Shown one piece after another: positions 1 through 64,000 of a DNA stretch of 64,000 nucleotides. This DNA is from Ignavibacteria bacterium. Lineage in GTDB: Bacteria; Bacteroidota; Ignavibacteria; UBA10030; SZUA-254. The position numbers and the translations under genes are program-made. The notes below the pieces were generated by a model. It made no database searches and had not been told where the DNA came from. It worked only from the letters and a program-made list of their open reading frames with translations. How positions within the stretch are numbered: position 1 is the first letter of the stretch; every line of letters begins with the position of its first letter. The stretch spans positions 33,899 to 97,898 of the forward strand of contig JANNFI010000046.1 of assembly GCA_031379665.1 (NCBI GenBank), read 5' to 3'.

Positions 1-273
1 ATCGCCAGAGATGAACCGCGCGGGATCGTCGGCGGGAATCGTCCGATCGTCGACCGTGATGAGGAGCCACCCCGACGCCACGACCGTCAGCGGTACCAGC
101 ACCGCGGCGAGGGTGTGCCGGGAACGGAAGAAGATCAGCGTGGTGAGCACCGCCAGGAAGAGGAGTGCGGCCGTCACGAACGGAATGGCCGGCGGGAGGG
201 GCGCCAACCAACCGGCAAGGATCCCCGCCGCGAGAAGGAGGGAGAATTTCAACGCCGGTCGATTGGCCATCAC
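1..273 (-). CDS. Partial (N-terminal part only) polytopic membrane protein. The reverse-strand ATG at 271-273 gives MANRPALKFSLLLAAGILAGWLAPLPP...; possibly ComEC-like N-terminus. The gene continues beyond the window start.
   Basis: Manual translation of the reverse strand; hydrophobic helices; it starts 10 nt after the stop of the upstream minus-strand gene. Absent from the ORF track because it is truncated by the window edge. Confidence 0.3.
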   Translation of the reverse strand, partial: MMANRPALKFSLLLAAGILAGWLAPLPPAIPFVTAALLFLAVLTTLIFFRSRHTLAAVLVPLTVVASGWLLITVDDRTIPADDPARFISGD

Positions 274-282
274 TCCCTCAAT

Positions 283-1254
283 TTAAACAGCATAATATTC
301 AAGTATCGCCGGGACGATGTCGGTGAGGTCGCTCACCCGGTGGACCAGCCGATCGTGCCCCCTCCCGGCGGCGACGAATGGAACAGGATTGAGCGTGTGC
401 TGTTTCGTGGAGAGGTCTTCGAAATTGCCGTGGTCGCTCGTCAGGATGAAGGTGTCGCGTGATGGATCCATCCCGTCGACGAACCCGCCGATGAACCGGT
501 CGAGCGTCGAGAGGATCTCGACAGCGTCCTTGCGGGCGCGCCCGTGCCCCGCATGGTCGGTGAGGTAGTACTCGAAGAAAACGAAATCGTGACCGGCGAG
601 AACGCCGAGAGCCACATCCGCCGCCGCCTCGGGACTGATGACGGGGACGTCGGGGTAGCCGAGATTCCCCCAACCCTCCGACGTGAAGTCCGCGGAGAGG
701 GCCTGGCCAGCGTGCAGTTCCGCCGGACCGTTGAGCGTCCTTCCTCCCGCCCTCCACGCAAGCGAAATCGCACCCGTCCGCCCGGGGTGTTTCTCCGCGT
801 GTCCGATGTATTGCCGGGGAAACGCGTTGATGTACATCGGCCGAAGACCTCGTTCGGTGAGGAGCGTGAAAATATTTTTCCGGGAGAGGAGCGTCCGCAG
901 GGCGGAGTGCGGGTAGGGACCGAAATGGCGGCCGAGCATCCGCGCCGCATTCTCGCCGGTGAGGATCGCGGTCTGCCCGGTGCCGCTTTGCGGAAGACCC
1001 CCGATGCCGAGCGTCGCGTCGACAGCGCGGACGGAGGAACGTCCATTGTCGCGACCAGCGCTCCCGAGAGAGGACGTCCCGTTCCCTAATGACGGGATCG
1101 GGCCACCCAGGAGCGCCTCAAAACCGGGTAGGGGGAGTGAAAAAAATGGATTCACAGCGGCGTCCCGCCGGCCGATCCCGACCCCGTCGAGGAAGAGGAA
1201 AAAGATCCTCCCGTGACGGCCGGGGGGGCGCGTGATGGTTCCCGGTGTATTCAT
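283..1254 (-). CDS. Metalloenzyme (alkaline-phosphatase superfamily) protein, cofactor-independent phosphoglycerate mutase / phosphopentomutase-like.
   Basis: N-terminal RIFFLFLDGVGIG and C-terminal FILTSDHGN motifs, typical of the iPGM/phosphopentomutase metalloenzyme domain; 323 aa. Confidence 0.55.
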   Translation of the reverse strand: MNTPGTITRPPGRHGRIFFLFLDGVGIGRRDAAVNPFFSLPLPGFEALLGGPIPSLGNGTSSLGSAGRDNGRSSVRAVDATLGIGGLPQSGTGQTAILTGENAARMLGRHFGPYPHSALRTLLSRKNIFTLLTERGLRPMYINAFPRQYIGHAEKHPGRTGAISLAWRAGGRTLNGPAELHAGQALSADFTSEGWGNLGYPDVPVISPEAAADVALGVLAGHDFVFFEYYLTDHAGHGRARKDAVEILSTLDRFIGGFVDGMDPSRDTFILTSDHGNFEDLSTKQHTLNPVPFVAAGRGHDRLVHRVSDLTDIVPAILEYYAV

Positions 1255-1270
1255 TCCATCGGCCGGAGAC

Positions 1271-1722
<452 letters not shown>

Positions 1723-1726
<4 letters not shown>

Positions 1727-2619
1727 CTCCTCGCCGACACCACCCGTTCGATGCCCGAGAGGTCGCGCACCACCCCCGTTGCGCGGAGGGAACACCCTTG
1801 AAAAATCCGTTCGACCGCCCTCGCCTGGTTGTAGGCGGTCTCGACCATCAGGATGCCCCCTTCAACCAGAAGGACGCCCGCCAGCTCCCCGAGTCGCCTG
1901 AAGAATGAGAGCCCGTCGCCTCCGTCGGTGGTTGCGAGCTCCGGTTCGAAGAGTCGCACCTCGGGGTCGAGACCCGGCATATCGGCTGACGGTATGTAGG
2001 GAGGGTTGGATACGATCGCGTCGAAGGAATCCGTGTGGAACGGCAGCTCGTCCCTGAGAATATCGGCCCGCACCAACGAGATCCTCCCCTCCAGACCGTG
2101 TTCCCGGGCGTTGGTCCGTGCGACATCGAGGGCATCAGCGCTGACGTCGACGCCGACCACGGCCGCCTGCGGGTGGTATCGTGCGATCGCCACGGCGATA
2201 TTGCCGGAGCCAACGCCGACATCCAGGACCCGCACCGGAGATGTGCCCCGACTGCGGCAGTATCCGAGCATCTCCTCCGCGAGGACCTCGGTCTCCTGAC
2301 GCGGTATCAGCACCCGCCGGTCCACGGTCAGGTCGAGGCCCATGAAATTGGCACGGCCGGTGATGAACTGGAGCGGCTCGTGGGTGAGCCGTCGCCTGAT
2401 GAGCCCGACGAAGAGGTCGACCTCGGTCCCGGTCATCATTTTTTCGAATTCGACGTAGAGGCCGATTCGACCGCAACCGAGGAGATGGCACATCAGCAGT
2501 TCCGCGGTGAGCCTGGCTTCGTCGATCCTCCCCTTCCTCAGGACGTCTTCCGCCCAGCGAACCGCCGGGAGAATCGTGGCGGGAGGCGCAAAGGGTCCGA
2601 CAGGTTCATTCGATTCCAT
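1723..2619 (-). CDS. prmC: Release-factor glutamine N5-methyltransferase (HemK/PrmC).
   Basis: NPPYI catalytic motif, [15 protein letters not shown]-binding motif; its stop overlaps the dtd start (ATGA). Confidence 0.85.
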
Positions 2620-2638
2620 CGCGCGGCCTCCGTCGCCC

Positions 2639-4393
2639 TCAGACCGTCCTGCGGAGCAGGACGAGTGTGATGTCGTCCGTCTGAACGCCGGTGACGCTCC
2701 AGCCGGTCACGGCATCCACGATCGACCGTCTGAGTGCGTCCAGCGGCACTGTCCGCGAGTCGCGTACGATCGCGTCGAGCCTGTCCTCGCCGAACTCCTC
2801 CCCCGCGGGGTTCATCGCCTCGGTGACGCCATCGGTGTAGAGGCAGATGGTGTCGCCGTGTTCCAGCGTTACCGTCCCCTGCTCATAGGGGCGCATCGTG
2901 GGCATCACCCCCAGAATCAGGCCTCCGTCGTCGAGCCGTTCGAGGCTCCCGTTGTTGCGGCAGAGGATCGGCGGGTTGTGTCCGGCGTTCACGTAGGTGA
3001 AGCTCCCCGTCCCGGGCTCGAGGATCCCCCAGAAGAAGGTGATGAACCTCCCCTGGGTGGTATTCTGCGTCATCAGGTCGTTGACCCTGCCGGTGAGCTC
3101 GGAGAGGGTCAACCCGAGCGGCACGAGCGCCCTGATCGATGCCTGCAGGCTGGCCATCAGCAGTGATGCCGGCGTGCCTTTGCCCGAGACATCCCCGATG
3201 GCGATGACCCACCTGGTCACACCCAGCGGAATAACGTCGTAGTAATCCCCACCCACCTGCCGGGAGGAGATGTTGACGGCCGAGATCGCGTAGCCGGGGA
3301 GGTCCGGCAGGTCGGCCGGGAGCAACCCTTTCTGGATCTCCTTGGCGATCAGCAGCTCATCCTCCATTTTCTGTTTCTCGAGCGCCTCCCGGAAGAGCCG
3401 GGTGTTCTCGAGAGCGATGACGGCGAGATTGCCGAGGGAGGAGAGGAAATCGAGGTCCGCCTGGGCGTACGGTATGTCGTTCATCCTCCCCCCGACCCCA
3501 AACACACCCTTCAGTTCGTTCTGGGCCCTGAGGGGGATCACCGCCTGGATGCCGAGACCCTCGAGGTGTCGCCGCGTCGCGCGATCGGATGATCGCTCCA
3601 GGGTTTCCACCGTCCGGGACTCCTTCATCCCCATGAGGTAGGGGACGAGGTCCTCAGGTACATCCGCGTCGATCCGTTTGAGCACGTGCACGAACCGTCC
3701 CTCGCGCACGAGGGAGAGAAAGCACTTATGGGCGCCGATCTGGCCCATCACCGAGAACATCAACAACTTCACCATCCGCTCCGGGTCGAGGACCGCGTTC
3801 AGCTCCTTGCTCAACTCAAACAGGGTGTTGAGTTCCTGGATTTTCCGGCTGAGCTTCCTGTTCGCGGCGTCCACATCGGACCAGGCGGTGGCCCTCACGA
3901 TCGAAGTGGCGGCGATGTTCGCAAGGGACATCAGGTACTCTTCCTGTTGCGCGGTGAGCTCCCGCCCAAGCGCGCTCGACGAGAACCCCAGCAGGCCCAC
4001 GATGCGGACCCCCTCCGTCATCGGGATGAGGGTCTGGATCCCGTGTGAGCGAAACGCCCTGACCCAGGGGTATTTCCTCGCGTCGGTGTCCCCGCACCGG
4101 ATGATTCGCCTGGGGATGCGCTTCATTTTCATCGCCGTGCCGACGAGGTCGGGCTTGAGCCCGCGGACGTTCTGGATCCTGAATCCCTCCTCCTCGCTAC
4201 CGAGCAGTACGATGCCGCGCAAGGCCAGGAGTTTGCCCATCACCGTCAGGAGCAGGTGCCCCAGGATGAACGTGAGGTCGGTGGACGAGTTGATGATGGA
4301 GCTGAATTCGAAGAGCGAGCGGAAGTCGAACCGTCGCTCCATCTCCTGGGAAGACGACGACGGAGGCGGGATTGTCGCGGAGGTTCGTTTCAT
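2639..4393 (-). CDS. Soluble GAF-GAF-PP2C (SpoIIE/RsbU-type) serine phosphatase.
   Basis: Two GAF-like regions followed by a PP2C signature (GDVSGKG, GGDYYD, YTDGVTEA). Confidence 0.8.
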   Translation of the reverse strand: MKRTSATIPPPSSSSQEMERRFDFRSLFEFSSIINSSTDLTFILGHLLLTVMGKLLALRGIVLLGSEEEGFRIQNVRGLKPDLVGTAMKMKRIPRRIIRCGDTDARKYPWVRAFRSHGIQTLIPMTEGVRIVGLLGFSSSALGRELTAQQEEYLMSLANIAATSIVRATAWSDVDAANRKLSRKIQELNTLFELSKELNAVLDPERMVKLLMFSVMGQIGAHKCFLSLVREGRFVHVLKRIDADVPEDLVPYLMGMKESRTVETLERSSDRATRRHLEGLGIQAVIPLRAQNELKGVFGVGGRMNDIPYAQADLDFLSSLGNLAVIALENTRLFREALEKQKMEDELLIAKEIQKGLLPADLPDLPGYAISAVNISSRQVGGDYYDVIPLGVTRWVIAIGDVSGKGTPASLLMASLQASIRALVPLGLTLSELTGRVNDLMTQNTTQGRFITFFWGILEPGTGSFTYVNAGHNPPILCRNNGSLERLDDGGLILGVMPTMRPYEQGTVTLEHGDTICLYTDGVTEAMNPAGEEFGEDRLDAIVRDSRTVPLDALRRSIVDAVTGWSVTGVQTDDITLVLLRRTV

Positions 4394-4411
4394 CGTCCGG
4401 GGGGGGCTGTC

Positions 4412-4852
4412 TCAGCCCTTGGGGAGCAGTTTCACGAGGTGCACCTCGTATGTCGCGCCGTCCCCCTGGCGGTAGTACACCCTGTCCATCAGTGAACGAA
4501 TGAGGTGCAGGCCGAGGCCTCCCTTCCGATAGTGCGCGAGGTACTCCTTCATGTCGGGCGCCTTGATGTTGTCCGGATCGAACGATTTTCCGTCGTGCGT
4601 GATTACGATCTCGATTTCCTTCTCTCCCGGTATGACCCTGATGTCGATCTCCCGGTCGGGGGAATTGGCATAGGCGTGCTTGATCACGTTCGTGCAGGCC
4701 TCGTCGCAGCAGAGGGCGATCTTGTGCACCGCGTCGTCGCGGAACCCGAGATCGCGGGCGCAAGCGGAGACGAAGTCCCTCACCTCCCGGAGCCGGTCGG
4801 TGCGGCTCTTGATCTTCAGGTGGGTGCTGGCCGGTTTTTGTCTGGCGTTCAT
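4412..4852 (-). CDS. RsbW/SpoIIAB-like anti-sigma factor serine kinase (HATPase_c_2).
   Basis: ALCCDEACTNVIKHAY and GGLGLHLIRSLMD motifs. Start taken at the internal Met (MNARQ...); the track ORF extends further 5'. Confidence 0.7.
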   Translation of the reverse strand: MNARQKPASTHLKIKSRTDRLREVRDFVSACARDLGFRDDAVHKIALCCDEACTNVIKHAYANSPDREIDIRVIPGEKEIEIVITHDGKSFDPDNIKAPDMKEYLAHYRKGGLGLHLIRSLMDRVYYRQGDGATYEVHLVKLLPKG

Positions 4853-4880
4853 GCGTTCGCCTGGATGATCGATGATCGTC

Positions 4881-5237
4881 CTACTTCGCGCCGGCCTGGA
4901 ACTTGCGAATCGCCTCGGCTTCGTCGTTCGTGATTTCATACAAAAGCGGGAATCCGAGGAGGTCGAAGACGTTGAAGACCTTCGGGGACATGTTCGACAG
5001 CTTGATATCCCCCTTGTTCCTCCTGACGTCTTCGATGTACGCCATAAAAACCCCGAGGCCGGCGCTGCTGATGTAGGTCAGATCGGCGCAGTTCACCACG
5101 ATCCGGTACCTGTTCCTGTCGATCAGCGACTGGAACGATTTTTCCAGTTCGGGCGCGGTGTGGGCGTCGAGGTACCCCTTCAGGTCGAGGACGTTCACGT
5201 CGTTCGTTTCCCGCAGTTCAATTTTAAATGAGCTCAT
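4881..5237 (-). CDS. STAS-domain anti-sigma factor antagonist (RsbV/SpoIIAA-like).
   Basis: LDLKGYLD...LTYISSAGLGVF STAS core with a conserved phosphorylatable Ser context; start at MSSFKIEL. Confidence 0.8.
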   Translation of the reverse strand: MSSFKIELRETNDVNVLDLKGYLDAHTAPELEKSFQSLIDRNRYRIVVNCADLTYISSAGLGVFMAYIEDVRRNKGDIKLSNMSPKVFNVFDLLGFPLLYEITNDEAEAIRKFQAGAK

Positions 5238-5267
5238 ACCGGGTCCTTTGGTTGATGGTGCCATGTA

Positions 5268-7407
5268 TCAGGTTGCGTTGCCGTCTATTTTTTTCCATTT
5301 CAGGACGACGATCGTGAGGTCGTCCTCGGGGGGCCTGTGGTGCATGTGGATGTCGACGGCGCGCACGATGTCATCGCGCATGTCGAGGGCGCTCTTTCGT
5401 CCCGATCGGGCGATGACCTCCTCGAGTCGCTCATATCCGAACTCCTCACCGCCCTCGGGCCGGGCCTCGGTGATGCCGTCGGTGTAGTACACGGCGATGT
5501 CGCCGTCGCAGAGCCGGATTTCGTCCTCGGTGATCGTGCGGGCAAAGAATTCCTTCGAACCCATCCCCACGCCGAGGCCCGTCGGCTTGATGAGCCGCGT
5601 CCCGTCCTTGGAGAGGAGGATCATCGGGCAGTGGCCGGCGCGGGCCACGCGCATCGTTCCCGTCCTGATGTTGATGATCGAGTAGATCAGGCTGATGAAG
5701 GTCCGTTTGTCCATCGTCCCGAGAAGCGCGGCATGGGCCTGGGAGAGGAACTCCCTCGGGGACCGGTGGAGCTTGCTGAGCGCCTGGAAGATCCCCTTCA
5801 TCTCTGCCATGAACAACGCGGCCGAAACGCCCTTCCCTGAGACGTCGCCGACGATCACCCCCAGGTGGTCGTCGTCGAGCATCGTGAAATCGTAGTAATC
5901 GCCCCCTACTTCGAAAGCCGGGGTGGACAGCGCCTCGATCTCGATCTCCGGGAGGGACGGCAGCTCCTGCGGCAGGAGTTTCCGCTGCATTTCCTGCGCG
6001 AGGAGCATCTCGCGCATCAACCTTTCGCGCTCGAGCGATTTTTCGATGAGCCTCGAATTTTCCAGCGCGATGGTCACCTGGTCGGCGAAGGCCGAGATGA
6101 CGTCGGCGTCCTCGCGGTCGAACCCGAAATCCATGGTTTTCGTCGCGTAGAGCACGCCGATCACGTCGTCGTGCGACACCAGGGGCACGATCACCATCGA
6201 GTGGATCTTCTTGCCGATGTTCCTGATGTGCCTGGTCCGCCCATCCTCCCTCACCTGGTCGATCACCACCGGCTTCCGGCCGTCGATCACGAGGCGCCTC
6301 AGTGAGCCGTCGTTCATCCCGGTGATCTCCTCGATCTCCCCGATCGAGATGTTCTGCAACGCCACAGTCCGGAACGCCGGCGGCGCGGGGGCCGCCCGGT
6401 CGTGTCCGCGGGCCTGGGCCGCGTCCCGGGGGATCACCTCGAGCCACGCGCTCTCCGCCTCGCAAACCTCGAGGGTCATCTTCGTCACCAGGTCGACCAG
6501 CTCGTTGAAGTCGAAGACCCTCGTCACCAGTTTGCCGAGGTTGTGGAGCGAGAGGACCTCGATGCTCTTCCGGTCGTATGCCTCGGCTGTCGGCAGGTGG
6601 AACAGCGTGCTGACGAAGGTCATACCGAAATAGATCGCCGCGAACAGGTCCATGGCCGCCACCGCGGTGGAGAGCTGGCGGGAGTAGTAGGTGAGCGACT
6701 GCGCGATCACCGAACTGTCATCAACGGATGCCACGTAGATCGGAACGTAGAGCGCGAAGAGGATGAAGCTGAACGCCATCGTGAGCAGCTTCTCCCGCTT
6801 CGACAGGTAGACGATCCAGGAGAGCCGGAAGGAATTCAGGAGGATCGCCCCGACGGTGAGGCCGAAGCTAACGGCGATGAGCAGATCCGATTCGAACGGC
6901 CGGTAGGGAACTGTGATGGCGATGGTCGTCAGCAGGAGGACGAGGAAGAACCTGAAGTTCCGCTTGGTCTCCTTCTTCCGCTTGGACATGATGATGTCGC
7001 GCAGCGTGAGGAGGATGAAGAGCGACGTCGTCCCGAAGACCACGGCGTAGATGTTCGCGAACACCACCGATTCGAACCCCTCGGGGAGGGCGACTTCGTT
7101 CTTGATTACAAAGCCCGTCGAGGACACGCCGTACAGCGCCAACCCCGCCAGCCCCACCACGAGCGTCAGCACCAGCGCGAACCCGAGCTTCCGCACGACG
7201 TTCTGGTCGCGGCGCCAGACGGTCTCGATGTAAAAATAGAGTGAGAGGAAGGCCCCGACGACGAGCAGCGCCTGCAGGATCGTGAGGGCGCCAAGCTCGA
7301 CGTCCAGCTTCGAGGCCACGACGTCGACCACGAACTTCGCGATGAACAGGAACCCGCTCACCGAGAGGAGGAGTGCCTTCTTCAGCCTGATTCTACGATC
7401 GGTCATG
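5268..7407 (-). CDS. Membrane-anchored (multi-TM N-terminal sensor) GAF-PP2C serine phosphatase, RsbU-like.
   Basis: About 300 aa of hydrophobic helices, then a GAF-like region, then PP2C motifs (GGDYYD, GDVSGKG, YYTDGITEA). Start at Met 7405-7407; the track ORF is N-terminally over-extended. Confidence 0.75.
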
Positions 7408-7417
7408 GCGGCCCGCG

Positions 7418-8764
7418 TCAGAGTTTGACCCTGATCCAGCTGGTAGACCTGAATTTCAGGAAGTTCATCGTCGAGTAGGCGACAATGTACACCGGGAGGG
7501 CGAGCCACGAGCCCGTTACCCCCCATCCCAGCACGATACCGAAGACGTACGTCAGGGGAAGGAAGATGATCCAGTGGGTCAGGATTTCCACCCACATCAC
7601 ATAGACTGTCGCGCCGCCGGCTTGCAGGGCGTTCGCAAAAATGATGCCCGACGAGTAGAACACCTGGGCGATCCCGGCGATCCGGAGGATCGGTCTGGCG
7701 ACGTCGATGACTTCAGCGTTTGTCGTGATGATGATCAGGATGAGGTCCGGCACGAGGCAGAAGATCAGGCCAACCGCGAGGGTGAAGATTGTCCCCAGCT
7801 TCGCCGTCTCGAAGCCGTACGCGTGGGCGCCCTCCACGTCGCCCTTTCCGAGCGACTGACCGACCAGCGTCTGCGCGGCGATGCCGAAACCGAACGACGG
7901 CATCAGGGATATGAAAATCGCCGATGTCACGACGTTGGTGGCCGCCTGTTCCACCGTGCCGATCCAGCCGGTGATTGCCACGAACGAGAGGAACCCAAGA
8001 AGGATCAGGATGTTCTGGAGCGACACAGGAATGGATATTTTGACTATCTGGGCGATCGTCTCCCTCGAGATGCGGAAATGAGAGTAATACTGATATTTCT
8101 TTCGATAATCCCCGAGAAATGTTACACCGACGAAAAAAAGCCATCCCAGGGCCATACTGAGCGAATATCCGAGCCCGGCGCCCGCGAGCTCCATCCGGGG
8201 AAAGCCGAAGGCCCCGAAGATGAGCACATAATTAAACAGGATGTTGAAGACGTTGACGATGATGGCCGAGAACATGAAAATCTTCGTATGGCCGATCCCG
8301 AAGAAGAAGCCACGGTATGACACGATCAGGAGGAAAAACGGGAGTCCGATGAACTGGTACTTCATATACTCCGACCCTGCGACCGCGACGGCCTGGTCGG
8401 CAGAGAAAAAATTGAGGATGTCGTAGGAAAACATGAAACCGAGGATGCCGGACACGATGCCCAGGAAGAGGCAAACGACGAGCGAATTGTTGAGGACTTC
8501 TCCGACCCCCCTGTGGTCTCCCTCTCCGTGCCGCCGGGCGACGTACACGTGGGTGCCGGTGCTCAGGCTCGAAAAGAGGCTTGCGATCGCCCAGGAACCG
8601 AGGAACCCCAGGCCCATCGCCGCGAGCTGGACTTCGGTATTCTCGAGCCGCCCGACCATGGCTGTATTCACCACGGAGACGACCATCTGTGACGAGAGGC
8701 CGGCGATCGCGGGAGTCGCGATCTGGAGAATGTCCCGGACCAGATTTTTCCGCAGTGTCAGCAT
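7418..8764 (-). CDS. MATE family efflux transporter.
   Basis: 12-TM profile, 448 aa, typical MATE N-terminal LxxIAxPxI and repeated halves. Confidence 0.85.
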   Translation of the reverse strand: MLTLRKNLVRDILQIATPAIAGLSSQMVVSVVNTAMVGRLENTEVQLAAMGLGFLGSWAIASLFSSLSTGTHVYVARRHGEGDHRGVGEVLNNSLVVCLFLGIVSGILGFMFSYDILNFFSADQAVAVAGSEYMKYQFIGLPFFLLIVSYRGFFFGIGHTKIFMFSAIIVNVFNILFNYVLIFGAFGFPRMELAGAGLGYSLSMALGWLFFVGVTFLGDYRKKYQYYSHFRISRETIAQIVKISIPVSLQNILILLGFLSFVAITGWIGTVEQAATNVVTSAIFISLMPSFGFGIAAQTLVGQSLGKGDVEGAHAYGFETAKLGTIFTLAVGLIFCLVPDLILIIITTNAEVIDVARPILRIAGIAQVFYSSGIIFANALQAGGATVYVMWVEILTHWIIFLPLTYVFGIVLGWGVTGSWLALPVYIVAYSTMNFLKFRSTSWIRVKL

Positions 8765-8819
8765 TGTTCGGTCCGGGTCGCCCGCGGGTCAGGCTTCCGG
8801 GTCGCTGCGACGGCCGGGT

Positions 8820-9524
8820 CTAGAGCGAATACCGTGTGATCAGCCTGTCGGCCTCCCGCGCGTATGTCGATTTCGGGTACTCTTCCTTAAGCTTTTTCAT
8901 CAGTTTCACGGCCTCCTCCCGCTCTCCGGCCGCGCCGTAACACCTCGCCGCGGAGTTGAGGTGTTCCGGGGCCGACACACCGTCAGGATAGATCCTGGCC
9001 GCGTCTTCGTAGAGGTCCGCCGCTTCGGAGTATTGCTTCATCGCCTCGTGACAGGCCGCCTCTCCGGCCCTGGCGCCGGCGTCGAGGAGTTTATCCCCGG
9101 CGGAATAGCTGTCGTACTGATCGAGAGCGTTCGCATAGTCACCGAGGCGATAGTAGGCGCCCCCCAGGTAATACCGTGCAAGGTCGCCGGCGTCGGTACC
9201 GCCATAATTGTCCACGATCGACTTCAGCCCCATCAGCCCCTGCTCGGGCCTCCCGTCGATCGCGACCCTCACGGTCCCCTGATCGGCCGGGGCGCCGTCC
9301 ATCACGGTAATGACGCGTGAGAGTTGAGCGCCGGCCATCTCGTTGTTGGAGCGCCGGTTGTTGATGAAGATGACCGTCGCCGCGATGACGATGACCATCG
9401 CCGTCAGGGCGTAGTTGACATATTTCTTGTTATCGTAGTAAAATCCGGTGGTCTTGACGTACGTCGTCAGGAGTGTGTCCTGCTTGATCTCTTTCTTGGC
9501 GAGCTTCTTTTTCGGTGTCAACAC
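8820..9524 (-). CDS. Membrane-anchored tetratricopeptide-repeat protein (YfgM-like).
   Basis: Single N-terminal TM (ALTAMVIVIAATVIFI) followed by TPR-like helical repeats (YYLGGAYYRLGDYANAL...). Confidence 0.55.
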   Translation of the reverse strand: MLTPKKKLAKKEIKQDTLLTTYVKTTGFYYDNKKYVNYALTAMVIVIAATVIFINNRRSNNEMAGAQLSRVITVMDGAPADQGTVRVAIDGRPEQGLMGLKSIVDNYGGTDAGDLARYYLGGAYYRLGDYANALDQYDSYSAGDKLLDAGARAGEAACHEAMKQYSEAADLYEDAARIYPDGVSAPEHLNSAARCYGAAGEREEAVKLMKKLKEEYPKSTYAREADRLITRYSL

Positions 9525-9551
9525 GGCGATTTTTCCTTTAATTGGTTGAAG

Positions 9552-9625
9552 TGCGCCCGGCGCGATTCGAACGCGCGACCTACAGCTCCGGAGGCTGTCG
9601 CTCTATCCATCTGAGCTACGGGCGC
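9552..9625 (-). tRNA. tRNA-Arg (anticodon CCG).
   Basis: Manual cloverleaf fold of the reverse complement: acceptor GCGCCCG/CGGGCGC, anticodon stem ACAGC/GCTGT, loop CTCCGGA, T-loop TTCGAAT; no encoded CCA. Confidence 0.85.
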
Positions 9626-9674
9626 AGTTTTTTATGGAAATAGACATGTAATTTACACTTTTTCATCCCTATTA

Positions 9675-10325
9675 TCAAGGTCTGCCGGAGATCGCCCTGG
9701 TCAATTCGAGCGCAGAAACGGCCCCCTCCCTCACGATGGTGAGTGTACCGTCCGAGACATCCGCGATCGTCGAAGGCGCGGATCTCCGTACTCCTCCATC
9801 CACGGCCAGGTCCACTTCCCCCCCGAACTCCCGCAGGAGCGAAGGATAATCGCCTTCCGGCTGAACGCCGGACCGGTTGGCTGAAGTCGACACCAGCGGC
9901 GAGGCGCAACGGGTCGAAAGCCGCCGACAGAATTCGTCCGCCGGTAACCGGACACCCAGCTTCCCTGTTCCGGCCGTCAGGAGACCCTCGACTCCCGGCG
10001 CTGCCCTCAGGATGAGAGTCAGGGGGCCGGGCCAGAAGATATCCATCAGGTGACGAGCGAGGGGCGAGACCCCGTCGGACATTCCGATCGCCATCTCCAC
10101 AGAATCCACCAGGACGAGACTGGGTTTCGATTCCGGTTTCCCCTTGATGGCATAGATCCTTCTCACGGCGGCCACGTCTCCGGCAAGGCAACCGAATCCG
10201 TAGAGCGTGTCCGTCGGATAGAGGAGCACCCCGCCTTCGCCGAGAACGACTGCTGCCCGGTGTACCGCGGAATTCAAGTCTCCAGGGGCGCCGATCCGGA
10301 TCTGCTCGCAAACCCGCTTTTCCAT
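9675..10325 (-). CDS. tsaC: L-threonylcarbamoyladenylate synthase (YrdC/TsaC family).
   Basis: LLYPTDTLYGFG motif and SANRSG motif characteristic of YrdC/Sua5. Confidence 0.8.
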   Translation of the reverse strand: MEKRVCEQIRIGAPGDLNSAVHRAAVVLGEGGVLLYPTDTLYGFGCLAGDVAAVRRIYAIKGKPESKPSLVLVDSVEMAIGMSDGVSPLARHLMDIFWPGPLTLILRAAPGVEGLLTAGTGKLGVRLPADEFCRRLSTRCASPLVSTSANRSGVQPEGDYPSLLREFGGEVDLAVDGGVRRSAPSTIADVSDGTLTIVREGAVSALELTRAISGRP

Positions 10326-10329
10326 CCCT

Positions 10330-11373
10330 TCACTCCCCCCCGGTCATCGAGGCAACCTCGTCCAGGACCATCTGAGGGGTGATCCGTAGCATGCACTCAA
10401 AGGTCCCGATGGGGCAACGGTCACCGCCGTGGATGCTGCAGGGGCGGCACGACAGACCGCCGGTCTCCATCACGGTGTCGCGCACTCCGATCGGACCGAA
10501 ACCGAACCCAGGGATCGTGGCCCCGAAGATGGCGAGAACCGGCGTACCCACCGCCGTCGCGAGATGGAGCGGCGCACTGTCGTTGCAGATGAGAAGCACC
10601 GACTGACGGATCAGTTCGGCGGATCCGCGAACGTCGAACCTGCCGCAGGCGTTGAGGATGCCGGCGCCCCCGACCGCCCCCCCGGCGATGCTCCCGCACA
10701 ATGCCAGATCCTCTGGCCCGCCGATGAGCACGACCAGGTAGCCGAGTTTCACCAACCCGTCCGCCACTGCCGCGTATCGCTCCCCCGGCCACCGCTTCGT
10801 GTTCCAGAGGGTACCGGGGGCGATCGCGACGATCCTTCGCCCCCGCGCGCCGCCGCTCCCGGAGAGAAATCCGGCGACCGCGGTTTTCGACGCTTCTCCT
10901 GGCGCGATCAGGGGGGCTACCCTTGCGGAACGCCCGAGTCCGATCCCTTCAAGCAACCGGAGGTTCCTGTCGATCTCGTGAATGTCTTTTTCATATGACA
11001 CGGTCCGGGTGAACAGCATCCTCCCGGCGCTGGCATCGAAACCGACACGGACGGGGATCCCGGCCGCCCTGGCGAGGAGCGCGCTGCGTAACGAGCGGTG
11101 CGGAATGATGGCACAGCCGTAGCCGCCCCGCTTCACCTCCCGGACGATCCGGAGGAAGCCCCCCACTCCGGAGTCGGCTCCACGCTTGTCGTAGACGAGC
11201 GTCCGACGGAGGTCCGGGTGCCCGGTGATTGCTCCGGCTGTCCGGGGAACCACCATCATATCGATCCTCAGGTCCGGTTCGTTTCTTCGAAGGACCTGTG
11301 CCACCGGCAGCGTGAGGATCACATCCCCGAGGAACGCCGTCTGGACGATCAGGACGGGGTCAGGGACCGTCAT
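10330..11373 (-). CDS. Glycosyltransferase family 9 (LPS heptosyltransferase-like).
   Basis: N-terminal ILIVQTAFLGDVILTLPVAQVLR and C-terminal LICNDSAPLHLATAVGTPVLAIFG motifs, typical of RfaF/RfaC GT9; start at the second Met. Confidence 0.7.
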   Translation of the reverse strand: MTVPDPVLIVQTAFLGDVILTLPVAQVLRRNEPDLRIDMMVVPRTAGAITGHPDLRRTLVYDKRGADSGVGGFLRIVREVKRGGYGCAIIPHRSLRSALLARAAGIPVRVGFDASAGRMLFTRTVSYEKDIHEIDRNLRLLEGIGLGRSARVAPLIAPGEASKTAVAGFLSGSGGARGRRIVAIAPGTLWNTKRWPGERYAAVADGLVKLGYLVVLIGGPEDLALCGSIAGGAVGGAGILNACGRFDVRGSAELIRQSVLLICNDSAPLHLATAVGTPVLAIFGATIPGFGFGPIGVRDTVMETGGLSCRPCSIHGGDRCPIGTFECMLRITPQMVLDEVASMTGGE

Positions 11374-12283
11374 GACCGCTCCCCTCAACACCCTCCGGCG
11401 GAACGATGTGCTTCCAGCGCCGGTGCATCCAGAGCCAGTGATCCGGGTGCAACCGCACGTACCGTTCGAGGACGTTGACGTGACGACGCGTCAGCTCTCT
11501 CACGTTTTCATCGGTGGCGCCAACCAGATCGGCGCCGGGTACCTGCTCGAGGACGAAATCGTATGTGTAGTCGGGTCGGCGGATGACGAATCCCATCATC
11601 ACCGGCACCCCGGCCTTCAGGGCGAACGCCGCCGGACCACGGAAGGTGGCCACTTCCCGGCCAAAAAATGGGATGAAATCGCTCTCCCTCGACGCGCTCT
11701 GGTCGGGGGCAAGCGCCACGACGCCCCCGCTCTTCAGGGTCGTCAGGCACTCCCGGATCGCCCGGTCCATCGGCACCACATTGTTTCCGAAACTACATCG
11801 CAGCGAAGTGACGACCCGGTCGACCAGCCTGTTCGACTGGGTCTTTACGATGACGAGGTAGGGAACGCCCGACAGGGCCGCGCTCCCGACACCCGAGAGC
11901 TCCCAGTTTCCGAAATGTCCGGTGAGGTAAATGAGCGCTCCTCCGCGGGCGATCGCCTCGAAGTGCGGGCGGTTTTCGTTGAAATGCAGGAGGGTCTCCA
12001 ACCCGGGTCGATCGAGTTTTGAAAAACAGAGAAACTCCGACATCGCAATTCCGAAGTTCTCGAAGGCCCCCTTCGCAATGGTTTTCAGGCCGGCCTCGGT
12101 CGACCCGGGGAAGGCGTGCCGCAGGTTGTCCAGCGTGATCGCCCTGCGAGCGGGCATCACGCGGTAGAAGGCGCCCCCCAGGAACCGCCCGGTCCGCTGG
12201 ATCCATGGGAAGGGCATCAGGAGCAGAGCGCCCCTGAATAGCCAGAAGAAGAAATACTCGACACGGTGTGAGATCCGGTTCAC
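11360..12283 (-). CDS. Lipid A biosynthesis late (LpxL/HtrB-type) acyltransferase.
   Basis: LPLAT family pattern (HFGNWE catalytic motif, 307 aa); overlaps the heptosyltransferase gene, suggesting an LPS operon. Confidence 0.7.
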   Translation of the reverse strand: MNRISHRVEYFFFWLFRGALLLMPFPWIQRTGRFLGGAFYRVMPARRAITLDNLRHAFPGSTEAGLKTIAKGAFENFGIAMSEFLCFSKLDRPGLETLLHFNENRPHFEAIARGGALIYLTGHFGNWELSGVGSAALSGVPYLVIVKTQSNRLVDRVVTSLRCSFGNNVVPMDRAIRECLTTLKSGGVVALAPDQSASRESDFIPFFGREVATFRGPAAFALKAGVPVMMGFVIRRPDYTYDFVLEQVPGADLVGATDENVRELTRRHVNVLERYVRLHPDHWLWMHRRWKHIVPPEGVEGSGHDGP

Positions 12284-13671
12284 CGTATCGCTGCCTCCGA
12301 TTCGAACCAGTTTTCGTTCCGCAATTCGTCCAGGTGCGTGGAATGGACGAGGCGGTACGAGCCGAAACCGAGATTGTCGACGAAAATGAAGACGGCTCCC
12401 GCCTGGAGCGATCGATATTCCCAGATCTCGTATGGATGGGCCTCGGTTTCGCTGGGGTGACGTTCGACGTCATCCGGTTCGCCGTAGACGACCGACACCC
12501 TCCCCCTGTCTGAGAGCCATCCCGCCCGGTTCCTCTCCGCGTATTTTCCGTCTGCCTCGCGGATCCTGGAGAGGTACATCTCCCGGGCTCCCGCCGGACC
12601 CGCAACCGGCTCAGATTCCCTCCCGGACCAGAACGTCCTGAGGAAATTTCGCTTCGCGCCGAGGTCGGCGAGCTTCTCGATCTGAGCGCGTTCCGGTTCC
12701 GTGGTCAGGTACCTGATCTTGCGGATTTCGTCGTCGGCCTCCGGTTCGGTCATGAAGGCAAAGATCCTATCCTGCCGATCCGCCGCGGAAGGAGCCGCCT
12801 GTTCCCCGATACCGGGGTTATAGACGAAGAATTTCTTCTCCGAGCTCGCAAGCAGGCGTGGCGGGACCGAGGAGGAGTCGAGCAGTGAGATGAAGAAACG
12901 GTAACTCCCCCCGGGGAGCGAGGCGATGTTCATCGACCCGTATTCCGCGCTCGACTGGAAGGTCCTGGGTTTGCTCTTCGCCTGGGAGACTACCTCCGTA
13001 CCGTGGTTATCGAGGATGGCCGCACGTAGCACAACGTTCGGCCCCGGCGTCAGGTTCAAGTTGTACACTTCAGCGTAAAAATAAACGACCGGCAGCCCCT
13101 GCCCGAACAGCCTGGATGGGTTCGGGATGACCTCAAGCGTGTTCCGGTAGAACGGCGAGCTCTTGTCGCCGGACGGCGTGATCCGGGAGCAGAGTTCGAT
13201 GTCGCTGAGCCCCTCCACCTGCGGCGCGAAACCCCGTACACTCACGGGCATCGACACCGTGTCGGCCCTCGAGAGATCGAGCGAGTCAGCGCCCACCAGG
13301 GACAGCCGGTATTCGCCCCGGCGGAGGGTCAGGGTTTCGAAGCTGAGGATATTCCTGGGTGTCGCGAACTCCGCGCTGTCGCGGATCACCCTCGGAAGGA
13401 CCCACTGCCTCGAATCCACGACCCCGGTGGAGTCGACTACCTGAAGGCTCATCGTCAACGCGCCGATGAATCCGGTCGAGTCCCCCCTGTACGTGAGGCT
13501 GGCCTCGGAGACCCCGTAATACACCTCAAGGTGCGTCAACGAGTCAGGGCCAGCGAACCGGGCGATGTCGACGGCGATTCTGAAGGCGGAACGCACAGGG
13601 ACGGTCTGCGATTGCGCAACCCCAGCGAGGGAGAGAAGGGCGATCAGGACGGATGTTTTTGGAGCGGGCAC
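12280..13671 (-). CDS. GWxTD-domain secreted protein.
   Basis: Signal peptide plus a C-terminal RAGWLSDRGRVSVVYGEPD motif matching the GWxTD domain signature. Confidence 0.65.
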   Translation of the reverse strand: MPAPKTSVLIALLSLAGVAQSQTVPVRSAFRIAVDIARFAGPDSLTHLEVYYGVSEASLTYRGDSTGFIGALTMSLQVVDSTGVVDSRQWVLPRVIRDSAEFATPRNILSFETLTLRRGEYRLSLVGADSLDLSRADTVSMPVSVRGFAPQVEGLSDIELCSRITPSGDKSSPFYRNTLEVIPNPSRLFGQGLPVVYFYAEVYNLNLTPGPNVVLRAAILDNHGTEVVSQAKSKPRTFQSSAEYGSMNIASLPGGSYRFFISLLDSSSVPPRLLASSEKKFFVYNPGIGEQAAPSAADRQDRIFAFMTEPEADDEIRKIRYLTTEPERAQIEKLADLGAKRNFLRTFWSGRESEPVAGPAGAREMYLSRIREADGKYAERNRAGWLSDRGRVSVVYGEPDDVERHPSETEAHPYEIWEYRSLQAGAVFIFVDNLGFGSYRLVHSTHLDELRNENWFESEAAIR

Positions 13672-13767
13672 TGTTCAATCCCCGGGTGCGTAGGTGAGGT
13701 CTGCCGTAAACATATTAAAATCACCAGCGAAAGGCAACCTGAGGGGGCCGGGGACGGTGTTCCCACC

Positions 13768-13809
13768 CGGAAAAATGAAACGGCCCGGGACGAAGGATGG
13801 TCCCGGGCC
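13768..13809 (-). terminator. Rho-independent terminator downstream of the 13837-16176 gene.
   Basis: Perfect 10-bp inverted repeat GGCCCGGGAC/GTCCCGGGCC (13782-13809) followed on the minus strand by a T-rich run. Confidence 0.5.
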
Positions 13810-13836
13810 GCTGTCGCCGCAGCGACTGGTGATTTG

Positions 13837-16176
13837 TCACTTGATGAGCAGCATCCTCTTCGATTGCCGGAAGCCTCCGTCCCCGGCGGAGAGGACATAA
13901 TAGTAGATCCCGGACGAAAAACCGAGGGCATCGAACTCCACTTCCGAGACGCCCTGCTCCAACGGTTCGGCGTCGAGCAGCCTGGCCACTTCACGCCCGA
14001 GCATATCGTAGACGGTGAGGCTCACAAGGGCGTCGGTCCTGAGGGCGAATTCGATCGTCGTGGAAGGGTTGAACGGGTTCGGGTAATTCTGGTAAAGCTC
14101 ATAGTCCAACGGCACGGCCGCGACCGGTTCACGCGGGAAATTCAGCGGTTCCAACAGCGGCGCAACGGCAGCCTGGAGGAAATCAACGCTGTCGATGCTG
14201 ATGACGCCTGTCGTGATCAACGGCACCTTCGAGATGACGGTCAGTGACCCGTAGAAGGCTCCGTTGATCTTCTCGAGCGTCGTGTCGAGGGTCGTCCAGT
14301 TGATCGGTTCATACCGGCCACCGTACGTGAGATAATTGTCCGCCGCCGCGGCGATCCCCCGGAGGGTCATGCCGTTGTAGGGATTGGCGGTATCCGCGTC
14401 GTCGTACGTGAGGTCGCCGAACATCGGGGGCGTCACTTCGGCATCGCTGGCGCCGATGTTGATCTTCAGTGCGATCAGCTCGCCGAGCGTCTTGTTGTTG
14501 TATTTGTCGAGCTTCGGATTCTTCTTTTCGCCGATGAACGGATTGCCGCCAAACGTGGTGTAATAGTCCGAAGGTCCGGTCTGGGGAATGAACTTGGATA
14601 TGTTCACGCCCTTGCTCATCCTGATCCACCCGAACGTCTCGTCGCTGTCCGGTCTGGCCTGGCCGAGGACCATCCCTCCCGGCGCCCCGGGGAAACCCTT
14701 CTTGATCTTGGGATAGGCGGCGGCGAACGCCTCATCACGGAGGTTGGCAAAGTTAGGGACGGACACCTCCGACTTGAGGCTCACGCCCTTTCCGATGATA
14801 TCGGCCTGACGGATCGTCCTGTATTTCAATTCGTCAGGATCAACGTGCTTGATCACGACGAAATCGGTACCCTTGCCCTTCGGTTTGACGCTCGAGGCTG
14901 CCACGTACACGGCGCCGTCGAGCTGGTGCATCCTGTACGGAATATCCTCGCTGTTCGCCGGTCCGTTGTACCGGATGTTCCACTGTTCGTTGCCGCCGTT
15001 GTTGAACCTGATGAGCTTCACGTCGTGTCCGGTGCCGGACCCGACGCTCGAGGCGAGCACCGTGGAGTTATTCCCTCCGACGACGGCAACGCCGGCGTCG
15101 TCGTCGTTGGCGACGCCGCTATGCACTGCGACCCAGTTCTCCGCCCCGTTGCTCTGGTTGTAGCGGATCGTCGTCACGTCGGTGAACGCGCCGGGCCGGA
15201 CGCTCTTCCCGGTGACGAACACGCGCGTATTCGACTGGAGGGCGATGCCGACGCCGTCGTCATCCAGGTGATCAGGACCGTCATAGCGGTTTTCCCAGCC
15301 CGTCGCACCGGTCACCGCGTCGTACTGCAGGGTGAGCATGTCGTATCCGGACGAATCGGTCGCGCTCGAGCCGGTGACGTACAGTTCCGTCGAAGCCCGC
15401 AACACCATGGCCCTCGCGACGCTCGAACCCGTCGTGGACATATACCGCGCACCCCAGAGCGAATCGCCGGTGCCGGGATTATAGCTGATCGTCTGGTACC
15501 CGTTGATCGTGTCCTGGCTCGTACCGGTCACGAAGAGGCCATCGAACCCATCGAGGACCATCGCCGTCACGCTATCGAGGCCGTTCGTCGGTCCGTCGTA
15601 TCGTTTCACCCACTGCTGGACACCGGCGGAATTGTACTTGAGCGTGGCGTAATCCAACCCGCCCGATAGACCGGCGCTCCATCCTGAAACGAAAACGTTC
15701 ATCGAATCGTCGACTGCAATTCCCGACGGGCCGTCGTCCCCGTTTCCCGTGCCGTTGTACCGTACGTTCCAGATCTCGTTGCCGAGGTCATCGTACTTCA
15801 CCGTGGCGATGTCGTAGCCCGATCCTGCGCCGGCGCTCATCCCGGTTACATAGACGTTCCCGGCCGTATCGATCGCAAGAGCGGCGCCTCGGTCCTCGCC
15901 GACGCCATTCTGATAATTCCTGACCCAGAGTCGGATGCCGTCGGAGTTGTATTTCGCGACGGCAAAATCAATGCCGGATGGCTTGTTGTCCATCCAGCCG
16001 GCGGCGTAGACATACCCTGAATCGTCGACGATCACCGAAACGGCGGCATTACTGCCCGTCTTGTTTGTCCCTGTGGTCCTGGAAACCCATTGCCGGGCCA
16101 GCTGCGCCTGGGCGGTGTCCGCGAGGAACGCGCACGACACAATGGCGATGAGAGAAATGGATCTCCCAGGTCTCAT
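13837..16176 (-). CDS. Secreted beta-propeller (SBBP-type repeats) protein with T9SS C-terminal sorting domain.
   Basis: Signal peptide; repeated GYD(I/M)ATVKY / YATLKYN units; C-terminal YQNYPNPFNPSTTIEF...LTVYDMLGREV Por-secretion tail. Confidence 0.75.
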   Translation of the reverse strand: MRPGRSISLIAIVSCAFLADTAQAQLARQWVSRTTGTNKTGSNAAVSVIVDDSGYVYAAGWMDNKPSGIDFAVAKYNSDGIRLWVRNYQNGVGEDRGAALAIDTAGNVYVTGMSAGAGSGYDIATVKYDDLGNEIWNVRYNGTGNGDDGPSGIAVDDSMNVFVSGWSAGLSGGLDYATLKYNSAGVQQWVKRYDGPTNGLDSVTAMVLDGFDGLFVTGTSQDTINGYQTISYNPGTGDSLWGARYMSTTGSSVARAMVLRASTELYVTGSSATDSSGYDMLTLQYDAVTGATGWENRYDGPDHLDDDGVGIALQSNTRVFVTGKSVRPGAFTDVTTIRYNQSNGAENWVAVHSGVANDDDAGVAVVGGNNSTVLASSVGSGTGHDVKLIRFNNGGNEQWNIRYNGPANSEDIPYRMHQLDGAVYVAASSVKPKGKGTDFVVIKHVDPDELKYRTIRQADIIGKGVSLKSEVSVPNFANLRDEAFAAAYPKIKKGFPGAPGGMVLGQARPDSDETFGWIRMSKGVNISKFIPQTGPSDYYTTFGGNPFIGEKKNPKLDKYNNKTLGELIALKINIGASDAEVTPPMFGDLTYDDADTANPYNGMTLRGIAAAADNYLTYGGRYEPINWTTLDTTLEKINGAFYGSLTVISKVPLITTGVISIDSVDFLQAAVAPLLEPLNFPREPVAAVPLDYELYQNYPNPFNPSTTIEFALRTDALVSLTVYDMLGREVARLLDAEPLEQGVSEVEFDALGFSSGIYYYVLSAGDGGFRQSKRMLLIK

Positions 16177-16207
16177 GATGACTCCTGTTTAGGGGGGGAG
16201 AAGCTGA

Positions 16208-18622
<2,415 letters not shown>

Positions 18623-18716
18623 GTCATCTACCGAACGGTGGTAGTATTGAAGCGCGCGTCGAAAATACTCATTGTCGTCAAAGACACTGCGAATCGTCTG
18701 CGGGGAGTTGCAACAA

Positions 18717-18782
18717 GTTACAATTGAATCTCGATTGAATTTCGGTAGAGTTACAGTTGAGTTACAATTGAGTTACAGTCGA
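18717..18782. promoter_or_regulatory. Helically phased 11-bp direct repeats GTTACA(A/G)TTGA in the upstream region of the 16208-18622 gene. Copies start at 18717, 18750, 18761 and 18772.
   Basis: Directly visible; the copy spacing is 33, 11 and 11 bp. Confidence 0.5.
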
Positions 18783-18795
18783 GCGACAGCCTTGT

Positions 18796-21700
18796 TCAGC
18801 GTATCAGTGCCGCTTTTCGAACAGTGCTGAACGTCCTTTGAATCTGCTCGCCTGCCCCCGGCTCCGGTACCGCGGTCAGCGCGATGAAGTACACCCCCGA
18901 ACCGAGAGGCATGCCGTCATCTCCCCGCGCCGACCACTCAAAGACATGATCACCGGCGGAATATTGCCGAACCGTCCCTTTCGAAACGACCTCTCCGAGA
19001 ACGTTGTAGACGGTCACTGAAACGATTGATTCGGAAGGCAGCGCAATCGCAACCCGGGTTGATGGATTGAAGGGGTTCGGATAACACTGACCCATCGAAA
19101 ACCCGGCAGGTATTCCGCCGTTACCGATTCCACGGGGCTGGACTCTGAGGAAAAATTTCGAGTAGGATGTGTGCGAATATCCAGCCTTCCCTCCGCCTTT
19201 CAGGGGGACCTTCGAAACTTCCTGGGTGCCGACCCTCTCAATAAGAATATAATCGAAAAAATCCTGAATTTCTACATTCCATGAAAAATTTATTTCACTT
19301 TCGCCGTTTTTAAGGACGATTTCATACTCGACCGGGTAATTCAGGGAGTCACTATGAAACACCCCAATTTTCGCATTTTTAAAGGAATGGCCGCCCTCCT
19401 GGCCGGGCGGTGCCGGCGGGGCATCGAGTGTCCCAACCTCCCCCCTGGCCCCAAAGTAGAGGGTCGACACACCGGACCCAATTCCGACATTGAGTGAGTG
19501 TGAAATACTTCCCCTCGAACCGTGTGCGGCAGCTTCGCTCCGGGCGACAACGGCCTGCGTGATGATCAACGATCCGCTGTCCAGGCACTTCACCCAGTAT
19601 CCTCCGCCGGGCGCCAGGGAATCGGATATTTGGTATCCCGACGGAGTGTATCCGTAATACGGCGAGGTGACGAGGCTCTCCGGAACGCTCAGGATGGTGG
19701 CGACCGGTGTGGCCGCCGTGAGGGCGCCAATGATGTTCCAGCCCTTCTGTACGGCGATCGTTTCGGCTGTGACGGGGCAGCCGGTCAGGGTGGCCTGTTC
19801 GGTCCGGATCCAGTACCCTTCCCCGTGCCTGAGCGTGTCCCGTCGGAGGTACCCGTTGCGGTAACCGTATGCGCCACCCGGCGAGAAAGGAAAGAGCCTG
19901 TCCGCCCGCCGGTCGCCGGTTTCCACCGGCAGCGACATCAGGACCCACGCCCCGTTCCCCGGGATCGTGACGACGGAGCCGGGACACTGGAGGACTTCCA
20001 GATCGCCGACTGACTGGTCTGGTACAAGGAGGGTGCTGTCCCGTCGCATGTTGGCGTTCAGGCGGTCTCCGCCGGTGGCGAGGTCCCGGATGACGATCGT
20101 CCCGGCCCTGAGACTCTCCGGATCCCACGAGAGGGTGAGAGGGTAACCGTCCGGGCCTGGTTGCGCTCGCGCGCGGTACCGGTGTTCGTCCGCCGGACCC
20201 GCAAGTGTGTCACGGTAGTCCCGCCGGACGCCGTTCGTGCCGGCCAGATCCCAGCGGGCGTCGAAGGTCCCGCCCGGGGGCACTGCGGGGAGCTCGGATT
20301 CGCCGAGCCCGACATCGATCGAGTCGGTGGCGGCGGCGAGGTTCCCGAAGGAGAGCGTGTCGGCGCCGGATCCGCCGTCCGTGACGAGAAGCCATCCGGT
20401 GAATTCCGCCGGAGATAGGATCGAAAAGGTCGAGTCGCTCACGTCGACGATGGAGGTATCGTCGACGCCCCGTATCCTGACCAAACCCGTCTGTGTTGTC
20501 ACGTCGGGCACGGTCCAGTCGAAAGCCCCCGCGTCCGCCGGGGCTTCGGTAACGTACGTCCATCCGGCGCCCCCGTCGGTCGAATATTCAATTGTCACGC
20601 TGTCGAGGCTGAAGGCGATCCAGAAGATCGTCGCGCCGGAGCCTGCGTCGAGGGCCTCGCCCCCGTCGGGCGATTTCACGGTGAGGTACGCGTCGGTGAG
20701 TGTGAACAACGATTCGCTCGTCCCCGCGGTGGAAGTGAACAGGGCGTCGGAGATCCGGACCAGGCACGACTCCGAGATGGTCGGCGGGGTCGCCCAGAGG
20801 TACGACGCCTGCGAGGCGGGCACGCTGTCCGCGATGACGTTCCACGAAGCGCCGTTGTCGGTCGAATACTCCAGTCGCACGCGATAGAGGCCGGTCGAGG
20901 ACCACGTGATGGCATACTGGGAATCGCCCAGCCAGACCTCGCCTCCGTCGGGCTGGAGGACGTCGATGCCCGTCGGGTACTGGTATTTATGGATGCCGTT
21001 CGACTGGAGCGCCAGGAGGGTGAGGGAGTCGAGCGTGAGGAGGCCATAGTTGAAGTGAGAGCCCGGCATAAGGCCGTCGTTGATCTTCGACCAGTTGTCA
21101 CCGGAATCCCTTGAGAAATAAATTCCGAGCTTTGACGTGTCGCCGAAATAGGTTCCATAGTACACATACCCGGGGTGGACCGGGGAACAGGTCACCCACC
21201 AGGTATCGAGGTTGCCAGAGGGAACCGTGATATTATGCCAGGTCTCGCCCCAGTCCGTCGACTTGACCATCCCCCCTCCCCCTCCGAACTTGCTCGCATA
21301 GGCCACCCTCGGGTTGAGCGGATCGATCGCGATACTCGGGATCTCACCGAGGGTCGCATAGACCTTGCGCCATGACGAGCCGTGGTCTGCGGTCTTCCAG
21401 ATGCCGGAGAGATTGTCGCCGGCGTACATCACCGCGGCGCTGTCCGGCCGGAGCGACGCGTCACACCAGGCGTTGAACCCACGCCCGGTGCAGACGGTGT
21501 CCCAGGTCAATCCGAAATCGATCGACCGATAGACCGTATCGAGGCCCATGGTGTAGACGGTGTCGGGATGGGAAGCGGAGAATTCGACAGGCTGGCCGTA
21601 GTACGAGAAGCTCCCGGACCAGGTCTCGGTCCAGGTCAGGCCCCCGTCAGAGGATCGCATGATGCGGTCGGGGAACCCGACGCTCGACTCCATACCCACG

Positions 21701-21975
21701 AGCATCTGCAGGGTGTCGGCAGGATTGACGGAGACAGATTTCACGATGCCCCCGCCGGTGACGAGCGCGCCGTAGTTCGCCCAGTTGTACCCGCGATCCC
21801 GGCTGACGAAGACGCGGTTGCCGCCGGCCGCCGCGTAAAGCACGTCCTGGTTCAGCGGGTTGACTGCAAGGGGATTACCCAGCCCCGGTCCCGAGATTTT
21901 CTTCACCCAGGCCTGGGCGGAGAGTCCCGCGGCCAGGATCGCGGTCAGGCACAACAGTGCGATCCCGATACGCAT
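18796..21975 (-). CDS. Secreted BNR/sortilin-type beta-propeller multi-domain protein with T9SS C-terminal domain.
   Basis: Signal peptide; SxDxGxTW BNR-like motifs (SSDGGLTW, STDWGETW, STDNGASW); C-terminal QCYPNPFNPSTRVAI...VTVYNVLGEVV. Confidence 0.7.
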   Translation of the reverse strand: MRIGIALLCLTAILAAGLSAQAWVKKISGPGLGNPLAVNPLNQDVLYAAAGGNRVFVSRDRGYNWANYGALVTGGGIVKSVSVNPADTLQMLVGMESSVGFPDRIMRSSDGGLTWTETWSGSFSYYGQPVEFSASHPDTVYTMGLDTVYRSIDFGLTWDTVCTGRGFNAWCDASLRPDSAAVMYAGDNLSGIWKTADHGSSWRKVYATLGEIPSIAIDPLNPRVAYASKFGGGGGMVKSTDWGETWHNITVPSGNLDTWWVTCSPVHPGYVYYGTYFGDTSKLGIYFSRDSGDNWSKINDGLMPGSHFNYGLLTLDSLTLLALQSNGIHKYQYPTGIDVLQPDGGEVWLGDSQYAITWSSTGLYRVRLEYSTDNGASWNVIADSVPASQASYLWATPPTISESCLVRISDALFTSTAGTSESLFTLTDAYLTVKSPDGGEALDAGSGATIFWIAFSLDSVTIEYSTDGGAGWTYVTEAPADAGAFDWTVPDVTTQTGLVRIRGVDDTSIVDVSDSTFSILSPAEFTGWLLVTDGGSGADTLSFGNLAAATDSIDVGLGESELPAVPPGGTFDARWDLAGTNGVRRDYRDTLAGPADEHRYRARAQPGPDGYPLTLSWDPESLRAGTIVIRDLATGGDRLNANMRRDSTLLVPDQSVGDLEVLQCPGSVVTIPGNGAWVLMSLPVETGDRRADRLFPFSPGGAYGYRNGYLRRDTLRHGEGYWIRTEQATLTGCPVTAETIAVQKGWNIIGALTAATPVATILSVPESLVTSPYYGYTPSGYQISDSLAPGGGYWVKCLDSGSLIITQAVVARSEAAAHGSRGSISHSLNVGIGSGVSTLYFGARGEVGTLDAPPAPPGQEGGHSFKNAKIGVFHSDSLNYPVEYEIVLKNGESEINFSWNVEIQDFFDYILIERVGTQEVSKVPLKGGGKAGYSHTSYSKFFLRVQPRGIGNGGIPAGFSMGQCYPNPFNPSTRVAIALPSESIVSVTVYNVLGEVVSKGTVRQYSAGDHVFEWSARGDDGMPLGSGVYFIALTAVPEPGAGEQIQRTFSTVRKAALIR

Positions 21976-22011
21976 ATCAGCGCCAGGTGGCGGACATCGC
22001 GTTCTCCGGGG

Positions 22012-25000
22012 TCAGCGGATCAATAACATCTTCCGGACGGCGTTGAACTCTCCGGCCGTCAGGCGATAGAAGTATACCCCGGATGCGAGGTTTTCGGCGG
22101 AGATCGTCGTTGTATAATGCCCGGCGTCCTGCGAAGCGTCAAGGACTGTGGACACCTCTTCGCCGAGCGCGTCATACACCACGAGCCGCACCCTGCCGGC
22201 GCGCGGGAGGGTGTACGCGACGGTGGTCGTCGGGTTGAAGGGGTTCGGATAGTTCTGCAACAACGAGAACTCCTTCGGCACCCCGCGCGACCCCGCCACG
22301 AGGGTCAGGTTCTGCGCCTGCACCCGGCCGAGCGTGCGGCTGCCGCTCCCCTCGATTTCGGCGACCCATTCGCGGGCGTCTTCACCGGCGATTGAGGCCA
22401 GAGTGTAGACTGTGCCGGGGTCCCCCTTGATATCCCATCGTATGGTCACCGGGTACCGGGCCGACAGGATCCTCACCGGGTAGGACGATGCGGCGGCGTC
22501 CGGGGGATCGTGGAATTCAACCATCGAACCGGAGCCGAACCGCGCGTCGAAGCCGGCATCGGGCGGGACCGGCGGAAGTTCGAAGAGCTCCGGTGACGGA
22601 CTTCCGTCACTACGCCTTCCGAAGTAGAGTGTTTGCGATCTCCCCGCGCCATCCTCGATGCGGATGGAGCTCAAGTCCGCGAGAAGGTCCTTCGCCGAGG
22701 CCTTCGGCAATCCGCCGGGGACGTTCGACGGGACGTTCAGGTGGAGCGTGCCCGCCGCGTTGGACTTTATCCAGTACCCCCTTCCGGGGATGAGCGAATC
22801 GGCGGTGACGTACCCCGTGTCGTCGTAGGCGTAGAAGTTCGTCACAAGGATGGACCCGGGGTCGGTGGTGATCGATGAGACCGGCGTGATGAATGAGTTG
22901 GGGCCGATGATGTTCCACCGCTGCGCCACGGCGATCGAATCGGTGGAATCCGGAGTCCCGATGATGCTGTGGGCCGAGGCGGAGACGATTTTCGCCCAGT
23001 AGCCGGTCCTGTTCTCCATCGTGTCCGTCGGGACGAAACCCCCGTCGTATCCGTAGGCGCGGGAGTCGAGGAGCGACGACGGGAACACCCCGCTGATCGA
23101 CCGGTCGGGCACGTTCACCGGGAGCGACATCAGGTTCCACTTCTCGAAGAAATGATACGCAAAGGCGAAATTCGCGACATCGGGATGGAATGCGATTCCC
23201 TGAACGCTCGCGGTCCCCATCGGACCGATTTTCGTGCCGCCCCCGGTAAGCGTATCGATCAGGACCAGTTCATTTTGTGTCACTCCGGTACCGACCAGGC
23301 CGAAGAGGGTGCCGTTCGCGTCGAAGGCGATGTCGACCGTCTGGACGCCGAATCCAGTGGTCCCGACGAGGGTCAACGTCCCGGACGGAAGGCTTACCTT
23401 GTAGATTCCGTCTACAGGCACGCCGCTCTTTACGCTGGCCCAGAGTTCCCCCGTGACGGGGTTGAAGTCGATGCCGGCGAGTTGTTTTCCCGTCGAGGCG
23501 ACAAGGGTCGGAGTCCCCGTGGCCAGATCGACGGAGTAGATGCCACCGGTGATCCTCCCGACATAGAGCGTGTCGTCCCTGAAGGTCATCCCCTTCAGAA
23601 AATTGAGCGGGATCGTCGTAATTGTGTGCGCGTCGCCGAGGGAACTGTTGACCCTGACCACGTCGTACTCCGCGGCAGTCGTCGGCGAGTTGGTGGCGAG
23701 GCCCATCAGCTCACCCGTCGATGTCCTGACCCGGATGTTGACCAGCTGGTTGAACCCTGAGGTGCCGACCGGCGTCGTGGAGGCGTCGATCGGATCGACC
23801 GTCCGAATCCTGCCGAGGTCGATGACGCCTGAGCCGGAGTACATCGTCCCCGACGCGGCCGCGTCGATGATGAAACCGTTGCCGGAAACGGCGACCTTCA
23901 ACGCCGGCTGCACCGTGTCGTTGCTGTTCACCAGCACCGAATCGGTGAAGGAGCCGCGGTCAACCGGGACGAACCGCACCCAGAGCGTTTCCACCTCGAA
24001 CGTCGCGATCTTCAGCGGGTAGGCCGGTGTGTTGATGATGTGGAAATTGGAGTCCGGAAGGTCGATCGAGGCGACTTCGAGGGTGTCGATCCCGTTGTTC
24101 GTGAGCGTGAACGAGAGGCTGTCACTCGAATCGGTGACCTCCACTGTCCCGAATGACATCGAGTTGAGGTTCGAATAGATGTAGGCGCCCGGGAGCGGAC
24201 CCATCTTCACCATCGCGATCCTCGTGGCCCAGTCGTTCGTCGTGACGGCGTACTCGGTGTTCACCCAGATAGCCATCGAATCGGCGGGGTCGAGCGCGAT
24301 CCCCATGTAATCACCCCAGCGGTTGCGCCCGCCGCCGACGACGTTGTAGTTTCCAACCCCTTGCGCCAACGGGATACTCGGAGAAAGTCCGGGAGGGTCG
24401 GTATCCTTATGTCCCGCCACGAAGGCTCCGGGGTACTCGGTGAGCCCCGACCGGGAGTACGTGATGATGATGTTCTTGTCTGCGTCCACCATCAGTGCCG
24501 GATAGGCGTGCCAGAACCCCTCGGCCCCCATCGCGACGTCTTCGAGGTTCGTCGAGGTGTGGGGATTGATCCGGACATAACGGACGGCTGCGTAAGCGCT
24601 GTCGGTGCCGCTGGCAATGGAATGAACCATCCAGAGTGAACTGTCGCGGTAAACCGCCTTGTGCCGGATCGCGGCGCCACCCGTTTCGAGGGCAGTTCCG
24701 CCGCCCAGCTGGCTCGCGTTTCCCGGCGAGAGGTATCCCACAACGGAGATGTTTTCGCCCGTCATACTCGGGCTCCCGACCGGATCCAGGATCTTCCAGA
24801 CGCTAAAAAAGGTGCCCGGAGAGTAGGGGGACGCGTTCACCAGGTAGTGTTCGCCCGGAGAACCGTAGATGATGGAAGGCCGGACACCGTCGATCTTGAT
24901 CAAGGGATGGTCCGGTTCCCCGATGTTCCAGATGTCATCCCAGGAGACAGGGCCCGCGTCGTTGTTATAGAGCTGGGTTTTTTCGATGATCCGGACCCTT

Positions 25001-26202
25001 GAGTAGAGGAAACCCGGGTTGAATTCGCGGGAGGTTATGTAGATCGCCAGCGAGTCATAACCGATCTGAGGATAATCGGGCAGGTTACCGGTGAGGGAAT
25101 CTCCCAGACCGGCCGGCAGCGACCAGTTGTACCACGTCCCCATGGGGTCGGAATCGTCGGATACCGAGATCAGGAAACTGTACGGGGAGGCGAAATTCCC
25201 CCCCGCCATAATCCAGCGGTCGGTGAAATGATCGTAGAGGATCTGCGGGTCGCTGAAGCCGACCGGTGCGGCGACATTCGAAAACCAGGTGTTGAGGCTC
25301 CTTGTCTCGAGCAGGTTTCCGTCCTTGTCCCACACGTTGAAGTTTGAATTCACCATCCCGATGACGTGTCCGGGACCGACCGCGACGATCGGGTCGGGAG
25401 GGATGGCCCCGGTGCTGGTGTTCCCTATATGGTTTTTGAGCACAACCGGTTGCGCCGTTGCCACGGACTTCGAGCTGAGGCTCGGGTCCTTGAAGAAATT
25501 CGAGCCGATGGGGCCAGCGGCCGGGTGGACGTCGGCGGGAGCGGGGAAAAGGATCTGTGCCGGATTCAAAGACCCAACAGCGGGTTCGACGCCGATCGGT
25601 GAGGGGACGTTCTGCCCTCCGAGCACGCTCAGAACGATGGATGCCCCGCCCACGACCGATCCCGATTTTGGACCCGCGTACAGCGGATCGGGTACCGATT
25701 GGTAGACGTCCAACACGAGGTTCCCGCCCGTCGGAACGCCGCCGCTGGGCCCCCCTCCGTTCCACTCCGCGACGTGAACGTAGTAGGTCACCCCCGACTG
25801 AACCGTATATCCGATGATCGCCTGGCGGACGGTGCCGGGAACGATGTCATCGGCGCAATCCACTTCGACGAGGGCGCCGCACGACCCCGTGTACAGGCCG
25901 AGAGCGACGTCGTACGCGGCGGGTGTGCTGTTCGCGGTGCTGAATTTCACGTATTCCGTCACAAGCGGCGTGAAGGTGAACCACACGGTTTTCCCTCCGC
26001 CGGAATCAGCGCAGGCGAGGATCGGGTCGTTTGGATTCGGGGTCGCCAGAGCGGTGTTCTGCGAGTGGGTGAACGGAAGGCCGGTGACGAGCACCGCGCC
26101 CGCGCACGAATCGTTCGCCGGAATCTGGGCGAATGAACCGGTCGCGCCCCACAGGAGGAGCAGCACGACAGCGATCGAAAAATGGTAGAAGTGGATTATC
26201 AT
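22012..26202 (-). CDS. Very large (1396 aa) secreted multi-domain protein with T9SS C-terminal domain.
   Basis: Signal peptide; Cys-containing N-terminal domain (NDSCAGAVLV...CADSGGGKTVWFTF); internal WNLMSLPV / YAYDDTGY / PGRGYWIK and ELPPVPPDAGFDARF modules; C-terminal LQNYPNPFNPTTTVAY...LVVYDALGEEV. Confidence 0.7.
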   Translation of the reverse strand: MIIHFYHFSIAVVLLLLWGATGSFAQIPANDSCAGAVLVTGLPFTHSQNTALATPNPNDPILACADSGGGKTVWFTFTPLVTEYVKFSTANSTPAAYDVALGLYTGSCGALVEVDCADDIVPGTVRQAIIGYTVQSGVTYYVHVAEWNGGGPSGGVPTGGNLVLDVYQSVPDPLYAGPKSGSVVGGASIVLSVLGGQNVPSPIGVEPAVGSLNPAQILFPAPADVHPAAGPIGSNFFKDPSLSSKSVATAQPVVLKNHIGNTSTGAIPPDPIVAVGPGHVIGMVNSNFNVWDKDGNLLETRSLNTWFSNVAAPVGFSDPQILYDHFTDRWIMAGGNFASPYSFLISVSDDSDPMGTWYNWSLPAGLGDSLTGNLPDYPQIGYDSLAIYITSREFNPGFLYSRVRIIEKTQLYNNDAGPVSWDDIWNIGEPDHPLIKIDGVRPSIIYGSPGEHYLVNASPYSPGTFFSVWKILDPVGSPSMTGENISVVGYLSPGNASQLGGGTALETGGAAIRHKAVYRDSSLWMVHSIASGTDSAYAAVRYVRINPHTSTNLEDVAMGAEGFWHAYPALMVDADKNIIITYSRSGLTEYPGAFVAGHKDTDPPGLSPSIPLAQGVGNYNVVGGGRNRWGDYMGIALDPADSMAIWVNTEYAVTTNDWATRIAMVKMGPLPGAYIYSNLNSMSFGTVEVTDSSDSLSFTLTNNGIDTLEVASIDLPDSNFHIINTPAYPLKIATFEVETLWVRFVPVDRGSFTDSVLVNSNDTVQPALKVAVSGNGFIIDAAASGTMYSGSGVIDLGRIRTVDPIDASTTPVGTSGFNQLVNIRVRTSTGELMGLATNSPTTAAEYDVVRVNSSLGDAHTITTIPLNFLKGMTFRDDTLYVGRITGGIYSVDLATGTPTLVASTGKQLAGIDFNPVTGELWASVKSGVPVDGIYKVSLPSGTLTLVGTTGFGVQTVDIAFDANGTLFGLVGTGVTQNELVLIDTLTGGGTKIGPMGTASVQGIAFHPDVANFAFAYHFFEKWNLMSLPVNVPDRSISGVFPSSLLDSRAYGYDGGFVPTDTMENRTGYWAKIVSASAHSIIGTPDSTDSIAVAQRWNIIGPNSFITPVSSITTDPGSILVTNFYAYDDTGYVTADSLIPGRGYWIKSNAAGTLHLNVPSNVPGGLPKASAKDLLADLSSIRIEDGAGRSQTLYFGRRSDGSPSPELFELPPVPPDAGFDARFGSGSMVEFHDPPDAAASSYPVRILSARYPVTIRWDIKGDPGTVYTLASIAGEDAREWVAEIEGSGSRTLGRVQAQNLTLVAGSRGVPKEFSLLQNYPNPFNPTTTVAYTLPRAGRVRLVVYDALGEEVSTVLDASQDAGHYTTTISAENLASGVYFYRLTAGEFNAVRKMLLIR

Positions 26203-26438
26203 CGGGAATATCCTTAGTTGACAACGGTGGAAGCGACAGCACCGTGGCGGCGGGCACCGGGTGTCGGGGGAAAAGATATACCTTGAGTATACTCATTTGG
26301 GCGAAAAAGGTCAATATCCCCCGTCGACTATTTCAGGATTACAGACGGTTCCCGGCTCCGGATGCGGGCGGCCTCTTGGCACCCGGCTCACCTCGCATCG
26401 GATAATTCAGGTCATTGCGGTGCATCGAGGGACCAGCG

Positions 26439-27662
26439 TTATTTGCGTAAATCATCCCTGCGCCCTGGCCTGCGACCTTCGGGACTGGCCGGCGACGGCT
26501 CCCACGTGGCGGCCGGCAACGCGGCCGACCCGGTCGGGGCGAGGACGATCGAACCTCCGCTGCCCGACCGCACCCAGTAGGCCTTCCCCGGGCGAATCGT
26601 GTCTGCCGCCTGATAACCGTCGTCGTACCCGAAGATCATCCCGGTGATGTGACCGTCCGGAATTTGCACGATCCCATCGACCGGCACCGGCTCGGCGATT
26701 GATCCGAACAGATTCCATCCCGGCTGGAGTTCGATGGTGTCCGGGTGCGTCGCCTGTCCCGTAAACGCCACTGTGTCCATCCCATCGAACCGGATCCAGT
26801 AGCCGGCCCCCGGCACCGCCACCGTCTCGGCGAGGTATCCGCCATCGTACGCGTAGAGCGGCGTCGCGGCGTCCGGGAACAACGCTGTCGCAGATGGTTC
26901 CGCGACGCTGACCGGAAGCGAGACGAGGTTCCATCTTACGTCGTAGGCGACCATCACCACGACGTCTCCTCCCGGGCCTTCCGTTCCGGACGAATCGTTC
27001 TGCGGTTCCGGGTCCCTCCGGATGAAGTCCGCCCCATTCTCGTCCGAGTCCCTCCCGTTCCCTGAAAGTTCGTCAGCACCGCCCGGCGACATCGAGGCGG
27101 CGTCCGAGGCGGCGTCGGCCTTCCTCTCGACGCTCACGGTGTTGCCGGGCGCCGGGGCCGCGCCCGTTCCCTCGAAGAGATTTGCCGTGCCGTAGCCGAC
27201 AAAATCCACGACTCCCGGACCCACCGGCCCCGCGACGGGGATCGAGTCCGAACAGAGCGCGATCTTTCCCGCAGTGGCGGCCAGGGAGATCGCCGCGACG
27301 GCGTCAGGGGACGGCAACGGAGCCGCTCCCCCGCTCCCGGGGTTCGCCTGGACGAGAAAGAAACCGTTTGCGCGAATAGTCCCCGAGAATTTGGCGACGG
27401 CCGTGAACGGTCCACTCCCCCCTCCCCCCTGGTACTGGATGGACCAGCCGCCCATCACGATGTCGGATGCCGTTGGATTATACAACTCGATGAAATCGTG
27501 CGTGAACGGCGCGCCGCTGTTGCCCCCGCCGCCGTAGACCTCGCTGATCACGACGTGGGAGAGCGGCTGGGCGTTGACGGGGAACGTGACGAACAGGAGC
27601 AGCGCGAAAACGAATACACGACCTCCGATACGACGAAATGGATTGCACTGACGCATGGACAC
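26439..27662 (-). CDS. Secreted lamin-tail-domain (LTD) protein with two copies of the WN(L/I)xSLPV/YxYDxGY/PGxxYW(V/I)R module; no T9SS tail.
   Basis: Signal peptide; VISEVYGGGGNSGAPFTHDFIELYNPT matches the LTD signature; module copies at VRWNLVSLPV...YAYDGGY...PGAGYWIRF and PGWNLFGSIA...FGYDDGY...PGKAYWVRS. Confidence 0.6.
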   Translation of the reverse strand: MSMRQCNPFRRIGGRVFVFALLLFVTFPVNAQPLSHVVISEVYGGGGNSGAPFTHDFIELYNPTASDIVMGGWSIQYQGGGGSGPFTAVAKFSGTIRANGFFLVQANPGSGGAAPLPSPDAVAAISLAATAGKIALCSDSIPVAGPVGPGVVDFVGYGTANLFEGTGAAPAPGNTVSVERKADAASDAASMSPGGADELSGNGRDSDENGADFIRRDPEPQNDSSGTEGPGGDVVVMVAYDVRWNLVSLPVSVAEPSATALFPDAATPLYAYDGGYLAETVAVPGAGYWIRFDGMDTVAFTGQATHPDTIELQPGWNLFGSIAEPVPVDGIVQIPDGHITGMIFGYDDGYQAADTIRPGKAYWVRSGSGGSIVLAPTGSAALPAATWEPSPASPEGRRPGRRDDLRK

Positions 27663-27829
27663 CTCCCGGAATGATCTGTTGAACGATGCGGTCCGCGGGA
27701 GGTCCGCCGTGCGGAAAAATCGAACCAGGAATTAAGGGAGGAACAAGATAGGAGGATGACGCCGCCCGGTCAAGGGGGATTCAATGAGAACTCCGTGAGA
27801 AAACGGAAGCCCGGAGTGGGGGTAGTGCC

Positions 27830-30007
27830 CTACCTCACGAGGACGAGGTTTTGCGTCTCGATGTATTCGGTGGTGATGACCATATAGAAATAGACCCCGC
27901 TCGGAACCGGTTGGCCCCCCGAGTCCAGTCCATCCCAACCGGGCGCGCCGTTGTCGCGGCTGTAACTCCCCGCGGGAAACGTCCCTGCGATAATTACCCG
28001 GACCAGCTGCCCGAGCGCATCGTAGATCTGGACACTTACCGGAGACTCCTGGCCGAGGTTGAACGGCAGGAAGGCCACCCCGTCCCGTCGCGGGACGAAC
28101 GGGTTCGGCTGGCTCTGTCCGACGTGATCGACTTTGGCGTTCCGCGGGGGGGGTGGCGGAGGTTCCGGCGGAAGGTCGCCGCCGCCATCGGTTGTGCGCA
28201 GGATGGTGCCGCTCCCGCCGACCACCCATCCGTTAACCGAATCGGTGAAGGAAATGCTGTACATCACCCGGTCGGTCCTCGAGTCGAGTTCGAACCAGTT
28301 GCTCCCGCCGTCGAGTGTCCGCAGGATGGTCCCCGAACCGCCGGTGAGCCAGCCTCTGCGGTGGTCGGTGAAAGTGACGTCGAGGAAATGCACGCTGCCG
28401 CGGGAAGGATTGTTCTGGGACCTCCAGGTGAGGCCGCCATCGGTCGTCTTGATGATCCTGTGAAATTTACCCACGGCCCATCCCGTGTCCCGGTCGGTGA
28501 ACCAGAGGGAGAGCAGTGTGCGCGCGTCCTGGGCGACGGAGTCCCACGTGGCGCCGCGGTTGGTCGTCCGGAATATGGTCGTAAGTTCGTTCAGGTCGCC
28601 GTAGTTTCCGAGGAGCCAGCCGAGCGAGTCGGCGGCGAAGTACATCGCGACATAGGAATAATTGGTGTCGCCGGGGTCGTCGTCATTCCAGGTGTTTCCT
28701 CCGTCGGTGGTTTTCAGCCTGGTCCCCTCCTCCCCGAGCACCCAACCGGTCGAGGCGTCGAGGAAGTAGACCGACGCGAGGGCGCCGCCTGCGCCGAGCG
28801 AGTCGACCGACCAGCTGAACCCGTCGGTCGTCTGGATGACCGTGCCCGCGTCCCCGACTGCCCACCCGGCTGTGGGTGAAGTGAAGAAGACCGAACGAAG
28901 CGACGTTGCCACCGGGGCCGGGTCCTTGATCCAGTTCTGGCCGCCGTTGAGGGTCCGCATCACGGTCCCGAGCGCCCCGACGCACCAGCCGACCTGACCG
29001 TTGAGGAAATAACTGTCGTAGAGGTCGGTAGTGGCGTTGTCGGCGAGCCGTGTCCAGGTCGCGCCGTTGTCGACGGTTTGGGTGATCACGCCGTTGTTGC
29101 CGACGACCCAGCCCCTGCTGAGCGAGGGAAATGCCAGGGCGTTCAGGGTGTTCACCGAGTCGAGGATCTTCGGAATCCAGGAAAAGCCGCCGTTGGTCGT
29201 GGAGAGGAAATACTTGTCGGCCACGGCGTACCCGATCGCCGGGTTGGAAAATTGAACGTCTGATATGGTGGTCGGAACGAGCGTGAACTGCTGGTGCCAG
29301 CTTGTCCCGCCGTCCGACGTCGTCAGCATTGCGCCACCCGTCCCGCCGACCCAGCCTGTGTCCGGCGAGGTGAAGTGGACCGCATGGTAGTCGCGGCCGA
29401 TGATCGTGTCGGGGACGGGAAACCACGAAATGCCCGCGTCGATGGTCTTGATGATGACACCGCCGTCACCCACGGCGTACCCCGTCAGTCCGTTCGCGAA
29501 GGAGATGTCACGCAGAGTGTAGGCCGTACCGGAGGCGACCAGCTGCCACTGCAGGCCGGCATCGGTCGAGCGAAGGATCGCCCCGCCGTCCCCCACGATG
29601 AACCCGGTACCGGAGCCGATGGCAGTCGTCCCGTGGAACGTCCCGACGGTTACGGCCGAGTTGCGGGCGATCCAGTTGGAACCGCCGTCGGAGGTGAGGT
29701 AGATCGAGGCGTCAGATCCGACGACCCATCCCCGGGTCGCTGAGACGAACTGCAAGGCGTGCAGGCTCGTCCCGACGTCGGCGATGTTGGTGCTGGTCCA
29801 CGTCGCGCCGCCGTTCGTCGTCTTTAGGAATGTCGACGCAGAGCCGGCAATCAGGAAAGTGTTGATGTCGATCGCCTGCACGGCCCTGAGGCTGTTCCCC
29901 TGCGGGAGGGGATTCTGCCATTCCCAGCGTTCTGCCTGGGCGGGAAGCGCCGCAACACACGCGAGCGAAAGAGCGAGAATGTGGAGCGTCCGTCGGATCA
30001 TCATCAT
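27830..30007 (-). CDS. Secreted Ycf48/BNR-like beta-propeller protein with T9SS C-terminal domain.
   Basis: Signal peptide; many (T/S)xDGGxxW repeats (TTNGGATW, TSDGGSNW, STDAGLQW...); C-terminal SQPNPFVP...VQIYDALGQLV. Confidence 0.7.
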   Translation of the reverse strand: MMMIRRTLHILALSLACVAALPAQAERWEWQNPLPQGNSLRAVQAIDINTFLIAGSASTFLKTTNGGATWTSTNIADVGTSLHALQFVSATRGWVVGSDASIYLTSDGGSNWIARNSAVTVGTFHGTTAIGSGTGFIVGDGGAILRSTDAGLQWQLVASGTAYTLRDISFANGLTGYAVGDGGVIIKTIDAGISWFPVPDTIIGRDYHAVHFTSPDTGWVGGTGGAMLTTSDGGTSWHQQFTLVPTTISDVQFSNPAIGYAVADKYFLSTTNGGFSWIPKILDSVNTLNALAFPSLSRGWVVGNNGVITQTVDNGATWTRLADNATTDLYDSYFLNGQVGWCVGALGTVMRTLNGGQNWIKDPAPVATSLRSVFFTSPTAGWAVGDAGTVIQTTDGFSWSVDSLGAGGALASVYFLDASTGWVLGEEGTRLKTTDGGNTWNDDDPGDTNYSYVAMYFAADSLGWLLGNYGDLNELTTIFRTTNRGATWDSVAQDARTLLSLWFTDRDTGWAVGKFHRIIKTTDGGLTWRSQNNPSRGSVHFLDVTFTDHRRGWLTGGSGTILRTLDGGSNWFELDSRTDRVMYSISFTDSVNGWVVGGSGTILRTTDGGGDLPPEPPPPPPRNAKVDHVGQSQPNPFVPRRDGVAFLPFNLGQESPVSVQIYDALGQLVRVIIAGTFPAGSYSRDNGAPGWDGLDSGGQPVPSGVYFYMVITTEYIETQNLVLVR

Positions 30008-30008
30008 C

Positions 30009-32309
30009 CTACTTCAACAGGATCATCTTCTTCATTTCGTCCCCGGAACGGTCGCTGGTCGCGATCCGGTAGAGGTAGACGCCCGAGGACAGGTCCATGC
30101 CCCTGACGTCTCGCGAGTCGAAGACCACCGCATGGACTCCCGCCTCGAGCGGTTCGTTGTTCAGGACCGTCGCGACCTGCCTGCCCAGGACGTCAAAGAC
30201 CGTGACCGTCACCGCGGTCTGTCGAAGGAGCGTGAAACTGATCGTCGTCGCAGGGTTGAAGGGGTTCGGATAGTTTGCCGCTTCGGTGACGGAACCGGGG
30301 TGCGCCACCGGCTGCATTTCAAACGGGCCGGGAGGAGTGTTTTTCAGGATCGCGCCGTTCGAACCGACGACCCACGCGTTCTGCGCGTCGAGGACGTGCA
30401 TGCCGAAGAGGACCCTGGAAGTCCCGGACACCTGTTTCTGCCAGAGGGCACCGCCGTTGGTGCTCTTCAGGATCGTGCCCGTATAACCGGAGGCCCAGGC
30501 CGTGTTCGCGTCCACCGCGCCGACGCCCCGCAGCGAGAGGCTCACACCGGAGCTCTGGTTCGACCAGGTGAGGCCGCCGTTGGTCGTCGCGAAGATGGTC
30601 CCGCGGTCGCCGACAGCCCATCCGTGCGTCGCCGAGACGAAATCGACGGCACGGAGCGCCCGCTGGATCGGGGTGGTCTGCGTCGTCCAGGAGGAACCGC
30701 CGTCGGTCGTGGCGATCACGGCGCCCGAGGCCCCGACCGCCCAGCCGGTTTGCGTCGAGACGAAGTCGAGGCTGTATAAATTCTTACCGATGCTCGTCAG
30801 AAGCCGCGCCCAGGTCAACCCGCCGTCGGTCGACTTGAAGATCTTGCCGCGGTTACCGGCGATGAACCCGGTATCAGGATCCGCGAAACGAATCGCGTTA
30901 TACGAGAGCCGGTTCCCCGTCGCTATCGCGGTCCAGCTCGAACCGCCGTTGGTCGTCCTCAGGATCAGTCCCGACCGCCCGACGACCCAACCGAGGTTTG
31001 CATTGATGAAGTGCACGCCCGCAAGGTGTTTCGTGAACCCGGAGCTCTGCTGTGACCAGGTGGCGCCCCCGTTGCTCGTATGGAGAATAATCCCCCTCAC
31101 CCCGACGGCCCATCCGTTCATCGCATCGGGGAAGTGAATCGACGTGAGGTACGACGCGATCGGCGTTTCGTGGTAGATTTTCGTCCAGGTGGCCCCCGCG
31201 TTGGTCGTGCGGTAGATCTGCCCGAAGGTCCCGACGACCCAGCCGGTCGTGGGGGTGACGAATTTCACGGAGGAGAGCGTACGAACGGTGCCGGAGCTGA
31301 GCGGCGTCCACACCCCGCCGGCGTTTGTGGTCTTGAAAATCCGACCCGCTTCCCCGACCGCGTATCCGGTCGAGGAAGAGGTGAAATGCACGTCGGTCAG
31401 GAGACCAGAGCTCAGTGCCGGGAACGTCAGCCAGGTGGTCCCCCCGTTGGACGTCGCGATAACCGTGCCCTGCTGGCCAACAGCGAACCCGAGGAGAGAG
31501 TCCACGAACCAGACCGCGTTCAGGTGCCGGATGGTGCCGCTCGTCTGTAGGCCCCACGTGGCGCCCCCGTCGGTCGTGGCATACACCGTTCCACTGTCAC
31601 CGACGATCCAACCCCGCAATGCGGTGGCAAAGGTGACATCGTTGAACCGTCTCGTTGTCGGCAGGAGGAGCGATTGCCAGCTCGTGCCGCCGTCGAACGT
31701 GTACCTGATCGTACCCGAAGCACCGACCGCCCAACCCGTGTTGGCGTTGAGGAAATGGACGCTCATCAGGGGACGGGCAGTGAACGAATTCTGGGCGATC
31801 CAGGTGATCCCGCCATCGGTAGTCTTGACGATCGCGCCGTTCGTGCCCACCGCGAAGGCGAGATCCGGGGTCACCATGTCCATCGCGAAGAGCGCGCCGG
31901 TCACGCCTCCCGTCTGATATTCGGCGTTCCAACTGGCGCCGGCGTCTCTGGTCCGAACGAAGGTCCCGATCTGGCCCACCGCCATCATCGAATCGGCGTG
32001 GAGCGCGTCGACGCTGTAGAGATGATTGCCGGTCGGCCCGGGGTTCTGCCACTGCCAGGCGGGATTCGTCGTGTCGAAGTAGAGGCGGCTGTCGAACGTC
32101 TCGGCCGAGAATTCCCGCTCGAAATCGAACGACTCATCCTGGAGGAGGAGTTCGGCGTCCTCGGCGCTCAGGTCGTCGTCGGGATCCTCGTCCTGGGCTG
32201 CCGCCGGCAGCATCACGAGCAGCACGAGCAGCGCCGCGGTGAGCCCGCGGAAAAACCACGCACGGCGGACGGCGTCCGCTCCGTGTGAAAGAACCGTCTG
32301 GTTTTTCAT
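30009..32309 (-). CDS. Secreted Ycf48/BNR-like beta-propeller protein, tandem paralog of the previous gene, with T9SS C-terminal domain.
   Basis: Same TxDGGxTW repeat architecture; C-terminal ANYPNPFNPATTISF...VTVFDVLGRQV; its stop is 1 nt from the previous gene's start. Confidence 0.7.
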   Translation of the reverse strand: MKNQTVLSHGADAVRRAWFFRGLTAALLVLLVMLPAAAQDEDPDDDLSAEDAELLLQDESFDFEREFSAETFDSRLYFDTTNPAWQWQNPGPTGNHLYSVDALHADSMMAVGQIGTFVRTRDAGASWNAEYQTGGVTGALFAMDMVTPDLAFAVGTNGAIVKTTDGGITWIAQNSFTARPLMSVHFLNANTGWAVGASGTIRYTFDGGTSWQSLLLPTTRRFNDVTFATALRGWIVGDSGTVYATTDGGATWGLQTSGTIRHLNAVWFVDSLLGFAVGQQGTVIATSNGGTTWLTFPALSSGLLTDVHFTSSSTGYAVGEAGRIFKTTNAGGVWTPLSSGTVRTLSSVKFVTPTTGWVVGTFGQIYRTTNAGATWTKIYHETPIASYLTSIHFPDAMNGWAVGVRGIILHTSNGGATWSQQSSGFTKHLAGVHFINANLGWVVGRSGLILRTTNGGSSWTAIATGNRLSYNAIRFADPDTGFIAGNRGKIFKSTDGGLTWARLLTSIGKNLYSLDFVSTQTGWAVGASGAVIATTDGGSSWTTQTTPIQRALRAVDFVSATHGWAVGDRGTIFATTNGGLTWSNQSSGVSLSLRGVGAVDANTAWASGYTGTILKSTNGGALWQKQVSGTSRVLFGMHVLDAQNAWVVGSNGAILKNTPPGPFEMQPVAHPGSVTEAANYPNPFNPATTISFTLLRQTAVTVTVFDVLGRQVATVLNNEPLEAGVHAVVFDSRDVRGMDLSSGVYLYRIATSDRSGDEMKKMILLK

Positions 32310-32396
32310 AAGCCCTCCATCTGGTTGATACCGATGAGTACCAGATGATTATCAGATGATGATCCGATGCACCCCCCTCGGGGGGACGGGGTGCGG

Positions 32397-34976
32397 TTAA
32401 CGTTCAAGCCCGAAGTCGATGTTGTTGACCTGGTCTCCGTCGGGCAGCGCCCTGATTTCGACCGTCCGGGAGATCTCGGTCTGCCGGTAACCGAGTTGAG
32501 CCACCTGACCGGCGTTCAGGGATACGATGTAGCGCCCCGGTTGAAGGGCGAGGAATTCGAATTCCCCGGTCGAAAACGATGTCGCCGTCCTCGGGAACCC
32601 TTCGCGGTCGCCCGACTCGGCCGCTATGGTGATCGTCAGGTTTTCCGCACTGACCATCTGGTCGCCGACGGCGTAGGTCACCCGTCCGCGGATGATGCCG
32701 CCAACGATGATCGGGACTTCAATCTGACGAAAGCGGTTCGGTTCCGAGATCGCCGAAAACGTGCTGAACTTCGGTACCCAGAGCGGGTTGTCGAGGAACT
32801 GCGGTTCGAGCGTCATGAAATACTCCTCGAACGGCAGCGTGTGTTCGAGCAGGAAGCCGCCCGGTGAGTAGCGCACGTAGCTGTTGCCGAAGAGGCTCGA
32901 CGTCTTCAGGCGGCCCTTGGTGATGTATTCCTCGCCCGGGTCGTGGATGTCATTCGCGTTCGCGTCGATGAAGGGCTGGACGACGATGCCGCCGAACCCG
33001 ACTCTGCTCGCCAGGTAATCGAAGTAGAAATCACCCGTTTCCGGCGAGTAGCCCACGGAGCCGCTTACCGACTGCGACGAGCGTAATCCGCCCTCCTCGC
33101 TCGCACCGATGACGGCGCGGACAAGGGCGTATGGGAAATAAAGGACGAACTGGAGCCCGGCGAATGTGTTGTTCGTATAGAAGCTCCGTTCGTAGAAGAG
33201 CTGCAACCAGAAACCGCGGGAGAAGCGCCGGCTGAACTCGAAGCGGGCGTCCCTGAAGCCGCTGTCAAAATGATAGTAGCGCGTGCTCGCCCTGAAGAGG
33301 AACCCTCCCGGGGCCCGGATGCCGAGCGACGCGAAGGTATACGCCTGTTCACGCGTGCCGATGTTGTTGATGTTGTCCCACGTGCGCCGGTGGGAGATCC
33401 TCGGCGAAAAAATTCCGACCTGGCCGCCGAAAGCGATCAATGCCGACCGTTGCCGCCCGGAGGAGAGCAGGGATTGCCTTCCGGCGAGGTCGAGGCTGAG
33501 CCGCCGGTTTCCCGAGCGGACGGGGATGCTGACCGAGGCTGCCGATTCATTCTTGAGATTCCTCGGGTTGTAGAACGGGTTGCGCGCATACCACGAGTAA
33601 CTGGCCGAAGCGCTGGCTGATGAGGGCCAGCTCACCGAGAGGCCCGTCCGCGAGTACGCCGACGGGGCCAGGACGAAATCGCCGGTGAGGATGTCGGTGA
33701 GCCTCGACGTCGCGGTGATCATCGGGTGATACCGCTTCGAAGTCTTCTCGTAGTAATCCACCCCTGCGCCGATGGTCAATCGCGAATTGACGCCCCACTG
33801 TACAACACCGTTGCCGTATCCCTCGTCGAATCGCTGCCGGTAGATGCCCCCGGCAAGGCTGTATTCCACGGTCCCCGGCGGTATCATCTCCGGAGGAACG
33901 ATGATCCGGTACTGGGTGGTCCGCTCGAGCCCGAAGGCGTCGTACGACCTGACGTCGTACATCGAGACGCCGTACGTGACGATCGACGGGAAGGAGTATT
34001 CGTTGACCGCCGACTTGGCCTGGTAGTCGACGAGGGCGCCGCCGTAGTACAGATCGGCTGCGCCGCCTTCCGGGAGCGGACCGCTGATGTTGTCGGAAGT
34101 GAAGTAGAACCGGCGGGGCGCCGGCCGGTTCGTGATTTCTGCGCCGAAGACGGACGAGGGCATCAGCCCCGTGGTAAGGATGTCCCCGATGGTGATCTGG
34201 CGGACGTACGAATTATTGAGGAATGCCCACCGCAGGCGGCTAAGGACGTCATCCCACGTGAGGGCCCGACCAAACGTGCCGAACACCCTCGTGTCCATAT
34301 CGCCCCCCAGGATGTGGTTCCCCACCTGAACCGCGAAGGTGCGGCGCGGCTGGCCGAACTGCGTGAGCTGGGACGTGAGGGAGTAACCAATCCGTCCGAA
34401 ACCGAACGGGATGAAGGACCGGTCGATGGTGACTTCGGGATCGGGGAGCTGGCCCAGGGTGCGGCGTCGTTTTCTGGCTAACTCCCTGTCTCGCTCCTGG
34501 TAGACGGGCAGACGGTGCTTCGTTTTCAGTGAGACCTCAAGCCTACGGGGGTTATACCTGAGCGCGATGCCGAAGATCTCGTTGTACCGGTCCTCGAAGA
34601 GGAAGAGGTCGTCGGTGCCGCGGAGCAGGTCGTCCTGCGAGAGAGCGATGGATCGCCCTTCGATGATGGCGACGAGAGCAGTGCCATCGATCGAATAGGG
34701 ATTGTCGCTCCGGAGGAAGGCGCCTTCCGCCCTGCCGGTCGGGAGGTCGAGCACGACGGGAATCTTGACGAAATCGAAGAGGCTGCGGATCGGGATGTAT
34801 GCGCGTTCACCACGCAGCATGATCTGGAGATCCACCCTGAGACCGCCCTGCAGATCGAGCCCGACCGGGACGAGCATCGTGGAATCGCCGGGAGCATCGG
34901 TCTGCGCGACAACGCCTCCGGCCAGCGACAGCACCGTCGTAATCAGGAGAAAAATCCTCAGGACTCTGGCACTCAT
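32397..34976 (-). CDS. Large outer-membrane protein, candidate fimbrial usher-like pore (859 aa).
   Basis: Signal peptide; long Gly/Tyr/Ser/Arg-rich beta-strand-like middle region; C-terminal small beta-sandwich-like domain (PGRYIVSLNAG). Sits immediately downstream of a PapD-like chaperone gene. No usher motifs could be verified by eye. Confidence 0.4.
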   Translation of the reverse strand: MSARVLRIFLLITTVLSLAGGVVAQTDAPGDSTMLVPVGLDLQGGLRVDLQIMLRGERAYIPIRSLFDFVKIPVVLDLPTGRAEGAFLRSDNPYSIDGTALVAIIEGRSIALSQDDLLRGTDDLFLFEDRYNEIFGIALRYNPRRLEVSLKTKHRLPVYQERDRELARKRRRTLGQLPDPEVTIDRSFIPFGFGRIGYSLTSQLTQFGQPRRTFAVQVGNHILGGDMDTRVFGTFGRALTWDDVLSRLRWAFLNNSYVRQITIGDILTTGLMPSSVFGAEITNRPAPRRFYFTSDNISGPLPEGGAADLYYGGALVDYQAKSAVNEYSFPSIVTYGVSMYDVRSYDAFGLERTTQYRIIVPPEMIPPGTVEYSLAGGIYRQRFDEGYGNGVVQWGVNSRLTIGAGVDYYEKTSKRYHPMITATSRLTDILTGDFVLAPSAYSRTGLSVSWPSSASASASYSWYARNPFYNPRNLKNESAASVSIPVRSGNRRLSLDLAGRQSLLSSGRQRSALIAFGGQVGIFSPRISHRRTWDNINNIGTREQAYTFASLGIRAPGGFLFRASTRYYHFDSGFRDARFEFSRRFSRGFWLQLFYERSFYTNNTFAGLQFVLYFPYALVRAVIGASEEGGLRSSQSVSGSVGYSPETGDFYFDYLASRVGFGGIVVQPFIDANANDIHDPGEEYITKGRLKTSSLFGNSYVRYSPGGFLLEHTLPFEEYFMTLEPQFLDNPLWVPKFSTFSAISEPNRFRQIEVPIIVGGIIRGRVTYAVGDQMVSAENLTITIAAESGDREGFPRTATSFSTGEFEFLALQPGRYIVSLNAGQVAQLGYRQTEISRTVEIRALPDGDQVNNIDFGLER

Positions 34977-34995
34977 CGGACTTCGGACTGGGTGG

Positions 34996-35832
34996 TTATG
35001 GAATGGTCAGTTGGTATGTGAAGCGAACGGCATCCGTTTTCAGCCGGTACTGCGCAGGGACGCCTGGTCGCATATTGTCGACGTTGAGTTCCAGCACGTA
35101 CGATCCCGCGGGAATATCCTTCACGTCCATCGTGATCGGGTAGACCATGTCGCGGTAGACGGCGATGTGGTGATCGTGCGACTTCATCAACCGCCCGTCG
35201 TCGTTCCTCAGGAAACATCGGATGGTGCCCCAAAAGGAAGCGTTCCCGAGGCGGGAAAGATCGACTCCCATCTTCAGCATTCCGGTGTCCACGACCGATG
35301 TGATGCCGTGGACCTTGATGCCGGAGCTGACTGAACCTGTCCGGACCTGGAGCGGAACATCAACCTGCGACACGAATTCCATTCGCATCCGCACGTTGCC
35401 TCCCGGGGTCTGAGGGGGCGCCGCCGTGCGCTGTTTCGAACTCACGATCACCCTCGCCCAGTATTCGCCGGACACCAGACCGACCGGAGTCTGCACCATC
35501 ACCCTCACCACCTGCGATTCACGAGCGTTGAGGACAAATCGCTGGGGGTACGCCGTGAGCCAGGTGGCCGCGCTGGGATCCTGTGGGGTGGGTTCTTCGA
35601 GGTAATTGATGTAAAAATTTCCACTGTCGTTGACGAGCGGGTAGCCGTATCTGAAGTCGAGCCAGATTTCCTGCCGCGTTTCCGTCGGATTCGAGACAGT
35701 GATGGCTACGGAGCGGTTGGGGGAATTGATGAACAGCGCCTGGGGATATACGGAGACGGAAGCATCAAGTCGGGACCACGCAAGGGCCGAGAGAACGAGA
35801 AGGAACAGGATTCCCGACTTAGCTTTGGGCAT
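34996..35832 (-). CDS. Periplasmic PapD-like pilus chaperone candidate.
   Basis: Signal peptide; N-terminal VSVYPQALFINSPNRSVAITVSNPTETRQEIWLDFRY resembles the chaperone N-domain pattern (V.P.R..........V.N......W); 278 aa, typical length for two Ig-like domains. Confidence 0.45.
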   Translation of the reverse strand: MPKAKSGILFLLVLSALAWSRLDASVSVYPQALFINSPNRSVAITVSNPTETRQEIWLDFRYGYPLVNDSGNFYINYLEEPTPQDPSAATWLTAYPQRFVLNARESQVVRVMVQTPVGLVSGEYWARVIVSSKQRTAAPPQTPGGNVRMRMEFVSQVDVPLQVRTGSVSSGIKVHGITSVVDTGMLKMGVDLSRLGNASFWGTIRCFLRNDDGRLMKSHDHHIAVYRDMVYPITMDVKDIPAGSYVLELNVDNMRPGVPAQYRLKTDAVRFTYQLTIP

Positions 35833-36030
35833 TTTGCGATGAATGAAAAATATTACGAATAACTGACAGGGTAGAATAATATAAAAAGTTTTTAGTCAAT
35901 AATCTAGAGCCCGTCCGGCATTTTGGACGTTTATTCGCGGTTTTTGCTCTGTCAGAGGATGGAATTACGAAAAACGGGTAAGGCTTGAATCAGGCTGATT
36001 TCGCCAACGGGTGTGGCCCGAAAAATAAGC

Positions 36031-36071
36031 AAAAAGGCACCGAGGCCAGTGAAGGCCTTCGGTACCTTTTT
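36031..36071 (-). terminator. Rho-independent terminator downstream of the pilin-like gene.
   Basis: Imperfect hairpin GGCACCGAGGCC...GGCCTTCGGTACC flanked by A-run/T-run (reads as bidirectional). Confidence 0.5.
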
Positions 36072-36096
36072 GCCTTTGAAGCAGGATCAGTTCAGC

Positions 36097-36645
36097 TTAG
36101 TTGCCGGTGTAGACAGCCGAGCCGATGATCTGGGCAGTGTAGCCGCCCGCGAACGCCGTCGTCGGAACCGTCACCGTCGCGCCAAGGAACAGACCGCTGG
36201 CCGCGCCGCCGCCGATCGTGACCGTCACCGCGCTACCCGTCACCGGGCCCGCATCGGCAAACGCCACGCCGGGATCGTTGTCGTAGTTCCAGCCGTAGGT
36301 CCAGTTGCTCAGCGGCAGGTTGCCGTTCTCGTCGTCGGAGGTGAACGCGCCGGGAAGGATCATGGTCACCAGGACATCAGTACCCGGGTTGCCGTCCACT
36401 TCGAAACCGATCGCATCGACCACGACGCCAGCGCCTTCGCCGGGGCCGGGGGGCTCTTTGAAGCCGCTCGGGGTCACGGTATAGGTATTTCCGGGCGAGA
36501 AAAGGCCCCAGTCGCCGTCGACGTTGACGAGAACCAGTTCGCTCTCGACGGTGGCCGTCACGAGGATCTCGGCTTCGCTCTGAGCTAATGCGCTGCTCAG
36601 ACCGACAACCAACAGTAAGGCAAGTACAAACATGAAGCGTTTCAT
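36097..36645 (-). CDS. Small secreted beta-rich protein, candidate pilin-like subunit (DUF4402 / spore-coat-U-like).
   Basis: Signal peptide (MKRFMFVLALLLVVGLSSALAQS); 182 aa; Gly/Thr/Val-rich; first gene of a three-gene unit followed by a strong terminator, as expected of a major subunit. Confidence 0.35.
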   Translation of the reverse strand: MKRFMFVLALLLVVGLSSALAQSEAEILVTATVESELVLVNVDGDWGLFSPGNTYTVTPSGFKEPPGPGEGAGVVVDAIGFEVDGNPGTDVLVTMILPGAFTSDDENGNLPLSNWTYGWNYDNDPGVAFADAGPVTGSAVTVTIGGGAASGLFLGATVTVPTTAFAGGYTAQIIGSAVYTGN

Positions 36646-36796
36646 GTTAACTCCTGAAATGAATGTGTGTGAGTTGGTGGATTAGAGAAGTGTAGGTTTT
36701 AATACTGACGTTAAATTCTGCGTTAAAACACTGTTGGGACTCCCTATCCTGGTTGCCACGCACCTCGCGGTACGTGGCAACCGTCGGGGAAAAACA

Positions 36797-38749
36797 TTAC
36801 TTCATCAGGACCATCTTCTGGACTGACTGGAACTGCCCGTCGTTGACGTTGATCTGGTAGTAGTACACGCCGGTGGCCAGTCTCGCGCCGTCCAGCTCCA
36901 CCCAGTTTTCGCCCGCGCTGAATTCCTCGCGGTCGGCGAGTGTCGCCACCACCTGGCCCAGCATGTTGTAGACCCTCAGCGTCACGATCGCGTCTTCCGG
37001 GATCGTGAATTCGATGGTCGTCGTCGGGTTGAACGGGTTCGGGTAGTTCTGCGAGAGCCCGAACACCTTCGGCACTTCGTAGATCGATGAGTAGTCACCC
37101 GGTGTGGCCACTGGCGCATTGTTCGGACCCGAGGCCTCAAAGATGTCCGAGAGCGCCACCGGCCCGATACCCGTGGCTACAGTGTTGGTTCCGCCCCACG
37201 AGGCGGTATCGAAGGCGCCGGAGAATTCCATGTTCAGCGTTTCGAGGAAGTTTGCCAGACGGACGTAGGTCCACGAGTTGGTCGGGAGGATAGGAAGACC
37301 GCCGTAGCACGCAAGGGCCTTGTCCGCCGAATCCGCGATGGCATCGACCGTCTGTCCCACCCACGACGTCTCCGGTCCGACATACACCAGGTCACGGAAC
37401 CCAGTCGATGGAGTGTGGCCGAGCGAGCTGGCACCCATGTTGAACTTCAGCGCGATCAGCTGGCCGAGCAGCTTATTGCCCATCATCGGCGAATCCTTGT
37501 AACGGACCGTTTTGTCAGGACCGAGGGCCTTCAGCGTCTTGATGTTCGCCTTGCTCTTGATCGTGTCCAGGCAGTACGCCGTTCCGTTTTGCAGGATCGT
37601 CACATTCTTGAACTTATAGAGTGTCTTGGTCACGTCCTTCCACTTCGGGGCGCTGACGTGGTGGATGATCGGCTTGCCCTTCTCGTTCACCCCGATCTGG
37701 CCTGGCAGACCGACACCCCCGCCCAGACCGAGGCTCAGGTTCAGCGGCTGCAGGTACATTTCGTCGCCGATATTGTTCACGTTCGGCTTCGGCAGGCGCA
37801 GAGTGTTGACAAACACCAGCGTTCCGCCGGTGGTCTTGTCATCGTTGAACCATCCCTTGCCCTTCATCGCCTTGCCCTTATTGCCGTTGCCTTCGACGAG
37901 CACGCCCTGGCCGGCTACGAGCACCGGTCCGGGAATCGTGACGTCGTACTTTTTCAATCCCGAAATGTTGATCGGAACGTGGCCGTCCGGATCACCGGGG
38001 AAGGAGATGCTGCCTTCGACGACCTTGTCGAATTCAACGTGGATTTTTGTTCCGCCGCCGACCGGTGAGGTCATTGTCGTGGTGAAATCCACCGAAATCG
38101 GCTTCGGCTTCTCGAACTTGCCGACCTTGCCTTTTGCGTCGGACGCCATGGCGATCGAATCCGCCGTAAACGTACGCATCATCGAGCCGTCGCCGACCAC
38201 GATGTCCACGAAACTGCCCGAAAGGGTGCTGAACGTAGCGTGGGTGAACGAGGTTTGCGCGCTCATGTCAACCGTCGTGAAGAGGAAACCGCCGAAACCG
38301 TCGGTCATATAGAACCCGCCACCGCTCACCGCGCCGAGCCCGGCGGGCCAGGAGAGGGTGATCGGTATTCCGTCCGGATCAGTCCGCCGGAACTTGAGGC
38401 GGTAGACATCCTTCTGTCCGTCGCTCACCAGGTTGCGAATGTCGACCGCGACGCCCTGTCCGAAGGCGAGGCCGCCCGTCGGATCGGTGAGGCGCACATC
38501 GGGTGCCTGGTCGGCGCCGCTCGGCGGAACGGGCGGAAGCTCATTCTCGACGAGGATCGGGCTGATGCTGTCACCGATCGCGTTGGTCGCGACGATGTAC
38601 TTCCCGATGACGACCGAGTCCTTCCATCCAGTCCCGTCCTCAGCGTAAATCTTGACGCTGAAGTTGGTCTGGCTCCACGCTGATGTGGCCCCCAGAAGAA
38701 TGAGGCACACCATCACCATATAGAGCGTAAAACTTTTAGAGATATTCAT
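36797..38749 (-). CDS. Secreted protein with T9SS C-terminal domain (650 aa).
   Basis: Signal peptide; ELPPVPPSG motif; shared LGQLIALKFNMGASS module; C-terminal LSQNYPNPFNPTTTIEF...LRVYNMLGQVV. Confidence 0.7.
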   Translation of the reverse strand: MNISKSFTLYMVMVCLILLGATSAWSQTNFSVKIYAEDGTGWKDSVVIGKYIVATNAIGDSISPILVENELPPVPPSGADQAPDVRLTDPTGGLAFGQGVAVDIRNLVSDGQKDVYRLKFRRTDPDGIPITLSWPAGLGAVSGGGFYMTDGFGGFLFTTVDMSAQTSFTHATFSTLSGSFVDIVVGDGSMMRTFTADSIAMASDAKGKVGKFEKPKPISVDFTTTMTSPVGGGTKIHVEFDKVVEGSISFPGDPDGHVPINISGLKKYDVTIPGPVLVAGQGVLVEGNGNKGKAMKGKGWFNDDKTTGGTLVFVNTLRLPKPNVNNIGDEMYLQPLNLSLGLGGGVGLPGQIGVNEKGKPIIHHVSAPKWKDVTKTLYKFKNVTILQNGTAYCLDTIKSKANIKTLKALGPDKTVRYKDSPMMGNKLLGQLIALKFNMGASSLGHTPSTGFRDLVYVGPETSWVGQTVDAIADSADKALACYGGLPILPTNSWTYVRLANFLETLNMEFSGAFDTASWGGTNTVATGIGPVALSDIFEASGPNNAPVATPGDYSSIYEVPKVFGLSQNYPNPFNPTTTIEFTIPEDAIVTLRVYNMLGQVVATLADREEFSAGENWVELDGARLATGVYYYQINVNDGQFQSVQKMVLMK

Positions 38750-38805
38750 AGCTACCTCGCTTATGATGTGGGTTGTAATTAGTAGATGAAAACTTTTATA
38801 CCTGA

Positions 38806-38851
38806 AGGGAAGAAATATCCGGGGTATCCGCGATGGGTGGCGGATACCCCG
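38806..38851 (-). terminator. Rho-independent terminator downstream of the 38863-42036 gene.
   Basis: Perfect 12-bp stem CGGGGTATCCGC/GCGGATACCCCG with an 8-nt loop, T-rich on the minus strand after the stem. Confidence 0.55.
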
Positions 38852-38862
38852 AATTCAACCGT

Positions 38863-41800
38863 TTACTTCATCAGCATGATTTTCCGAGCGGTATTGAACT
38901 CGTCGGAGCTCATCCGCAGGAAGTACATACCCGTCGGGGCGACCACGCCGTTTTCGTCGCGGCCGTTCCATTCGAGCGTGTACTGGCCGGCCGCCTGGGT
39001 GCCGTTCAGCAACGAGACGATCTTGCGGCCGAGAATGTCGAACACGGCAACTTCCACCTCCGTCGCCCTCGGCAGATCCACCGTGAAGTGGGTGACCGGG
39101 TTGAACGGATTCGGATAGTTCTGGCTCAGCGCGAAAATCGCCGGGAGATTGACTCCTTCAGAGAGCTGGACCGCGAAGTTCTTCACGTTCTCGCTCTTGA
39201 TCATGTACGAACCGGAACCGTCCATGACCTGCTGAATCGATTTGCCGTCGACGAGGTCGCTCAGAACCATCTTTCGGGCGCCCCTGACCGGGGAGTTGAT
39301 CTCCCAGCGGACGATCACGGGATAGACTGCGCCCTGGATCGAGACGGGGAACGAGTAGATCTGCCCTTCCGCCGGAACCTCGGGATAGCTTTCGACCATC
39401 CTCTGGGACTGGAAGCGCACATCGAACGAACCTGCCGGCGGTGCCGGGGGCAGTTCGAAGAAGCTAAGCTCGTTCCGGAGCTGGCCTTCGTTGCCGAGAT
39501 AGATCGTCTGTGAACGACCGAGGGCGTCCTGGACCGTGACCTTGTTCAGGCCACCGAGGTCAGTTTCACCCGCGATCATCGCCTCGGCCTTGGGGGCTGC
39601 GGCGTACGACGACATCGAGAGCGTGCCGGCGCCGTTCATCTTCACCCAGTAACCTTTTCCGGGCTGGATGAGGGCTGCGGTAGAGTATCCGCTGATGCCG
39701 TACCCGAAGTAGCTGGAGACCACGGTACCACCGGTAACCCCGATGGATCCGACACCGACGTAACCCGAAGGTCCGCCGATGAGGTTCCACTTGTCGACCA
39801 CAGAAGCCGTGACGTCATGATCGAACGTGCCGGGTGAGTTTCCGACTCCGCCGTAACCGTCGAACTTCATCCAGACTCCCTGACCCTTCGTCAACGGATC
39901 CGCCACGACGTATCCGCTCGAATAGCGGTACGCCGGTGAGACGGCAGTCGGGTAAAGAGCGGCTTTGCCATAGTTCGCGTCATTCGGCGTCGCCGAAACC
40001 GCCATGATGTTCCAGCCGTCCTGGGCGCTGGAGCCGACCTTGGGGTAGAACCTGACGCAGCTGTTATCGTAGATTCTTGTCTGAATCGGATAGCCGCTCT
40101 TGTTATAGAAGAGGCTTCCCGGCGTCGGGCCGGAAATCAGGTTCGAATCGGCCTGCAGACCGACGAGGTTCACCGAATCGAGCCCGGTCGTACCGACGGA
40201 CTCATATTGATATTCGACGATGCCCGTGCAACGGTCCAGAACGACGCGGAACGTGGTAATGTCCGGTGTAATACCGGCAAGGGCGAAGGCGCCGATGGAA
40301 TCCCATTGGACGATGAACAAGCAGGTGTCACCGTCGTTGCCGTAGAGAATCCGGCCGTATTGACCCGCAGAGTCACCAATGATGTGATCGGCCCAAAACG
40401 GCGCTATCAACATCGGGGGCATCTGGCCCAGGTTAAAGGTGTCTGCGCGACCGTGCCACTGGTCATTCGGGAAGTTCCATCCGTTCGTCCACGAACCATT
40501 AGCGTTCACATCGAGCGTATCGGTCGCACTCTTGCCCAGTGTGATGGCGCCGTTGACGCCGACCCACGCGTAGCGGAAGGCATCGCCGAAGACGACATAA
40601 TCGTCGCCCATGTCGAACGGACCGGCGCTGCCGTCGTCCATCGGGGTCACGGTCACCGGATTGAAGAAGTCGGCTGTATCAATGGCCGTGCCCGACGCGG
40701 AAATGTCGTGCACCACGCAGGCGTAACCGGTGTCGATGCTGAACCAGTCGCTGCCGTACGCCACGATGCTGTAAGCGTCAGGAGCGCCCTGACCTACTGC
40801 GCCGTCGAGGTCGGTCGCAAGGACTTTCCAGGTCACCGTGTTGCCCGCAGGCTGGCCTGGGAGGGTCCCCTCGAAGTTGTCGAGGCCGAGGTCGGTCATT
40901 GGGATGTCCGACTGGACGACGTTGTTGAGCGACCAGCGGAGGATGGCCGACGCGACACCGGCATTGCCCGGGGTCTCGGGGTTGCAATCCTCGATCACGG
41001 CCGTGACGACCTGGTCGCCCGTGTCAAATGTCGTCTCGACGTCGTCCTGGGAAACGATGATCGGCGGGACGTTCGAGCTGACCGTCATGGCGTACCACCA
41101 GTTCCACATCGCAACGTTGAGCGTATCTGCGGTGAAGCCGCCGCGGGCAACCCACCCGCGACGGATGTCGTTGATCGGAGCGCCGGCGCAGTTGGACGGG
41201 CCCTTGTCGTGTTCGTAAAACTTCCAGTCACGCGCCGGATAATCCTCGTCGGCAGTGGAGACGTCGAAGCTGGCGGCGCCCCACTCGGTCCGGCCTTCGT
41301 CTGACTGTTCCGCGTGCCCCGCGGGCCACGCAGGGTTGAAGTTCACCCTTTGCGAGACGAAGAAATGATCGCCGAGCGTCACCGAAGGCGCCCCGAGCAC
41401 ACCGAGGTCATAGAAATTGAGTGATGCGGCGTGAATCCCGACGGCCACTCCGCCGAATCCCCAGATCTCAACACCGAACGGCGGGCCTGAGGGAACAGCA
41501 GAGTTGTTGATGGTCGAGACCCACGATGTGTCGGTGGCTTCCTCGATGAACGCCGCGACTCCCTGGTCGGGGTCGTTCGTGTTCGCCCAGTATCCCCAGT
41601 TCTGGCAGGGGGAATTGAACGGGCCGGGACGCACACCAGGACCGTAGTCGGGTCCGATGTTTGATTCGTGGATGCGGAGATACACCGTTGAGTCGTATGC
41701 GTTGACCGCGTTCCACTGCTCCCAGAAGAGCGTGTCGATCGTTCCTGTCGCCTTTGCAGTGAACCACTGTCCCATCACGTCTTTGTGATGGGCGCCGAAG

Positions 41801-42036
41801 TTCGACGTGAGGGGATAGATTGATTGGGGATACCCGAAGTAGAACTTATTCGAGCATACGCCGTTTCTGGATGAGACCATCCGCTGTTTCCATTCCTTGA
41901 TGGACGATGCGGCGCTCTTCCCCTGCTCTATTGGAATCACCTCGTCATTCGGTGATACCAGATACCGTTTCTGAGCGGACATCATCGTGCTCAAAATCAG
42001 CACCGAGAGAAACAACGAGAAAAATCGCATAAGCAT
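38863..42036 (-). CDS. Large secreted multi-domain protein with T9SS C-terminal domain (1057 aa).
   Basis: Signal peptide; WNIMAVSA / YRYSSGY / KGQGVWMKF and WNLIGGPS / FGYGISGY / PGKGYWVKM modules; FFELPPAPPAGSFDVRF module; C-terminal LSQNYPNPFNPVTHFTV...VAVFDILGRKI. Confidence 0.7.
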   Translation of the reverse strand: MLMRFFSLFLSVLILSTMMSAQKRYLVSPNDEVIPIEQGKSAASSIKEWKQRMVSSRNGVCSNKFYFGYPQSIYPLTSNFGAHHKDVMGQWFTAKATGTIDTLFWEQWNAVNAYDSTVYLRIHESNIGPDYGPGVRPGPFNSPCQNWGYWANTNDPDQGVAAFIEEATDTSWVSTINNSAVPSGPPFGVEIWGFGGVAVGIHAASLNFYDLGVLGAPSVTLGDHFFVSQRVNFNPAWPAGHAEQSDEGRTEWGAASFDVSTADEDYPARDWKFYEHDKGPSNCAGAPINDIRRGWVARGGFTADTLNVAMWNWWYAMTVSSNVPPIIVSQDDVETTFDTGDQVVTAVIEDCNPETPGNAGVASAILRWSLNNVVQSDIPMTDLGLDNFEGTLPGQPAGNTVTWKVLATDLDGAVGQGAPDAYSIVAYGSDWFSIDTGYACVVHDISASGTAIDTADFFNPVTVTPMDDGSAGPFDMGDDYVVFGDAFRYAWVGVNGAITLGKSATDTLDVNANGSWTNGWNFPNDQWHGRADTFNLGQMPPMLIAPFWADHIIGDSAGQYGRILYGNDGDTCLFIVQWDSIGAFALAGITPDITTFRVVLDRCTGIVEYQYESVGTTGLDSVNLVGLQADSNLISGPTPGSLFYNKSGYPIQTRIYDNSCVRFYPKVGSSAQDGWNIMAVSATPNDANYGKAALYPTAVSPAYRYSSGYVVADPLTKGQGVWMKFDGYGGVGNSPGTFDHDVTASVVDKWNLIGGPSGYVGVGSIGVTGGTVVSSYFGYGISGYSTAALIQPGKGYWVKMNGAGTLSMSSYAAAPKAEAMIAGETDLGGLNKVTVQDALGRSQTIYLGNEGQLRNELSFFELPPAPPAGSFDVRFQSQRMVESYPEVPAEGQIYSFPVSIQGAVYPVIVRWEINSPVRGARKMVLSDLVDGKSIQQVMDGSGSYMIKSENVKNFAVQLSEGVNLPAIFALSQNYPNPFNPVTHFTVDLPRATEVEVAVFDILGRKIVSLLNGTQAAGQYTLEWNGRDENGVVAPTGMYFLRMSSDEFNTARKIMLMK

Positions 42037-42327
42037 TTCTCCTTTTGGAAGCTATGAAGTGTTAGTTAGTTAAAGTAGAGATGTTTTACAAAAAGGTGCT
42101 CGACCACTGCAACAAATGTGTCGGGACAACTTTTACAATTCATCCAGTCTTGAACTGGCTGTCAGGATAATTGCTTCGAGAGCCGGCGTGTAGAGGTTAT
42201 TCTCAATATATTCCATTTAAAAAATATTGTCAAGTCATTTCTTAAAATAACTCACAAATTCGCCGATTGCGGGTAAACCCTCCGCAGGCCCATCTTACCT
42301 GATTTTCGTAGTTTTTCATAGGGCTGA

Positions 42328-43407
42328 TCAGAACCCCACCAAGAGGGTAATGACGTGATTCCCCCCAAAAAAATCCGCCGGACGATACGCATAATCAACC
42401 TGAATTATCAGGTTTTGAACGGTTTCGTGGACTCCCACGCCGAACGCCGGACCGAAGATTGATTGGTTTCCTTCTGACTCGGTGGAATAATCGTACCCTC
42501 CCCTGACGAAAAATCGCTCCCGGTACCCGAATTCGGCACCAAATTTGTATTGGTCGTCGGCGAAATTATTATTCCGGAAAAGGGTCGACACCCCGATGTC
42601 GATCGGTTCGCTCAGGTGGTGGAGATATCCCAGGCCCACTTCGATGGTCGACGGCAGGTCGGCCGATGCCGCCTCAACCTTGTAGTTCGTTTCCGGCCGG
42701 TCTGCACTGACGACGACGCCCGTGCGGTCGAGCCCCTCCCCCTCGTAGACGAGTTTCGGTCCGATGTTCCTGATGACCACGCCCACACTCAGGCCTTCAA
42801 TCCCGCCGAGGCGGGCGTACTGCACCCCCCCGGTGAACGCGATGCCGGTCGCGGAGACCTCGGCCATTTTTTCATAGATGAAGTTTGCGGAGATGCCGAC
42901 GGCGATCTGGTCCGACATTCGGCGCGAAAACGTCCCGCCGACGACGAGGAATGTCGGCGAGATCACCTCGCCGGTTCCGTCGGGGAACAGTTCCGTCGTC
43001 ACCGGGATCTCCCCCACCGAGAGCGCCTGGATGGTGACGCCGAGATACGCCCCTCCGGAAAGGCTGGTGCCCGCCGCAAAATAATCGACGCCGATGTCGG
43101 CGAGGTAGGTCATGTGCGAGAACAGGAGTTCCGACGACCGGTCGGTCGTGACGAGGCCCGCCGGATTCCAGGAGATGGCCTCGATCCCCGAGATCGAGGA
43201 AAGGATCGAGCCCCCGAGCGAGATCGAGCGGGCGCCCAGCGGTATGGAGAGCTGCATCGCCGAAGCCGAGCCGACCTTGTCCCCGCGCCCTGCGAGCGTG
43301 GTCGACTGGAAAGCGAGCGACCCCACGATCGACCAAACGAGCATCCAGGCCGCTGCCATCGCCAGCCCGGCGCCGGCCCTTCGGCGGTATCGACAGGTCG
43401 TGGTCAT
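42328..43407 (-). CDS. porV: T9SS outer-membrane channel protein PorV (PorV/PorQ family, FadL-like).
   Basis: N-terminal GARSISLGGSILSSISGIEAISWNPAGL matches the conserved PorV N-terminal motif; about 360 aa, beta-barrel-like; its start overlaps the stop of the upstream large gene, as in known porU-porV operons. Confidence 0.65.
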   Translation of the reverse strand: MTTTCRYRRRAGAGLAMAAAWMLVWSIVGSLAFQSTTLAGRGDKVGSASAMQLSIPLGARSISLGGSILSSISGIEAISWNPAGLVTTDRSSELLFSHMTYLADIGVDYFAAGTSLSGGAYLGVTIQALSVGEIPVTTELFPDGTGEVISPTFLVVGGTFSRRMSDQIAVGISANFIYEKMAEVSATGIAFTGGVQYARLGGIEGLSVGVVIRNIGPKLVYEGEGLDRTGVVVSADRPETNYKVEAASADLPSTIEVGLGYLHHLSEPIDIGVSTLFRNNNFADDQYKFGAEFGYRERFFVRGGYDYSTESEGNQSIFGPAFGVGVHETVQNLIIQVDYAYRPADFFGGNHVITLLVGF

Positions 43408-46400
43408 CGGAGTTGCAGGGTTTGTTGTTCCGGCACGATCATCAGCTTCAACGTCTTTGAGCCGAGGTCGACGCCCGTCTCGTCCTTCATCTCGATGTGC
43501 GCCACGAACAGGCCCCCCCCGACAGGCAACCCGTTGTGGTTGTTCAGGTCCCAGGTCGTGAACTGCGAGGCGTCGTCCTTCTCGATCGTGCGGACCAGGT
43601 CCCCCCCGAGGTTGAAGATTCGGATGACAGCGCGCACCGGTAGATGGCTGAACGTGATGTAGTGCTCGAAGCGGTCCGTCTCAGCCGAGTTGAATCCGTA
43701 GTACGGGTTCGGGAAAACGTTCACCTTCTCGACGGCCTGCCGGGCCGCGCTTACGTCGTTGGTGCTGACCGACGCGGGAGTGAAGACTTTCTCGTCGCCG
43801 TTGCGGACGAGCTTATACCGCTCGAACCTGACGACGGTCCCGGGCGGCGCGGGAACGTCGTCCAGGTCGAGGTCGACGAAGTACACCTTCCATACGGCGT
43901 TCTTGACGGAGTAGGTCCCGCCGTTGACCCAGAGGAACCCCTTCACCCTGGGACCCTCCACCGGCTCCCAGGGGATGTTGTCGTTGTAGGTGCCGGCGAT
44001 GGAACCGGTACCGAGCCTCTGGCTGTCCGATACAATGGTGAGCGGATAGAACTCTTCGAGCGTCTGGCCGTTGTATTCCCTGTCGAGCAGGACGCTCGCC
44101 CTCCAGAGGCTGTCGGAACCACTCCCGGTGATCACCGTGTAGATCTGCCGGAGGATGGTGTCCCCGCTCACCACGCCGGTCTGCCAGGCCGTGAACGGCA
44201 CGCGGGTCCACCGCGAAGAGGGCGCGGTGGGGGCGAGCATCAGCGACCAGCTGGAGTCACCGAACCGGAGCTCCACGTCGACGTCGAGGGGGTTGCCCCC
44301 GAGGATCGTGTCCAGATACGAGGACCCGGCCCCCACCGTCATATAATTGAGTCCGGGGTTCGGCTGGTTGAAGACGGGGCTACGGAGCGAATCGCCCCCC
44401 GAGACCGTTTCGTAGACGCCCTTCAGACCGTAAGGGGGTGAATGACACTCGACCGTGAACCCCCTCTCCACCACCCTGGCCGCGGCGCTGTCCATCGAAA
44501 TGCCCCGCAGCAGCGTATCGCCGGCCGTCGAATCGACCAGGTCCCACCAGGGCTTGGTGAACAGGTCGATCAGCTGGCTGGGGCTCCTGTGGTAGAGGAT
44601 TTTATAAATATGCCCGTCAGGCCGTGTCGGGTCGTAGTACGTGACGTCGACCGTCGCCCCGTTGGTACCAACGATGTCATAGGCATCGGAAACCACCTCG
44701 CCGGCGGAATACGGATATACCACGCCCGGGTTCGGCGAGTGTGGTGTGACCGGGAGGATGACCGGCGCGGAATAGATCCTCTGGTCGAAGAAGGCGACGT
44801 TTGGGTTGAAGGCGCGCGAACGGAGCGCGAAGTAATATTTCTGCCCGTTGACCAGGGGCCGGTCCCTGACGTAATCGTGGGTGATGTCGAGGAACCGCGG
44901 CCAGAGGACGTTGAACGCCGGGAGCGGCACCCAATCCTCGAAAGGCGAGTCGGCCAGGGGAAGCTGGAAGAGTTCGAAGTTCTCGAAACGGAACCCTCTT
45001 GAGGAGTACGATTCGACGGCGGCGAGCGCCGCGGCGTCCGATTCCCAGTCCAGTATGATTTTATCGTCGAGCTCGATCGGCCGCACCGTCGGCGATGGGA
45101 TGGTGGCCGGCGCGGTGAAATTGACGAGGAAGAGGTCCCTCGCGGCACCGACGCTCTCACGGACCCGGGGAATCCCCGAACGATTATCGGTCCCCACCCC
45201 CCCGCCGAGGGCGAACACTACCTCCTGCGTATCCCCTCGCGCGAGCGAGAACGGGCTGGTGGAGAGGAGGAGCCGCCTGTCCCCCTTGGGGATCTCCGTC
45301 CCGTCGACCCAGCCGGCGAAGGTTTCCGGATCCCCGGTCAGCTCGAACTTCGTGCACGACTGCGTCAGCGGATCGATGAAACACTCGGGGAATTCGGAGA
45401 AGACCCCCTCATACCCGTTCATCAGGTACCACATCGTGATGAGTCCCCGAAAATCGCCGAGTCTGGCATCACCGTTCCTCACATCCCCGTCGAGGTAGGT
45501 AAACGAGCCCACCGGCTGGTTCGCATACCCGTCGACCATTCCGCCGTCCCAGTACGCCGTCGATCCGGGGCTCTCCACCCTGGGACCCTGGAGGAGACCG
45601 TATCCGACCACGGAAGGCACCGTCCCGACCTTGTCGAACTCGAAGTCCGACACTTCAGCGTTATACGCGTAGCCGAGCTGGTGAGGGGCATCGTAACCGG
45701 CGTAGTCGTCTGAATAGTTGCCGATGTCGGCGTCGACCCACTTCGAAATCACCATCGCGTCGATTCGCGCGTTCGCCGGGGTCCGCGCGTTCCCCTTGTA
45801 GATGAGCCGGTATTTCTGATAGACGACGTCACCAAGTCTCCCCGGACGGTTGTACGCCCAGCAGGTGACCTGCATCTCGAGGCCGATCGGGAGGGATCCG
45901 TACAGGTTCCGGACGGCCGCGCTGTCTAGGTCGTTGGCGACGAACCAGAGGACCTGGTCGGCGCCGGCGAGTCCCGGTTCGTCGCTGACGGAGTCGTTCA
46001 GCGCGCCGGGGTTCGGCTGATAGCCGGGCGTCCCGTTCCGTTCGTAGTACGGCGCGCCCTTGTCCCAGGGCCATTCGAGCCAGTCCCGCTTGTACTGATC
46101 GCGCAGCCTCGCCAGGTCGGCGTCTGTGACCAGGACGTCGGGGATGCCGTAGGTGTCCGACGCGTCGCGGCGGAGGTCTCCGGTCGCCCAGTCGGAACGG
46201 ATCCTGAAAATCCTCACGTCGGGACTCGAGGGGTTCTCCCTCACACCCGGCTGGACGATCCGTCCCGGGACGGTCGCGGACTGAAACGATTGCCCGCCGA
46301 TCCTGAGAAACTCCTCCTCGCCGTCGTTGACGAAACCACCCCAGAGAATCCCCTCCCTCGACACCACTGTCGAGCTCCCCCGAGGGAAGACGACGCCGGG

Positions 46401-46634
46401 CCCGTCCTTCGCCGGGTTGTAACCGATGACGCCGTTCGAATTCGCCCACATCGTCATCCGGTTGATCGTCAGGGCGGCGGAGGTCGGGGCGCCGGACGCC
46501 GCTTTCGCGGGCGTAGACGTCGGCGCGCCGACTGGTCGCGCGGAAGCGCCGACCGGTTGCGCCGGAGCCCCGCAGTACGCCAGGACGACGAGCAGGATGA
46601 GGGACACCCTCCGTAAGGCCGATTTCGGAATCAT
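43404..46634 (-). CDS. Large secreted protein, candidate PorU-like T9SS component (C-terminal-signal peptidase position).
   Basis: About 1077 aa from the internal Met with a good signal peptide (MIPKSALRRVSLILLVVLAYCGAPAQ); divergent CTD-like C-terminus (VFPNPYYG...VIRIFNLGGDLV); translationally coupled to porV. The catalytic C25-like domain was not verified. Confidence 0.4.
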   Translation of the reverse strand: MIPKSALRRVSLILLVVLAYCGAPAQPVGASARPVGAPTSTPAKAASGAPTSAALTINRMTMWANSNGVIGYNPAKDGPGVVFPRGSSTVVSREGILWGGFVNDGEEEFLRIGGQSFQSATVPGRIVQPGVRENPSSPDVRIFRIRSDWATGDLRRDASDTYGIPDVLVTDADLARLRDQYKRDWLEWPWDKGAPYYERNGTPGYQPNPGALNDSVSDEPGLAGADQVLWFVANDLDSAAVRNLYGSLPIGLEMQVTCWAYNRPGRLGDVVYQKYRLIYKGNARTPANARIDAMVISKWVDADIGNYSDDYAGYDAPHQLGYAYNAEVSDFEFDKVGTVPSVVGYGLLQGPRVESPGSTAYWDGGMVDGYANQPVGSFTYLDGDVRNGDARLGDFRGLITMWYLMNGYEGVFSEFPECFIDPLTQSCTKFELTGDPETFAGWVDGTEIPKGDRRLLLSTSPFSLARGDTQEVVFALGGGVGTDNRSGIPRVRESVGAARDLFLVNFTAPATIPSPTVRPIELDDKIILDWESDAAALAAVESYSSRGFRFENFELFQLPLADSPFEDWVPLPAFNVLWPRFLDITHDYVRDRPLVNGQKYYFALRSRAFNPNVAFFDQRIYSAPVILPVTPHSPNPGVVYPYSAGEVVSDAYDIVGTNGATVDVTYYDPTRPDGHIYKILYHRSPSQLIDLFTKPWWDLVDSTAGDTLLRGISMDSAAARVVERGFTVECHSPPYGLKGVYETVSGGDSLRSPVFNQPNPGLNYMTVGAGSSYLDTILGGNPLDVDVELRFGDSSWSLMLAPTAPSSRWTRVPFTAWQTGVVSGDTILRQIYTVITGSGSDSLWRASVLLDREYNGQTLEEFYPLTIVSDSQRLGTGSIAGTYNDNIPWEPVEGPRVKGFLWVNGGTYSVKNAVWKVYFVDLDLDDVPAPPGTVVRFERYKLVRNGDEKVFTPASVSTNDVSAARQAVEKVNVFPNPYYGFNSAETDRFEHYITFSHLPVRAVIRIFNLGGDLVRTIEKDDASQFTTWDLNNHNGLPVGGGLFVAHIEMKDETGVDLGSKTLKLMIVPEQQTLQLR

Positions 46635-46727
46635 TTGCAGCGGGACCGTACCGACGATGAGTAGTGCAAGGGGAGAAACGTTGTACAATGTACGGAAAAC
46701 GGGGACTGATTTCAAGCGTTCAGGGCA

Positions 46728-46760
46728 GGGTTGAATAAAGGGTTGAATAAAGGGTTGAGC
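46728..46760. repeat. Tandem 12-bp direct repeat GGGTTGAATAAA x2.6 in the upstream region of the PorU-like gene.
   Basis: Directly visible: gggttgaataaagggttgaataaagggttgagc. Confidence 0.6.
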
Positions 46761-46808
46761 ACGAGCGGCGCAGAGGGTCGAAGCGTCGGGGGGGGCGGTG
46801 GTCGAACG

Positions 46809-49800
46809 CTATTTCAGGAGCAGCATCTTTCGCGTTTCGATGAACGATCCCCGGCCGCCGGTTTCCAGCCCGGATGAAGTCGCGGCCATCCGGACATAGT
46901 ACGCGCCGCTCGGCATTGGGGACCCGGACGAATTCTGGCCGTCCCAGGTGACGGAATAGACGCCCGGGGAATAATCGCCATCGGCAAGAACAGCAACTTC
47001 CCTGCCGAGAAGGTCGTAGACTGTGACCCGGACCCTCGAGTCGGTTTCGGCCGAGAAGGCGATCTGCGTCGTCGGATTGAACGGGTTGGGGTAATTCTGC
47101 GAAAGCTGGTAGCCGGTCGGGGTCGACGGCCGGGGCGGCTGTACGTCATTGATGAGCGGGTACGCGCCGTACCGGATCAGGAGCACGCTCGTGACGCTCG
47201 AATTGGCAACCGAGACGGTGCCGGTCTGGTCCATCCGCGCATACACCGATGATCCGCCGAATTCGTCCCTGACGATCATGCTATCGCAGACCGAGGTGAT
47301 GAAATTCCTCTCCCACGAGAGTACGATCGGATAGCTCCCGGTCCCCGGCTGGAACCGTACGCGGTACGTATCAACCTGGGAATAGGTCACGAACGGGAGC
47401 AGGTTGACCCTGAGCCCCTCGCCGAGGTCGCACGAAGGCCCGCCGGGAGAAACGAATCGGGCGTCGAATGTGCCGGGGAATGGCGGGGGCGGCAGTTCGA
47501 ACTCTCCGAGCCATGCTTCGATTCCGCACGATGCGTCGGGATGGAGGCCGAGGTAGACCGTGTCCCTGGCCTGGCCGGTCTCACGGATCGCGAGCGGCAT
47601 CAGCCAGTTGGCAACCCCAATGAAGGTCGTCCTGAAGTTGAAGATCGGCGACCACGAACCCGTCCCCACTGAATTCTTCCCCTGGACGCGCCAGAAATAC
47701 CGTATGTGGCTCTGCAACGGGCCGGTCTGCCAGCTTGTATTCACGATGTTCGAATCGTCCGAGAAGATGCTCGTGAACGCGGAGTCCCGCGCGACCTGGA
47801 GCCGGTACGACACGGCGTTTTCCGGTACGCTCCAAGAAAAGACCGGCGCCGATGTGACCCCCTCGGCATTGTACAATGGTGAAATCAGCGTCGGTGCGGC
47901 CGGCGGAGAGAGCGTGGTGAATCGGTAGAAATTCGAATACGGACTGGTACCGGCGGAATTGTTCGCGCTCACCCTCCAGTAGTAGGTGGTGCTGTTGAGT
48001 AAAAAGGTAAATGTCTTGCAGCGGTTCGACCCCGACGACGTGTCGTTGTAGGTGAGGGTCGAAAAATTGGAATCGATGGCGACCTGAAGGCGGTACGACG
48101 TAGCCCTTGCGGCCGAATCCCAGCACAGGTTGACCGGAAGCGGCAGGCTCCCCGAGCCGTTGGCCGGTGAGGCCAGCAGGGGCGCCGACGGTGTCGTAAG
48201 CGCCGTCGTCCTGAACCTGAAGTAGGCCGAGGGCGTCCCCTGCCCGAGATTATTCACCCCGCGGACCCTCCAGAAGTGGTCGGTGTTCCCGTCGAGGGGA
48301 CCGACAAGCAGCGAGGTTGCGCCCACCGTCTGGTCTGTGACGATCAATGTAAAGAGTGAATCCCTCGCCAGTTCGAGGCGGTACTGGAACGCGCAGGCTT
48401 CGCCCTGCCAGCTCAGCGTGGTGATTTCGTCAACGTTCAGCGTGCCGTTGGCCGGAAGAAGAAGTCCCGGGGCCGAGGAAAGGGCCCGGACGACGCGGAA
48501 GTTCCTCGAGGCATAGGGCCCTGCGCCGGTGCCGTTCTTTGCCCGGACGCGCCAGTAATACGTCCGGCAGTTCTCGAGCGGGAGTGTCACGAAGGTTGTA
48601 TCGGTGATGGTATCGTCGCTCACGAGCGATGCGAACACGGCGTCGGTGGCGACCTGGACCTGGTAGGAATCGACCTGTGTTGCGCTCAACCACCGTAGCG
48701 GCGCGGACGGGGGCACCGCGGTATCGCCGGGCGCCGGCGCGAGGATTGACGGGGCAGCGGGTGCATTGAGGAGCGTCGTGAACCTCCTGGCCGGACCGTA
48801 GGCGCCGGTGTCGGTCCCCTGGTTCTTCGCCCGCACCCTCCAGAAATAGATCGTGAGCTCCTGGAGCGGACCGACCGAGCGGGACAAGGTCGTGAGGTTG
48901 TCGAAAACGAGCGGCGATGAGAAGAGCGAATCGGCAGAAACTTCCAGCTTGTACGTTTTTGAACAACTGTCGGCGCCGCTCCAGGAGAGCGTCAGGGTGG
49001 TCGGCTGTGCGGCCGCGTTGTCGGCCGGGGAGACCGGCGCCGGAGCGCCGGGGGCGGCAAGGGCGACGGTGAACGAGCGGACCAGCGACCAAGGGCTGCT
49101 GCCCGTGGCGTTCTTCGCACGCACCCTCCAGTACCGGGTCACGCAATTCGGGAACGGACCCACCGCCTGGGATGTGAGCGTGATTGTCGAGTCGACGAAC
49201 ACGAGCTGTGTGAAATTCTGGTTGGGCGAGACCTCGAGCCGGTAACTCGTCGCGGTCGCGGCCGCGTTCCAGCTGAGTGTCGGCGAGACGGCGACGCCCG
49301 AGGCCCCGTTCGCCGGCGCGGCGAGCGTCGGCGCCGGGGGGCCGGTCGTAATGGTCTGGAATGAGGCCGTCGACGAGAAGCAACCGGTCAGGAACGGATG
49401 CACCGCGCTTACCCTCCAGTAAATCGTATCGTTGGGCCCGACCGTGAAGGCCCGGGTCGTAGTCGAGAGAGTATCCCTGAGGACGAACGTCGCGAACGTG
49501 GGGACCGTCGAGACATGGAGGATATATTCCGTAGCGTTGGCCACCGGCGGCCACGTGAAAGTCACGTTCGTGTCGACGTCGATCGCGCCGCTCGCGGGGG
49601 TGGTGGTCGTCGGCACGCCCGGGTAGCTCTGCGCCTTCGGGTGATAGAGGAAGATATAGAGGGAATTGAACGAGGTGTTCGTCAGCACGAAAGAGTCAAC
49701 CGCCAGCATATTGACGCTGACGCCGCCGAACTGCGGCGGCAGGCCGATCGGGTCGCGCAGCCTGATGCTGTCGGCGAACACAGACAACCCCTGGGGCCAG

Positions 49801-50207
49801 CGAAACTTGAACGGGTACCCCCCCGCCCCGGGCTGGAACTGGATCTTGAACGTGTCGACATCGGACCCTCCGGTGAAACCGGTGATGTTCTCAGCCATCC
49901 CCACGCCCAGGCACGCGCCCGTGTTCCTGACTTCGACGAAACGTGCGTCGAACACCCCGCCCGGCGGAATCGGGGGAAGCTCCGACTCCACGATCGTGTC
50001 GCAGTTCCCGAATTTCAGTGTGACGCCGTCGATGCAGTAGGAGGCCTGCGGGTGAACGCCAAAGATCAGCGTGTCGCGCTTGACCGTGTTGTCACTGACG
50101 TAGAAGGGAATCCTGAACTGCGTCTGGGAAACAAGGGAGCCGACCGCGGAAAGCAGCACAATGAGGATGGAGACCGCCGCCCGATATGTCGATGGTCGTG
50201 GTAGCAT
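46809..50207 (-). CDS. Secreted protein with about 9 tandem Fn3-like repeats (PxxPxLxxPANG...SYRLxV...YYWRVRAKN) and T9SS C-terminal domain (1132 aa).
   Basis: Repeated ~90-aa units each ending in YYWRV(R/S)AxN; two ELPPxPPxGxFDARF modules; C-terminal LSQNYPNPFNPTTQIAF...VTVYDLLGREV. Confidence 0.7.
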   Translation of the reverse strand: MLPRPSTYRAAVSILIVLLSAVGSLVSQTQFRIPFYVSDNTVKRDTLIFGVHPQASYCIDGVTLKFGNCDTIVESELPPIPPGGVFDARFVEVRNTGACLGVGMAENITGFTGGSDVDTFKIQFQPGAGGYPFKFRWPQGLSVFADSIRLRDPIGLPPQFGGVSVNMLAVDSFVLTNTSFNSLYIFLYHPKAQSYPGVPTTTTPASGAIDVDTNVTFTWPPVANATEYILHVSTVPTFATFVLRDTLSTTTRAFTVGPNDTIYWRVSAVHPFLTGCFSSTASFQTITTGPPAPTLAAPANGASGVAVSPTLSWNAAATATSYRLEVSPNQNFTQLVFVDSTITLTSQAVGPFPNCVTRYWRVRAKNATGSSPWSLVRSFTVALAAPGAPAPVSPADNAAAQPTTLTLSWSGADSCSKTYKLEVSADSLFSSPLVFDNLTTLSRSVGPLQELTIYFWRVRAKNQGTDTGAYGPARRFTTLLNAPAAPSILAPAPGDTAVPPSAPLRWLSATQVDSYQVQVATDAVFASLVSDDTITDTTFVTLPLENCRTYYWRVRAKNGTGAGPYASRNFRVVRALSSAPGLLLPANGTLNVDEITTLSWQGEACAFQYRLELARDSLFTLIVTDQTVGATSLLVGPLDGNTDHFWRVRGVNNLGQGTPSAYFRFRTTALTTPSAPLLASPANGSGSLPLPVNLCWDSAARATSYRLQVAIDSNFSTLTYNDTSSGSNRCKTFTFLLNSTTYYWRVSANNSAGTSPYSNFYRFTTLSPPAAPTLISPLYNAEGVTSAPVFSWSVPENAVSYRLQVARDSAFTSIFSDDSNIVNTSWQTGPLQSHIRYFWRVQGKNSVGTGSWSPIFNFRTTFIGVANWLMPLAIRETGQARDTVYLGLHPDASCGIEAWLGEFELPPPPFPGTFDARFVSPGGPSCDLGEGLRVNLLPFVTYSQVDTYRVRFQPGTGSYPIVLSWERNFITSVCDSMIVRDEFGGSSVYARMDQTGTVSVANSSVTSVLLIRYGAYPLINDVQPPRPSTPTGYQLSQNYPNPFNPTTQIAFSAETDSRVRVTVYDLLGREVAVLADGDYSPGVYSVTWDGQNSSGSPMPSGAYYVRMAATSSGLETGGRGSFIETRKMLLLK

Positions 50208-50285
50208 ACCTGAGAGTAAGGAAATGCGGAAGCTCTCCGTGGGGAGAACTTCCGCATCTCGGAATTAATCCGGGTAGAATGAGTA

Positions 50286-51176
50286 TTACTTGAGGAGCAG
50301 GAGCTTGCGCAGCCCGCTGAACCCGGCGTCGTCGCCGGTCGCGACCATCCGGACGAAGTAGACGCCCGTCGTGACGCTCTGGCCATTGTCGTCGGTGCCG
50401 TTCCAGGTCGTGGTGTAGAAACCCGGTGTCATTGTTTCCGCGGCGAGAGTCTTCACCCTCTGCCCGATGACGTTGTACACCGCCACATCCGTGAACGCCG
50501 TCTTCTCAACCGCGAACCTGATGGTGGTCGAAGGATTGAAGGGATTGGGATAATTCTGCTGGAGTTCGAATTGCTCGGGAATCAGCTCGCCTTCGCGGTC
50601 GATTTCGAGAAGGCCCGCACCCTTGGAGCGTCCGATGATGATCAGCGACGTGAACGCCGAATTAGTGACGATGAGCTGCGTATCGACCAACATGTTGACT
50701 CTGAAGCCGAACGGCGGACCCGCGCCAAACGGGTCTTCGATCTTCAGGCTGTCCCAGTCGGATGCGATCCACGCGGCCCAGGTCCCCCACGAGAAGGTGA
50801 ACGGGTATCCGCCGTCGCTCGGCTGGAATTCCATTTTGAAGGTGTCGAGTTTGGCGACTTCCTGAATGTGGAGCCGCTGGCCGGTGCCGAGGCACGGACC
50901 GCTGGTGCGATGGTCCGTGAAACGGAAGTCGAAGACGCCTGTCGGCGGCTTGGGAGGAAGTTCCTCTTCGAAATATCCGCCGGGCGAGAGCGTCGCGTCC
51001 TTGCAATATGTTGCGTTGATGTGAACCCCGAACGTGTCCGTGCCGACACCTATGCCGTTGTCACGGGCTGTGATCGGCACGACGCCGTAATCATTCTGCG
51101 CGAATGAGCTGGAGACCGCGAGGGCCAGAACCGCGAGCGCCACAACAAGGGTGAGCCGAAATGTTTGCAGGTTCAT
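50286..51176 (-). CDS. Small secreted protein with ELPPKPPTGVFDFRF module and T9SS C-terminal domain.
   Basis: Signal peptide from Met at 51176; C-terminal LQQNYPNPFNPSTTIRF...VAVYNVIGQRV. Confidence 0.65.
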   Translation of the reverse strand: MNLQTFRLTLVVALAVLALAVSSSFAQNDYGVVPITARDNGIGVGTDTFGVHINATYCKDATLSPGGYFEEELPPKPPTGVFDFRFTDHRTSGPCLGTGQRLHIQEVAKLDTFKMEFQPSDGGYPFTFSWGTWAAWIASDWDSLKIEDPFGAGPPFGFRVNMLVDTQLIVTNSAFTSLIIIGRSKGAGLLEIDREGELIPEQFELQQNYPNPFNPSTTIRFAVEKTAFTDVAVYNVIGQRVKTLAAETMTPGFYTTTWNGTDDNGQSVTTGVYFVRMVATGDDAGFSGLRKLLLLK

Positions 51177-51292
51177 CTGATGTAGCCTTCCTCTGATAAG
51201 TGTAAAATTGTCCGGTGATTTAGTGTCAGGTGCCTCGCACCGACCGCCAAGGGGAATATACAAACTGATTTTGTCTAATTCAACAGATCAAT

Positions 51293-51335
51293 CGGGTAAA
51301 AACAGTTCCTCCGCATCCCGCTAAGGATGCGGAGG
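51293..51335 (-). terminator. Rho-independent terminator downstream of the 51351-56741 gene.
   Basis: Perfect 11-bp stem CCTCCGCATCC/GGATGCGGAGG with a 6-nt loop, followed on the minus strand by a T-run. Confidence 0.55.
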
Positions 51336-51350
51336 AAAGGAGCCTGACTC

Positions 51351-54300
51351 TTACTTCACCAACACCATCTTCTTCACCTGCGTGAACGTCTCCGATCCGA
51401 TGCCGGCGTCAACGTCGGCGATCGTTTCAGCAACGATTCGGTACAGGTAAACGCCCGAAGGCAGCGAGCTTGCGTCGAATTCGACGGTCTCACTCAGCTC
51501 GATCTCTTCACGGTCGAACAGCGTCGCGACTTCCTGGCCCAGGAGGTTATAGACCTTGAGCGTCACGATCGATGTCTGTGGGAGTTCGAACTCGATGGTC
51601 GTCGTCGGGTTGAACGGGTTCGGATAGTTCTGCGACAGAGCGAACTCGGTCGGGACCTGATCCACCGTCTCTCCGGCGTGTCGGTTCTTTGGCGCCACAC
51701 CCGGGTTCGGTTTCAGGTACGAAACCTGATACACGGACGTATACGCCTTCCACGTGAGTTTCGGCGAGGCCCACCCTTGCAGGGTGTCGTCCGTCGCCGG
51801 ATTGTCAAACGCGCCGTTGATCTTCGCGACGACCGTATCGAGCCCGGCGTAGATGCTGAGCGGCATGAATTCGAAGTTGGTCATCACGGTGTCAGCGTAG
51901 TCCGCGATCTCGTCGATGGTCATCCCATCGAAATCAGAGAGCGGGTCGCTGTAGATCAACGAGCCAAGTCCCGCGGGGGTCTTCAGGCCGCTGGCAACCA
52001 GGTTCAGTTGCAGGGCAAGGAGCTCACCGAAGAGCTTGTTGTTCTGTTTCTTGTTCGGGGCGAAGGCCTTCTGAAGCTTCAGGAACGGCTTGCCCTTGAG
52101 GTCCTGATCGAAGCCACGGGCCATTCCGGTGTGCTGCGCGCTCTTGTTGTTGAGCGATTTCCAGAAAGCGCTCTGCTTGTTCGGGATCACGTGGGCCTTC
52201 ACCTTCCCGCCGGCGTTGAACTGGCCGGTGAGACCTACCTTGATCGCTCCGATCGCCTGACCGGTTTTCCCGATCAGCTGGTCGACAAGGTTGGCCGTGT
52301 TCGGCTTGTTCTTGATCGGATCGTACGGCTTGCCGGCTTTCGGCGTCTTGCCCGGTTTCTTTTCGGCGTCGGCGCCCAGCTGTGCCGCGGTGAACGTGCG
52401 GTACTTGGTTGAGCTGTCCGTTGTCTGGAAGAGACCGAAGTTAAGGGCCGTCGCCGCCCCGCCGCTCAGAAGAGCGACCGGGTATTTCCCTGCCAACGGC
52501 TGGCTGATGACAAAGCCGACTGGTACGGTGATGCGCACCGTATCCACGTCGATCTGGCCGTTGAACGAATAGCCCGATCCGTCGGAGACGTCGATGCCGC
52601 CGTTGACCGCGAGGTCAACAGACACACCCGACATCGCCGCATCCGGTCCGTCCATGATGCCGTTACCGTTGTAGTCACGGTAGACGATACCACTGACGTC
52701 GGTGTTGTCGAAGTTACCGAAGTCCTTGCCGGTGGTGACGACGAAGTTACCGCTGATGCCACTGATGGCATACGTGCCAGGGCCGCTCGGCATCGTCCTC
52801 GTCCATCCGGATTGGACCACTTCTCCGACCACGTGGGAACCGGTGAACACGCTGTCGATGGAGTAGTTGCCGCTTCCATCGGTCACCGTGCTGAAGTTAC
52901 CGAAGTACACGCCGCCGGCCACTGCGATCGTCCAGCCTGAGAGACCCGGCTCTCCGCCTTCCTTCACGCCGTTGCCGTTGAGGTCGTTGAACTTCGTGCC
53001 GCTGATCACCAGATACTTGAAGTCGAGGTAGTCGGCAGTGTCGATCTGGCCGCTGGTCGCGACGATCATACCCTGGAGACCACTCTTCGTCCTGCGCCAT
53101 CCGGCGATCGAGTCGAGTTCCTGCACGACATAGGTGCCGAGATCGAGCTCGGTAAACGAAGCCGCGATCACACCGTTGCCGAGCGTGAACACGCTGTCTG
53201 CCGTGTAACCGACTCCGTTCTTCGTCAGCTTGAAGCTTGAGCTGGATCCGGACGGGACGGCAATGATGTCGCCGACGTCCCTGATGCCGTTGCCGTTCTG
53301 GTCAACAGTCAGCTGAACGCGCAGCTTGCCGTACACGAAGTTGCCGAAGTCCTTGTTGACCGCCGTCGGCGTACCGCCGGTGATGTTGGCGGTGTGGAAC
53401 CCGCCGACAGGACCGGTCTGACGCGCGATAGTGGTATCCAAGACTTCAGTGACATAGAACACGCCGCCGTAGGCGGGAGCGAGAATCGAGTAGAGACCGC
53501 TCCCGTCCGTGACGTCCGAACCAACGAACGCGCCGGCGGTCGAATCGCGATGGACTTCGATCGTCCAGCCGGAGAGTCCGGGTTCGGCGTCATTGACGCC
53601 GTTGTCGTTGATGTCTGAATACTTCTTGCCACTGATCGACCCGGCAAACGTGCCGAAGTTCTGGGTGATCGTGCTGCCGTTCGAGGGGTGATTGATCGTG
53701 GCGGCATTAGAAGTGCCAAACGGAACGGTGAACGCGAAACCCGTGACATTGAGTTTGACCTCATAGCCCGCGGGCAGCGAGACGCCGCTCCAGGTGTAAT
53801 TGCCGGTACCGCTGGTCACCACTGAATCGATGAGCGAACCGAACAACGAGATATACACCTTCGTGGCCGTGATGTCGGCTTCGCCGTCATCGACGCCGTT
53901 GCCGTTCACGTCGTTCCAGGCGTGGCCGGCGATCGTGCCTCCCGTGAAGACCGGGGCGGTGGCGCCGAGGCTGAAGTTATCGAACGCCCATCCGCCGAAC
54001 GCCGCTGATGCATCGGAGAATGCGACGTAACGGAACTTGACGGCTGATGCGCCGACCAGTGCCGCGTGGCTGGTTTCCGTGACCTTCAGCTGGACATAGA
54101 CGTAACCGGTCGGGCCGACAGGCAACCCATTTCCAGGTGTGCCGGTGACGCCGTTGTCGTTGCTCGTCCACGACGCCGGGGGATCAGCAAGACCGTACAA
54201 GGCGGCCGTCGCGTCGTCCCAATTAGCCAAATCCAGGGCGGCATGCTCGTAGAGAGCTTCGTCGTACCAGTTGATGCCGTTCGCATCGTTCAGGACGCCG

Positions 54301-56741
54301 AGGGTGCTCCAGTTGGTGCCGTCAACCGTGTATTGGAGCCAGCTGCGGTCCCACAGGGGTTCGAGCTCTATGCTGTGCTGGAACGAGATGAAGAGGTTGG
54401 TTCCGGCGAAGCCCGAGATGTCGAGCCAGGGGCTCTCCAGGTGGTTCGCGCCGGGATACGTCGTGGCATAACCGTGTGCGGAGGCGTTAGAGCCCTCCGT
54501 GTAGGTCGATGCGTTGTCGGGACGTTCAGTGACCCACGACGCGCCCGAGCCGCCGTTCACGCCGCCGAGCTTCGTGAACGTCGACGAGCGTTTCCAGTCG
54601 ATCGCACCCGTCCAGCCTTCAGCGCTTGCGTTGAAGGTGTACGTGGCGGGAGGAACGACGGGAGCACTGACAGGCTGCGCAGCCCTGATGAGCGTGTTGT
54701 TGGGGATGTTCGCATCGGCGAGGGCCGTCACTGCGGTGATCACCCTGGGGCCTGCGCCAACCGGGGTCCACGAAGCGAATGTGATGCTCTTCGACTCGCC
54801 GGCCGCGAGGACCACGGGTTTCGAATCGCTGTACCCTTCAACGGAAATGGTCAGCAGGATGCTGCTCACCACCGGGGTCTGCGAGTTGTTCTTCACAACA
54901 ACCACCGGGATCTGCGGAACGCCCGCGGGAACGCCACCTGCCGGAGGACTCGTGATGGTCGTCGGCAAGATGTCGCTGGCGAGGAACGCGCTCAACGGGC
55001 TGAACTCGTCAGCTCCCGCATCGCGTTTTCCGGCCACCGTCGTGTCCCTGGGGTCTCCGTCGATGTCGTCGGCGAGGAGGAGCAGGGATTTCCCGATTTG
55101 CTTCGCGCTCGACACCGTCGCGGTATCGATATGCAGGTCCGCGCTGAAATTCACCGGACCGTACAGACCGTTGTTATTCACGCCGGCCGCGAGGGCGGCG
55201 GTAATCGTCGTCAGGCCGGAGACATACCGGCCGCTGCCGGAATGGATGGCGTTATAATTCGCCGCGCCCGCCGCCACCACGTTGATGCCGCGCGTGCTCG
55301 CGACGGTACCGCCCGTGATGTTGTTGGAGAAGGCGTTGTTGGTGATCGCCGTTCCACCGCTCTGATTGAGGCAGGTGGAAGTCATGCCGAGGCCGGTGGC
55401 ACCGACGAGACCCACCGAGTTGTGATAGATCCTCGTCGACTGGGTCCTCATACCCGTGATAGAGCCCCCAGACGGATCGAAGTTCGTGATGTTCGTGACC
55501 CGGTTGTTGTACACAAGCCAGGTCCCGGCGAACGTCACCCTCGCGGTGATACCGAGGATGATGCCGCCGCCACCAAAGCCCGCGGCTGCGGGAAGGGTGA
55601 CTCCGTTGATGTAGTTATTGGAAATTTCGGAGTTCCCATCGCCGTAGTACGCTTGAATGGCACCGTACTGACCGAAATTGAAAAGGAACGACTGGGGCGC
55701 TCCGGCGAACACCCAATCGATGTCCCATTCGGTCGTTCCATTGTTCCAGTAGTAGGCGTTGACTTCGATTCCCTTGAAGTTGTTACCGGTGATATCGAGG
55801 TTAGTGCCGAATTCCGAGTAAATACCCAGGAGGAGCTTGCCGCCGTAGGTACCACCGAAATTGTTGTTGCTGACGGTAATGCCGTTCTGTTCGATCTGTC
55901 CGATGTCCGCATCCTCGGCGAGGATCTTGACGCCGAAGGTGCCGTCGATGATCGTATTGCCGCTGATCGTGATGTCGGAATTTCCGATGGCATCCGCCAC
56001 GCCGACAAACAGGAAGATCGCGCATCGACCATCGGTCTGGGCTTCGAACGTGCCGTCAAGATTCCCGTGGATCGTCGAATTGAGAATCGAGATGTCCGAG
56101 CTGCCGTTGGTCATATAGACCGTCGAGGCAAGCGCATCGCCCGCCGGGAACGGATCGGAGTTGCGCCAGCCGAGTGCCAGGCTCGCGCCGCCGGTGTTCA
56201 AACCGTCGATGGTGACGCCCGAAGCTCCGTCGAAGGCGAAACCCTTTCCTTCGGTGGCCGTTGAAATGAAGCTCACCGTGACCGCAGTGGCGGCCGCGGG
56301 CTGTATCGTGAGGGTATACGTGCCTGCGCCCGTGTAAGCGCCGAACGTCACAGGCGCCAACTCGAGGTAGCTCGCGCTGGCGAGCTCGAACGTGGTGTTA
56401 CCCGAGAGACCGACGAAATTCAACACCGCGACAGCGGCGCCGATGTTCGCAAAGTCTCCGGGAATGGAATACGTCCCGCTCAACCCGAGTGCGTACTGGG
56501 TCTTTGCCGCGGACTTGTCGATCGGGAGTCTCATCGTCGGCCGGGTCATCCCCGAGACTGCCTGTCGGTCGAAACGGCTTGCGCCATTCTTTCCGATGCT
56601 CTGCAGGTCTTCGTCGATGATCCGGGTCGGCCTGTTCGATTGCTGGCCCGAGTTGACTCCATCCCCTCGCCCGGCGATCGCCTGGGTGAAGGTCATCACC
56701 AATATTACGGTGAGGACAAAAAGGAGTTTAGCTTGTTTCAT
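51351..56741 (-). CDS. Giant (1796 aa) secreted protein with parallel beta-helix-like repeats, several SdrD-B/Cna-B-like domains and T9SS C-terminal domain.
   Basis: Signal peptide; repeated NDxNGNGxxDxGExGLSGWTI units (SdrD B-like); NNxITGG beta-helix-like repeats; shared FGELLALQLNLVASG module; C-terminal LSQNYPNPFNPTTTIEF...LKVYNLLGQEV. Confidence 0.7.
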   Translation of the reverse strand: MKQAKLLFVLTVILVMTFTQAIAGRGDGVNSGQQSNRPTRIIDEDLQSIGKNGASRFDRQAVSGMTRPTMRLPIDKSAAKTQYALGLSGTYSIPGDFANIGAAVAVLNFVGLSGNTTFELASASYLELAPVTFGAYTGAGTYTLTIQPAAATAVTVSFISTATEGKGFAFDGASGVTIDGLNTGGASLALGWRNSDPFPAGDALASTVYMTNGSSDISILNSTIHGNLDGTFEAQTDGRCAIFLFVGVADAIGNSDITISGNTIIDGTFGVKILAEDADIGQIEQNGITVSNNNFGGTYGGKLLLGIYSEFGTNLDITGNNFKGIEVNAYYWNNGTTEWDIDWVFAGAPQSFLFNFGQYGAIQAYYGDGNSEISNNYINGVTLPAAAGFGGGGIILGITARVTFAGTWLVYNNRVTNITNFDPSGGSITGMRTQSTRIYHNSVGLVGATGLGMTSTCLNQSGGTAITNNAFSNNITGGTVASTRGINVVAAGAANYNAIHSGSGRYVSGLTTITAALAAGVNNNGLYGPVNFSADLHIDTATVSSAKQIGKSLLLLADDIDGDPRDTTVAGKRDAGADEFSPLSAFLASDILPTTITSPPAGGVPAGVPQIPVVVVKNNSQTPVVSSILLTISVEGYSDSKPVVLAAGESKSITFASWTPVGAGPRVITAVTALADANIPNNTLIRAAQPVSAPVVPPATYTFNASAEGWTGAIDWKRSSTFTKLGGVNGGSGASWVTERPDNASTYTEGSNASAHGYATTYPGANHLESPWLDISGFAGTNLFISFQHSIELEPLWDRSWLQYTVDGTNWSTLGVLNDANGINWYDEALYEHAALDLANWDDATAALYGLADPPASWTSNDNGVTGTPGNGLPVGPTGYVYVQLKVTETSHAALVGASAVKFRYVAFSDASAAFGGWAFDNFSLGATAPVFTGGTIAGHAWNDVNGNGVDDGEADITATKVYISLFGSLIDSVVTSGTGNYTWSGVSLPAGYEVKLNVTGFAFTVPFGTSNAATINHPSNGSTITQNFGTFAGSISGKKYSDINDNGVNDAEPGLSGWTIEVHRDSTAGAFVGSDVTDGSGLYSILAPAYGGVFYVTEVLDTTIARQTGPVGGFHTANITGGTPTAVNKDFGNFVYGKLRVQLTVDQNGNGIRDVGDIIAVPSGSSSSFKLTKNGVGYTADSVFTLGNGVIAASFTELDLGTYVVQELDSIAGWRRTKSGLQGMIVATSGQIDTADYLDFKYLVISGTKFNDLNGNGVKEGGEPGLSGWTIAVAGGVYFGNFSTVTDGSGNYSIDSVFTGSHVVGEVVQSGWTRTMPSGPGTYAISGISGNFVVTTGKDFGNFDNTDVSGIVYRDYNGNGIMDGPDAAMSGVSVDLAVNGGIDVSDGSGYSFNGQIDVDTVRITVPVGFVISQPLAGKYPVALLSGGAATALNFGLFQTTDSSTKYRTFTAAQLGADAEKKPGKTPKAGKPYDPIKNKPNTANLVDQLIGKTGQAIGAIKVGLTGQFNAGGKVKAHVIPNKQSAFWKSLNNKSAQHTGMARGFDQDLKGKPFLKLQKAFAPNKKQNNKLFGELLALQLNLVASGLKTPAGLGSLIYSDPLSDFDGMTIDEIADYADTVMTNFEFMPLSIYAGLDTVVAKINGAFDNPATDDTLQGWASPKLTWKAYTSVYQVSYLKPNPGVAPKNRHAGETVDQVPTEFALSQNYPNPFNPTTTIEFELPQTSIVTLKVYNLLGQEVATLFDREEIELSETVEFDASSLPSGVYLYRIVAETIADVDAGIGSETFTQVKKMVLVK

Positions 56742-57476
56742 ACATCCTCCTACAAGGATTGAGATGAATTGTGGATTAGTGAATTTAGTGGATGGTTGGT
56801 TTTAATTTTCGAATGGACAAACAGATCCGACCGGGTCGAGGTGACCCGTGAACTTGATTCGGGGAAGGAACTGGGATGGAGGAACGGATAAAACTTTTTC
56901 ACAAGGATTATCGTGTTGTTCTCCAACGGACGTTGATTGCTGACATGGATTACTAAAAGTATTGTACAAAGCCGGTGTTAGGAGCCGGCAAGCCGACGAA
57001 GTAGAACTCTCGTTAGTACTGGTATGAGGATAAATTAATCAGCGGTGAACCTGTCCGAGAAAAAAATCGATCGTGAACGCTTAAAAGGTGTGGAGTGAAG
57101 GGACGCATGCTGTCCCGAATACAGACGAATTGTAACAAATCTCTCCCTCAGTGTCAAGTAATTTGTAATAAATTAAGCCATTAGGCATTATTTTTCTGGA
57201 AATTGGTCGGGAACGAATTTCCCGTTCTGCGCCTATCCCCTTCTCCGGGGCCGGTCCCAGGAGGGAGCTGAAAAAAATCGCGAACCACCGGACGTACATC
57301 GCCCGTATCGGACGAACGACGAATATTCGGCATTCTGGTCCGGATTCCTCATTTCATCAAAAAATTGGGGGGGAAGGTACCTATCTATAGTATGTTCATC
57401 CACGACCGGTGTCCCGATGCGTGAATGAATGTGGCAGCAGGCTCCGCCACGGACAACCCGGCGATCGAGGGAAAAT

Positions 57477-57506
57477 AAAAAAACCCGCGCTTTGGCGGGT
57501 TTTCGT
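57477..57506 (-). terminator. Rho-independent, bidirectional-looking terminator immediately 3' of tRNA-Asp.
   Basis: AAAAAAA-CCCGC-gctttg-GCGGG-TTTT. Confidence 0.5.
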
Positions 57507-57511
57507 GAAGT

Positions 57512-57586
57512 GCGGGGTCGACGGGACTCGAACCCGCGACCTCCTGCGTGACAGGCAGGCGTTCTAACCAAACTGAACTACGACCC
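57512..57586 (-). tRNA. tRNA-Asp (anticodon GTC).
   Basis: Manual fold: acceptor GGGGTCG/CGACCCC, anticodon stem CCTGC/GCAGG, loop CTGTCAC, T-loop TTCGAGT. Confidence 0.85.
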
Positions 57587-57699
57587 CGGAGGAAACGCTG
57601 AAAAATGATTCAGGTGTGAACGATTGCGGATCAATATAGTGAAACTGGATTTACTTTCCAATAGGATTCGTCGCCTGAGAGCGGCACCGTGGGGCCCCT

Positions 57700-59091
57700 T
57701 TAGGAATCGGACAGGCGTATGAACGCGCTGGGGTTGATCACCCTGACCATCAGGTCGTAGTCCTTGTAGGTCTCATAGACCGCGTTGAGACCCTCGCAGA
57801 ATTTCCGCCGTTTGTCCTTCTGAACGGTATAGCGGCAGACGAGGATCGATTTCCAATCGTTCATCAGCGCGCTGTCGAGCCGGATCATATGGTCCAGCTT
57901 CCCGCGTTGGGCATAGTACAGAAGGCTGCTGTGGATCTCCTGTGCAATGGTCTTCTCGCGGAAAATAAGACGCTCGACGTGCCTGACGTCCCGCCCCTTG
58001 GCCTGAACGTGTTTCGATTCCCGCTCCGAGGTGCGGACCTTCCCCTCCTGGGTGATCGCCGGCAGTTTGATAATGTGCTCGTCGAAGACGAACACCTCGA
58101 CCTCCCACTCCGTCGCGTCGTGGGCGTCGATGAGCGTCCTCAGCAGGTCGACGTAGCGGTCTTCGATCATCCGGCTTACGTCCCCGATCCCCCTGAAAAT
58201 CGACCAGGCGTTGATCGGCACGACCACCTCGGCGGTCCTGAGGAGATTGATGATTTTTTCGTGGTCGTACTTGAACCAGACGGACTTCTGCGGTTCCAGG
58301 GTGGGTTTCCCCCCCTTGTCGGCGATGTAGTCGGATGCGGTCAGCTTGCTGACATAGAATCGTATGTCGCCGTAATCGAGGAGGAATATCTCGTTCTTCC
58401 GATCGAACCCCTTGAGCGTGAGCTTCTTCGTCGGAACGCCCTTCCCCGAGGTCTCGGGGGCGTAGCAGAATCCGTAGAGATACACCCAGTCGTCCGTCCC
58501 GAGCTGAATGTCCATCGGCTCGGTGGGAAACAATTCGCGGGTCCCGAAATGCTCCATGATCGAGGCGGCCGCCGGTTTGCCCGCATGGGGAATTTCGTAT
58601 GTGGAGGGGACCTCCGGGGGGGTGAGGATGCGTGGGGCTTTTTCCGGGTCGACCGACTTCGCATGAATCTTCTTCCGGGAATCTTCGGCCTTGCGGGCCT
58701 CATCCCTGCGTGCTTCCTCGGCCTTCTTCTTCTCCCCTTCCTTTCGTGCTTCCTCCGCCTTCCGCAGTTCCCCGGCCGTCCTCACCGCTTCCGCCTCCCT
58801 CACCTCGCGGACCTGCTTCTCGTGGAGCATCCTGCGGTCCTCCTGCTCCTTCATCGCAGTGGCGATTTCCTTCTCGGCCCTGATGTCCTGTTCCATGAGA
58901 TTGATGAGGAGGTCGCGCATCTGCGCCGAAAGGAGGCTTTCGAACTGCTTCACAAGCCGTTCGGCCACCCTTCCAGGGGGGAGGTTGGAGAATCCTTCGA
59001 GCTGCCTCCTGAACGTCTCGTTTGCGCCGAGACGCTCGAGGAGCTCTCGCAGAAGGGTATCTGAAAATTTATGTCGTTCTTCGTTTGTCAT
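57700..59091 (-). CDS. GvpL/GvpF-family-like protein with a long Lys/Glu/Arg-rich coiled-coil N-terminal extension.
   Basis: Central DDWVYLYGFCYA...LLDYGDIRFYVSKLTASDY...EVVVPINAWSIF resembles the GvpL/GvpF core (YLYG..., GDLAAVVSxVP, VLPMRFG.VF). Start moved to MTNEERHKF because the longer ORF would overlap tRNA-Ser. Confidence 0.45.
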   Translation of the reverse strand: MTNEERHKFSDTLLRELLERLGANETFRRQLEGFSNLPPGRVAERLVKQFESLLSAQMRDLLINLMEQDIRAEKEIATAMKEQEDRRMLHEKQVREVREAEAVRTAGELRKAEEARKEGEKKKAEEARRDEARKAEDSRKKIHAKSVDPEKAPRILTPPEVPSTYEIPHAGKPAAASIMEHFGTRELFPTEPMDIQLGTDDWVYLYGFCYAPETSGKGVPTKKLTLKGFDRKNEIFLLDYGDIRFYVSKLTASDYIADKGGKPTLEPQKSVWFKYDHEKIINLLRTAEVVVPINAWSIFRGIGDVSRMIEDRYVDLLRTLIDAHDATEWEVEVFVFDEHIIKLPAITQEGKVRTSERESKHVQAKGRDVRHVERLIFREKTIAQEIHSSLLYYAQRGKLDHMIRLDSALMNDWKSILVCRYTVQKDKRRKFCEGLNAVYETYKDYDLMVRVINPSAFIRLSDS

Positions 59092-59106
59092 CGTTCGGTC
59101 CGGTTG

Positions 59107-59188
59107 CGGAGGGTGAGGGATTTGAACCCCCACGTCCCGAAGGACGGCAGTTTTCAAGACTGCTGCCATACCATTAGGCGAACCCTCC
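59107..59188 (-). tRNA. tRNA-Ser (anticodon TGA), type II with a long variable arm.
   Basis: Manual fold: acceptor GGAGGGT/ACCCTCC, anticodon stem GCAGT/ACTGC, loop CTTGAAA, variable hairpin CGTCCTTCGGGACG, T-loop TTCAAAT. Confidence 0.85.
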
Positions 59189-59277
59189 GGGTCTTCCCCG
59201 CGCACGCGGGAGCGACAGGGTAATCCTAAACTGGAGGGTCAATATAGAGAAAAGGGTGTGCGAAATCAATACGCGGT

Positions 59278-60183
59278 TCAGCCGATTTCGGTCATCAGGA
59301 CCCCCGCCAGCGTGATCCCGGCGCCAAGCAGGAACCGGGTGGTGAGCGCGTCGCCCAGGAAGAGCCAGGCGAGAACCATCGTGAGGATCGGCTGGATGTT
59401 CGCGAAAACGGCAACCTTACTGGGCGGAAGCTTGCCGAGCGCGTAATACCAGATGAGGTACGCCACGATCGACGTCGCCACGGCGAGGTAGACAATCCCC
59501 CCCACGTCCGCCGTCGTGAGGGCGGAGTAGTCGAAACCGGCGGCCTGGACGATACCGAACGGGAGAAACATCGCCATCCCCCAGACGAGGGTCACGGATG
59601 TGGCGTGGAGCGGACCGTATTTCACGATCATCTCCTTCCCCAATACCGAATAGAATGTCCACGCGACGACGGCGGCGAGGAGGAGCGAATCGCCGTAGAG
59701 CGTCTCAGCCCCCAGATCGAGGCCGCGTTCGAACACCACCAGGAGGATGCCGGCGAAGGCGACGAGGACCCCGCCGAGTCGCAGCACCGAGGGCTCCTCT
59801 TTTTTCATCAGAACGGAAAGGAGGAGGACGAGCGCCGGCGTGGCGCCGTAGAAAAGCGCGGCGTTCGTGGGCTTCGACGCGTGGAGCCCCGTGATGAACA
59901 GGAACTGGTTCAGTGGAACGCCGAGCGCGCTCAAGAGCAGAAACCGGTTCCTGTCCCCGCGATCGACGGTGAGGGCGCGCCCCCTCGCCAATGCCATCCC
60001 GATGAGGATCGTGCCCGCCAGTAGCGACCGCAGGAACGTGAGCGTCACCGGGTCGACGGCGGTGAGTGTCGCCTTTGCGACGATGTGGGTGCCGCTCGCA
60101 AGGAGCGACTGGAAGAGCATAATGAGGTAGATGAGCATCGTCAGCGTCCCCAAGATACCGAGTTCTCCGATGGGAACAAACAT
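59278..60183 (-). CDS. EamA/DMT-family transporter (10 TM).
   Basis: Two EamA-like halves, hydrophobic throughout; the true start may be the Met at 60138. Confidence 0.75.
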   Translation of the reverse strand: MFVPIGELGILGTLTMLIYLIMLFQSLLASGTHIVAKATLTAVDPVTLTFLRSLLAGTILIGMALARGRALTVDRGDRNRFLLLSALGVPLNQFLFITGLHASKPTNAALFYGATPALVLLLSVLMKKEEPSVLRLGGVLVAFAGILLVVFERGLDLGAETLYGDSLLLAAVVAWTFYSVLGKEMIVKYGPLHATSVTLVWGMAMFLPFGIVQAAGFDYSALTTADVGGIVYLAVATSIVAYLIWYYALGKLPPSKVAVFANIQPILTMVLAWLFLGDALTTRFLLGAGITLAGVLMTEIG

Positions 60184-60200
60184 CTCGCGGCATTTTTGAA

Positions 60201-61523
60201 ATGGCTGTTGAATATGGTATGTTCACCCCGAGCCGAATGGAGTCTTGGAAGAAAAATCTTTACGTCCTCTGGGGCACGCAGTTCCTGGCCATGGTGGGCG
60301 TCAACCTCATTGTCCCCTTCCTCCCCTTTTACATCCGCCAGCTCGGCGTCACCAACGACCAGGAGCTGGCGCGCTGGAGCGGCGTGATTTTCGCCGCCCC
60401 GTTCCTCACCGCTTTCATCGCGACGCCGGTCTGGGGGGCCCTCGGTGACCGGTACGGCCGCAAGCTGATGGTCGTACGGGCGATTTTCGGGCTGGGTCTC
60501 TCCCAGATCCTGATCGGACTCTCAGGTGACGTCTACCAGCTCCTGGCGTTCCGTCTCCTCCAGGGTCTCATCAGCGGATACATCGCCGCTTCGCTGGCGC
60601 TCGTCTCGATCAGCACGCCGACCGAAAAGATCGGCTACGCGCTCGGCCTGCTCCAGACGGCGACGGCCGGCGGGACGGTGCTCGGCCCCGCCATCGGGGG
60701 TATCCTCGCCGACTTCATGTCGTACCACGACATCTTCTTCATCATCGCGGCGATCTGCGGCCTCGGCGGCCTGCTCATCATGAAAATGGTGCGCGAGGAA
60801 GTACGCCCGACCCCGGAGGGCCCCCAGCCGACCGTGCTGGAGAACATCCGCTTCGTCGCGACGAACAGGAAACTGCGGACGATCGGGATCCTCATCCTCC
60901 TCGCGCAGGCCGGCGCCCTGATGATCGAGCCGATCTTCGCCCTCTTCATCGAGCAGTTCAAGACTTCGACCAAATACCTCTCGACCCTCGTGGGCGTCAT
61001 CTTCTCGATTGCCGGGATCTTCATGGTGATCTCGGCGCCCTGGTGGGGAAAGCGGAACGACCGCATCGGGTACAGAAAAAACCTGACCATAGCCGCGTCG
61101 GGCACCGGGCTGGCCTACGCCGCCCATATGCTCGTCCCCGGGCTCATCTCGCTCGGGTTCCTGAGGGCCGGCCTCGGATTCTTCCGTGGCGGCATTCTCC
61201 ACTCGCTTTTTTCCTTGACGAGCCGCCACGTCCCTGCCGCGCGCAGGGGCGGGATCATCGGCATCGTGTCGAGCCTGGCGATTCTGGGAAATTCACTCGG
61301 ACCGCTCGCCGGCGGGTTCATCGCGGAACGCTTCGGGATCATCCCGGTCTTCAGCGTCAACAGCGTGATCTTCCTCCTGATCGCGGTGACCGTCTGGCGA
61401 TCGGATATCGACCGGGTGGTGAACGGATCAGCGATGGGGGGCTCCCAAACCGAACCGGTCGTACCCGGCCAGCCCACCCAGCCGACATCCCCGATCGCCC
61501 GCGACGCTGACGGCCCGGCCTGA
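60201..61523 (+). CDS. MFS transporter.
   Basis: 12-TM profile, GDRYGRK motif in loop 2-3 typical of MFS; the start may be a downstream Met (60219 or 60237). Confidence 0.8.
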   Translation: MAVEYGMFTPSRMESWKKNLYVLWGTQFLAMVGVNLIVPFLPFYIRQLGVTNDQELARWSGVIFAAPFLTAFIATPVWGALGDRYGRKLMVVRAIFGLGLSQILIGLSGDVYQLLAFRLLQGLISGYIAASLALVSISTPTEKIGYALGLLQTATAGGTVLGPAIGGILADFMSYHDIFFIIAAICGLGGLLIMKMVREEVRPTPEGPQPTVLENIRFVATNRKLRTIGILILLAQAGALMIEPIFALFIEQFKTSTKYLSTLVGVIFSIAGIFMVISAPWWGKRNDRIGYRKNLTIAASGTGLAYAAHMLVPGLISLGFLRAGLGFFRGGILHSLFSLTSRHVPAARRGGIIGIVSSLAILGNSLGPLAGGFIAERFGIIPVFSVNSVIFLLIAVTVWRSDIDRVVNGSAMGGSQTEPVVPGQPTQPTSPIARDADGPA

Positions 61524-61619
61524 GGGAACGGCGTGAGGGAACGGCCCGGCGGGTTGTTGTCTGCCGGAGGGAAAATCCCTATGTTGTGAAATTCAGATCC
61601 CCGGACTCCCCTTCACCCC

Positions 61620-64000
61620 ATGGCAACGAAAAAATCCTCAGCAACGCCCACCGGCCGGCTGTTTCTCCTCGACGGGATGGCCCTCGTCTATCGCGCCTAC
61701 TTCTCGTTCATCAGCAGGCCCCTCATCAATTCGCGTGGCGAGAACACCAGCGCGATTTTCGGCTTCGTCAACACCCTGATGAAGATCCTGAACGTCGACC
61801 GCCCCGAGCACATCGCCGTGGTCTACGACACGAAGGAACCGACGTTCCGGCACAAGATGTTCGAACCGTACAAGGCGACGAGGGAGAAAATGCCCGAGGA
61901 CCTGGCCGGACAGCTCGACAAGCTCAAGGAGGTGGTGAGGGCCTTCAACGTCCCCGGCCTGGAGCTCCCGGGCTTCGAGGCAGACGACGTGATGGGAACG
62001 CTGGCCCGGATGGCCGAGCGCAACGGCATCGAAACCTACCTCGTCACCGGGGACAAGGATTTCATGCAGCTGATCTCCCCGCTCATCAAGATGTACAGGC
62101 CCGGCAAACAGGGGGACGACTGGGAAGTCCTCGACGAACGTGCCGTGACCGCGAAATTCGGTGTGAGACCGGCCCTGGTGACCGAAGTCCTCGCGATCGT
62201 GGGAGACAAGTCGGACAATGTACCCGGAGTGCGAGGCATCGGCGACAAGACCGCGATCCCGCTCGTGCAGGAATTCGAGACCCTTGAAAACATTTACCGC
62301 AACCTCGACCGTATTCCCCAGAAGGGGGTGAGGCAAAAACTCGCCGACGGCGAGTCGTCGGCCTACCTCTCGAGGAAGCTCGTCACGATCGACACCTCGG
62401 CGCCAGTGAGCGCGGCGATCGACGACCTCGTCGCCCGTCCACCCGACGTCCCGAAGCTCCTCCGGCTCTTTGCGGAACTCGAATTCCGGGCGCTCCTGAA
62501 AAAATTCGGGGCAGCTGAAGGCGGGATTCCCCCCACGACAGGCGCCGGAGCCGTGGGGACGCCCGCGGGCCCTCCGCTGACGACCGACTCCCCGGAAGCC
62601 GCACCGCATCCCTCCCCCCTGGATGACATCGCCTCGGTCCCCCACCGGTACGTCACGCTGACGACCGAGAAGGAGTGCCGCGAGGTGGCCGCTAAACTCC
62701 GGAAGGCGAAAATCTTCGCCGTCGACACCGAGACGACCTCGACCGACGCGTTGCGCGCCGAGCTCGTCGGGATTTCGCTCGCGACCGAGCCCGGGCACGC
62801 GTGGTATGTGCCGGTCCTGGACGACCGGCCTCCCGCAGGGTCGGAGCCTGCGGGAACCCAGGGTGAACTCGGCGGGGGCAGAACCCGTACCGGAATTCCC
62901 TGGAGCCGTATCTCGGAAATCCTCGGGCCACTCCTTGAAGACCCCGCGCTGAAGAAGGTCGGCCAGAACATCAAGTTCGATATGCTCGTGTTCGGCGCGC
63001 ACGGCGTGACGATGGCGGGGATCCACTTCGATACCATGGTGGCGAGCTACATCCTCAGGCCGGACGGCGCGCACAACATGGACGCCCTCGCCGAAGAGCA
63101 CCTGCGGTACAGGACCATCACCTACGACGACCTCACCGGCACCGGCAGGAACAGGAAGGACATCCGCGATATCGACCCCGCAAAGCTCGCGGAGTACGCC
63201 GCCGAGGACGCCGACGTCACGCTCCGGCTCTATCAGGCGATCGGCGCGAAGCTCGACCCCGGGAAGACCGCCATCTGCCGCGACCTCGAGTTTCCGCTCA
63301 TCGAGGTGCTCGCGCGAATGGAGGCGAACGGCGTCGCGCTCGACACCGCCTATCTCGCGGACCTGTCGAAGGAGCTCGAGCGGAACATCGACAACCTGAC
63401 CCGTAGCATCCACGGCCACGCCGGGTGCGACTTCAACGTCAACTCGACGCAACAGCTCGGCAAGGTCCTCTTCGAAACGCTCGGCCTCCCCACGGCGAAG
63501 AAAACCAAGACCGGCTTCTCCACCGACGTAAGCGTGCTTGAATCGCTCCGGCACGGACATCCCATCGTCGAAGCGCTGCTCGAATACCGGCAGCTCCAGA
63601 AGCTGAAGTCGACCTACGTCGACGCGCTCCCCACACTCGTGAACCCGGCGACCGGGAGGCTGCACACGTCGTACAACCAGACGGTGGCCCTGACCGGGCG
63701 GCTCTCGAGCAGCGACCCGAACCTCCAGAACATTCCGATCCGAACCGAACTCGGCGGAAGCATCAGGAGGGCGTTCGTCCCGGGAGCGAAGGGGCGCAGG
63801 ATCCTCTCGGCCGACTATTCACAGATCGAACTACGCATCATGGCGCACGTCTGCGGTGACGCCGGACTCACCACCGCCTTCCGCAACGGCGAGGACATCC
63901 ACACCACGACCGCCTCGGGGGTGTTCGGGGTCGGAGCGACAGAAGTCACGAAGGAAATGCGGAGAAAGGCCAAGGAGGTGAATTTCGGGATTATGTACGG
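61620..64000 (+). CDS. polA: DNA polymerase I, 3'-truncated at the window end.
   Basis: Manual translation from ATG 61620: LFLLDGMALVYRAYF (5'-3' exonuclease), FAVDTETTS (3'-5' exonuclease), DYSQIELRIMAH (motif A), KEVNFGIMY (motif B). Not in the ORF track because it has no stop inside the window. Confidence 0.9.
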   Translation, partial: MATKKSSATPTGRLFLLDGMALVYRAYFSFISRPLINSRGENTSAIFGFVNTLMKILNVDRPEHIAVVYDTKEPTFRHKMFEPYKATREKMPEDLAGQLDKLKEVVRAFNVPGLELPGFEADDVMGTLARMAERNGIETYLVTGDKDFMQLISPLIKMYRPGKQGDDWEVLDERAVTAKFGVRPALVTEVLAIVGDKSDNVPGVRGIGDKTAIPLVQEFETLENIYRNLDRIPQKGVRQKLADGESSAYLSRKLVTIDTSAPVSAAIDDLVARPPDVPKLLRLFAELEFRALLKKFGAAEGGIPPTTGAGAVGTPAGPPLTTDSPEAAPHPSPLDDIASVPHRYVTLTTEKECREVAAKLRKAKIFAVDTETTSTDALRAELVGISLATEPGHAWYVPVLDDRPPAGSEPAGTQGELGGGRTRTGIPWSRISEILGPLLEDPALKKVGQNIKFDMLVFGAHGVTMAGIHFDTMVASYILRPDGAHNMDALAEEHLRYRTITYDDLTGTGRNRKDIRDIDPAKLAEYAAEDADVTLRLYQAIGAKLDPGKTAICRDLEFPLIEVLARMEANGVALDTAYLADLSKELERNIDNLTRSIHGHAGCDFNVNSTQQLGKVLFETLGLPTAKKTKTGFSTDVSVLESLRHGHPIVEALLEYRQLQKLKSTYVDALPTLVNPATGRLHTSYNQTVALTGRLSSSDPNLQNIPIRTELGGSIRRAFVPGAKGRRILSADYSQIELRIMAHVCGDAGLTTAFRNGEDIHTTTASGVFGVGATEVTKEMRRKAKEVNFGIMY

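Follow-up and report, generated by a model that had tools for sequence, protein, structure and literature searches.

A four-gene switch cluster on the minus strand of an uncultured Bacteroidota bacterium combines one kinase and a small target protein with two sensor phosphatases and has no sigma factor nearby, which raises the question of whether these genes form a working phospho-switch and, if so, what that switch controls. Our main reading, at a probability of about 0.85, is that they constitute a core switch of the RsbU/RsbV/RsbW partner-switching type. For its output we propose, tentatively and at somewhat short of even odds, a target encoded away from the locus and other than a dedicated sigma factor. 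All four genes are co-directional and, by Pfam and NCBIfam, carry the domains given in the original prediction, and its assignment of the flanking genes is borne out by Pfam MatE, TIGR00797 and TIGR03534; its span of 2639-7407 is one base off at the end, as the start codon of the membrane phosphatase begins at 7406. Within the window, the whole 64-kb stretch of DNA analysed, the features are as follows.

7418-8764, minus strand: MATE efflux transporter gene (Pfam MatE, E 3e-48; TIGR00797, 236 bits)
5268-7406, minus strand: membrane sensor phosphatase gene, 712 aa
6597-7406, minus strand: its N-terminal 8-helix TM input domain, aa 1-270, nearly free of periplasmic loops
6060-6506, minus strand: its GAF domain, aa ~301-449 (Pfam GAF/GAF_2/GAF_3)
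5292-5876, minus strand: its PP2C catalytic domain, aa ~511-705 (Pfam SpoIIE)
4881-5237, minus strand: STAS gene, 118 aa
4412-4852, minus strand: RsbW-like kinase gene, 146 aa
2639-4393, minus strand: soluble tandem-GAF PP2C phosphatase gene, 584 aa
1723-2619, minus strand: prmC, release-factor glutamine methyltransferase (TIGR03534, 240 bits, above cutoff)

The intergenic gaps from the MATE gene through to prmC are, in order, 11, 30, 28, 18 and 19 bp, and the four module genes are all under purifying selection, with dN/dS of 0.07 for STAS (the lowest), 0.075 for the soluble phosphatase, 0.08 for the membrane phosphatase and 0.12 for the kinase. The MATE gene directly upstream is a possible operon partner only within the window's own clade and lies outside the conserved module, its position being occupied by a MATE gene in only seven related loci. 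Downstream, prmC is a flank outside the module, and other lineages have a different neighbour there. Because terminator-like sites at the locus are no more frequent than expected by chance, they do not allow operon boundaries to be set.

The small target is a single-domain STAS protein of the anti-sigma-factor-antagonist type (Pfam STAS, E 1e-17; NCBIfam TIGR00377, 76.7 bits, cutoff 53.45). Its solved relatives are led by SpoIIAA (E 7e-13) and include RsbV, and its phospho-acceptor residue, Ser58 (codon 5064-5066), aligns opposite the phosphorylated Ser58 of SpoIIAA; the motif YISSAGLG is kept in 75-76 of 76 loci. By domain, the kinase is an RsbW/SpoIIAB-like GHKL serine kinase (Pfam HATPase_c_2, E 4e-28) which among solved structures is closest to B. 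subtilis RsbW (PDB 6m36, E 8e-16), with SpoIIAB at E 6e-6; these relatives, together with the Ser58 alignment, argue for the core switch. The kinase scores below the equivalog cutoffs of both NCBIfam RsbW (E 2e-21; 76 bits versus 145) and SpoIIAB (45 bits versus 135). The original prediction had made its case depend on conserved N, G1 and G2 boxes: the N box (aa 50-61; E51, N55 and H59) and G2 box (aa 111-117; GGLG) are intact and conserved family-wide, but in the variant G1 box (aa 85-92) the Asp is replaced by His86 (codon 4595-4597). Because the same H-x-G for D-x-G exchange is found in 74 of 121 aligned kinases (the window's and its 120 nearest homologs), it is a clade-conserved variant and not decay.

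The membrane phosphatase is composed of an 8-TM domain, a long helix, a GAF domain, a coiled linker and a PP2C domain of the SpoIIE/RsbU family (Pfam GAF_2, E 7e-12; SpoIIE/PP2C, E 2e-42), and its AF2 model has a pLDDT of 87. Hydropathy gives eight TM helices in an N-in/C-in arrangement with loops of at most 17 aa; the input domain has neither a Pfam model nor a structural relative that has been solved, and is followed by a near-invariant juxtamembrane motif, HLPTAEA(F/Y)DRK. Its GAF domain corresponds to residues 363-513 of a 775-aa ORF, or 300-450 of the 712-aa protein. The PP2C domain covers the Pfam SpoIIE profile in full (positions 1-192 of 192) with the motifs GGDYYD, GDVSGKG, YTDG and DDLT, and the metal-binding residues D503, D506, D521, D643, D695 and D696 are invariant among 18 homologs. 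Full-length homologs number more than 120, with identities of 45-100%, and among solved structures Rv1364c, RssB and SiaA match best.

The soluble phosphatase is arranged as a GAF domain (aa 13-147), a helix, another GAF domain (204-310), a long helix (311-357) and PP2C (368-582), with Pfam matches to SpoIIE (E 3e-50) and GAF_3 (E 1e-13). While the first GAF is weak by sequence (E 0.0055), the AF2 model (pLDDT 86.6) contains two GAF-like units, which Foldseek aligns to the tandem GAFs of PDE2A/PDE5A; the PP2C domain matches Rv1364c, RssB, SiaA and SpoIIE. The residues D383, D386, D401, D521, D573 and D574 are invariant among 52 homologs. This gene is a lineage-specific addition, carried by 34 of 69 related loci, and where present it always directly follows the kinase (median gap 2 bp, 38 loci).

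Across Ignavibacteria-like, Rhodothermales, Cytophagales and Calditrichota loci, only the triad of TM-PP2C, STAS and kinase is conserved, occurring in 73 of the 76 related loci with room for it. Gene order is retained among relatives from 47% to 92% identity, median gaps are 19 bp (PP2C-STAS), -1 bp (STAS-kinase) and 2 bp (kinase-PP2C), and about 76 loci conserve both the STAS acceptor motif and, in the kinase, the N and G2 boxes. The module is thus a real but fairly ordinary signalling cassette conserved across the phylum. Its neighbours are lineage-specific, such as MATE and TPR genes at the window locus and a SurA-like PPIase in Cytophagales.

The claim that no sigma factor is adjacent held throughout the 64-kb window, where RpoE, SigB and SigF probes against all ORFs of at least 60 aa, an HMM built from the ECF sigmas of related loci (even at E<=10) and Pfam scans of the larger genes found none; the RpoE probe did recover Pfam-verified ECF sigmas in other loci. 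The original prediction had also allowed for a sigma gene just outside. Past the window's start we used L084, a fully syntenic relative at 91-92% identity, in which no sigma is annotated over the 10 kb beyond prmC, dtd and a metalloenzyme gene, a region holding ComEC, methylmalonyl-CoA mutase, GroES/GroEL, one unannotated gene and a peptidase. Among related loci, 59 of 80 have no sigma-like ORF in flanks of up to 10 kb on each side. This orphan status is not unusual, since sigma-less partner-switching modules are common and documented (PMC8256260, PMC9239204).

Two alternatives bear on the switch itself. The G1-box Asp of GHKL proteins contacts adenine, and kinase activity is not certain because this residue is His in the clade, which counts against our reading. 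If the clade's kinase were a pseudokinase without ATP binding, the module would work by binding that needs no phosphorylation; H-x-G in the window's kinase and in 73 of the 120 homologs nearest to it could be taken this way, as could the Asp kept by 69 of 78 members of the wider family. We consider this improbable, as the same clade maintains the STAS Ser58 motif and the catalytic Asp residues of both phosphatases without variation and under strong purifying selection, which would be pointless without phosphorylation, while the N-box Glu/Asn/His and G2 GGLG remain intact and the conservation of the His itself suggests a functional variant. That the four genes are mere neighbours, with the second phosphatase, for example, serving another substrate, is harder still to credit: the soluble PP2C is missing from about half of related loci and operon limits cannot be set, but its invariable place after the kinase, the preserved gene order and the lack of any other STAS or kinase gene in the window all oppose it.

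For the output of the phospho-switch, we slightly favour a non-sigma target over an unlinked sigma, given that across lineages nothing but the triad is conserved and that no sigma turned up in the window, in the 10-kb stretch of the syntenic relative or in the flanks of most related loci. In the canonical arrangement, the kinase would be an anti-sigma factor sequestering a sigma encoded elsewhere (the primary sigma, a sigma-28-like factor or another), which unphosphorylated STAS would release. This is possible though rather doubtful. It draws on the kinase's nearest characterised relatives, RsbW and SpoIIAB, which are true anti-sigma factors and so speak against a non-sigma output, on the STAS protein passing the antagonist superfamily cutoff, on the reported action of Chlamydia RsbW on unlinked sigma-66 (PMC4552016), and on the small part of the genome visible, about 74 kb counting the close relative's stretch, which leaves room for an unlinked sigma. 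The lineage-specific neighbours likewise offer no candidate non-sigma target. Opposing the canonical arrangement are the wide shortfall against the RsbW and SpoIIAB equivalog cutoffs, the conservation of a sigma beside the triad in one lineage only, and the triad's presence in Cytophagales genera, in which one would not expect sigma-B/F-type sigmas. A non-sigma output is also in keeping with the way SpoIIAB-type anti-sigmas hold group-3 sigmas, by gripping their sigma-3 domain; ECF sigmas are not known to have this domain, and non-flagellated Bacteroidota are not generally known to have group-3 sigmas. The lineage with a neighbouring sigma is Ignavibacteriales, where the orthologous module has an ECF sigma about 2 kb upstream, in the order sigma, membrane protein, TM-PP2C, STAS, kinase, PP2C, PP2C. 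An RpoE-like ECF sigma might accordingly be the specific target of the module, relocated in the window's lineage: the sigma is upstream of TM-PP2C on the same strand in 17 loci (16 within 3.5 kb), the gene after it ends 11-53 bp from TM-PP2C in seven loci, a second, divergent STAS gene adjoins it, and in Melioribacter-type loci the gene after sigma offers no space for an anti-sigma domain. We regard this as quite improbable. Adjacency in a single order could be inherited synteny, the remaining gaps reach 105-345 bp, and HMMs of the sigma and its partner gene match nothing in the window. Furthermore, at least half of the Ignavibacteriales loci have a class-I anti-sigma (zf-HC2), which in Ignavibacteriaceae-type loci forms the N-terminus of the gene after sigma (E 5e-6 to 5e-4) and indicates that the sigma has its own anti-sigma; together with the restriction to one order, this favours a non-sigma output. 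For ECF sigmas, no control of the RsbW/STAS type is described in the paper that classifies them (PMC7826278).

In the switch that we favour, the small GHKL kinase would phosphorylate STAS Ser58 and the two SpoIIE/RsbU-family PP2C phosphatases would remove the phosphate, so that two cues converge on one STAS protein. Being anchored by a dedicated 8-helix domain and carrying a GAF, the membrane phosphatase would read an intramembrane or envelope cue, whereas its cytoplasmic counterpart, with tandem GAFs, would read a small-molecule cue; in each, the long helix joining sensor to catalytic domain suggests control of the coiled-coil-linker type. The two distinct inputs anticipated by the original prediction fit this anatomy and parallel RsbU/RsbP and RsbZ. 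Unphosphorylated STAS would bind the kinase, altering what the kinase or STAS itself can bind, and we infer that unphosphorylated STAS or released kinase would act on a protein that is not a dedicated sigma factor, for which SypA, BtrV, RbaV, HmpV and SiaC are precedents (PMC8256260, PMC9239204).

The B. subtilis sigma-B switch likewise has one STAS, one GHKL kinase and two PP2Cs (RsbU and RsbP) whose different sensors converge on the same phospho-Ser, and among solved structures its RsbW and RsbV are some of the closest to the window proteins. In contrast to it, the window cluster has no sigB-like gene, RsbR/S/T stressosome or RsbQ/RsbX, its sensors are 8-TM and GAF domains in place of an RsbU N-domain or PAS, and its kinase differs from RsbW in equivalog score and in the G1 His. 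In SpoIIE/SpoIIAA/SpoIIAB of the same species, too, a polytopic-membrane PP2C removes the phosphate that a small GHKL kinase places on a STAS protein, and no solved structure matches the window STAS better than SpoIIAA; however, the TM domains are unrelated by sequence (SpoIIE equivalog 23-30 bits versus a cutoff of 491), a GAF is inserted and sigma-F is missing from the window. C. difficile RsbZ, of the sigma-B pathway, shares the tandem GAF, helical linker and PPM of the soluble phosphatase and, with RsbU, provides precedent for this domain order and for coiled-linker control (PMC12143880), but RsbZ has a co-encoded sigma-B, and the window cluster has a second, membrane-bound phosphatase. 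The trio of PP2C, kinase and STAS recurs in SypE/SypA, BtrU/V/W, RbaU/V/W, HmpU/V/W and SiaA/B/C/D, where the output is non-sigma or unknown (PMC8256260, PMC9239204). The PP2C domain of SiaA is a structural match of the window phosphatases, which nevertheless score 22-25 bits against its equivalog cutoff of 700, and the window module lacks an adjacent output gene of the kind found in these systems (DGC, T3SS or syp locus). In Chlamydia, RsbU uses a periplasmic domain for sensing, unlike the window phosphatase with its short periplasmic loops of at most 17 aa and GAF domains. The Chlamydia Rsb system (RsbU, RsbV1/RsbV2, RsbW) is nonetheless Gram-negative, with a membrane-anchored PP2C sensor and a cluster without a dedicated sigma gene (PMC4552016, PMC11619594), and its two STAS proteins have a counterpart in the Ignavibacteriales relatives of the window module, which also have two.

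A tightly packed run of minus-strand genes over positions 1-12,300 of the window includes a four-gene partner-switching module, for which the following features were assigned with Pfam and NCBIfam.

7418-8764, minus strand: MATE transporter
5268-7595 (ORF; start at 7406, giving 712 aa), minus strand: large membrane phosphatase with GAF and SpoIIE/PP2C domains (TM-PP2C)
4881-5264 (ORF; start at 5237, giving 118 aa), minus strand: STAS protein
4412-4939 (ORF; start at 4852, giving 146 aa), minus strand: HATPase_c_2 kinase
2639-4393, minus strand: soluble phosphatase with GAF and SpoIIE/PP2C domains (soluble PP2C)
1723-2619, minus strand: prmC
In the same minus-strand run as prmC: D-Tyr-tRNA deacylase and a metalloenzyme-family protein

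The three true starts come from homolog alignment and from the public annotation of an identical 6.2-kb contig, placing the TM-PP2C start one base away from the 7407 of the original prediction. Intergenic gaps from MATE to prmC are 11, 30, 28, 18 and 19 bp, those inside the module being 18-30 bp. A promoter and terminator scan of 1-10500 performed no better than on shuffled sequences, with terminator-like sites no more frequent than in shuffled sequence, and set no operon limits. Between the end of the MATE gene and the TM-PP2C start lie 11 bp, and upstream of MATE there is a TPR gene (8820-9524), an arrangement kept only in the window's own clade (MATE in 7 loci, TPR in 11). MATE and prmC were both rejected as the output of the module, their adjacency being confined to this clade.

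Both phosphatases belong to the SpoIIE/RsbU family of PP2C enzymes (Pfam SpoIIE, E 2e-42 for TM-PP2C and 3e-50 for the soluble PP2C) and keep all of the metal-binding Asp motifs (GGDYYD, GDVSGKG, TDG and DD), with the metal-binding Asp invariant in 18 TM-PP2C homologs and 52 soluble-PP2C homologs. The STAS protein scores 76.7 bits against TIGR00377 (cutoff 53.45) and has SpoIIAA (E 7e-13) and RsbV as its best solved relatives; in the alignment with SpoIIAA its Ser58 falls opposite the Ser58 that is phosphorylated there, and the phosphorylatable Ser is kept in 76 of 76 loci. Among solved structures the kinase (HATPase_c_2, Pfam E 4e-28) is closest to B. subtilis RsbW (E 8e-16) and then to SpoIIAB, and its N box (DEACTNVIKHAY; E51, N55, H59) and G2 box (GGLGLHL) are intact and align with those of RsbW. 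The G1 box, THDGKSFD, carries His86 (codon 4595-4597) where the canonical D-x-G has Asp, the adenine-contacting residue in the GHKL fold. No role for the G1 Asp is stated in the RsbV-RsbW structure paper. Asp occupies this position in 69 of 78 module kinases, and among 121 aligned sequences (the window kinase and its 120 nearest homologs) the residue is His in 74, Asp in 46 and Asn in 1, the more distant module kinases retaining Asp; the His is a clade-wide conserved variant and not decay. More speculatively, it may change how the kinase binds nucleotides.

Full-length homologs of TM-PP2C number more than 120 and span 45-100% identity, the named ones being Bacteroidota or Ignavibacteria MAG proteins. 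A scan of one genome per species yielded 80 loci, spread over Ignavibacteria-like Bacteroidota, Rhodothermales, Cytophagales (Algoriphagus, Roseivirga, Marinoscillum and Cyclobacteriaceae), Calditrichota and a few others. Among the 76 loci that have space for it, 73 keep the clustered, co-directional order of the module, with STAS and kinase genes directly following TM-PP2C, and one further locus reflects an ORF-calling artefact. Median gaps within this triad are 19 bp between TM-PP2C and STAS and -1 bp between STAS and kinase. The soluble GAF-PP2C comes next in 34 of 69 loci (median gap 2 bp), in Ignavibacteria-like and Calditrichota lineages, and a third phosphatase-like gene, typically encoding about 850 aa in Ignavibacteriales, lies further downstream in 22 loci, which would give a three-input version of the module. 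One such gene (14480-17062 of the related locus L019) encodes an 860-aa protein in which GAF and PP2C domains are accompanied by a weak PDZ match near the N-terminus. When about 1,300 neighbouring genes were clustered all against all, the triad alone proved to be conserved across lineages; in Cytophagales, for example, the neighbours are IMPDH upstream and a SurA-like PPIase downstream. In a Rhodothermales locus, L041, a separate partner-switching set (14-2116; 423-aa PP2C, kinase and STAS) lies upstream of the main module at a distance of about 8 kb, so these genomes can carry more than one such module.

Measured against a relative 91-92% identical to the window, dN/dS is 0.08 for TM-PP2C, 0.07 for STAS, 0.12 for the kinase and 0.075 for the soluble PP2C, with a value of 0.14 for the flanking prmC. 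The parts present, their intact key residues, the conservation of the unit and this purifying selection together support a standard phospho-switch, for which we infer phosphotransfer, convergence, signals and output. In such a switch the kinase would phosphorylate Ser58 of the STAS protein, either phosphatase would remove the phosphate, and the unphosphorylated STAS protein would bind the kinase.

The membrane input is built on eight transmembrane helices within residues 8-269 of TM-PP2C, identified by hydropathy, with loops all of 17 aa or less and with a positively charged N-terminus and cytoplasmic loops. An AlphaFold2 model (pLDDT 87, pTM 0.78) reproduces all eight, with a long helix after them. 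This 8-TM domain (window 6597-7406) has neither a Pfam model nor a convincing solved structural relative, and it comes with the near-invariant motifs NSFRLSWIVYLxKREK and HLPTAEA(F/Y)DRK, the second in the juxtamembrane stretch that follows it. A complete search of 1.84 billion representative proteins returned only 201 clusters for this domain, the longer hits being mostly of 660-770 aa with the same TM-GAF-PP2C architecture and the shorter ones fragment-like; full-length members of these roughly 200 representative clusters almost all have the domain fused to GAF-PP2C. Given this restricted occurrence, the 8-TM region is a dedicated input domain.

The soluble phosphatase was originally predicted to be a GAF-GAF-PP2C protein, a reading borne out by its predicted structure despite the weak sequence match of its first GAF domain, which falls below threshold (E 0.0055). 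Its AlphaFold2 model (pLDDT 86.6) places alpha/beta units of GAF-like form at 13-147 and 204-310 and a PP2C domain at 368-582, connected by long helices, one of them at 311-357. In Foldseek comparisons the catalytic domain matches Rv1364c, RssB, SiaA, SpoIIE and RsbX, and for the N-terminal half the hits are PDE2A and PDE5A, whose tandem GAFs align over 357-393 columns. With two N-terminal GAF folds and a long helix leading to the PPM domain, the protein has the tandem-GAF PPM architecture of RsbZ from C. difficile, and long helices joining sensor to PPM have been proposed as a general control element (PMC12143880).

Sigma factors were sought with phmmer in all ORFs of at least 60 aa from the window and 80 or more related loci, the probes being E. 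coli RpoE and B. subtilis SigB and SigF. Nothing in the window matched any of the three, the SigB and SigF probes having no positive control; RpoE was the sole probe to give matches, to ECF sigmas in other loci, and the two that were checked were both confirmed by Pfam. An HMM of the recovered ECF sigmas found nothing in the window even at E<=10, and Pfam scans of the window's larger genes returned T9SS cargo, transporters, LPS genes and a GvpL/F-like protein, with no sigma. Downstream of the module the window continues for 2.6 kb, and the flank beyond the window's start was read from L084, a fully syntenic relative, as a stand-in for the window's own contig: the next 10 kb there hold ComEC, methylmalonyl-CoA mutase, GroES/GroEL, an unannotated gene and a peptidase, with no sigma. 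The absence of an adjacent sigma gene, on which the original prediction of an orphan module was built, thus extends over the 64-kb window and 10 kb further in L084. Stressosome parts (extra RsbR/RsbS STAS proteins or an RsbT kinase) were likewise absent from the window, which has one STAS and one HATPase_c_2 ORF.

Among the related loci, 17 from Ignavibacteriales have an RpoE-like ECF sigma gene upstream of the module and in its orientation (at a distance of at most 3.5 kb in 16 loci), followed by a gene for a single-pass membrane protein.

L019, 7993-9936, strand of the module: ECF sigma and following single-pass membrane protein, upstream of the module
L033, 7419-9577, strand of the module: the same pair, upstream of the module
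About 15 other loci: the same pair, upstream of the module

The two genes overlap by 4 bp in several loci, and the gap from the second to TM-PP2C is 11-345 bp. In Ignavibacteriaceae-type loci the membrane protein opens with an LSAYLDGELS-type segment that matches Pfam zf-HC2 (E 5e-6 to 5e-4), a predicted class-I anti-sigma domain; in Melioribacter-type loci it has no room for an anti-sigma domain. The sole sigma found beside the module comes with an anti-sigma of its own in half of cases or more.

These observations bear directly on the output of the switch. The adjacent ECF sigma was considered as the missing target and downgraded once the zf-HC2 anti-sigma had been found in Ignavibacteriaceae-type loci, and a target of this type is now very improbable, as the sigma is already provided with an anti-sigma of its own; it might still offer a faint lead to a candidate unlinked sigma in the window's genome. 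That the kinase acts on some unlinked sigma factor is possible, if on balance unlikely; in favour of it, the nearest characterised relatives of the kinase are real anti-sigmas, and Chlamydia provides a reported case in which an unlinked sigma is the target (PMC4552016). We tentatively favour a non-sigma target over an unlinked sigma, with a probability of roughly 0.4. This preference arises because no sigma neighbour is conserved along with the triad, because the ECF sigma has its own anti-sigma, and because ECF sigmas lack the sigma-3 domain used by SpoIIAB-type anti-sigmas. It arises also because non-sigma outputs are documented, namely for SypA, BtrV, RbaV, HmpV and SiaC (PMC8256260, PMC9239204). 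The fuller proposal, that the cassette is an uncharacterised pathway across Bacteroidota and Calditrichota which combines a novel 8-TM sensor, a non-sigma output and a His-variant kinase, must be considered doubtful as a whole.

Comparison with known systems places the module near the RsbU/V/W type, with which it shares a STAS protein with an acceptor Ser, PP2C phosphatases with metal ligands and gene clustering. Its predicted GHKL kinase has the N and G2 boxes of that type but lacks the canonical G1 box, and the module lacks a linked sigma gene. The use of two differently sensing phosphatases on one STAS protein, as proposed here, has a counterpart in RsbU and RsbP of B. subtilis. Equivalog cutoffs were missed for RsbW (NF003144 and TIGR01924; 76.1 vs 145 and 72.5 vs 155 bits), SpoIIE (TIGR02865; 23-30 vs 491 bits) and SiaA (NF038263; 22-25 vs 700 bits), as well as by a wide margin for SpoIIAB, and given these wide shortfalls the module is orthologous to no characterised system. 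Gene clusters that combine PP2C, kinase and STAS but lack a sigma are an already recognised category, and the architecture and logic of the module match the field's existing expectations; most noteworthy are the unannotated, dedicated 8-TM sensor domain and the conserved His in the G1 box of the kinase. The control modes given in the ECF classification paper do not include RsbW/STAS (PMC7826278), and literature searches retrieved nothing specific on RsbW/STAS control of ECF sigmas or on Bacteroidota/Ignavibacteria partner switches, no experimental work on such switches in Bacteroidota, and no paper on this family in that phylum. Partner switching is a major, under-studied signalling mode outside Firmicutes and Actinobacteria, of which the module is a compact case, with two sensor phosphatases predicted to feed one STAS protein and an unannotated membrane sensor domain; its conservation from Ignavibacteria to Cytophagales, including the cultured genera Algoriphagus, Roseivirga and Marinoscillum, means that what a switch without a sigma controls can be tested in tractable organisms.

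A second single-domain STAS gene with the acceptor motif FMNSSGLG lies near the module in 21 loci (for example L019 7498-7845, L033 6919-7260 and L015 6617-6955) and has no counterpart in the window; its usual orientation is divergent from the ECF sigma, and L015 has this gene but no sigma. Elsewhere in the window, four ORFs encoding 359-1103 aa went unmatched in Pfam at E<=1e-4 (32397-34976, 42328-43407, 43404-46715 and 61638-63665), the last of which may not be a real gene, with a codon-position composition (GC1 0.86, GC3 0.64) unlike that of its neighbours. A 501-aa protein (57700-59205) matches gas-vesicle GvpL/GvpF in its C-terminal half (E 4e-13), with no other gas-vesicle genes noticed nearby. 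A long minus-strand run of genes for large secreted proteins (13837-56741) includes at least 10 with type IX sorting domains (Por_Secre_tail, CHU_C, FlgD_ig) and several BNR/sortilin-like propellers, a run of type IX secretion cargo that fits a Bacteroidota origin.

Follow-up and report, generated by a model that had tools for sequence, protein, structure and literature searches.

The region from 13837 to 56741 of the 64-kb stretch of DNA analyzed here (the window) is filled by 17 genes, which encode proteins of 182 to 1796 aa. All of these genes lie on the minus strand, as stated in the first-pass annotation, which had however counted only 13 of them, in a size range of 325 to 1796 aa. Inspection of the translations by eye shows a signal-peptide-like N terminus in all 17 proteins, in agreement with the Sec signal peptides proposed earlier; in the secreted cargo proteins described below, the n-region is basic, the h-region is hydrophobic, and the cleavage site is of the A-x-A|Q type.

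Cargo genes and shared modules

[quoted passage not shown] Their TIGR04183 scores range from 24.8 to 42.9 bits, above the curated cutoff of 23 bits, Pfam Por_Secre_tail (PF18962) concurs, and every match finishes no more than ~35 residues before the stop codon; the previously reported number of Por secretion tails is thus upheld by profile. The (Q)NYPNPFNP motif is found in 9 of the 11 CTDs but has the variants CYPNPFNP in the 18796 gene and QPNPFVP in the 27830 gene, and the xYDxLGxxV motif is present only in a loose form. A search of the six-frame translation of the window with an HMM built from the 11 CTDs yields one further match, a weak one (E = 0.006), at the C terminus of a 1103-aa protein that is described below as protein X.

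In the direction of transcription, the array starts with the gene for a 1796-aa cargo (51351..56741; TIGR04183, 42.9 bits), which combines SdrD_B/SpaA-like repeats (Pfam SdrD_B, 3.1e-18) with module A in front of the CTD, forms its own transcription unit, and has orthologs at the same position in the relatives L001, L002, L004, and L012. It is followed by a cargo of ~300 aa (50286..51263; module C and CTD, 29.1 bits; FlgD_ig, 3.5e-10), whose ortholog in L001 is 79% identical; its open reading frame (ORF) encodes 325 aa from a TTG codon, and the true start is probably an internal one, at MNLQ.... The next cargo, of 1132 aa (46809..50207; CTD, 25.0 bits), contains two copies of module C and fn3 (2.9e-16)/Ig_Rha78A_N (5.4e-27) repeats. 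Beyond the genes for X and its partner barrel come a 1057-aa cargo (38863..42036; CTD, 40.5 bits) with a unique N-terminal part of 660 aa and modules B and C, and a 650-aa cargo (36797..38749; CTD, 41.0 bits) with modules C and A. On the other side of a three-gene pilus-like operon, the gene for a 766-aa cargo (30009..32309; PSII_BNR, 2e-62; CTD, 34.5 bits), a double propeller of the Ycf48/BNR/sortilin type, lies 1 nt upstream of its 725-aa paralog (27830..30007; PSII_BNR, 4.9e-57; CTD, 24.8 bits).

The Lamin-tail-domain (LTD) protein of 407 aa encoded next (26439..27662; LTD, 2.9e-13) has module B and no CTD. Its ortholog in L009 runs on into a full type-A CTD, and the gene is probably a cargo gene that has lost this domain. 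A frameshift artifact was considered and rejected, because the closest MAG shares the short, CTD-less form and no CTD remnant can be seen when the 236-nt gap is read in three frames. Next is a 1396-aa cargo (22012..26202; CTD, 37.3 bits), with a unique N-terminal part of 1000 aa (ASH/choice-of-anchor-D Ig-like) and modules B and C; 36 nt downstream starts the gene for a 1059-aa cargo (18796..21975; CTD, 29.1 bits) that has a Sortilin/BNR propeller (Sortilin-Vps10, 5.7e-17) and modules C and B. The array ends with an 804-aa cargo (16208..18622; CTD, 35.1 bits), composed of a WQDxR-repeat β-propeller (TIGR04275, 6.9e-18) and module A, and a 779-aa cargo (13837..16176; CTD, 32.0 bits), composed of an SBBP propeller (3.1e-10) and module A.

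Profile searches recover all the domains named earlier (PSII_BNR/Sortilin/BNR, SBBP, fn3, SdrD_B, and LTD). The cargo payloads comprise β-propellers (Ycf48/BNR/sortilin, SBBP, and WQDxR) as well as repeats of the Ig/fn3 and SdrD-B types; none of them has a catalytic domain that could be detected, and a PDB sequence search of three cargos found only FlgD-like and S-layer matches, confined to the CTD region. All-against-all BLASTP confirms the shared uncharacterized modules and supports both the shuffling of C-terminal modules across genes and the description of the locus as a dense cluster of type-A CTD cargos. It does not support an array of 13 paralogs: only the 27830 and 30009 products align end to end (31% identity over 753 aa; 3e-88), and outside this pair the common parts are limited to the CTDs and three short modules preceding them, the N-terminal payloads of 450 to 1480 aa being unique. 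In addition, three of the genes form the chaperone-usher-like pilus operon and are not T9SS cargo. The paralogous modules are 25 to 45% identical. The DNA repeats among the CTD-coding ends show 60 to 88% identity over at most 152 nt, with the 88% maximum extending over 54 nt, and recent duplication or gene conversion among these ends was rejected on this ground.

Protein X, its barrel, and the pilus-like operon

Protein X (43404..46715) is encoded by an ORF of 1103 aa from a TTG codon and is ~1076 to 1080 aa long; it combines a predicted supersandwich domain with domains of the Ig/fn3-like type and ends in a divergent CTD. The stop codon of its gene overlaps by 4 nt the start of the gene for a 359-aa outer-membrane β-barrel of the PorV/PorQ family (42328..43407; NF033709, 150.9 bits versus a cutoff of 90, residues 51 to 358), so that the two genes form a translationally coupled pair. 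The barrel falls below the equivalog cutoffs for PorV (NF033710, 61.9 versus 250 bits), PorQ (NF033711, 70.4 versus 220 bits), and PorV2 (NF052325, 66.2 versus 325 bits). Thus, the pair described earlier as porU-like/porV retains its PorV/PorQ-family barrel, but the large partner is not PorU. In each of the 7 lineages inspected, among them a Latescibacteria MAG and a 5.4-Mb genome that is more distant, the gene after X is PorV-like.

The X family has no Pfam domain and comprises at least 2,801 clusters (50% identity) at E ≤ 1e-30. The structure model of X predicts a galactose-mutarotase-like supersandwich and Ig-like domains, and the supersandwich resembles carbohydrate-associated domains of GH15, GH65, GH94, and GH116 enzymes and aldose epimerases. 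The model contains no propeller; some X homologs bear an extra N-terminal PSII_BNR propeller. The score of X against the PorZ model NF052228 is 19 bits, versus a cutoff of 260, and a PDB sequence search of X gave nothing useful, the FlgD-like/S-layer matches being to the CTD region only.

The genes for the 182-, 278-, and 859-aa proteins form a putative chaperone-usher-like pilus operon, with a subunit, a putative chaperone, and an usher. The candidate subunit (182 aa; 36097..36645) is DUF4402-like: the window copy matches this domain at E = 0.023, below cutoff strength, and three of four orthologs match, the best at E = 7.6e-5. No gene of the locus is better conserved, its identities in relatives being 93%, 85%, and 68%. 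The 278-aa protein (34996..35832), which has no Pfam or PDB sequence match, is a putative periplasmic pilus chaperone by its size, signal peptide, and position, its gene being located 19 nt upstream of the usher-like gene. The usher-like outer-membrane protein (859 aa; 32397..34976) has a predicted N-terminal domain, a large β-barrel, and a C-terminal CarboxypepD_reg-like sandwich, and its predicted structure corresponds to the FimD/PapC usher fold, the hallmark of which is a 24-stranded translocation barrel with a plug and soluble end domains. The usher assignment is drawn from this predicted fold, because hhalign comparison with Escherichia coli FimD was not significant; neither was that of the chaperone-like alignment with FimC, and PDB sequence searches of the trio gave nothing useful. 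The roles of the other two proteins, suggested by position and the weak DUF4402 match, are likewise putative. The usher-like family is narrow, with 25 homologs in Ignavibacteria-type MAGs, a few of which are distant at 22 to 27% identity (one named Gemmatimonadaceae), and literature searches found no paper that mentions DUF4402. This operon, invisible to sequence profiles and located inside the cluster, suggests the existence of usher-type pili in the Ignavibacteria-type group.

Transcription units and hairpins

Five junctions between array genes measure only -4, 1, 19, 31, and 36 nt, which suggests operons within the array. Six hairpins, all on the minus strand and all intergenic, are found among the genes. 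Three of them have a long stem with a sequence run behind it: the hairpin after the 1796-aa gene (51306..51337; 14-bp stem, then CUGUUUUU) has a counterpart of different sequence at that position in both L001 and L002; the one after the 1057-aa gene (38817..38854; 15-bp stem, then AUAUUUCUU) keeps its position in L001 with a changed loop and has a different stem in L002; and the one after the 779-aa gene (13779..13812; 13-bp stem, then UUUCAUUUUU) closes the array. A strong hairpin flanked by an A-run and a U-run (~36028..36075) separates the subunit gene from the chaperone and usher genes; its position is kept in L001 and L002, and it could be either a terminator or an attenuator. The other two have no clear U-run. 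The hairpin after the 325-aa gene (~50221..50260; ~18 bp with G-U pairs) is nearly identical in L001 and gives way to another hairpin in L002, and a sixth one, not listed before, follows the 650-aa gene (~36751..36782; 14-bp stem), with an altered yet still pairing stem in L001 and another long hairpin in L002.

All five hairpins of the first-pass annotation are therefore present, but only three of them have perfect stems. Only three perfect Watson-Crick stems in the 64 kb reach 11 bp or more, each of them directly after an array gene in intergenic DNA, which makes up 7.7% of the sequence; shuffled sequences have a mean of 0.2 such stems. The GC-rich hairpin plus U-run after the stop codon that marks Rho-independent terminators is found after the 13837, 36097, and 51351 genes and, loosely, after the 38863 gene. 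As five comparable hairpins hold their positions in relatives while their sequences diverge, the hairpins look like real terminators. In a generic promoter/terminator scan, terminator-like sites were not in excess relative to shuffled sequences (14 versus 15.1 and 20 versus 15.9); its criteria are too loose, so the argument for terminators is based on the count of long stems and the conservation of their positions.

The earlier view of separate transcription units, each with its own terminator, holds in that there are several units, but a strong hairpin follows only 6 of the 17 genes. The arrangement proposed here, as part of the best explanation of the locus, has seven or more units, several of them multigene, with conserved hairpins as their boundaries. 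A sigma70-like promoter match (11 of 12 positions) at 42205-42233, upstream of the 1057-aa gene, is uninformative, as are sigma70 matches in general for the host phylum. An Rfam scan found three tRNAs and no other RNA; a tRNA-Asp gene is located just upstream of the array.

Conservation, origin, and possible functions

The relatives available for comparison are all metagenome assemblies, one of them with apparent frameshifts. Gene order is kept in six related Ignavibacteria assemblies, down to ~50% protein identity, and the same order is seen at L001/L007/L010, L008, L009, L002/L003, L004, L011, and L012. Of the 17 genes, 16 are found in the closest MAG, ordered as in the window, with identities of 60 to 93% in the array versus 76 to 95% in flanking housekeeping genes. 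Some variation in gene content does occur: the closest MAG lacks the 13837 gene (which is present in a 52% relative), the 22012 ortholog has collapsed to ~130 aa in L009, and L002 has an extra gene of 434 aa. The 804-aa cargo belongs to an orthologous family of uniform length, ~800 aa, with more than 100 MAG-derived proteins throughout Ignavibacteria MAGs.

Taken together, these data favor, with a probability of about 0.8, a conserved cluster of cell-surface genes, passed on vertically, in an uncultured Ignavibacteria-type bacterium of the FCB group; the cluster is made up of 11 CTD cargos, their CTD-less LTD relative, the X/barrel pair, and the three-gene pilus-like operon. The shared modules are best explained by ancient duplication and shuffling, older than the divergence of the compared lineages, and not by ongoing diversification. 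The core T9SS genes (porK/L/M/N and sov) were not found within the window, and the CTDs and the PorV-family gene are the sole grounds for assuming a T9SS in the host. By analogy with known members of these families, each cargo would cross the inner membrane via Sec, a T9SS translocon whose genes lie in another part of the genome would recognize its CTD, and after transfer by a shuttle of the PorV family the cargo would either stay on display at the outer membrane or be released from it. X probably uses its own CTD to stay attached to the partner barrel, in the way that PorV holds PorU and PorQ holds PorZ. The array appears to be an ordinary T9SS cargo cluster, although packed more densely than is usual, in a lineage that has received little study. 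Its value is that of a reference, in which Ignavibacteria-type bacteria are seen to keep a fixed set of large nonenzymatic T9SS surface proteins together at one stable, syntenic locus.

The payloads also allow a different functional reading, in which the locus serves mainly to capture or degrade glycans, much like a polysaccharide utilization locus, and polysaccharides at the cell surface are bound or cleaved by X and the propeller cargos, which would then not act as adhesins or a coat. The propeller types of these cargos are also found in glycan-active enzymes, the BNR/sortilin propellers weakly match a model for the "F510_1955 family glycosylhydrolase," and the core domain of X resembles the enzyme-associated domains described above. 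In the Latescibacteria MAG and the more distant genome, moreover, the X-PorV pair directly follows a TonB-dependent-receptor-like gene with CarboxypepD_reg and Plug domains. However, none of the 17 proteins matches a catalytic family of glycoside hydrolases, lyases, or esterases above any threshold or an enzyme in PDB sequence searches, the array contains neither a SusC/SusD pair nor a sugar-metabolism gene, and the supersandwich domains that X resembles are accessory, not catalytic. A locus mainly for the capture or degradation of glycans is unlikely.

An equally tentative proposal, and one that goes well beyond the conserved surface cluster favored here, is that X and its PorV/PorQ-type barrel represent an undescribed, widespread T9SS-associated outer-membrane module of FCB lineages outside Bacteroidia (Ignavibacteria-type and Latescibacteria MAGs). 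In such a module, a glycan-binding supersandwich protein held on a dedicated barrel by its own CTD might replace PorZ/PorQ or PorU/PorV in anchoring or in the delivery of lipopolysaccharide (LPS), and the cargo array with the embedded cryptic pilus might constitute one co-inherited surface-organelle locus. Searches of the literature turned up no paper that deals with T9SS attachment components in Ignavibacteria. The X family with its PorV-like barrel is a concrete candidate for the cargo attachment step of type IX secretion outside Bacteroidia.

The first-pass annotation had interpreted the region as a diversifying island of surface proteins or adhesins, in which duplication, module shuffling, and gene turnover would create variation around the porU/porV pair. 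The modules do occur in differing combinations, the three single-gene differences among relatives and the upstream tRNA-Asp gene fit such an origin, and in L002 the cargos are only 36 to 43% identical, versus 53% for X, 51% for the barrel, and 68% for the 182-aa subunit. Comparison with the relatives nevertheless makes this island very improbable: gene order is conserved, the divergence of the array equals that of flanking housekeeping genes, the paralogous modules are far apart in sequence with no near-identical DNA repeats, and the 804-aa cargo is of one length throughout. The first-pass annotation had itself named synteny and invariance of the array in relatives as an argument against an island, and its island reading fails by that standard. 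Nor is there any compositional anomaly, the GC content being uniform between the array and its flanks, and profile searches found no integrase, transposase, or other mobility gene among the genes of the window.

The least probable reading, and a highly unlikely one, makes X a very divergent PorU and the X/barrel pair a PorU-PorV sortase module, responsible for CTD cleavage and for linking cargo to LPS: X is in the PorU size class (~1,100 aa), its gene is immediately upstream of, and translationally coupled to, a PorV-family gene, an adjacency known for porU-porV in Bacteroidia, its C terminus weakly matches those of PorU and PorZ, and its model gives weak Foldseek hits to PorU (6za2) and PorZ (5m11), but the PorU model NF033707 gives only 15.0 bits (cutoff, 420) over residues 991 to 1093, i.e., the CTD only, the Foldseek TM-score to PorU is 0.07, none of 34 X homologs matches Peptidase_C25, and, outside the CTD, no Cys or His residue is invariant in the family.

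Comparison with known systems

The cluster has its closest counterparts in the type-A CTD cargo clusters of Bacteroidota (TIGR04183/PF18962; gingipains and the Flavobacterium and Cytophaga sets), with which it shares the Sec signal peptide, the ~80-aa C-terminal Ig-like sorting domain, the large multidomain surface proteins with propellers and Ig/fn3 domains, and a PorV-family barrel encoded nearby. It differs from them in that the host is Ignavibacteria-type, outside the Bacteroidia in which T9SS has been studied, and that eleven cargos lie in one conserved syntenic block, with no catalytic payload detected and no core machinery in the window. The pilus-like trio is set apart from the chaperone-usher operons fim and pap of E. 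coli by the lack of sequence-level similarity to FimD and FimC and of any Pfam Usher or PapD match, and by a DUF4402-like subunit in place of a Fimbrial-family pilin.

The genetic linkage of a surface protein to a dedicated outer-membrane barrel, as in X and its partner, is also seen in Flavobacterium johnsoniae, where cargos with type-B CTDs are paired with PorP/SprF (PMC12618676). The barrel described here belongs instead to the PorV/PorQ family, its match to PorP/SprF being only weak (Pfam, E = 0.0023; NCBIfam, 25.9 versus 90.55 bits), and the C terminus of X resembles type-A rather than type-B CTDs. The attachment complex of Porphyromonas gingivalis, with its PorU-PorV and PorZ-PorQ pairs (PMC8545088), is similar in that a large surface protein with a CTD-like end is encoded together with a PorV/PorQ-family barrel. 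In contrast to PorU and PorZ, X lacks both the C25 peptidase domain that marks the former and the twin propellers of the latter and fails both equivalog models, just as the barrel misses the cutoffs for PorV, PorQ, and PorV2. Still, the carbohydrate-associated fold predicted for X recalls PorZ, which binds the glycan of A-LPS (PMC8545088).

Gene content and sorting signals

The evidence best supports the array as a surface-structure locus that is stable and inherited vertically. This locus would comprise eleven T9SS-sorted propeller/Ig/fn3/SdrD-B proteins, one relative of these cargos that has lost its C-terminal sorting domain (CTD), a docking pair of protein X and a PorV-family barrel, and a chaperone-usher-like pilus operon. 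For the 64 kb of the genome covered, domain content, CTD membership, hairpins, synteny, and folds are directly shown.

The six-frame ORF list and translations give 17 consecutive genes between 13837 and 56741, all on the minus strand, instead of the 13 counted in the first-pass annotation. As that annotation had stated, the array proteins carry Sec signal peptide-like N termini (17 of 17, judged by eye). The predicted cleavage site exposes an N-terminal Gln (...A/Q..., as in SALA/QSE, GVVA/QTD, and PVNA/QPL) in at least 11 of the 17, in line with the "Bacteroidetes Q-rule," which has also been reported for Ignavibacterium album, with a Q-value of 77% (PMC5837995). In the 804-aa cargo gene, a (GAGGAC) × 6.8 tandem repeat (18557-18597) codes for a (VL)n run in the signal peptide h-region (LLVLVLVLVLVLILLV). 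Orthologues lack this run and are ~6 aa shorter; the repeat is an in-frame microsatellite that alters signal peptide length.

The C-terminal tails, which had been proposed for comparison with T9SS CTD profiles, exceed the 23-bit cut-off of the NCBIfam type A model TIGR04183 in exactly 11 proteins (24.8 to 42.9 bits). In transcription order, these are the proteins of 1796 aa (51351-56741, the first gene; 42.9 bits), 325 aa (50286-51263; 29.1 bits), 1132 aa (fn3 cargo, 46809-50207; 25.0 bits), 1057 aa (38863-42036; 40.5 bits), 650 aa (36797-38749; 41.0 bits), 766 aa (30009-32309; 34.5 bits), 725 aa (27830-30007; 24.8 bits), 1396 aa (22012-26202; 37.3 bits), 1059 aa (18796-21975; 29.1 bits), 804 aa (16208-18622; 35.1 bits), and 779 aa (SBBP cargo, 13837-16176, the last gene; 32.0 bits). 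The Pfam domains Por_Secre_tail and FlgD_ig concur with these calls. In the CTD alignment, the (Q)NYPNPFNP motif appears in 9 of the 11 (the 18796 and 27830 genes have variant forms), together with the xYDxLGxxV motif in a loose form. An HMM of the 11 CTDs, searched against the six-frame translation of the window, finds no further CTDs save a weak match at the C terminus of X (E = 0.006). The cargos are presumably displayed on the surface, and a T9SS is probably encoded elsewhere in the genome.

Paralogy and conservation

All-against-all BLASTP shows that, besides the CTD common to 11 proteins, the array shares three short uncharacterized modules, with identities of 25 to 45% in the shared regions. 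Module A (~150 to 230 aa, before the CTD) is found in 13837, 16208, 36797, and 51351; module B (~130 aa) in 18796, 22012, 38863, and the LTD (lamin tail domain) protein; and module C (~100 aa) in 18796, 22012, 38863, 46809 (twice), 50286, and 36797. The first-pass annotation had described about 13 paralogs with shuffled modules. The sharing is real, but full-length paralogy is limited to the 27830 and 30009 proteins (31% identity over 753 aa). N-terminal payloads are unique at the BLASTP level in 51351 (residues 1-1479), 22012 (1-1002), 38863 (1-660), 16208 (1-477), 13837 (1-451), and 46809 (186-866). The DNA repeats in the array are only CTD-coding stretches, 60 to 88% identical, which indicates that the duplications are old. 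The domains named earlier (PSII_BNR/Sortilin/BNR, SBBP, fn3/Ig_Rha78A_N, SdrD_B, and LTD) were all found, and no array protein matches a catalytic family above any threshold.

The LTD protein (407 aa, 26439-27662) has no CTD, either here or in the closest metagenome-assembled genome (MAG), and the 236-nt gap downstream of its gene shows no remnant of one. Its orthologue in locus L009 (~6160-7500) extends into a complete type A CTD, so the window copy resembles a cargo with a lost sorting signal.

A diversifying island had been proposed; the synteny comparison refutes it, since gene order is kept in relatives, with no acceleration. The closest relative, the uncultured Ignavibacteria MFD02809.bin.2.75 (loci L001, L007, and L010), retains 16 of the 17 in unchanged order, with the same flanking genes after them. 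Identities are 60 to 93% for array genes versus 76 to 95% for flanking genes (the nine for which the retrieved loci contain an orthologue), hence no acceleration. Order is also kept over the contig-covered parts of L008 (~75%), L009 (~60%), L002/L003 and L004 (~40 to 55%), L011 (~50%), and L012; the comparison genomes are metagenome assemblies, one with apparent frameshifts. The 804-aa cargo belongs to an orthologous family of ~800-aa proteins with more than 100 homologues among the matches listed, most from Ignavibacteria-type MAGs.

Where gene content differs among relatives, each difference is a single event. The closest MAG (L010, 12398-12529) lacks the 13837 gene, which is present in L011 (52%), indicating loss in that MAG. 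The 22012 orthologue in L009 (~7980-8380) is reduced to ~130 aa, its N terminus joined to the CTD end, and L002 has an additional 434-aa short paralog of 46809 (5083-6387). In deeper relatives, conservation of the cargos falls somewhat below that of X, the barrel, and the pilus genes, as is ordinary for surface-exposed proteins.

GC content is 58 to 65% across the array, the same as in the flanks, and both flanks consist of housekeeping genes. The low-coordinate flank includes genes for a GWxTD-domain protein, an LpxL-type acyltransferase, a heptosyltransferase, Sua5, a MATE transporter, and PrmC. The GWxTD gene (12280-13671, minus strand; TIGR04514, 83 bits) lies directly downstream of the array and is followed by the lipid A acyltransferase and heptosyltransferase genes, so that LPS biosynthesis genes adjoin the cargo block; the closest MAG has the same arrangement. 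The high-coordinate flank has tRNA-Asp (57512-57587, ~770 nt upstream of the first array gene), tRNA-Ser (59106-59188), and EamA and MFS transporters; no integrase was seen near the tRNAs. The mechanical ORF 57700-59205 (weak GvpL/GvpF-like match) overlaps tRNA-Ser at its 5' end, so its listed start is probably wrong.

Transcription units

Folding of every intergenic gap and a terminator scan recovered all five previously listed hairpins. A sixth was found downstream of the 650-aa gene (~36751-36782). Of the five, described as perfect stems, only three are perfect Watson-Crick stems (11 to 13 bp); the stems of the other two include G-U pairs or a bulge. The window has 3 such perfect stems in 64 kb, all intergenic, versus a shuffled mean of 0.2. 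The hairpins after 13837, 36097, and 51351 are followed by a clear U-run and that after 38863 by a looser one; those after 50286 and 36797 have none. L001 (~80% relative) and L002 (~53% relative) have a strong hairpin at 5 of 5 comparable junctions, with changed or unrelated sequences. Positions kept while sequences differ are good evidence that the hairpins are functional.

The view that each gene is a separate unit with its own terminator holds only in part. There are several transcription units, but strong hairpins follow just 6 of the 17 genes, and five junctions look like operon junctions: 43404/42328 (-4 nt), 30009/27830 (1 nt), 34996/32397 (19 nt), 16208/13837 (31 nt), and 22012/18796 (36 nt). 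Transcription as at least 7 units is the best-supported description. Short tandem repeats occupy two intergenic sites, between the fn3 cargo and X genes (AGGGTTGAATAA × 2.7, 46727-46758) and downstream of the 1059-aa cargo gene (GAGTTACAGTT × 3.3, 18748-18783).

The pilus-like genes and the X/barrel pair

The 182-aa (36097-36645), 278-aa (34996-35832), and 859-aa (32397-34976) proteins have signal peptides and lack a CTD. The 182-aa gene is the most conserved of the locus, and three of four orthologues of its product match DUF4402 (best E = 7.6e-5). The 859-aa protein, from a narrow family (25 homologues), is modeled (pLDDT 79.5) with an N-terminal domain, a large barrel, and C-terminal sandwiches. 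A strong hairpin separates the 182-aa gene from the other two; a hairpin after the subunit gene, before the other genes, is a feature of classic pilus operons. Sequence comparison with Escherichia coli FimD and FimC was not significant. With moderate confidence, these genes can be assigned to a chaperone-usher-like pilus operon, with the 278-aa protein as a putative chaperone.

The 359-aa protein (42328-43407) belongs to the PorV/PorQ family (NF033709, 150.9 bits; cut-off, 90) and scores below all cut-offs of the PorV, PorQ, and PorV2 equivalog models. This preserves one half of the porU-like/porV pair proposed previously, but X (43404-46715; 1103 aa, or ~1076 aa if counted from the likely start) is not PorU. 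It scores 15 bits with the PorU model (cut-off, 420), over the last 100 residues only. When 34 homologues are aligned, no Cys or His is invariant outside the CTD, and none of the 34 matches a C25 peptidase family. The AlphaFold model of X (pLDDT 84.5) finds just generic Ig/fn3 matches in Foldseek, with TM-scores of 0.09 for PorZ (5m11) and 0.07 for PorU (6za2).

X is 53 to 54% identical in L002 and L004, compared with 36 to 54% for the CTD cargos; it is among the better-conserved locus proteins at depth and not a random cargo. Its family lacks Pfam annotation and numbers at least 2,801 representatives (clusters at 50% identity) at E ≤ 1e-30. A PorV-like gene immediately follows X in all seven lineages inspected, including a Latescibacteria MAG and a more distant 5.4-Mb genome, in both of which a CarboxypepD_reg+Plug TonB-dependent receptor-like gene directly precedes the pair. 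Some Ignavibacteria homologues (1360 to 1384 aa), encoded in the same syntenic slot, have a Ycf48/BNR propeller added at the N terminus. These neighborhood and propeller observations draw on loci L005, L012, and L013.

The T9SS cargo array itself is a known kind of system; what merits further study is the X family and the cryptic usher system. As to the role of X, we infer that this surface protein would be held on a barrel of its own by a divergent CTD, and it may bind glycan. The proposed analogues of this arrangement are the docking of PorU on PorV and of PorZ on PorQ (PMC8545088) and the cargo/shuttle pairs of Flavobacterium (PMC12618676).

Follow-up and report, generated by a model that had tools for sequence, protein, structure and literature searches.

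Four T9SS cargo proteins encoded in the window (the whole stretch of 64,000 nt analyzed here) carry an autonomous, previously unannotated globular domain of ~240 aa directly upstream of the type A sorting tail. T9SS cargo is usually described as a variable passenger plus a sorting tail of ~80 aa. What is new here is a third conserved, lineage-wide element between passenger and tail, without a curated model or a solved relative. We are close to certain that this module is a real conserved domain, that its association with the T9SS tail is obligatory, and that the mature protein retains it. We further propose that it may serve there as a charge-mediated, membrane-proximal foot. For the whole chain, comprising conserved domain, T9SS export, retention after tail removal, and foot, we estimate a probability of about 0.4.

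Four T9SS cargo proteins share a module of ~240 residues

The four genes, here termed A to D, all lie on the minus strand, at the coordinates given in the first-pass annotation (Table 1), and the conserved core strings quoted there were found in the proteins: NKTLGELIALKINIGASD in A (aa 561-578), ATVGEQIALKLNIAASD in B, NKLLGQLIALKFNMGASS in C, and KLFGELLALQLNLVASG in D. Two further segments, G(D/S)L(K/T/I)Y and (I/L)NGAF(D/Y), had been described downstream. Both positions do follow the core, the first as GDLTY (A), GDLKY (B), RDLVY (C), and GSLIY (D) and the later one as INGAFY (A), INHAFD (B), LNMEFS (C), and INGAFD (D), though gene C deviates from the described pattern in both. The original length of ~120 aa was too short. 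The homologous unit spans ~240 aa, from a Y/F-R-T-F strand (beginning at aa ~452 in A, ~478 in B, ~191 in C, and ~1447 in D) to ~29 residues before the NYPNPF motif of the T9SS tail. It includes PNxxNxRD, GW, and GFD motifs upstream of the GELIALK helix. Between GFD and the GELIALKxNIxASDxxxTP helix lies a stretch rich in lysine; downstream of the helix come GDLxY, another helix that contains a D, and finally INxAF. The module of gene C contains ~100 extra residues, placed after the RTF strand.

Table 1. Positions in the 64,000-nt window of the module genes, their parts, and neighboring genes
Feature	Coordinates	Strand	Description
Gene A	13837..16176	(-)	779 aa: signal peptide, SBBP beta-propeller repeats, module, T9SS type A tail
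Module of gene A	14107..14841	(-)	aa 446-690, short form, pI 5.0, atypically acidic
Part of gene A flagged by the first-pass annotation	14254..14496	(-)	aa 561-641: conserved helix NKTLGELIALKINIGASD to INGAF
T9SS type A sorting domain of gene A	13840..14091	(-)	aa 696-779
Gene B	16208..18622	(-)	804 aa: signal peptide, TIGR04275-like beta-propeller repeats, module, T9SS tail
Module of gene B	16493..17212	(-)	aa 471-710, short form, pI 9.1
T9SS type A sorting domain of gene B	16211..16477	(-)	aa 716-804
Gene C	36797..38749	(-)	650 aa: signal peptide, N-terminal domain of ~170 aa, long-form module, T9SS tail
Module of gene C	37070..38194	(-)	aa 186-560, long form, pI 8.6; AlphaFold2 target
Beta-sandwich nested within the gene C module	37796..38095	(-)	aa ~219-318; without counterpart in A, B, and D
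T9SS type A sorting domain of gene C	36800..37051	(-)	aa 567-650
Gene D	51351..56741	(-)	1796 aa: signal peptide, long repeat-rich passenger with SdrD_B domains, module, T9SS tail
Module of gene D	51648..52421	(-)	aa 1441-1698, short form, pI 9.5
T9SS type A sorting domain of gene D	51354..51632	(-)	aa 1704-1796
PorV/PorQ family outer-membrane protein gene	42328..43407	(-)	NF033709, 150.9 bits (cutoff 90)
1103-aa ORF	43404-46715		Overlaps the PorV/PorQ family gene; C-terminus faintly PorZ-like
GWxTD-domain gene	12280-13671		
LPS biosynthesis genes	10330-12283		Directly precede the minus-strand gene series

Pairwise BLASTP of the modules alone gave E values from 6e-38 (A-B) to 0.024 (B-C). When a profile built from the four sequences was run against the six-frame translation of the window, only A to D were recovered, at E values of 1e-96 to 1e-114, with the next match at 7.7; a deeper profile again returned only these four. 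Judging from these comparisons, the similarity among A to D is not a chance one. A second pre-tail module, found in genes 18796, 22012, and 38863, was considered as a distant relative and rejected (hhalign probability 0.06%, E = 0.78).

The C-terminal tails of the four proteins score 27.8-39.6 bits against PF18962 (cutoff 27) and 32-42.9 bits against TIGR04183 (cutoff 23). Direct inspection of the translations identified an N-terminal Sec signal peptide in all four: positive charge at the N-terminus is followed by a hydrophobic core and by an AxA-like site that ends in ...AQA/Q, ...APAQ, ...AWSQ, or ...AIAG. With a type A tail above cutoff and a Sec signal peptide, genes A to D are, on these sequence features, T9SS type A cargo. 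In each of them the module separates a variable passenger region from the T9SS tail, the position already given in the first-pass annotation. The N-terminal domain of gene C is also present in genes 46809 and 50286.

From 12 to 57 kb, the window is a nearly unbroken series of minus-strand genes, 11 of which terminate in a T9SS type A sorting domain; seven of these 11 are without the module. A PorV/PorQ family gene lies within this cargo cluster, so T9SS machinery is encoded here. The core components PorK/L/M/N and Sov are absent from the 64-kb window, and no PorP/SprF partner gene adjoins the module genes. Nor was a conserved partner gene found among the neighbors of one module-only protein and at 13 genome loci, where the only genes seen were further T9SS cargo and housekeeping genes. 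The closest syntenic relative of the window is an uncultured Ignavibacteria metagenome-assembled genome (MAG) contig, CAVRTZ010000028.1, which lacks gene A and encodes counterparts of B and D with 82% and 62% identity, respectively.

The module and its tail recur as a cassette in a large family

To define the extent of the family, an exhaustive HMMER search was performed with a 12-sequence profile, from which the sorting domain had been left out, against 1.84 billion cluster representatives. It had been suggested that the module may be specific to the family of the four paralogs. The search instead matched 986 clusters (50% identity) at E ≤ 1e-3, 745 at ≤ 1e-10, and 201 at ≤ 1e-30, and homology therefore extends well beyond the four genes. 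Word-indexed searches yielded at least 11 and at least 28 proteins, few because 8000 candidates were scored; a tiny family size was rejected on comparison with the exhaustive profile search. A resemblance of the four paralogs due to chance or composition, or a duplication private to the lineage and of no broader significance, could be read into the B-C pairwise BLAST E value of 0.024 and into these few word-indexed matches, but is vanishingly improbable given the 986 clusters with 201 at E ≤ 1e-30, the occurrence of the module at independent loci from at least nine MAGs, and the confident, co-evolution-driven fold described below (pLDDT 89.8). All named sources and genome loci are Ignavibacteria, Ignavibacteriales, or "Bacteroidota bacterium" MAGs; the genome loci, at least 13, were gathered with one narrow peptide pattern from the four-sequence alignment and under-sample the taxonomic range. 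Tandem pairs of module genes also occur at loci L001 and L006.

The C-terminal architecture of the family is uniform. Among the best 158 of the 986 matches, the T9SS tail directly follows the module in all full-length members, and the distance from module end to C-terminus has a median of 97 aa (interquartile range 93-99). The N[YF]PNPF motif is present in 145 of these 158, and the other 13 have variants (PSPFNP, HPNPFNP, etc.) or are truncated fragments. In 90% of 136 members, 26-32 aa separate the last conserved module residue from NYPNPF; a correlation of this kind, between module position and the site of tail cleavage, had been put forward as a check in the first-pass annotation. This module-tail linker is 13% proline. 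The module-linked tails are mutually 52% identical, but share 38% identity with the tails of the seven window proteins that are without the module. With a set linker length and tails that resemble each other more closely, module and tail behave as one cassette.

Upstream of the tail, the proteins are more varied. The modules of the best 158 of 986 fall into two size classes, ~225-275 aa (A, B, and D-like) and ~325-375 aa (C-like), and the inserted beta-sandwich that characterizes the long form occurs in about half of the family. Some 20 of the 158 best proteins consist of a signal peptide, a long-form module, and the tail alone, with the mature N-terminus at YRTF. In 20 sampled members plus A to D, the passengers are diverse and adhesin-like, including SBBP and other propellers, BNR/sortilin, SdrD_B, cadherin/Big_9, FG-GAP, DUF642, LamG, and Ig-like repeats; no enzyme passengers were found in this sample.

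Such regular coupling raises the question of whether the module is an extended T9SS secretion or processing signal, that is, a docking, folding-control, or PorU/PorV-positioning element beside the type A tail whose task is finished after export and cleavage. The obligatory association with the tail, the near-constant linker, and the closer subgroup formed by the module-linked tails are all consistent with this, and there are precedents in type B CTDs, of which >200 residues, and not just the final 100, are needed for secretion (PMC10202324), and in the "long" CTDs of Prevotella (PMC11969387). We nevertheless consider it quite unlikely. The module-only proteins would lose all mature product with the tail, so that nothing would be delivered, and a pure processing role, entertained in the first-pass annotation, is improbable for the same reason. 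These proteins indicate that the module is part of the delivered product and not merely a signal. In addition, the seven window cargo proteins that carry type A tails without a module indicate that the local T9SS can do without it, and a type A tail alone is enough for export in studied systems (PMC4804311). Searches for a type B CTD (PF13585 CHU_C/TIGR04131) gave CHU_C matches of 20.1 and 21.3 bits in B and C, below the cutoff of 27 and overlapping the type A match, and none in A and D. We thus favor a module retained in the mature protein. The module-only proteins also hint that more than anchoring is performed by the module or by the beta-sandwich inserted in it, a point that counts against the foot proposed below.

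The module is a compact alpha/beta domain outside known families

We then compared the module with curated families and solved structures. No family in Pfam-A (2025 copy, E ≤ 0.1) or NCBIfam 20.0 (E ≤ 1) covers the module in A to D, where all matches fall on passengers and tail, and the module region gave no match to the tail models PF18962 and TIGR04183. When 57 diverse module sequences were searched against Pfam, no family was hit by two or more of them at E ≤ 1, and module profiles run against all PDB sequences reached a best E value of 0.88. In public records, the proteins are named "T9SS type A sorting domain-containing protein," "hypothetical protein," or after their passenger, and the module is never annotated. 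Searches of the literature on Ignavibacteria T9SS cargo and pre-CTD domains turned up no description of it.

An AlphaFold2 model of the gene C module, built from a 57-sequence alignment, was obtained with a pLDDT of 89.8 and a pTM of 0.86, with 291 of 375 residues at pLDDT ≥ 90. The module is predicted to be a single compact globular alpha/beta unit and not the extended stalk first suggested for it. In the model, an N-terminal YRTF strand is followed by the beta-sandwich of the long-form insertion (~34-133) and then by the core, which comprises short strands and two helices, one bearing PNxxN and the other located in the lysine-rich part. Three long helices come next, at 241-257 (the motif of the first-pass annotation), 283-294, and 310-322; short C-terminal strands follow, and the final ~15 residues form a disordered linker. 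For gene A, a model from a 12-sequence alignment reached a pLDDT of 53 and was compared by helix positions alone, being left out of the fold searches. Its helices at 117-133, 160-176, and 182-193 are at positions equivalent to those of the C module. A Foldseek search of the PDB with the whole 375-aa C model gave no match at E ≤ 1e-3, with TM scores to the query of ≤ 0.18, and a structure search of BFVD with the whole C-module model returned nothing meaningful. By these whole-model searches of PDB and BFVD, the conserved core as predicted would be without a detectable solved structural relative. Assignment to a known domain, raised as an alternative at the outset, thus found no match in Pfam, NCBIfam, PDB sequences, or structures.

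Columns conserved in ≥ 75% of 141 sequences (C-module numbering) include P137, N141, G162, G173-W174, N240, L249, K250, N252, S256, T261, G267, L269, G280, D291, T295, N321, F324, and D329; no conserved Cys/His or recognizable catalytic motif is present in the module. Some of these residues bear on a different explanation, namely that the module is an independent ligand-binding or catalytic domain (adhesin, lectin, or enzyme-like) for an external substrate such as a polysaccharide, a mineral surface, extracellular DNA, or another cell. The polar helix residues N252, S256, D291, T295, and N321 could mark a specific site, and the module-only proteins would also fit. Adjacency to the tail would on this explanation reflect the addition of domains at the N-terminal side. 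A domain of this type would be expected to occur occasionally at other positions or with other anchors, but in the best 158 of 986 the module is always penultimate with a fixed linker. The lack of Cys/His or a catalytic motif also argues against it, as does the lack of any enzyme or lectin likeness by sequence or core fold in the searches above. We regard this explanation as doubtful, yet deserving of more weight than that of an extended signal.

A basic module between acidic regions suggests a membrane-proximal foot

Charge bears on function as well. The module has a median pI of 9.4, exceeding 8 in 90% of 137 members, whereas in these proteins the median pI is 4.7 for the N-terminal passengers (1% above 8) and 4.6 for the tails. 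The K/R-rich columns are grouped at 170-228, together with K250 (C-module numbering). In the window, the modules of B, C, and D are basic and that of A is acidic, against the trend, and ~10% of family members have a non-basic module. The pre-tail region is acidic or near neutral (pI 4.6-6.1) in six of the seven window cargo proteins without the module. Basic charge is not quite a module-unique trait of pre-tail regions in the window, as the BNR propeller of 30009-32309 has a pI of 10.3.

In Porphyromonas gingivalis, sortase-like tail removal and attachment to anionic LPS are established (PMC4560394, PMC4804311); PorU tail removal combined with glycolipid attachment has been documented in Porphyromonas and Prevotella alone (PMC4560394, PMC11969387). 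We infer that the Sec pathway and subsequently the T9SS export the module proteins, and that a PorU-type sortase would release the sorting domain by cleaving the linker, a position extrapolated from Porphyromonas. If the tail is cut inside the linker, the mature surface protein would end in the module, which would then be its domain nearest the membrane. With the passenger acidic and the outer membrane anionic, the conserved positive charge of the module between them points to a foot or retention domain. The PorV/PorQ family gene and the LPS biosynthesis genes in the window are in keeping with this reading. More speculatively, the positive charge of the module may lie against or bind the anionic outer-membrane surface, whether lipopolysaccharide or an acidic surface polymer, and the module may thereby serve as a foot by which acidic passenger domains of very different kinds are held and oriented. 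Where a long-form module is the sole passenger, it might present the inserted beta-sandwich. The charge-mediated foot or retention mechanism itself is a tentative prediction, to which we give rather less than an even chance. A bolder version, in which the module is a new fold that, as a positively charged foot on the cell's own LPS or surface polymer, mediates a distinct, non-covalent or lattice-forming retention of T9SS cargo in the Ignavibacteria lineage, appears improbable to us, slightly more so than the extended-signal reading.

Comparison with known C-terminal elements and implications

The general architecture of these proteins is textbook, and the module is not in itself a surprising mechanism. 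The "choice-of-anchor" domains of NCBIfam are of unknown function, are defined by an adjoining C-terminal sorting signal, and pair with several anchor types. The same logic of adjacency applies to the module, but it is seen only with T9SS type A tails, and no NCBIfam model, choice-of-anchor included, matches it at E ≤ 1. Among the closest known systems are also small beta-sandwich binding modules (CBM32/CBM-like, the Clostridium perfringens enterotoxin C-terminal domain, and TM1070).

The T9SS type A sorting domain itself (PF18962 Por_Secre_tail/TIGR04183) occupies the C-terminal end of the same proteins. This CTD is a seven-stranded Ig-like sandwich of ~75 aa (PMC10202324), whereas the module is a separate, upstream alpha/beta element of ~240 aa with three long helices. 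The Ig-like (IgSF) domain of gingipain RgpB (PMC4804311) is likewise penultimate, precedes a cleavable type A tail, and stays on the mature surface protein. It is unrelated to the module in fold, size, and sequence, being all-beta and confined to a protease family, whereas the module occurs on many unrelated passengers and also alone. The extended regions of type B CTDs and the "long CTDs" of Prevotella intermedia (PMC10202324, PMC11969387) are likewise conserved C-terminal regions much larger than the ~80-aa signal and tied to T9SS export, but the module proteins end in a clear type A tail, with a disordered, proline-rich linker between module and tail. The module is therefore a member of none of these groups, be it the RgpB Ig-like domain, choice-of-anchor domains, or type B and long CTDs.

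Collectively, these data show that one lineage uses a second, much larger conserved element coupled to the tail, in proteins for which public records annotate the tail alone. Annotators gain a new domain model, and T9SS research gains a candidate element for surface retention or positioning in bacteria other than the well-studied Bacteroidia. As a compact, confidently predicted domain without a solved relative, the module is a good target for structural and binding studies. If the charge-based foot is correct, it would show how a group dominated by uncultured organisms keeps diverse acidic proteins on its outer membrane. Under the bolder, improbable version with non-covalent or lattice-forming retention, cargo would not depend solely on PorU-mediated covalent attachment, and the module-only proteins would be structural elements of that surface layer.

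Variation around the A–D genes

Gene A (13837-16176), the only one of the four module-bearing cargo genes A–D whose copy of the module has an acidic pI, was missing from the closest syntenic relative, locus L005 (CAVRTZ010000028.1), where the GWxTD-domain gene comes immediately after the B orthologue. This absence suggests a recent gain or loss of gene A. At another module-carrying locus, L001, an A-like gene adjoins a B-like gene.

Repeats were also observed here. At 18557-18597, 6.8 tandem copies of the hexanucleotide GAGGAC (97% match) code for the (Leu-Val)n hydrophobic core of the gene B signal peptide; a change in copy number would preserve the frame and alter signal peptide length. Three intergenic tandem repeats, with 11-12 bp units and ~3 copies each, were found immediately upstream of cargo/T9SS genes, and may be regulatory sites or may have arisen by chance.

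A candidate attachment-complex pair

The gene at 42328-43407 belongs to the PorV/PorQ family (NF033709, 150.9 bits) and shares 4 nt with the end of the ORF upstream of it (43404-46715, 1103 aa). This ORF starts with TTG and had no Pfam match, and its last ~100 residues are weakly similar to the PorZ C-terminus (E 4e-4). Together, the two may form a divergent T9SS attachment-complex pair inside the cargo cluster. The pair is kept at locus L008, beside orthologues of D and 46809. Just beyond the cluster, a 501-aa ORF (57700-59205), approximately twice the usual length, matches gas-vesicle protein GvpL/GvpF in its C-terminal half (aa 241-492; E 3.5e-13).

Evidence of domain shuffling, and a second pre-tail module

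The ~170-aa N-terminal domain of gene C also occurs in three further cargo genes (BLASTP E 1e-11 to 8e-8), a recurrence that is further evidence of domain shuffling within the cluster. Cargo gene 30009-32309 encodes a strongly basic BNR/YCF48-like propeller (pI 10.3 for the 250 aa before the tail), and its tail is the closest non-module tail to those of A–D (45-51% identity).

Features in and around the cargo genes
Feature	Gene	Position
N-terminal domain of gene C	C, 36797-38749	aa 12-176
Same domain type	46809-50207	aa 12-183
Same domain type	50286-51263	aa 30-159
Same domain type	18796-21975	aa 521-617
Second pre-tail module	18796-21975	aa 677-902
Second pre-tail module	22012-26202	aa 1003-1301
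Second pre-tail module	38863-42036	aa 661-956
Second pre-tail module, partial	26439-27662 (no tail)	aa 243-312
Short tandem repeat	upstream of B	18748-18783
Short tandem repeat	upstream of 30009	32333-32369
Short tandem repeat	upstream of 43404	46727-46758

Three other T9SS cargo proteins have in common a different conserved pre-tail module of ~230-300 aa, part of which is carried by a fourth gene. This module is non-basic, with the motifs WNLMSLP, AYGY, GYW.K, WNIIG, and FELPPAPP, and bears no relation to the A–D module (hhalign probability 0.06%). This genome thus seems to make a habit of alternative "penultimate" cassettes.

Follow-up and report, generated by a model that had tools for sequence, protein, structure and literature searches.

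Seven genes on the minus strand of a 64-kb stretch of Ignavibacteria bacterium DNA, referred to here as the window, encode proteins in which two sequence motifs recur: ELPPxPP leading into FDARF, and WNL leading into GYWxK. The locus raises the question of whether these motifs mark genuine protein domains and, if so, what the domains do. The motifs probably mark two unrelated extracellular all-beta domain families, termed A (ELPPxPP) and BB (tandem WNL units), with no match in Pfam, NCBIfam or solved structures. As two new but otherwise ordinary domain families they would fill a useful annotation gap; A and BB do not amount to a biological system of a novel type.

Motif copies in the window

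Regular-expression scans recovered every motif instance listed in the original prediction, in frame in the named minus-strand genes, and found none in other frames or genes of the 64-kb window. HMMs for A and BB were then built from non-window homologues only and run against the 673 six-frame segments of the window. Four BB regions (E 5.5e-34 to 3.4e-47) and seven A regions (E 1.1e-13 to 8.3e-44) were clearly matched, an eighth A copy was weak, and no match to either domain fell outside the listed genes in any of the six frames. Similarity among the copies reaches far past the motifs: alignments of A span 130-165 aa and show 23-44% identity (BLASTP E 1e-5 to 1e-36), and those of BB span 135-146 aa with an identity of 31-41% (E 1e-16 to 1e-32). 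At the DNA level, similarity among copies is limited to short matches of at most 54 nt at about 75% identity. The copies are therefore old paralogues, and recent duplication or an assembly artefact is ruled out as their source.

The gene o18796 (18796..21975, minus strand as for all genes below; 1059 aa) encodes a signal peptide, a sortilin/BNR propeller head, Ig-like domains, A, BB, a second A and a type A C-terminal sorting domain (CTD) for type IX secretion (T9SS). It matched Sortilin-Vps10 and FlgD_ig in Pfam, and Por_Secre_tail in NCBIfam, scoring 29.1 bits where the cutoff is 23. The first A (19984..20409, motif SELPAVPPGGTFDARW, E 7.6e-20 with the external-only profile, as for all E-values of module copies here) is followed by BB (19531..19980, E 3.9e-41), which consists of two tandem WNL...GYWxK units. 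Besides this good motif copy the gene has a degenerate one, LDAPPAPPGQEGGHSF, the variant that had been predicted; it lies in the second A (19156..19512, E 0.05), just before the CTD. This copy is the weakest member and aligns with the others, keeping the Gly, Pro and Trp columns.

In o22012 (22012..26202, 1396 aa) a large head and an Ig-like region (ASH / choice-of-anchor D) are followed by BB (22714..23175, E 4.3e-44) and by A (22285..22683, FELPPVPPDAGFDARF, E 6.4e-25), which lies directly upstream of the CTD. Compared with its orthologue in locus L001 of an Ignavibacteria MAG (86% aa identity, dN/dS 0.10), dN/dS is 0.12 for BB and 0.16 for A. The product of o26439 (26439..27662, 407 aa) has a signal peptide, a lamin-tail domain (Pfam LTD, E 2.9e-13) and a C-terminal BB (26514..26966, E 3.4e-47). 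It ends 25 aa past BB in a poorly conserved tail (28% identity, dN/dS 0.62), and no CTD was found in it with Pfam or NCBIfam.

The protein encoded by o36797 (36797..38749, 650 aa) comprises a signal peptide, an N-terminal A, a region without a known family and a CTD. Its A starts at the predicted mature N-terminus (38201..38671, E 1.1e-13) and has a degenerate motif, NELPPVPPSGADQAPDVRL; an orthologue occupies the same position in locus L012. In o38863 (38863..42036, 1057 aa) a head without a known family precedes BB (39583..40044, E 5.5e-34), A (39157..39561, FELPPAPPAGSFDVRF, E 1.4e-41) and the CTD. Orthologues were found in L012 with the same neighbours and in L044 with part of them, and, for A, metagenome proteins P0085-P0087 are 76-79% identical. 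The gene adjoins one for an outer-membrane protein of the PorV/PorQ family (42328..43407, minus strand; NCBIfam NF033709, E 6.1e-44, 150.9 bits with the cutoff at 90), a T9SS component that sits within the island of cargo genes.

Two copies of A flank the Fn3 / Ig_Rha78A_N-type array of o46809 (46809..50207, 1132 aa), one after the signal peptide (49632..50126, SELPPIPPGGVFDARF, E 8.3e-44) and one before the CTD (47169..47612, FELPPPPFPGTFDARF, E 7.1e-25); an identical protein, P0106, is present in a public collection. The smallest product, that of o50286 (50286..51263, up to 325 aa), consists of a signal peptide, A (50619..51092, EELPPKPPTGVFDFRF, E 6.9e-25) and a CTD only. Translation probably begins in fact at the internal Met of MNLQTF..., and the same architecture is found in the homologues P0088-P0090, P0094 and P0096. 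In the Pfam and NCBIfam searches, six of the seven host proteins had a type A CTD above threshold.

Predicted structure and constraint

Domain A is a beta-sandwich of 130-165 aa. The AlphaFold2 model of the N-terminal A of o46809 (pLDDT 82.4, pTM 0.81) shows a TLxFG strand, then a non-regular ELPPxPP segment leading into the FDARF strand; the PPxPPGGVFD block has a pLDDT of about 90. The segment reported to precede the ELPP motif is real, a beta-strand with a Gly that does not vary in alignment A2. Two prolines are the sole residues that are invariant throughout the 25 aligned A sequences.

BB spans about 150 aa and is always a tandem pair of six-stranded units. These units measure about 73 aa, not the 60 or so first estimated, and in place of the predicted one or two per protein they occur as a tandem pair in all four proteins, never singly. 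HHalign shows the halves to be homologous (probability 99.1%, E 4e-19), and BB arose through internal duplication of the unit. In the AlphaFold2 model of the BB of o22012 (pLDDT 94.9, pTM 0.88) the pair forms a single compact domain that is all-beta, and conserved aromatic residues are abundant in BB.

No family for A or BB was found in Pfam-A or NCBIfam, either with whole proteins or with isolated domains and homologues at E <= 1, and no solved structure matched; the motifs do not belong to an already described Pfam family. The suggestion of a lectin-like beta-sandwich held in that both modules are all-beta, but neither matched a lectin or CBM structure.

Both A and BB are under purifying selection. 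Relative to a syntenic Ignavibacteria MAG (about 80% nucleotide identity), dN/dS was 0.16 for A, 0.12-0.24 for BB and 0.26-0.62 for linker and tail regions. The motif has a proline-rich look, and nothing more than this look favors the idea that the recurrence is coincidental, or due to low-complexity sequence rich in proline and aromatic residues, instead of reflecting homology. The probability of that reading is vanishingly small: it is refuted by the external-only profile (E 1e-13 to 1e-47, without off-target matches in six frames), by whole-domain alignments and confident fold predictions, by purifying selection on the modules and by homologues elsewhere in the thousands.

Architectures in other genomes

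Worldwide, 3,791 protein clusters contain A at E <= 1e-3, and 2,012 still do so at E <= 1e-10. Among the best 149 A-bearing proteins from 1.84 billion representatives, 125 have a CTD according to our own CTD profile and 91 have no BB. BB was found at 55 loci in Ignavibacteria, Melioribacteraceae, Marinimicrobia, Kapaibacterium, Balneolaceae and other MAGs, and the cassette head–BB–A–CTD recurs in genomes of the first four groups. The term mobile used in the original prediction is apt in the sense of domain shuffling, as the modules sit behind quite different heads. In the window these are a sortilin/BNR propeller, a lamin-tail domain, Fn3 arrays and heads without a known family, and in other genomes M1 and C10 peptidases, GH18, GH57, a PPAD-type deiminase and a nuclease.

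The modules form a pair in the statistical sense: A directly follows BB in 50 of the 86 BB-bearing ORFs at the 55 loci of the reference genomes, and a CTD was found with our profile in 46 of these 50. Nevertheless, the pairing is not obligatory. The distance from the end of BB to the start of a downstream CTD is 122-168 aa in 48 of 49 BB ORFs and 35 aa in one. In 32 of the 86, BB stands alone at the C-terminus, 0-27 aa from the ORF end; these ORFs have no CTD, yet they encode signal peptides and enzyme heads. A can likewise stand first in the mature protein, alternate with Fn3/Ig domains in proteins without an enzyme domain, or form CTD-anchored arrays of up to seven copies. Minimal proteins consist of a signal peptide and a CTD with either A or BB between them.

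The terminal BBs raise the possibility that BB and A dock with each other, functionally like dockerin and cohesin. The terminal BB of a CTD-less enzyme would bind an anchored A, displayed on minimal A+CTD proteins, N-terminal-A proteins or (A–Fn3)n–CTD 'scaffolds', so that enzymes would be kept at the cell surface by a non-covalent tether. The 32 CTD-less ORFs with their signal peptides and enzyme heads are consistent with this, as are the anchored A arrays, proteins of A and CTD only (including o50286) and the adjacency of BB and A, which is far more frequent than not. In seven cases a terminal-BB ORF is followed, 114-141 nt on, by an ORF that starts with a signal peptide and A, but the loci are generally rich in A genes and this adjacency may be incidental; the gene after o26439, the CTD-less BB protein of the window, does not start with A. 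Small BB+CTD proteins would be needless in a one-way scheme, and the linker between fused BB and A is Ala/Pro-rich and fast-evolving (59% aa identity, dN/dS 0.26 versus the orthologue), like the string between beads. The likeness to cellulosomes is one of function only, with BB on the C-terminus of diverse enzymes and A repeated on anchored, enzyme-free proteins. Neither cohesin nor dockerin resembles A or BB in sequence or fold, a dockerin being a duplicate that is helical and binds Ca, and BB being all-beta; BB and A are most often fused in one chain, and binding between them is putative. Docking is judged unlikely.

A terminal BB could also represent a novel type of export or sorting signal at the C-terminus that serves the T9SS or another outer-membrane route and replaces the type A CTD. 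The terminal-BB proteins stop directly past the last BB strand, and the orthologue of the o38863 head in L039 ends at BB, without A and CTD. PPAD-type deiminases, C10 peptidases and GH18 enzymes, classes found among the heads, are normally T9SS cargo in other Bacteroidota. The type A CTD (Por_Secre_tail, PF18962 / TIGR04183) occurs in the same proteins as A and BB, is a beta domain similar in size to one B unit and, like BB, can stand at the exact C-terminus. Nevertheless, B units and this CTD show no profile–profile relation (HHalign probability <1%), and BB matched none of the NCBIfam sorting-domain models. BB and A usually lie upstream of a genuine CTD, and BB is internal in the 50 ORFs with A and a normal CTD, unlike secretion signals; terminal and internal BBs do not form separate subfamilies. 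An export role is very unlikely. As a separate observation, the swap of BB for the CTD at the exact C-terminus of T9SS-type enzymes is left unexplained by a plain binding-module reading.

Proposed role in surface display

It is likely that A and BB are reused as building blocks in cell-surface proteins exported by the T9SS. Most likely they have no catalytic function and serve in surface display as stalk and binding modules, a reading drawn from the alternation of A with Fn3/Ig domains in proteins without an enzyme domain and from the existence of the minimal proteins. The signal peptide would bring the protein to the periplasm and the CTD would carry it through the T9SS. The CTD would then be cut off and the new C-terminus, the end of A, joined to surface lipopolysaccharide. 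A may thereby serve as a membrane-proximal stalk or spacer, while BB, the next domain outward, would be a non-catalytic binding module fixing the head on a ligand or the cell surface.

The lipopolysaccharide-linked stalk is proposed by analogy with Porphyromonas gingivalis cargo of the T9SS. In such cargo, for example the gingipain RgpB, an Ig-like (IgSF) domain precedes the CTD. A CTD-proximal A is likewise a beta-sandwich, holds the same place as the last folded domain before the type A CTD and would stay attached to the surface once the CTD is removed. BB resembles CBM and lectin-like modules in being small, all-beta and rich in conserved aromatics, and in its C-terminal position on adhesin-like proteins and varied hydrolases (the GH18, GH57, M1, C10, deiminase and nuclease proteins above). 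It matches no CBM or lectin family by sequence or fold, and nothing among the PDB matches shares its pseudo-dimeric build of two units.

Several proteins (P0006, P0009, P0014, P0024 and P0050, and one at L011) keep 'IRIxPTxELPPxPP' in a short linker between BB and CTD without the rest of A. These small proteins fit poorly with a purely structural reading of ELPPxPP. Together with the invariance of the two prolines alone, they are compatible with a short linear motif that is functional beyond the A fold, either as a rigid polyproline spacer or as a site, close to where the CTD is cleaved, that is recognized for processing, glycosylation or attachment. N-terminal and multi-copy A domains, however, carry the motif hundreds of residues away from any CTD, and the high-confidence model places it within the domain, beside the FDARF strand. 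A linear motif is considered improbable. The Trp and the FDARF Asp/Arg are conserved alongside ELPPxPP, which fits a structural role; most likely, the invariant prolines, this Asp/Arg pair and the invariant Trp would act as a structural clamp of the A fold and not as a ligand motif.

Two conserved domains

When the proteins and the six reading frames were scanned with regular expressions, every ELPP and WNL motif listed in the original prediction was located, all confined to the genes and frames listed there. The motifs lie in seven host proteins, named here by the lower window coordinate of the gene: o18796, o22012, o26439, o36797, o38863, o46809 and o50286. They belong to two domains, A (about 130–165 aa, with ELPPxPPxGxFDARF) and BB, a tandem pair of WNL...GYWxK units, B1 and B2. 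The WNL unit had been described as about 60 aa long and as occurring once or twice per protein; its real length is about 73 aa, and it is doubled in all of o18796, o22012, o26439 and o38863. Profile–profile comparison of the first and second halves of BB (99.1% probability, E = 4e-19) identified the pair as an internal duplication. A relationship of A to the B units was ruled out by HHalign (probability <1%).

Low complexity does not account for the motifs, as about 170 aa around each ELPP motif align and are conserved well past the motif itself. In the alignment of the window copies, domain A runs from a first strand through a TLxFG strand, the ELPPxPPxGxFDARF block, a YxxxxQ strand and YPxxxxW to three or four more strands. 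The Gly of TLxFG and the Trp of YPxxxxW are invariant among the eight window copies.

To avoid circularity, module HMMs were built from homologues outside the window only and run on the full set of 673 stop-to-stop segments that the window contains. The module copies were recovered: BB matched in exactly four regions (E = 5e-34 to 3e-47) and A in seven (E = 1e-13 to 8e-44), with one additional degenerate A, the second of o18796, reaching only E = 0.05. Chance recurrence of the motifs is excluded. Identity among window copies is 31–41% for BB and 23–44% for A. Their DNA similarity extends over at most 54 nt at about 75% identity, which rules out a recent duplication or assembly repeat and marks the copies as old paralogues.

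The stretch at 16.6–29.1 kb shares synteny, at a nucleotide identity of about 80%, with a contig assigned to an uncultured Ignavibacteria MAG (MFD02809.bin.2.75; locus L001), which places the window in an Ignavibacteria-like member of the Bacteroidota. Relative to the orthologues in L001, dN/dS was 0.12 and 0.24 for BB and 0.16 for A; the BB–A linker had 0.26 and the tail that follows BB in o26439 had 0.62.

Search for described families

A and BB are two real, constrained domain families without a Pfam, NCBIfam or PDB match. Scans of the whole host proteins against Pfam-A (2025) and NCBIfam (release 20) gave matches only outside A and BB. Scanned against the same collections at E ≤ 1, 25 A sequences had no match and 50 BB sequences pointed to no consistent family (seven families, one sequence each), so the motifs do not map onto a described Pfam family. 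Single-sequence and profile searches of the PDB found nothing below E = 0.14, the third fold search, by Foldseek against the PDB, gave no match, and a literature text search for the motif strings of A and BB returned no relevant paper. A paper on 'long' C-terminal sorting domains (CTDs) of the T9SS (type IX secretion system) concerns CTD length, not the domains upstream (PMC11969387). The possibility that the B units or A are divergent CTDs was rejected by HHalign, in which the B1, B2 and A profiles were compared with an alignment of 10 window and 120 homologue CTDs (probability 0.1–0.2%).

Predicted structures

The BB pair of o22012 (147 aa) was modelled by AlphaFold2 with a 50-sequence alignment (mean pLDDT 94.9, pTM 0.88) as a single compact all-beta domain with six to seven strands per unit; DSSP assigned 14 strands and one short helix. 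The N-terminal A of o46809 (165 aa), modelled with 25 sequences (pLDDT 82.4, pTM 0.81), has 10 strands by DSSP. Its low-confidence loop at residues 36–43 is an insertion peculiar to this copy. BB is without a solved structural counterpart, and A is, as modelled, a generic beta-sandwich of uncertain subtype. The suggestion of a lectin-like beta-sandwich held for the all-beta fold of both models and failed for the likeness itself, as neither clearly resembles a lectin or CBM of solved structure.

Across the 25 aligned A sequences, two prolines are the only invariant residues; at least 90% of the sequences keep the TLxFG Gly, a third Pro, both the Asp and the Arg of FDARF, and the Trp. In the model, the PPIPPGGVFD block is non-regular and leads into the FDARF strand with a pLDDT of about 90. 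Residue conservation, along with the high confidence at which the motif was modelled, suggests a structural clamp of the prolines, Asp/Arg and Trp.

T9SS cargo setting

All long ORFs taken as genes at about 13.8–56.7 kb are on the minus strand, and their translations are large proteins with N-terminal signal peptides. In all seven host proteins the hydrophobic N-terminal segment, read directly from the translations, ends in AQ or SQ, which fits the Bacteroidetes Q-rule (PMC5837995). A type A CTD (Pfam Por_Secre_tail and/or NCBIfam TIGR04183) scored above threshold in o16208, o18796, o22012, o30009, o36797, o38863, o46809, o50286, o51351 and the gene at 13837. TIGR04183 gave 25–41 bits (cutoff 23) in o18796, o22012, o36797, o38863, o46809 and o50286; Pfam and NCBIfam scans of o26439 found no CTD. 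The T9SS component inside this island of cargo genes is a PorV/PorQ-family outer-membrane protein gene (42328–43407, minus strand; NF033709, 150.9 bits against a cutoff of 90), the core translocon genes lying outside the 64-kb window. Judged from the sequence of this gene, the organism is predicted to encode T9SS machinery.

The N-terminal copies of A begin exactly at the Gln predicted to be exposed after signal-peptide cleavage under the Q-rule. Copies of the N-terminal type carry a conserved Cys pair (A[ST]xC[IL]D ... C[LF][GD]), present at window positions 49632–50126 and 50619–51092 and in the proteins P0088–P0090, P0094, P0096 and P0098. The pair is probably a disulfide. It is missing from the CTD-proximal A of o22012 and o38863 and present in the CTD-proximal second A of o46809 (47169–47612).

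The signal peptide of o16208 (window 18520–18622, minus strand, N-terminus) holds a simple (LV)n repeat, FFLLVLVLVLVLVLILLV, which may derive from a short tandem repeat in the DNA or from a wrongly placed start.

Distribution and architectures

Searching with one BB sequence gave no match, and matches required a profile built from the four copies in the window. This profile retrieved 83 metagenome proteins, none of which has a Pfam domain over BB; the named matches are hypothetical proteins of 'Bacteroidota bacterium' MAGs. The weaker matches (P0068, P0076, P0083) show the single B unit to be part of a wider and more loosely defined group of GWNLIS...PGxGYWVK repeats, which occur in unrelated proteins. 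Out of 1.84 billion cluster representatives, 3,791 matched the A profile at E ≤ 1e-3, 2,012 of them also at 1e-10 and 257 at 1e-30. Among the best 149 of the 3,791, our own CTD profile detected a CTD in 125, with Pfam agreeing in every sampled case; A lies inside the first 70 residues in 92, and BB is also present in 58. The commonest architectures of these 149 proteins are A-A-CTD (52), A-BB-A-CTD (28), A-A-A-CTD (18) and A-A-BB-A-CTD (15). Proteins with several copies of A have Fn3 or Ig_Rha78A_N-type domains alternating with it and lack an enzyme domain, a build matched by o46809. A is a repeat in enzyme-free surface proteins.

A one-genome-per-species scan with the four-sequence BB alignment found at least 55 BB loci, a lower bound because only one peptide pattern was used. 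The MAGs are labelled Ignavibacteria/Ignavibacteriota, Melioribacteraceae, 'Chlorobiaceae', Marinimicrobia/Neomarinimicrobiota, Kapaibacterium, Balneolaceae and others. A few loci with odd labels (Winogradskyella, Armatimonadota, an archaeon) may be binning errors.

These loci contain 86 ORFs with a complete BB. An A domain follows within 0–25 aa (HMM envelope) in 50, with a CTD as well in 46 of the 50; 32 stop 0–27 aa past BB, without a CTD, and four continue with something else. The distance from the end of BB to the start of a downstream CTD is 122–168 aa, equal to one A domain, in 48 of 49 ORFs. The remaining ORF (L011, 3796–6783) has a 35-aa gap with a short 'EFPPPPP' linker. The arrangement of variable head, BB, A and CTD is a recurrent cassette, and A and BB are strongly associated with T9SS type A cargo.

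A shorter cassette, consisting of a signal peptide, BB, a conserved 'IRIxPTxELPPxPP' and the CTD, was observed in P0006, P0009, P0014, P0024 and P0050. It keeps the proline motif without the rest of A, and its BB–CTD joint is only about 35 aa. Short BB–CTD linkers suggest an independent role of ELPPxPP, as a functional linear motif in its own right, a reading that we find unlikely given the N-terminal and array copies of A far from any CTD.

BB at the C-terminus of secreted enzymes

The BB-terminal ORFs have signal peptides and heads of several types: BNR sialidase-like, M1 peptidase, GH57, PPAD-type deiminase, C10 peptidase, nuclease with a lamin-tail domain, and GH18. Enzymes carry BB as an appendage at their C-terminus. 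In better-studied Bacteroidota, several of the enzyme classes are T9SS cargo. Secreted enzymes (M1, C10, GH18, GH57, PPAD-type deiminase, nuclease) ending exactly at BB, with no CTD, were observed at L003, L013, L017–L019, L027–L029, L031–L034, L036, L039, L046–L050 and L054. Downstream of seven terminal-BB ORFs, at 114–141 nt, is an ORF starting with a signal peptide and A. A division of terminal and internal BB into separate subfamilies was rejected, with nearest-neighbour label agreement of 57/79 against 53% expected and largely tracking lineage.

These CTD-less enzymes raise a testable question about retention and export in T9SS-bearing bacteria. That BB is itself a new sorting signal is highly improbable, as it is often internal and is unrelated to the CTD.

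Proposed roles of A and BB

On balance A and BB are likely to be two domain families of T9SS cargo that act as stalk and binding modules. That they are domain families and belong to T9SS cargo is close to certain; by analogy, the stalk role of A and the binding role of BB are plausible. The analogy comes from studied T9SS cargo, in which the protein loses its CTD and is joined to surface lipopolysaccharide. After export, the proteins described here would likewise lose the CTD and become linked to surface lipopolysaccharide, so that the CTD-proximal A would be a membrane-proximal stalk and BB the next domain outward. The view of BB as a non-catalytic module for binding or retention agrees with its position, with a conservation pattern rich in aromatic residues and with the variety of hydrolases that it is attached to.

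Alternatively, BB and A might be a docking pair comparable to cohesin and dockerin. The two domains are mostly fused in one chain and their binding is putative, and no fold or sequence similarity of the modules to cohesin or dockerin was found. Docking is therefore unlikely, even though it would explain the CTD-less BB-terminal enzymes, the minimal A+CTD proteins (such as o50286) and the CTD-anchored A arrays, and the distribution is partly complementary, with BB-terminal enzymes on one side and CTD-bearing A arrays on the other. We hold it to be quite improbable that the pair constitutes a surface-assembly system, non-covalent and new to science, of FCB-group bacteria. There, CTD-less BB-ended enzymes (peptidases, glycosidases, deiminase, nuclease) would dock onto T9SS-anchored A, the former resembling the dockerin enzymes and the A-displaying proteins the cohesin scaffolds of a cellulosome; within a fused BB–A–CTD chain, BB and A would dock on each other. 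A and BB are not a new system. They are new as families, but their kind is familiar, that of accessory beta modules of modular secreted proteins.

A and BB are of value for annotation and structural genomics, especially BB, a structural target with a very confident predicted structure and no PDB counterpart. The surface proteome predicted for Ignavibacteria, Marinimicrobia and related uncultured FCB lineages lacks annotation over large parts. Defining the two domains provides names and boundaries for recurring pieces of thousands of T9SS cargo proteins (A alone has about 3,800 clusters at 50% identity) and separates the variable head from the conserved BB–A–CTD tail. The current understanding of secretion is unchanged unless the docking or sorting readings are true.

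Other modules and gene groups

A third shared module of about 190–250 aa sits just ahead of the CTD in three minus-strand genes: o16208 (16208–18622; aa 540–804), o36797 (36797–38749; aa 321–650) and o51351 (51351–56741; aa 1479–1796). Sequence comparison gave 31–36% identity (E = 1e-27 to 1e-41). The module includes ...GExxALKLN...GxxP...L.Y..., and scans of these proteins gave no Pfam or NCBIfam match covering it.

The gene order on the minus strand at 32397–46715 is o43404, o42328, o38863, o36797, a small secreted protein, o34996 and o32397. The first, o43404, encodes 1103 aa with no family and a CTD-like tail, and overlaps the PorV/PorQ-like o42328 by 4 nt; o38863 is BB–A–CTD, and o36797 is A...CTD within this conserved order. 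The order recurs in an Ignavibacteriota MAG (L012, 1–12467) at only 30–50% amino acid identity, and its first three genes (o43404, o42328, o38863) recur at L044 (1–7143). It looks like an operon-level unit tying a dedicated PorV/Q-like protein to particular cargo.

A trio at 32397–36645 (minus strand) consists of o36097 (182 aa, secreted, weak DUF4402 match, E = 0.023), o34996 (278 aa, signal peptide, no family) and o32397 (859 aa, outer-membrane-like, C-terminal CarboxypepD_reg domain). It resembles a subunit, chaperone and usher arrangement for a fimbria-like structure.

Two adjoining paralogous genes at 27830–32309 (minus strand; 725 and 766 aa) are made up of Ycf48/BNR-type beta-propeller repeats, with PSII_BNR matches at E = 5e-57 and 2e-62, in a non-phototrophic host. 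As to a CTD-type tail, o30009 has Por_Secre_tail above threshold and o27830 FlgD_ig only. Finally, a 501-aa protein at 57700–59205 (minus strand) has a GvpL/GvpF gas-vesicle-type domain in its C-terminal half (E = 3.5e-13) and an N-terminal half that faintly matches a tape-measure family of contractile injection systems (E = 0.017).
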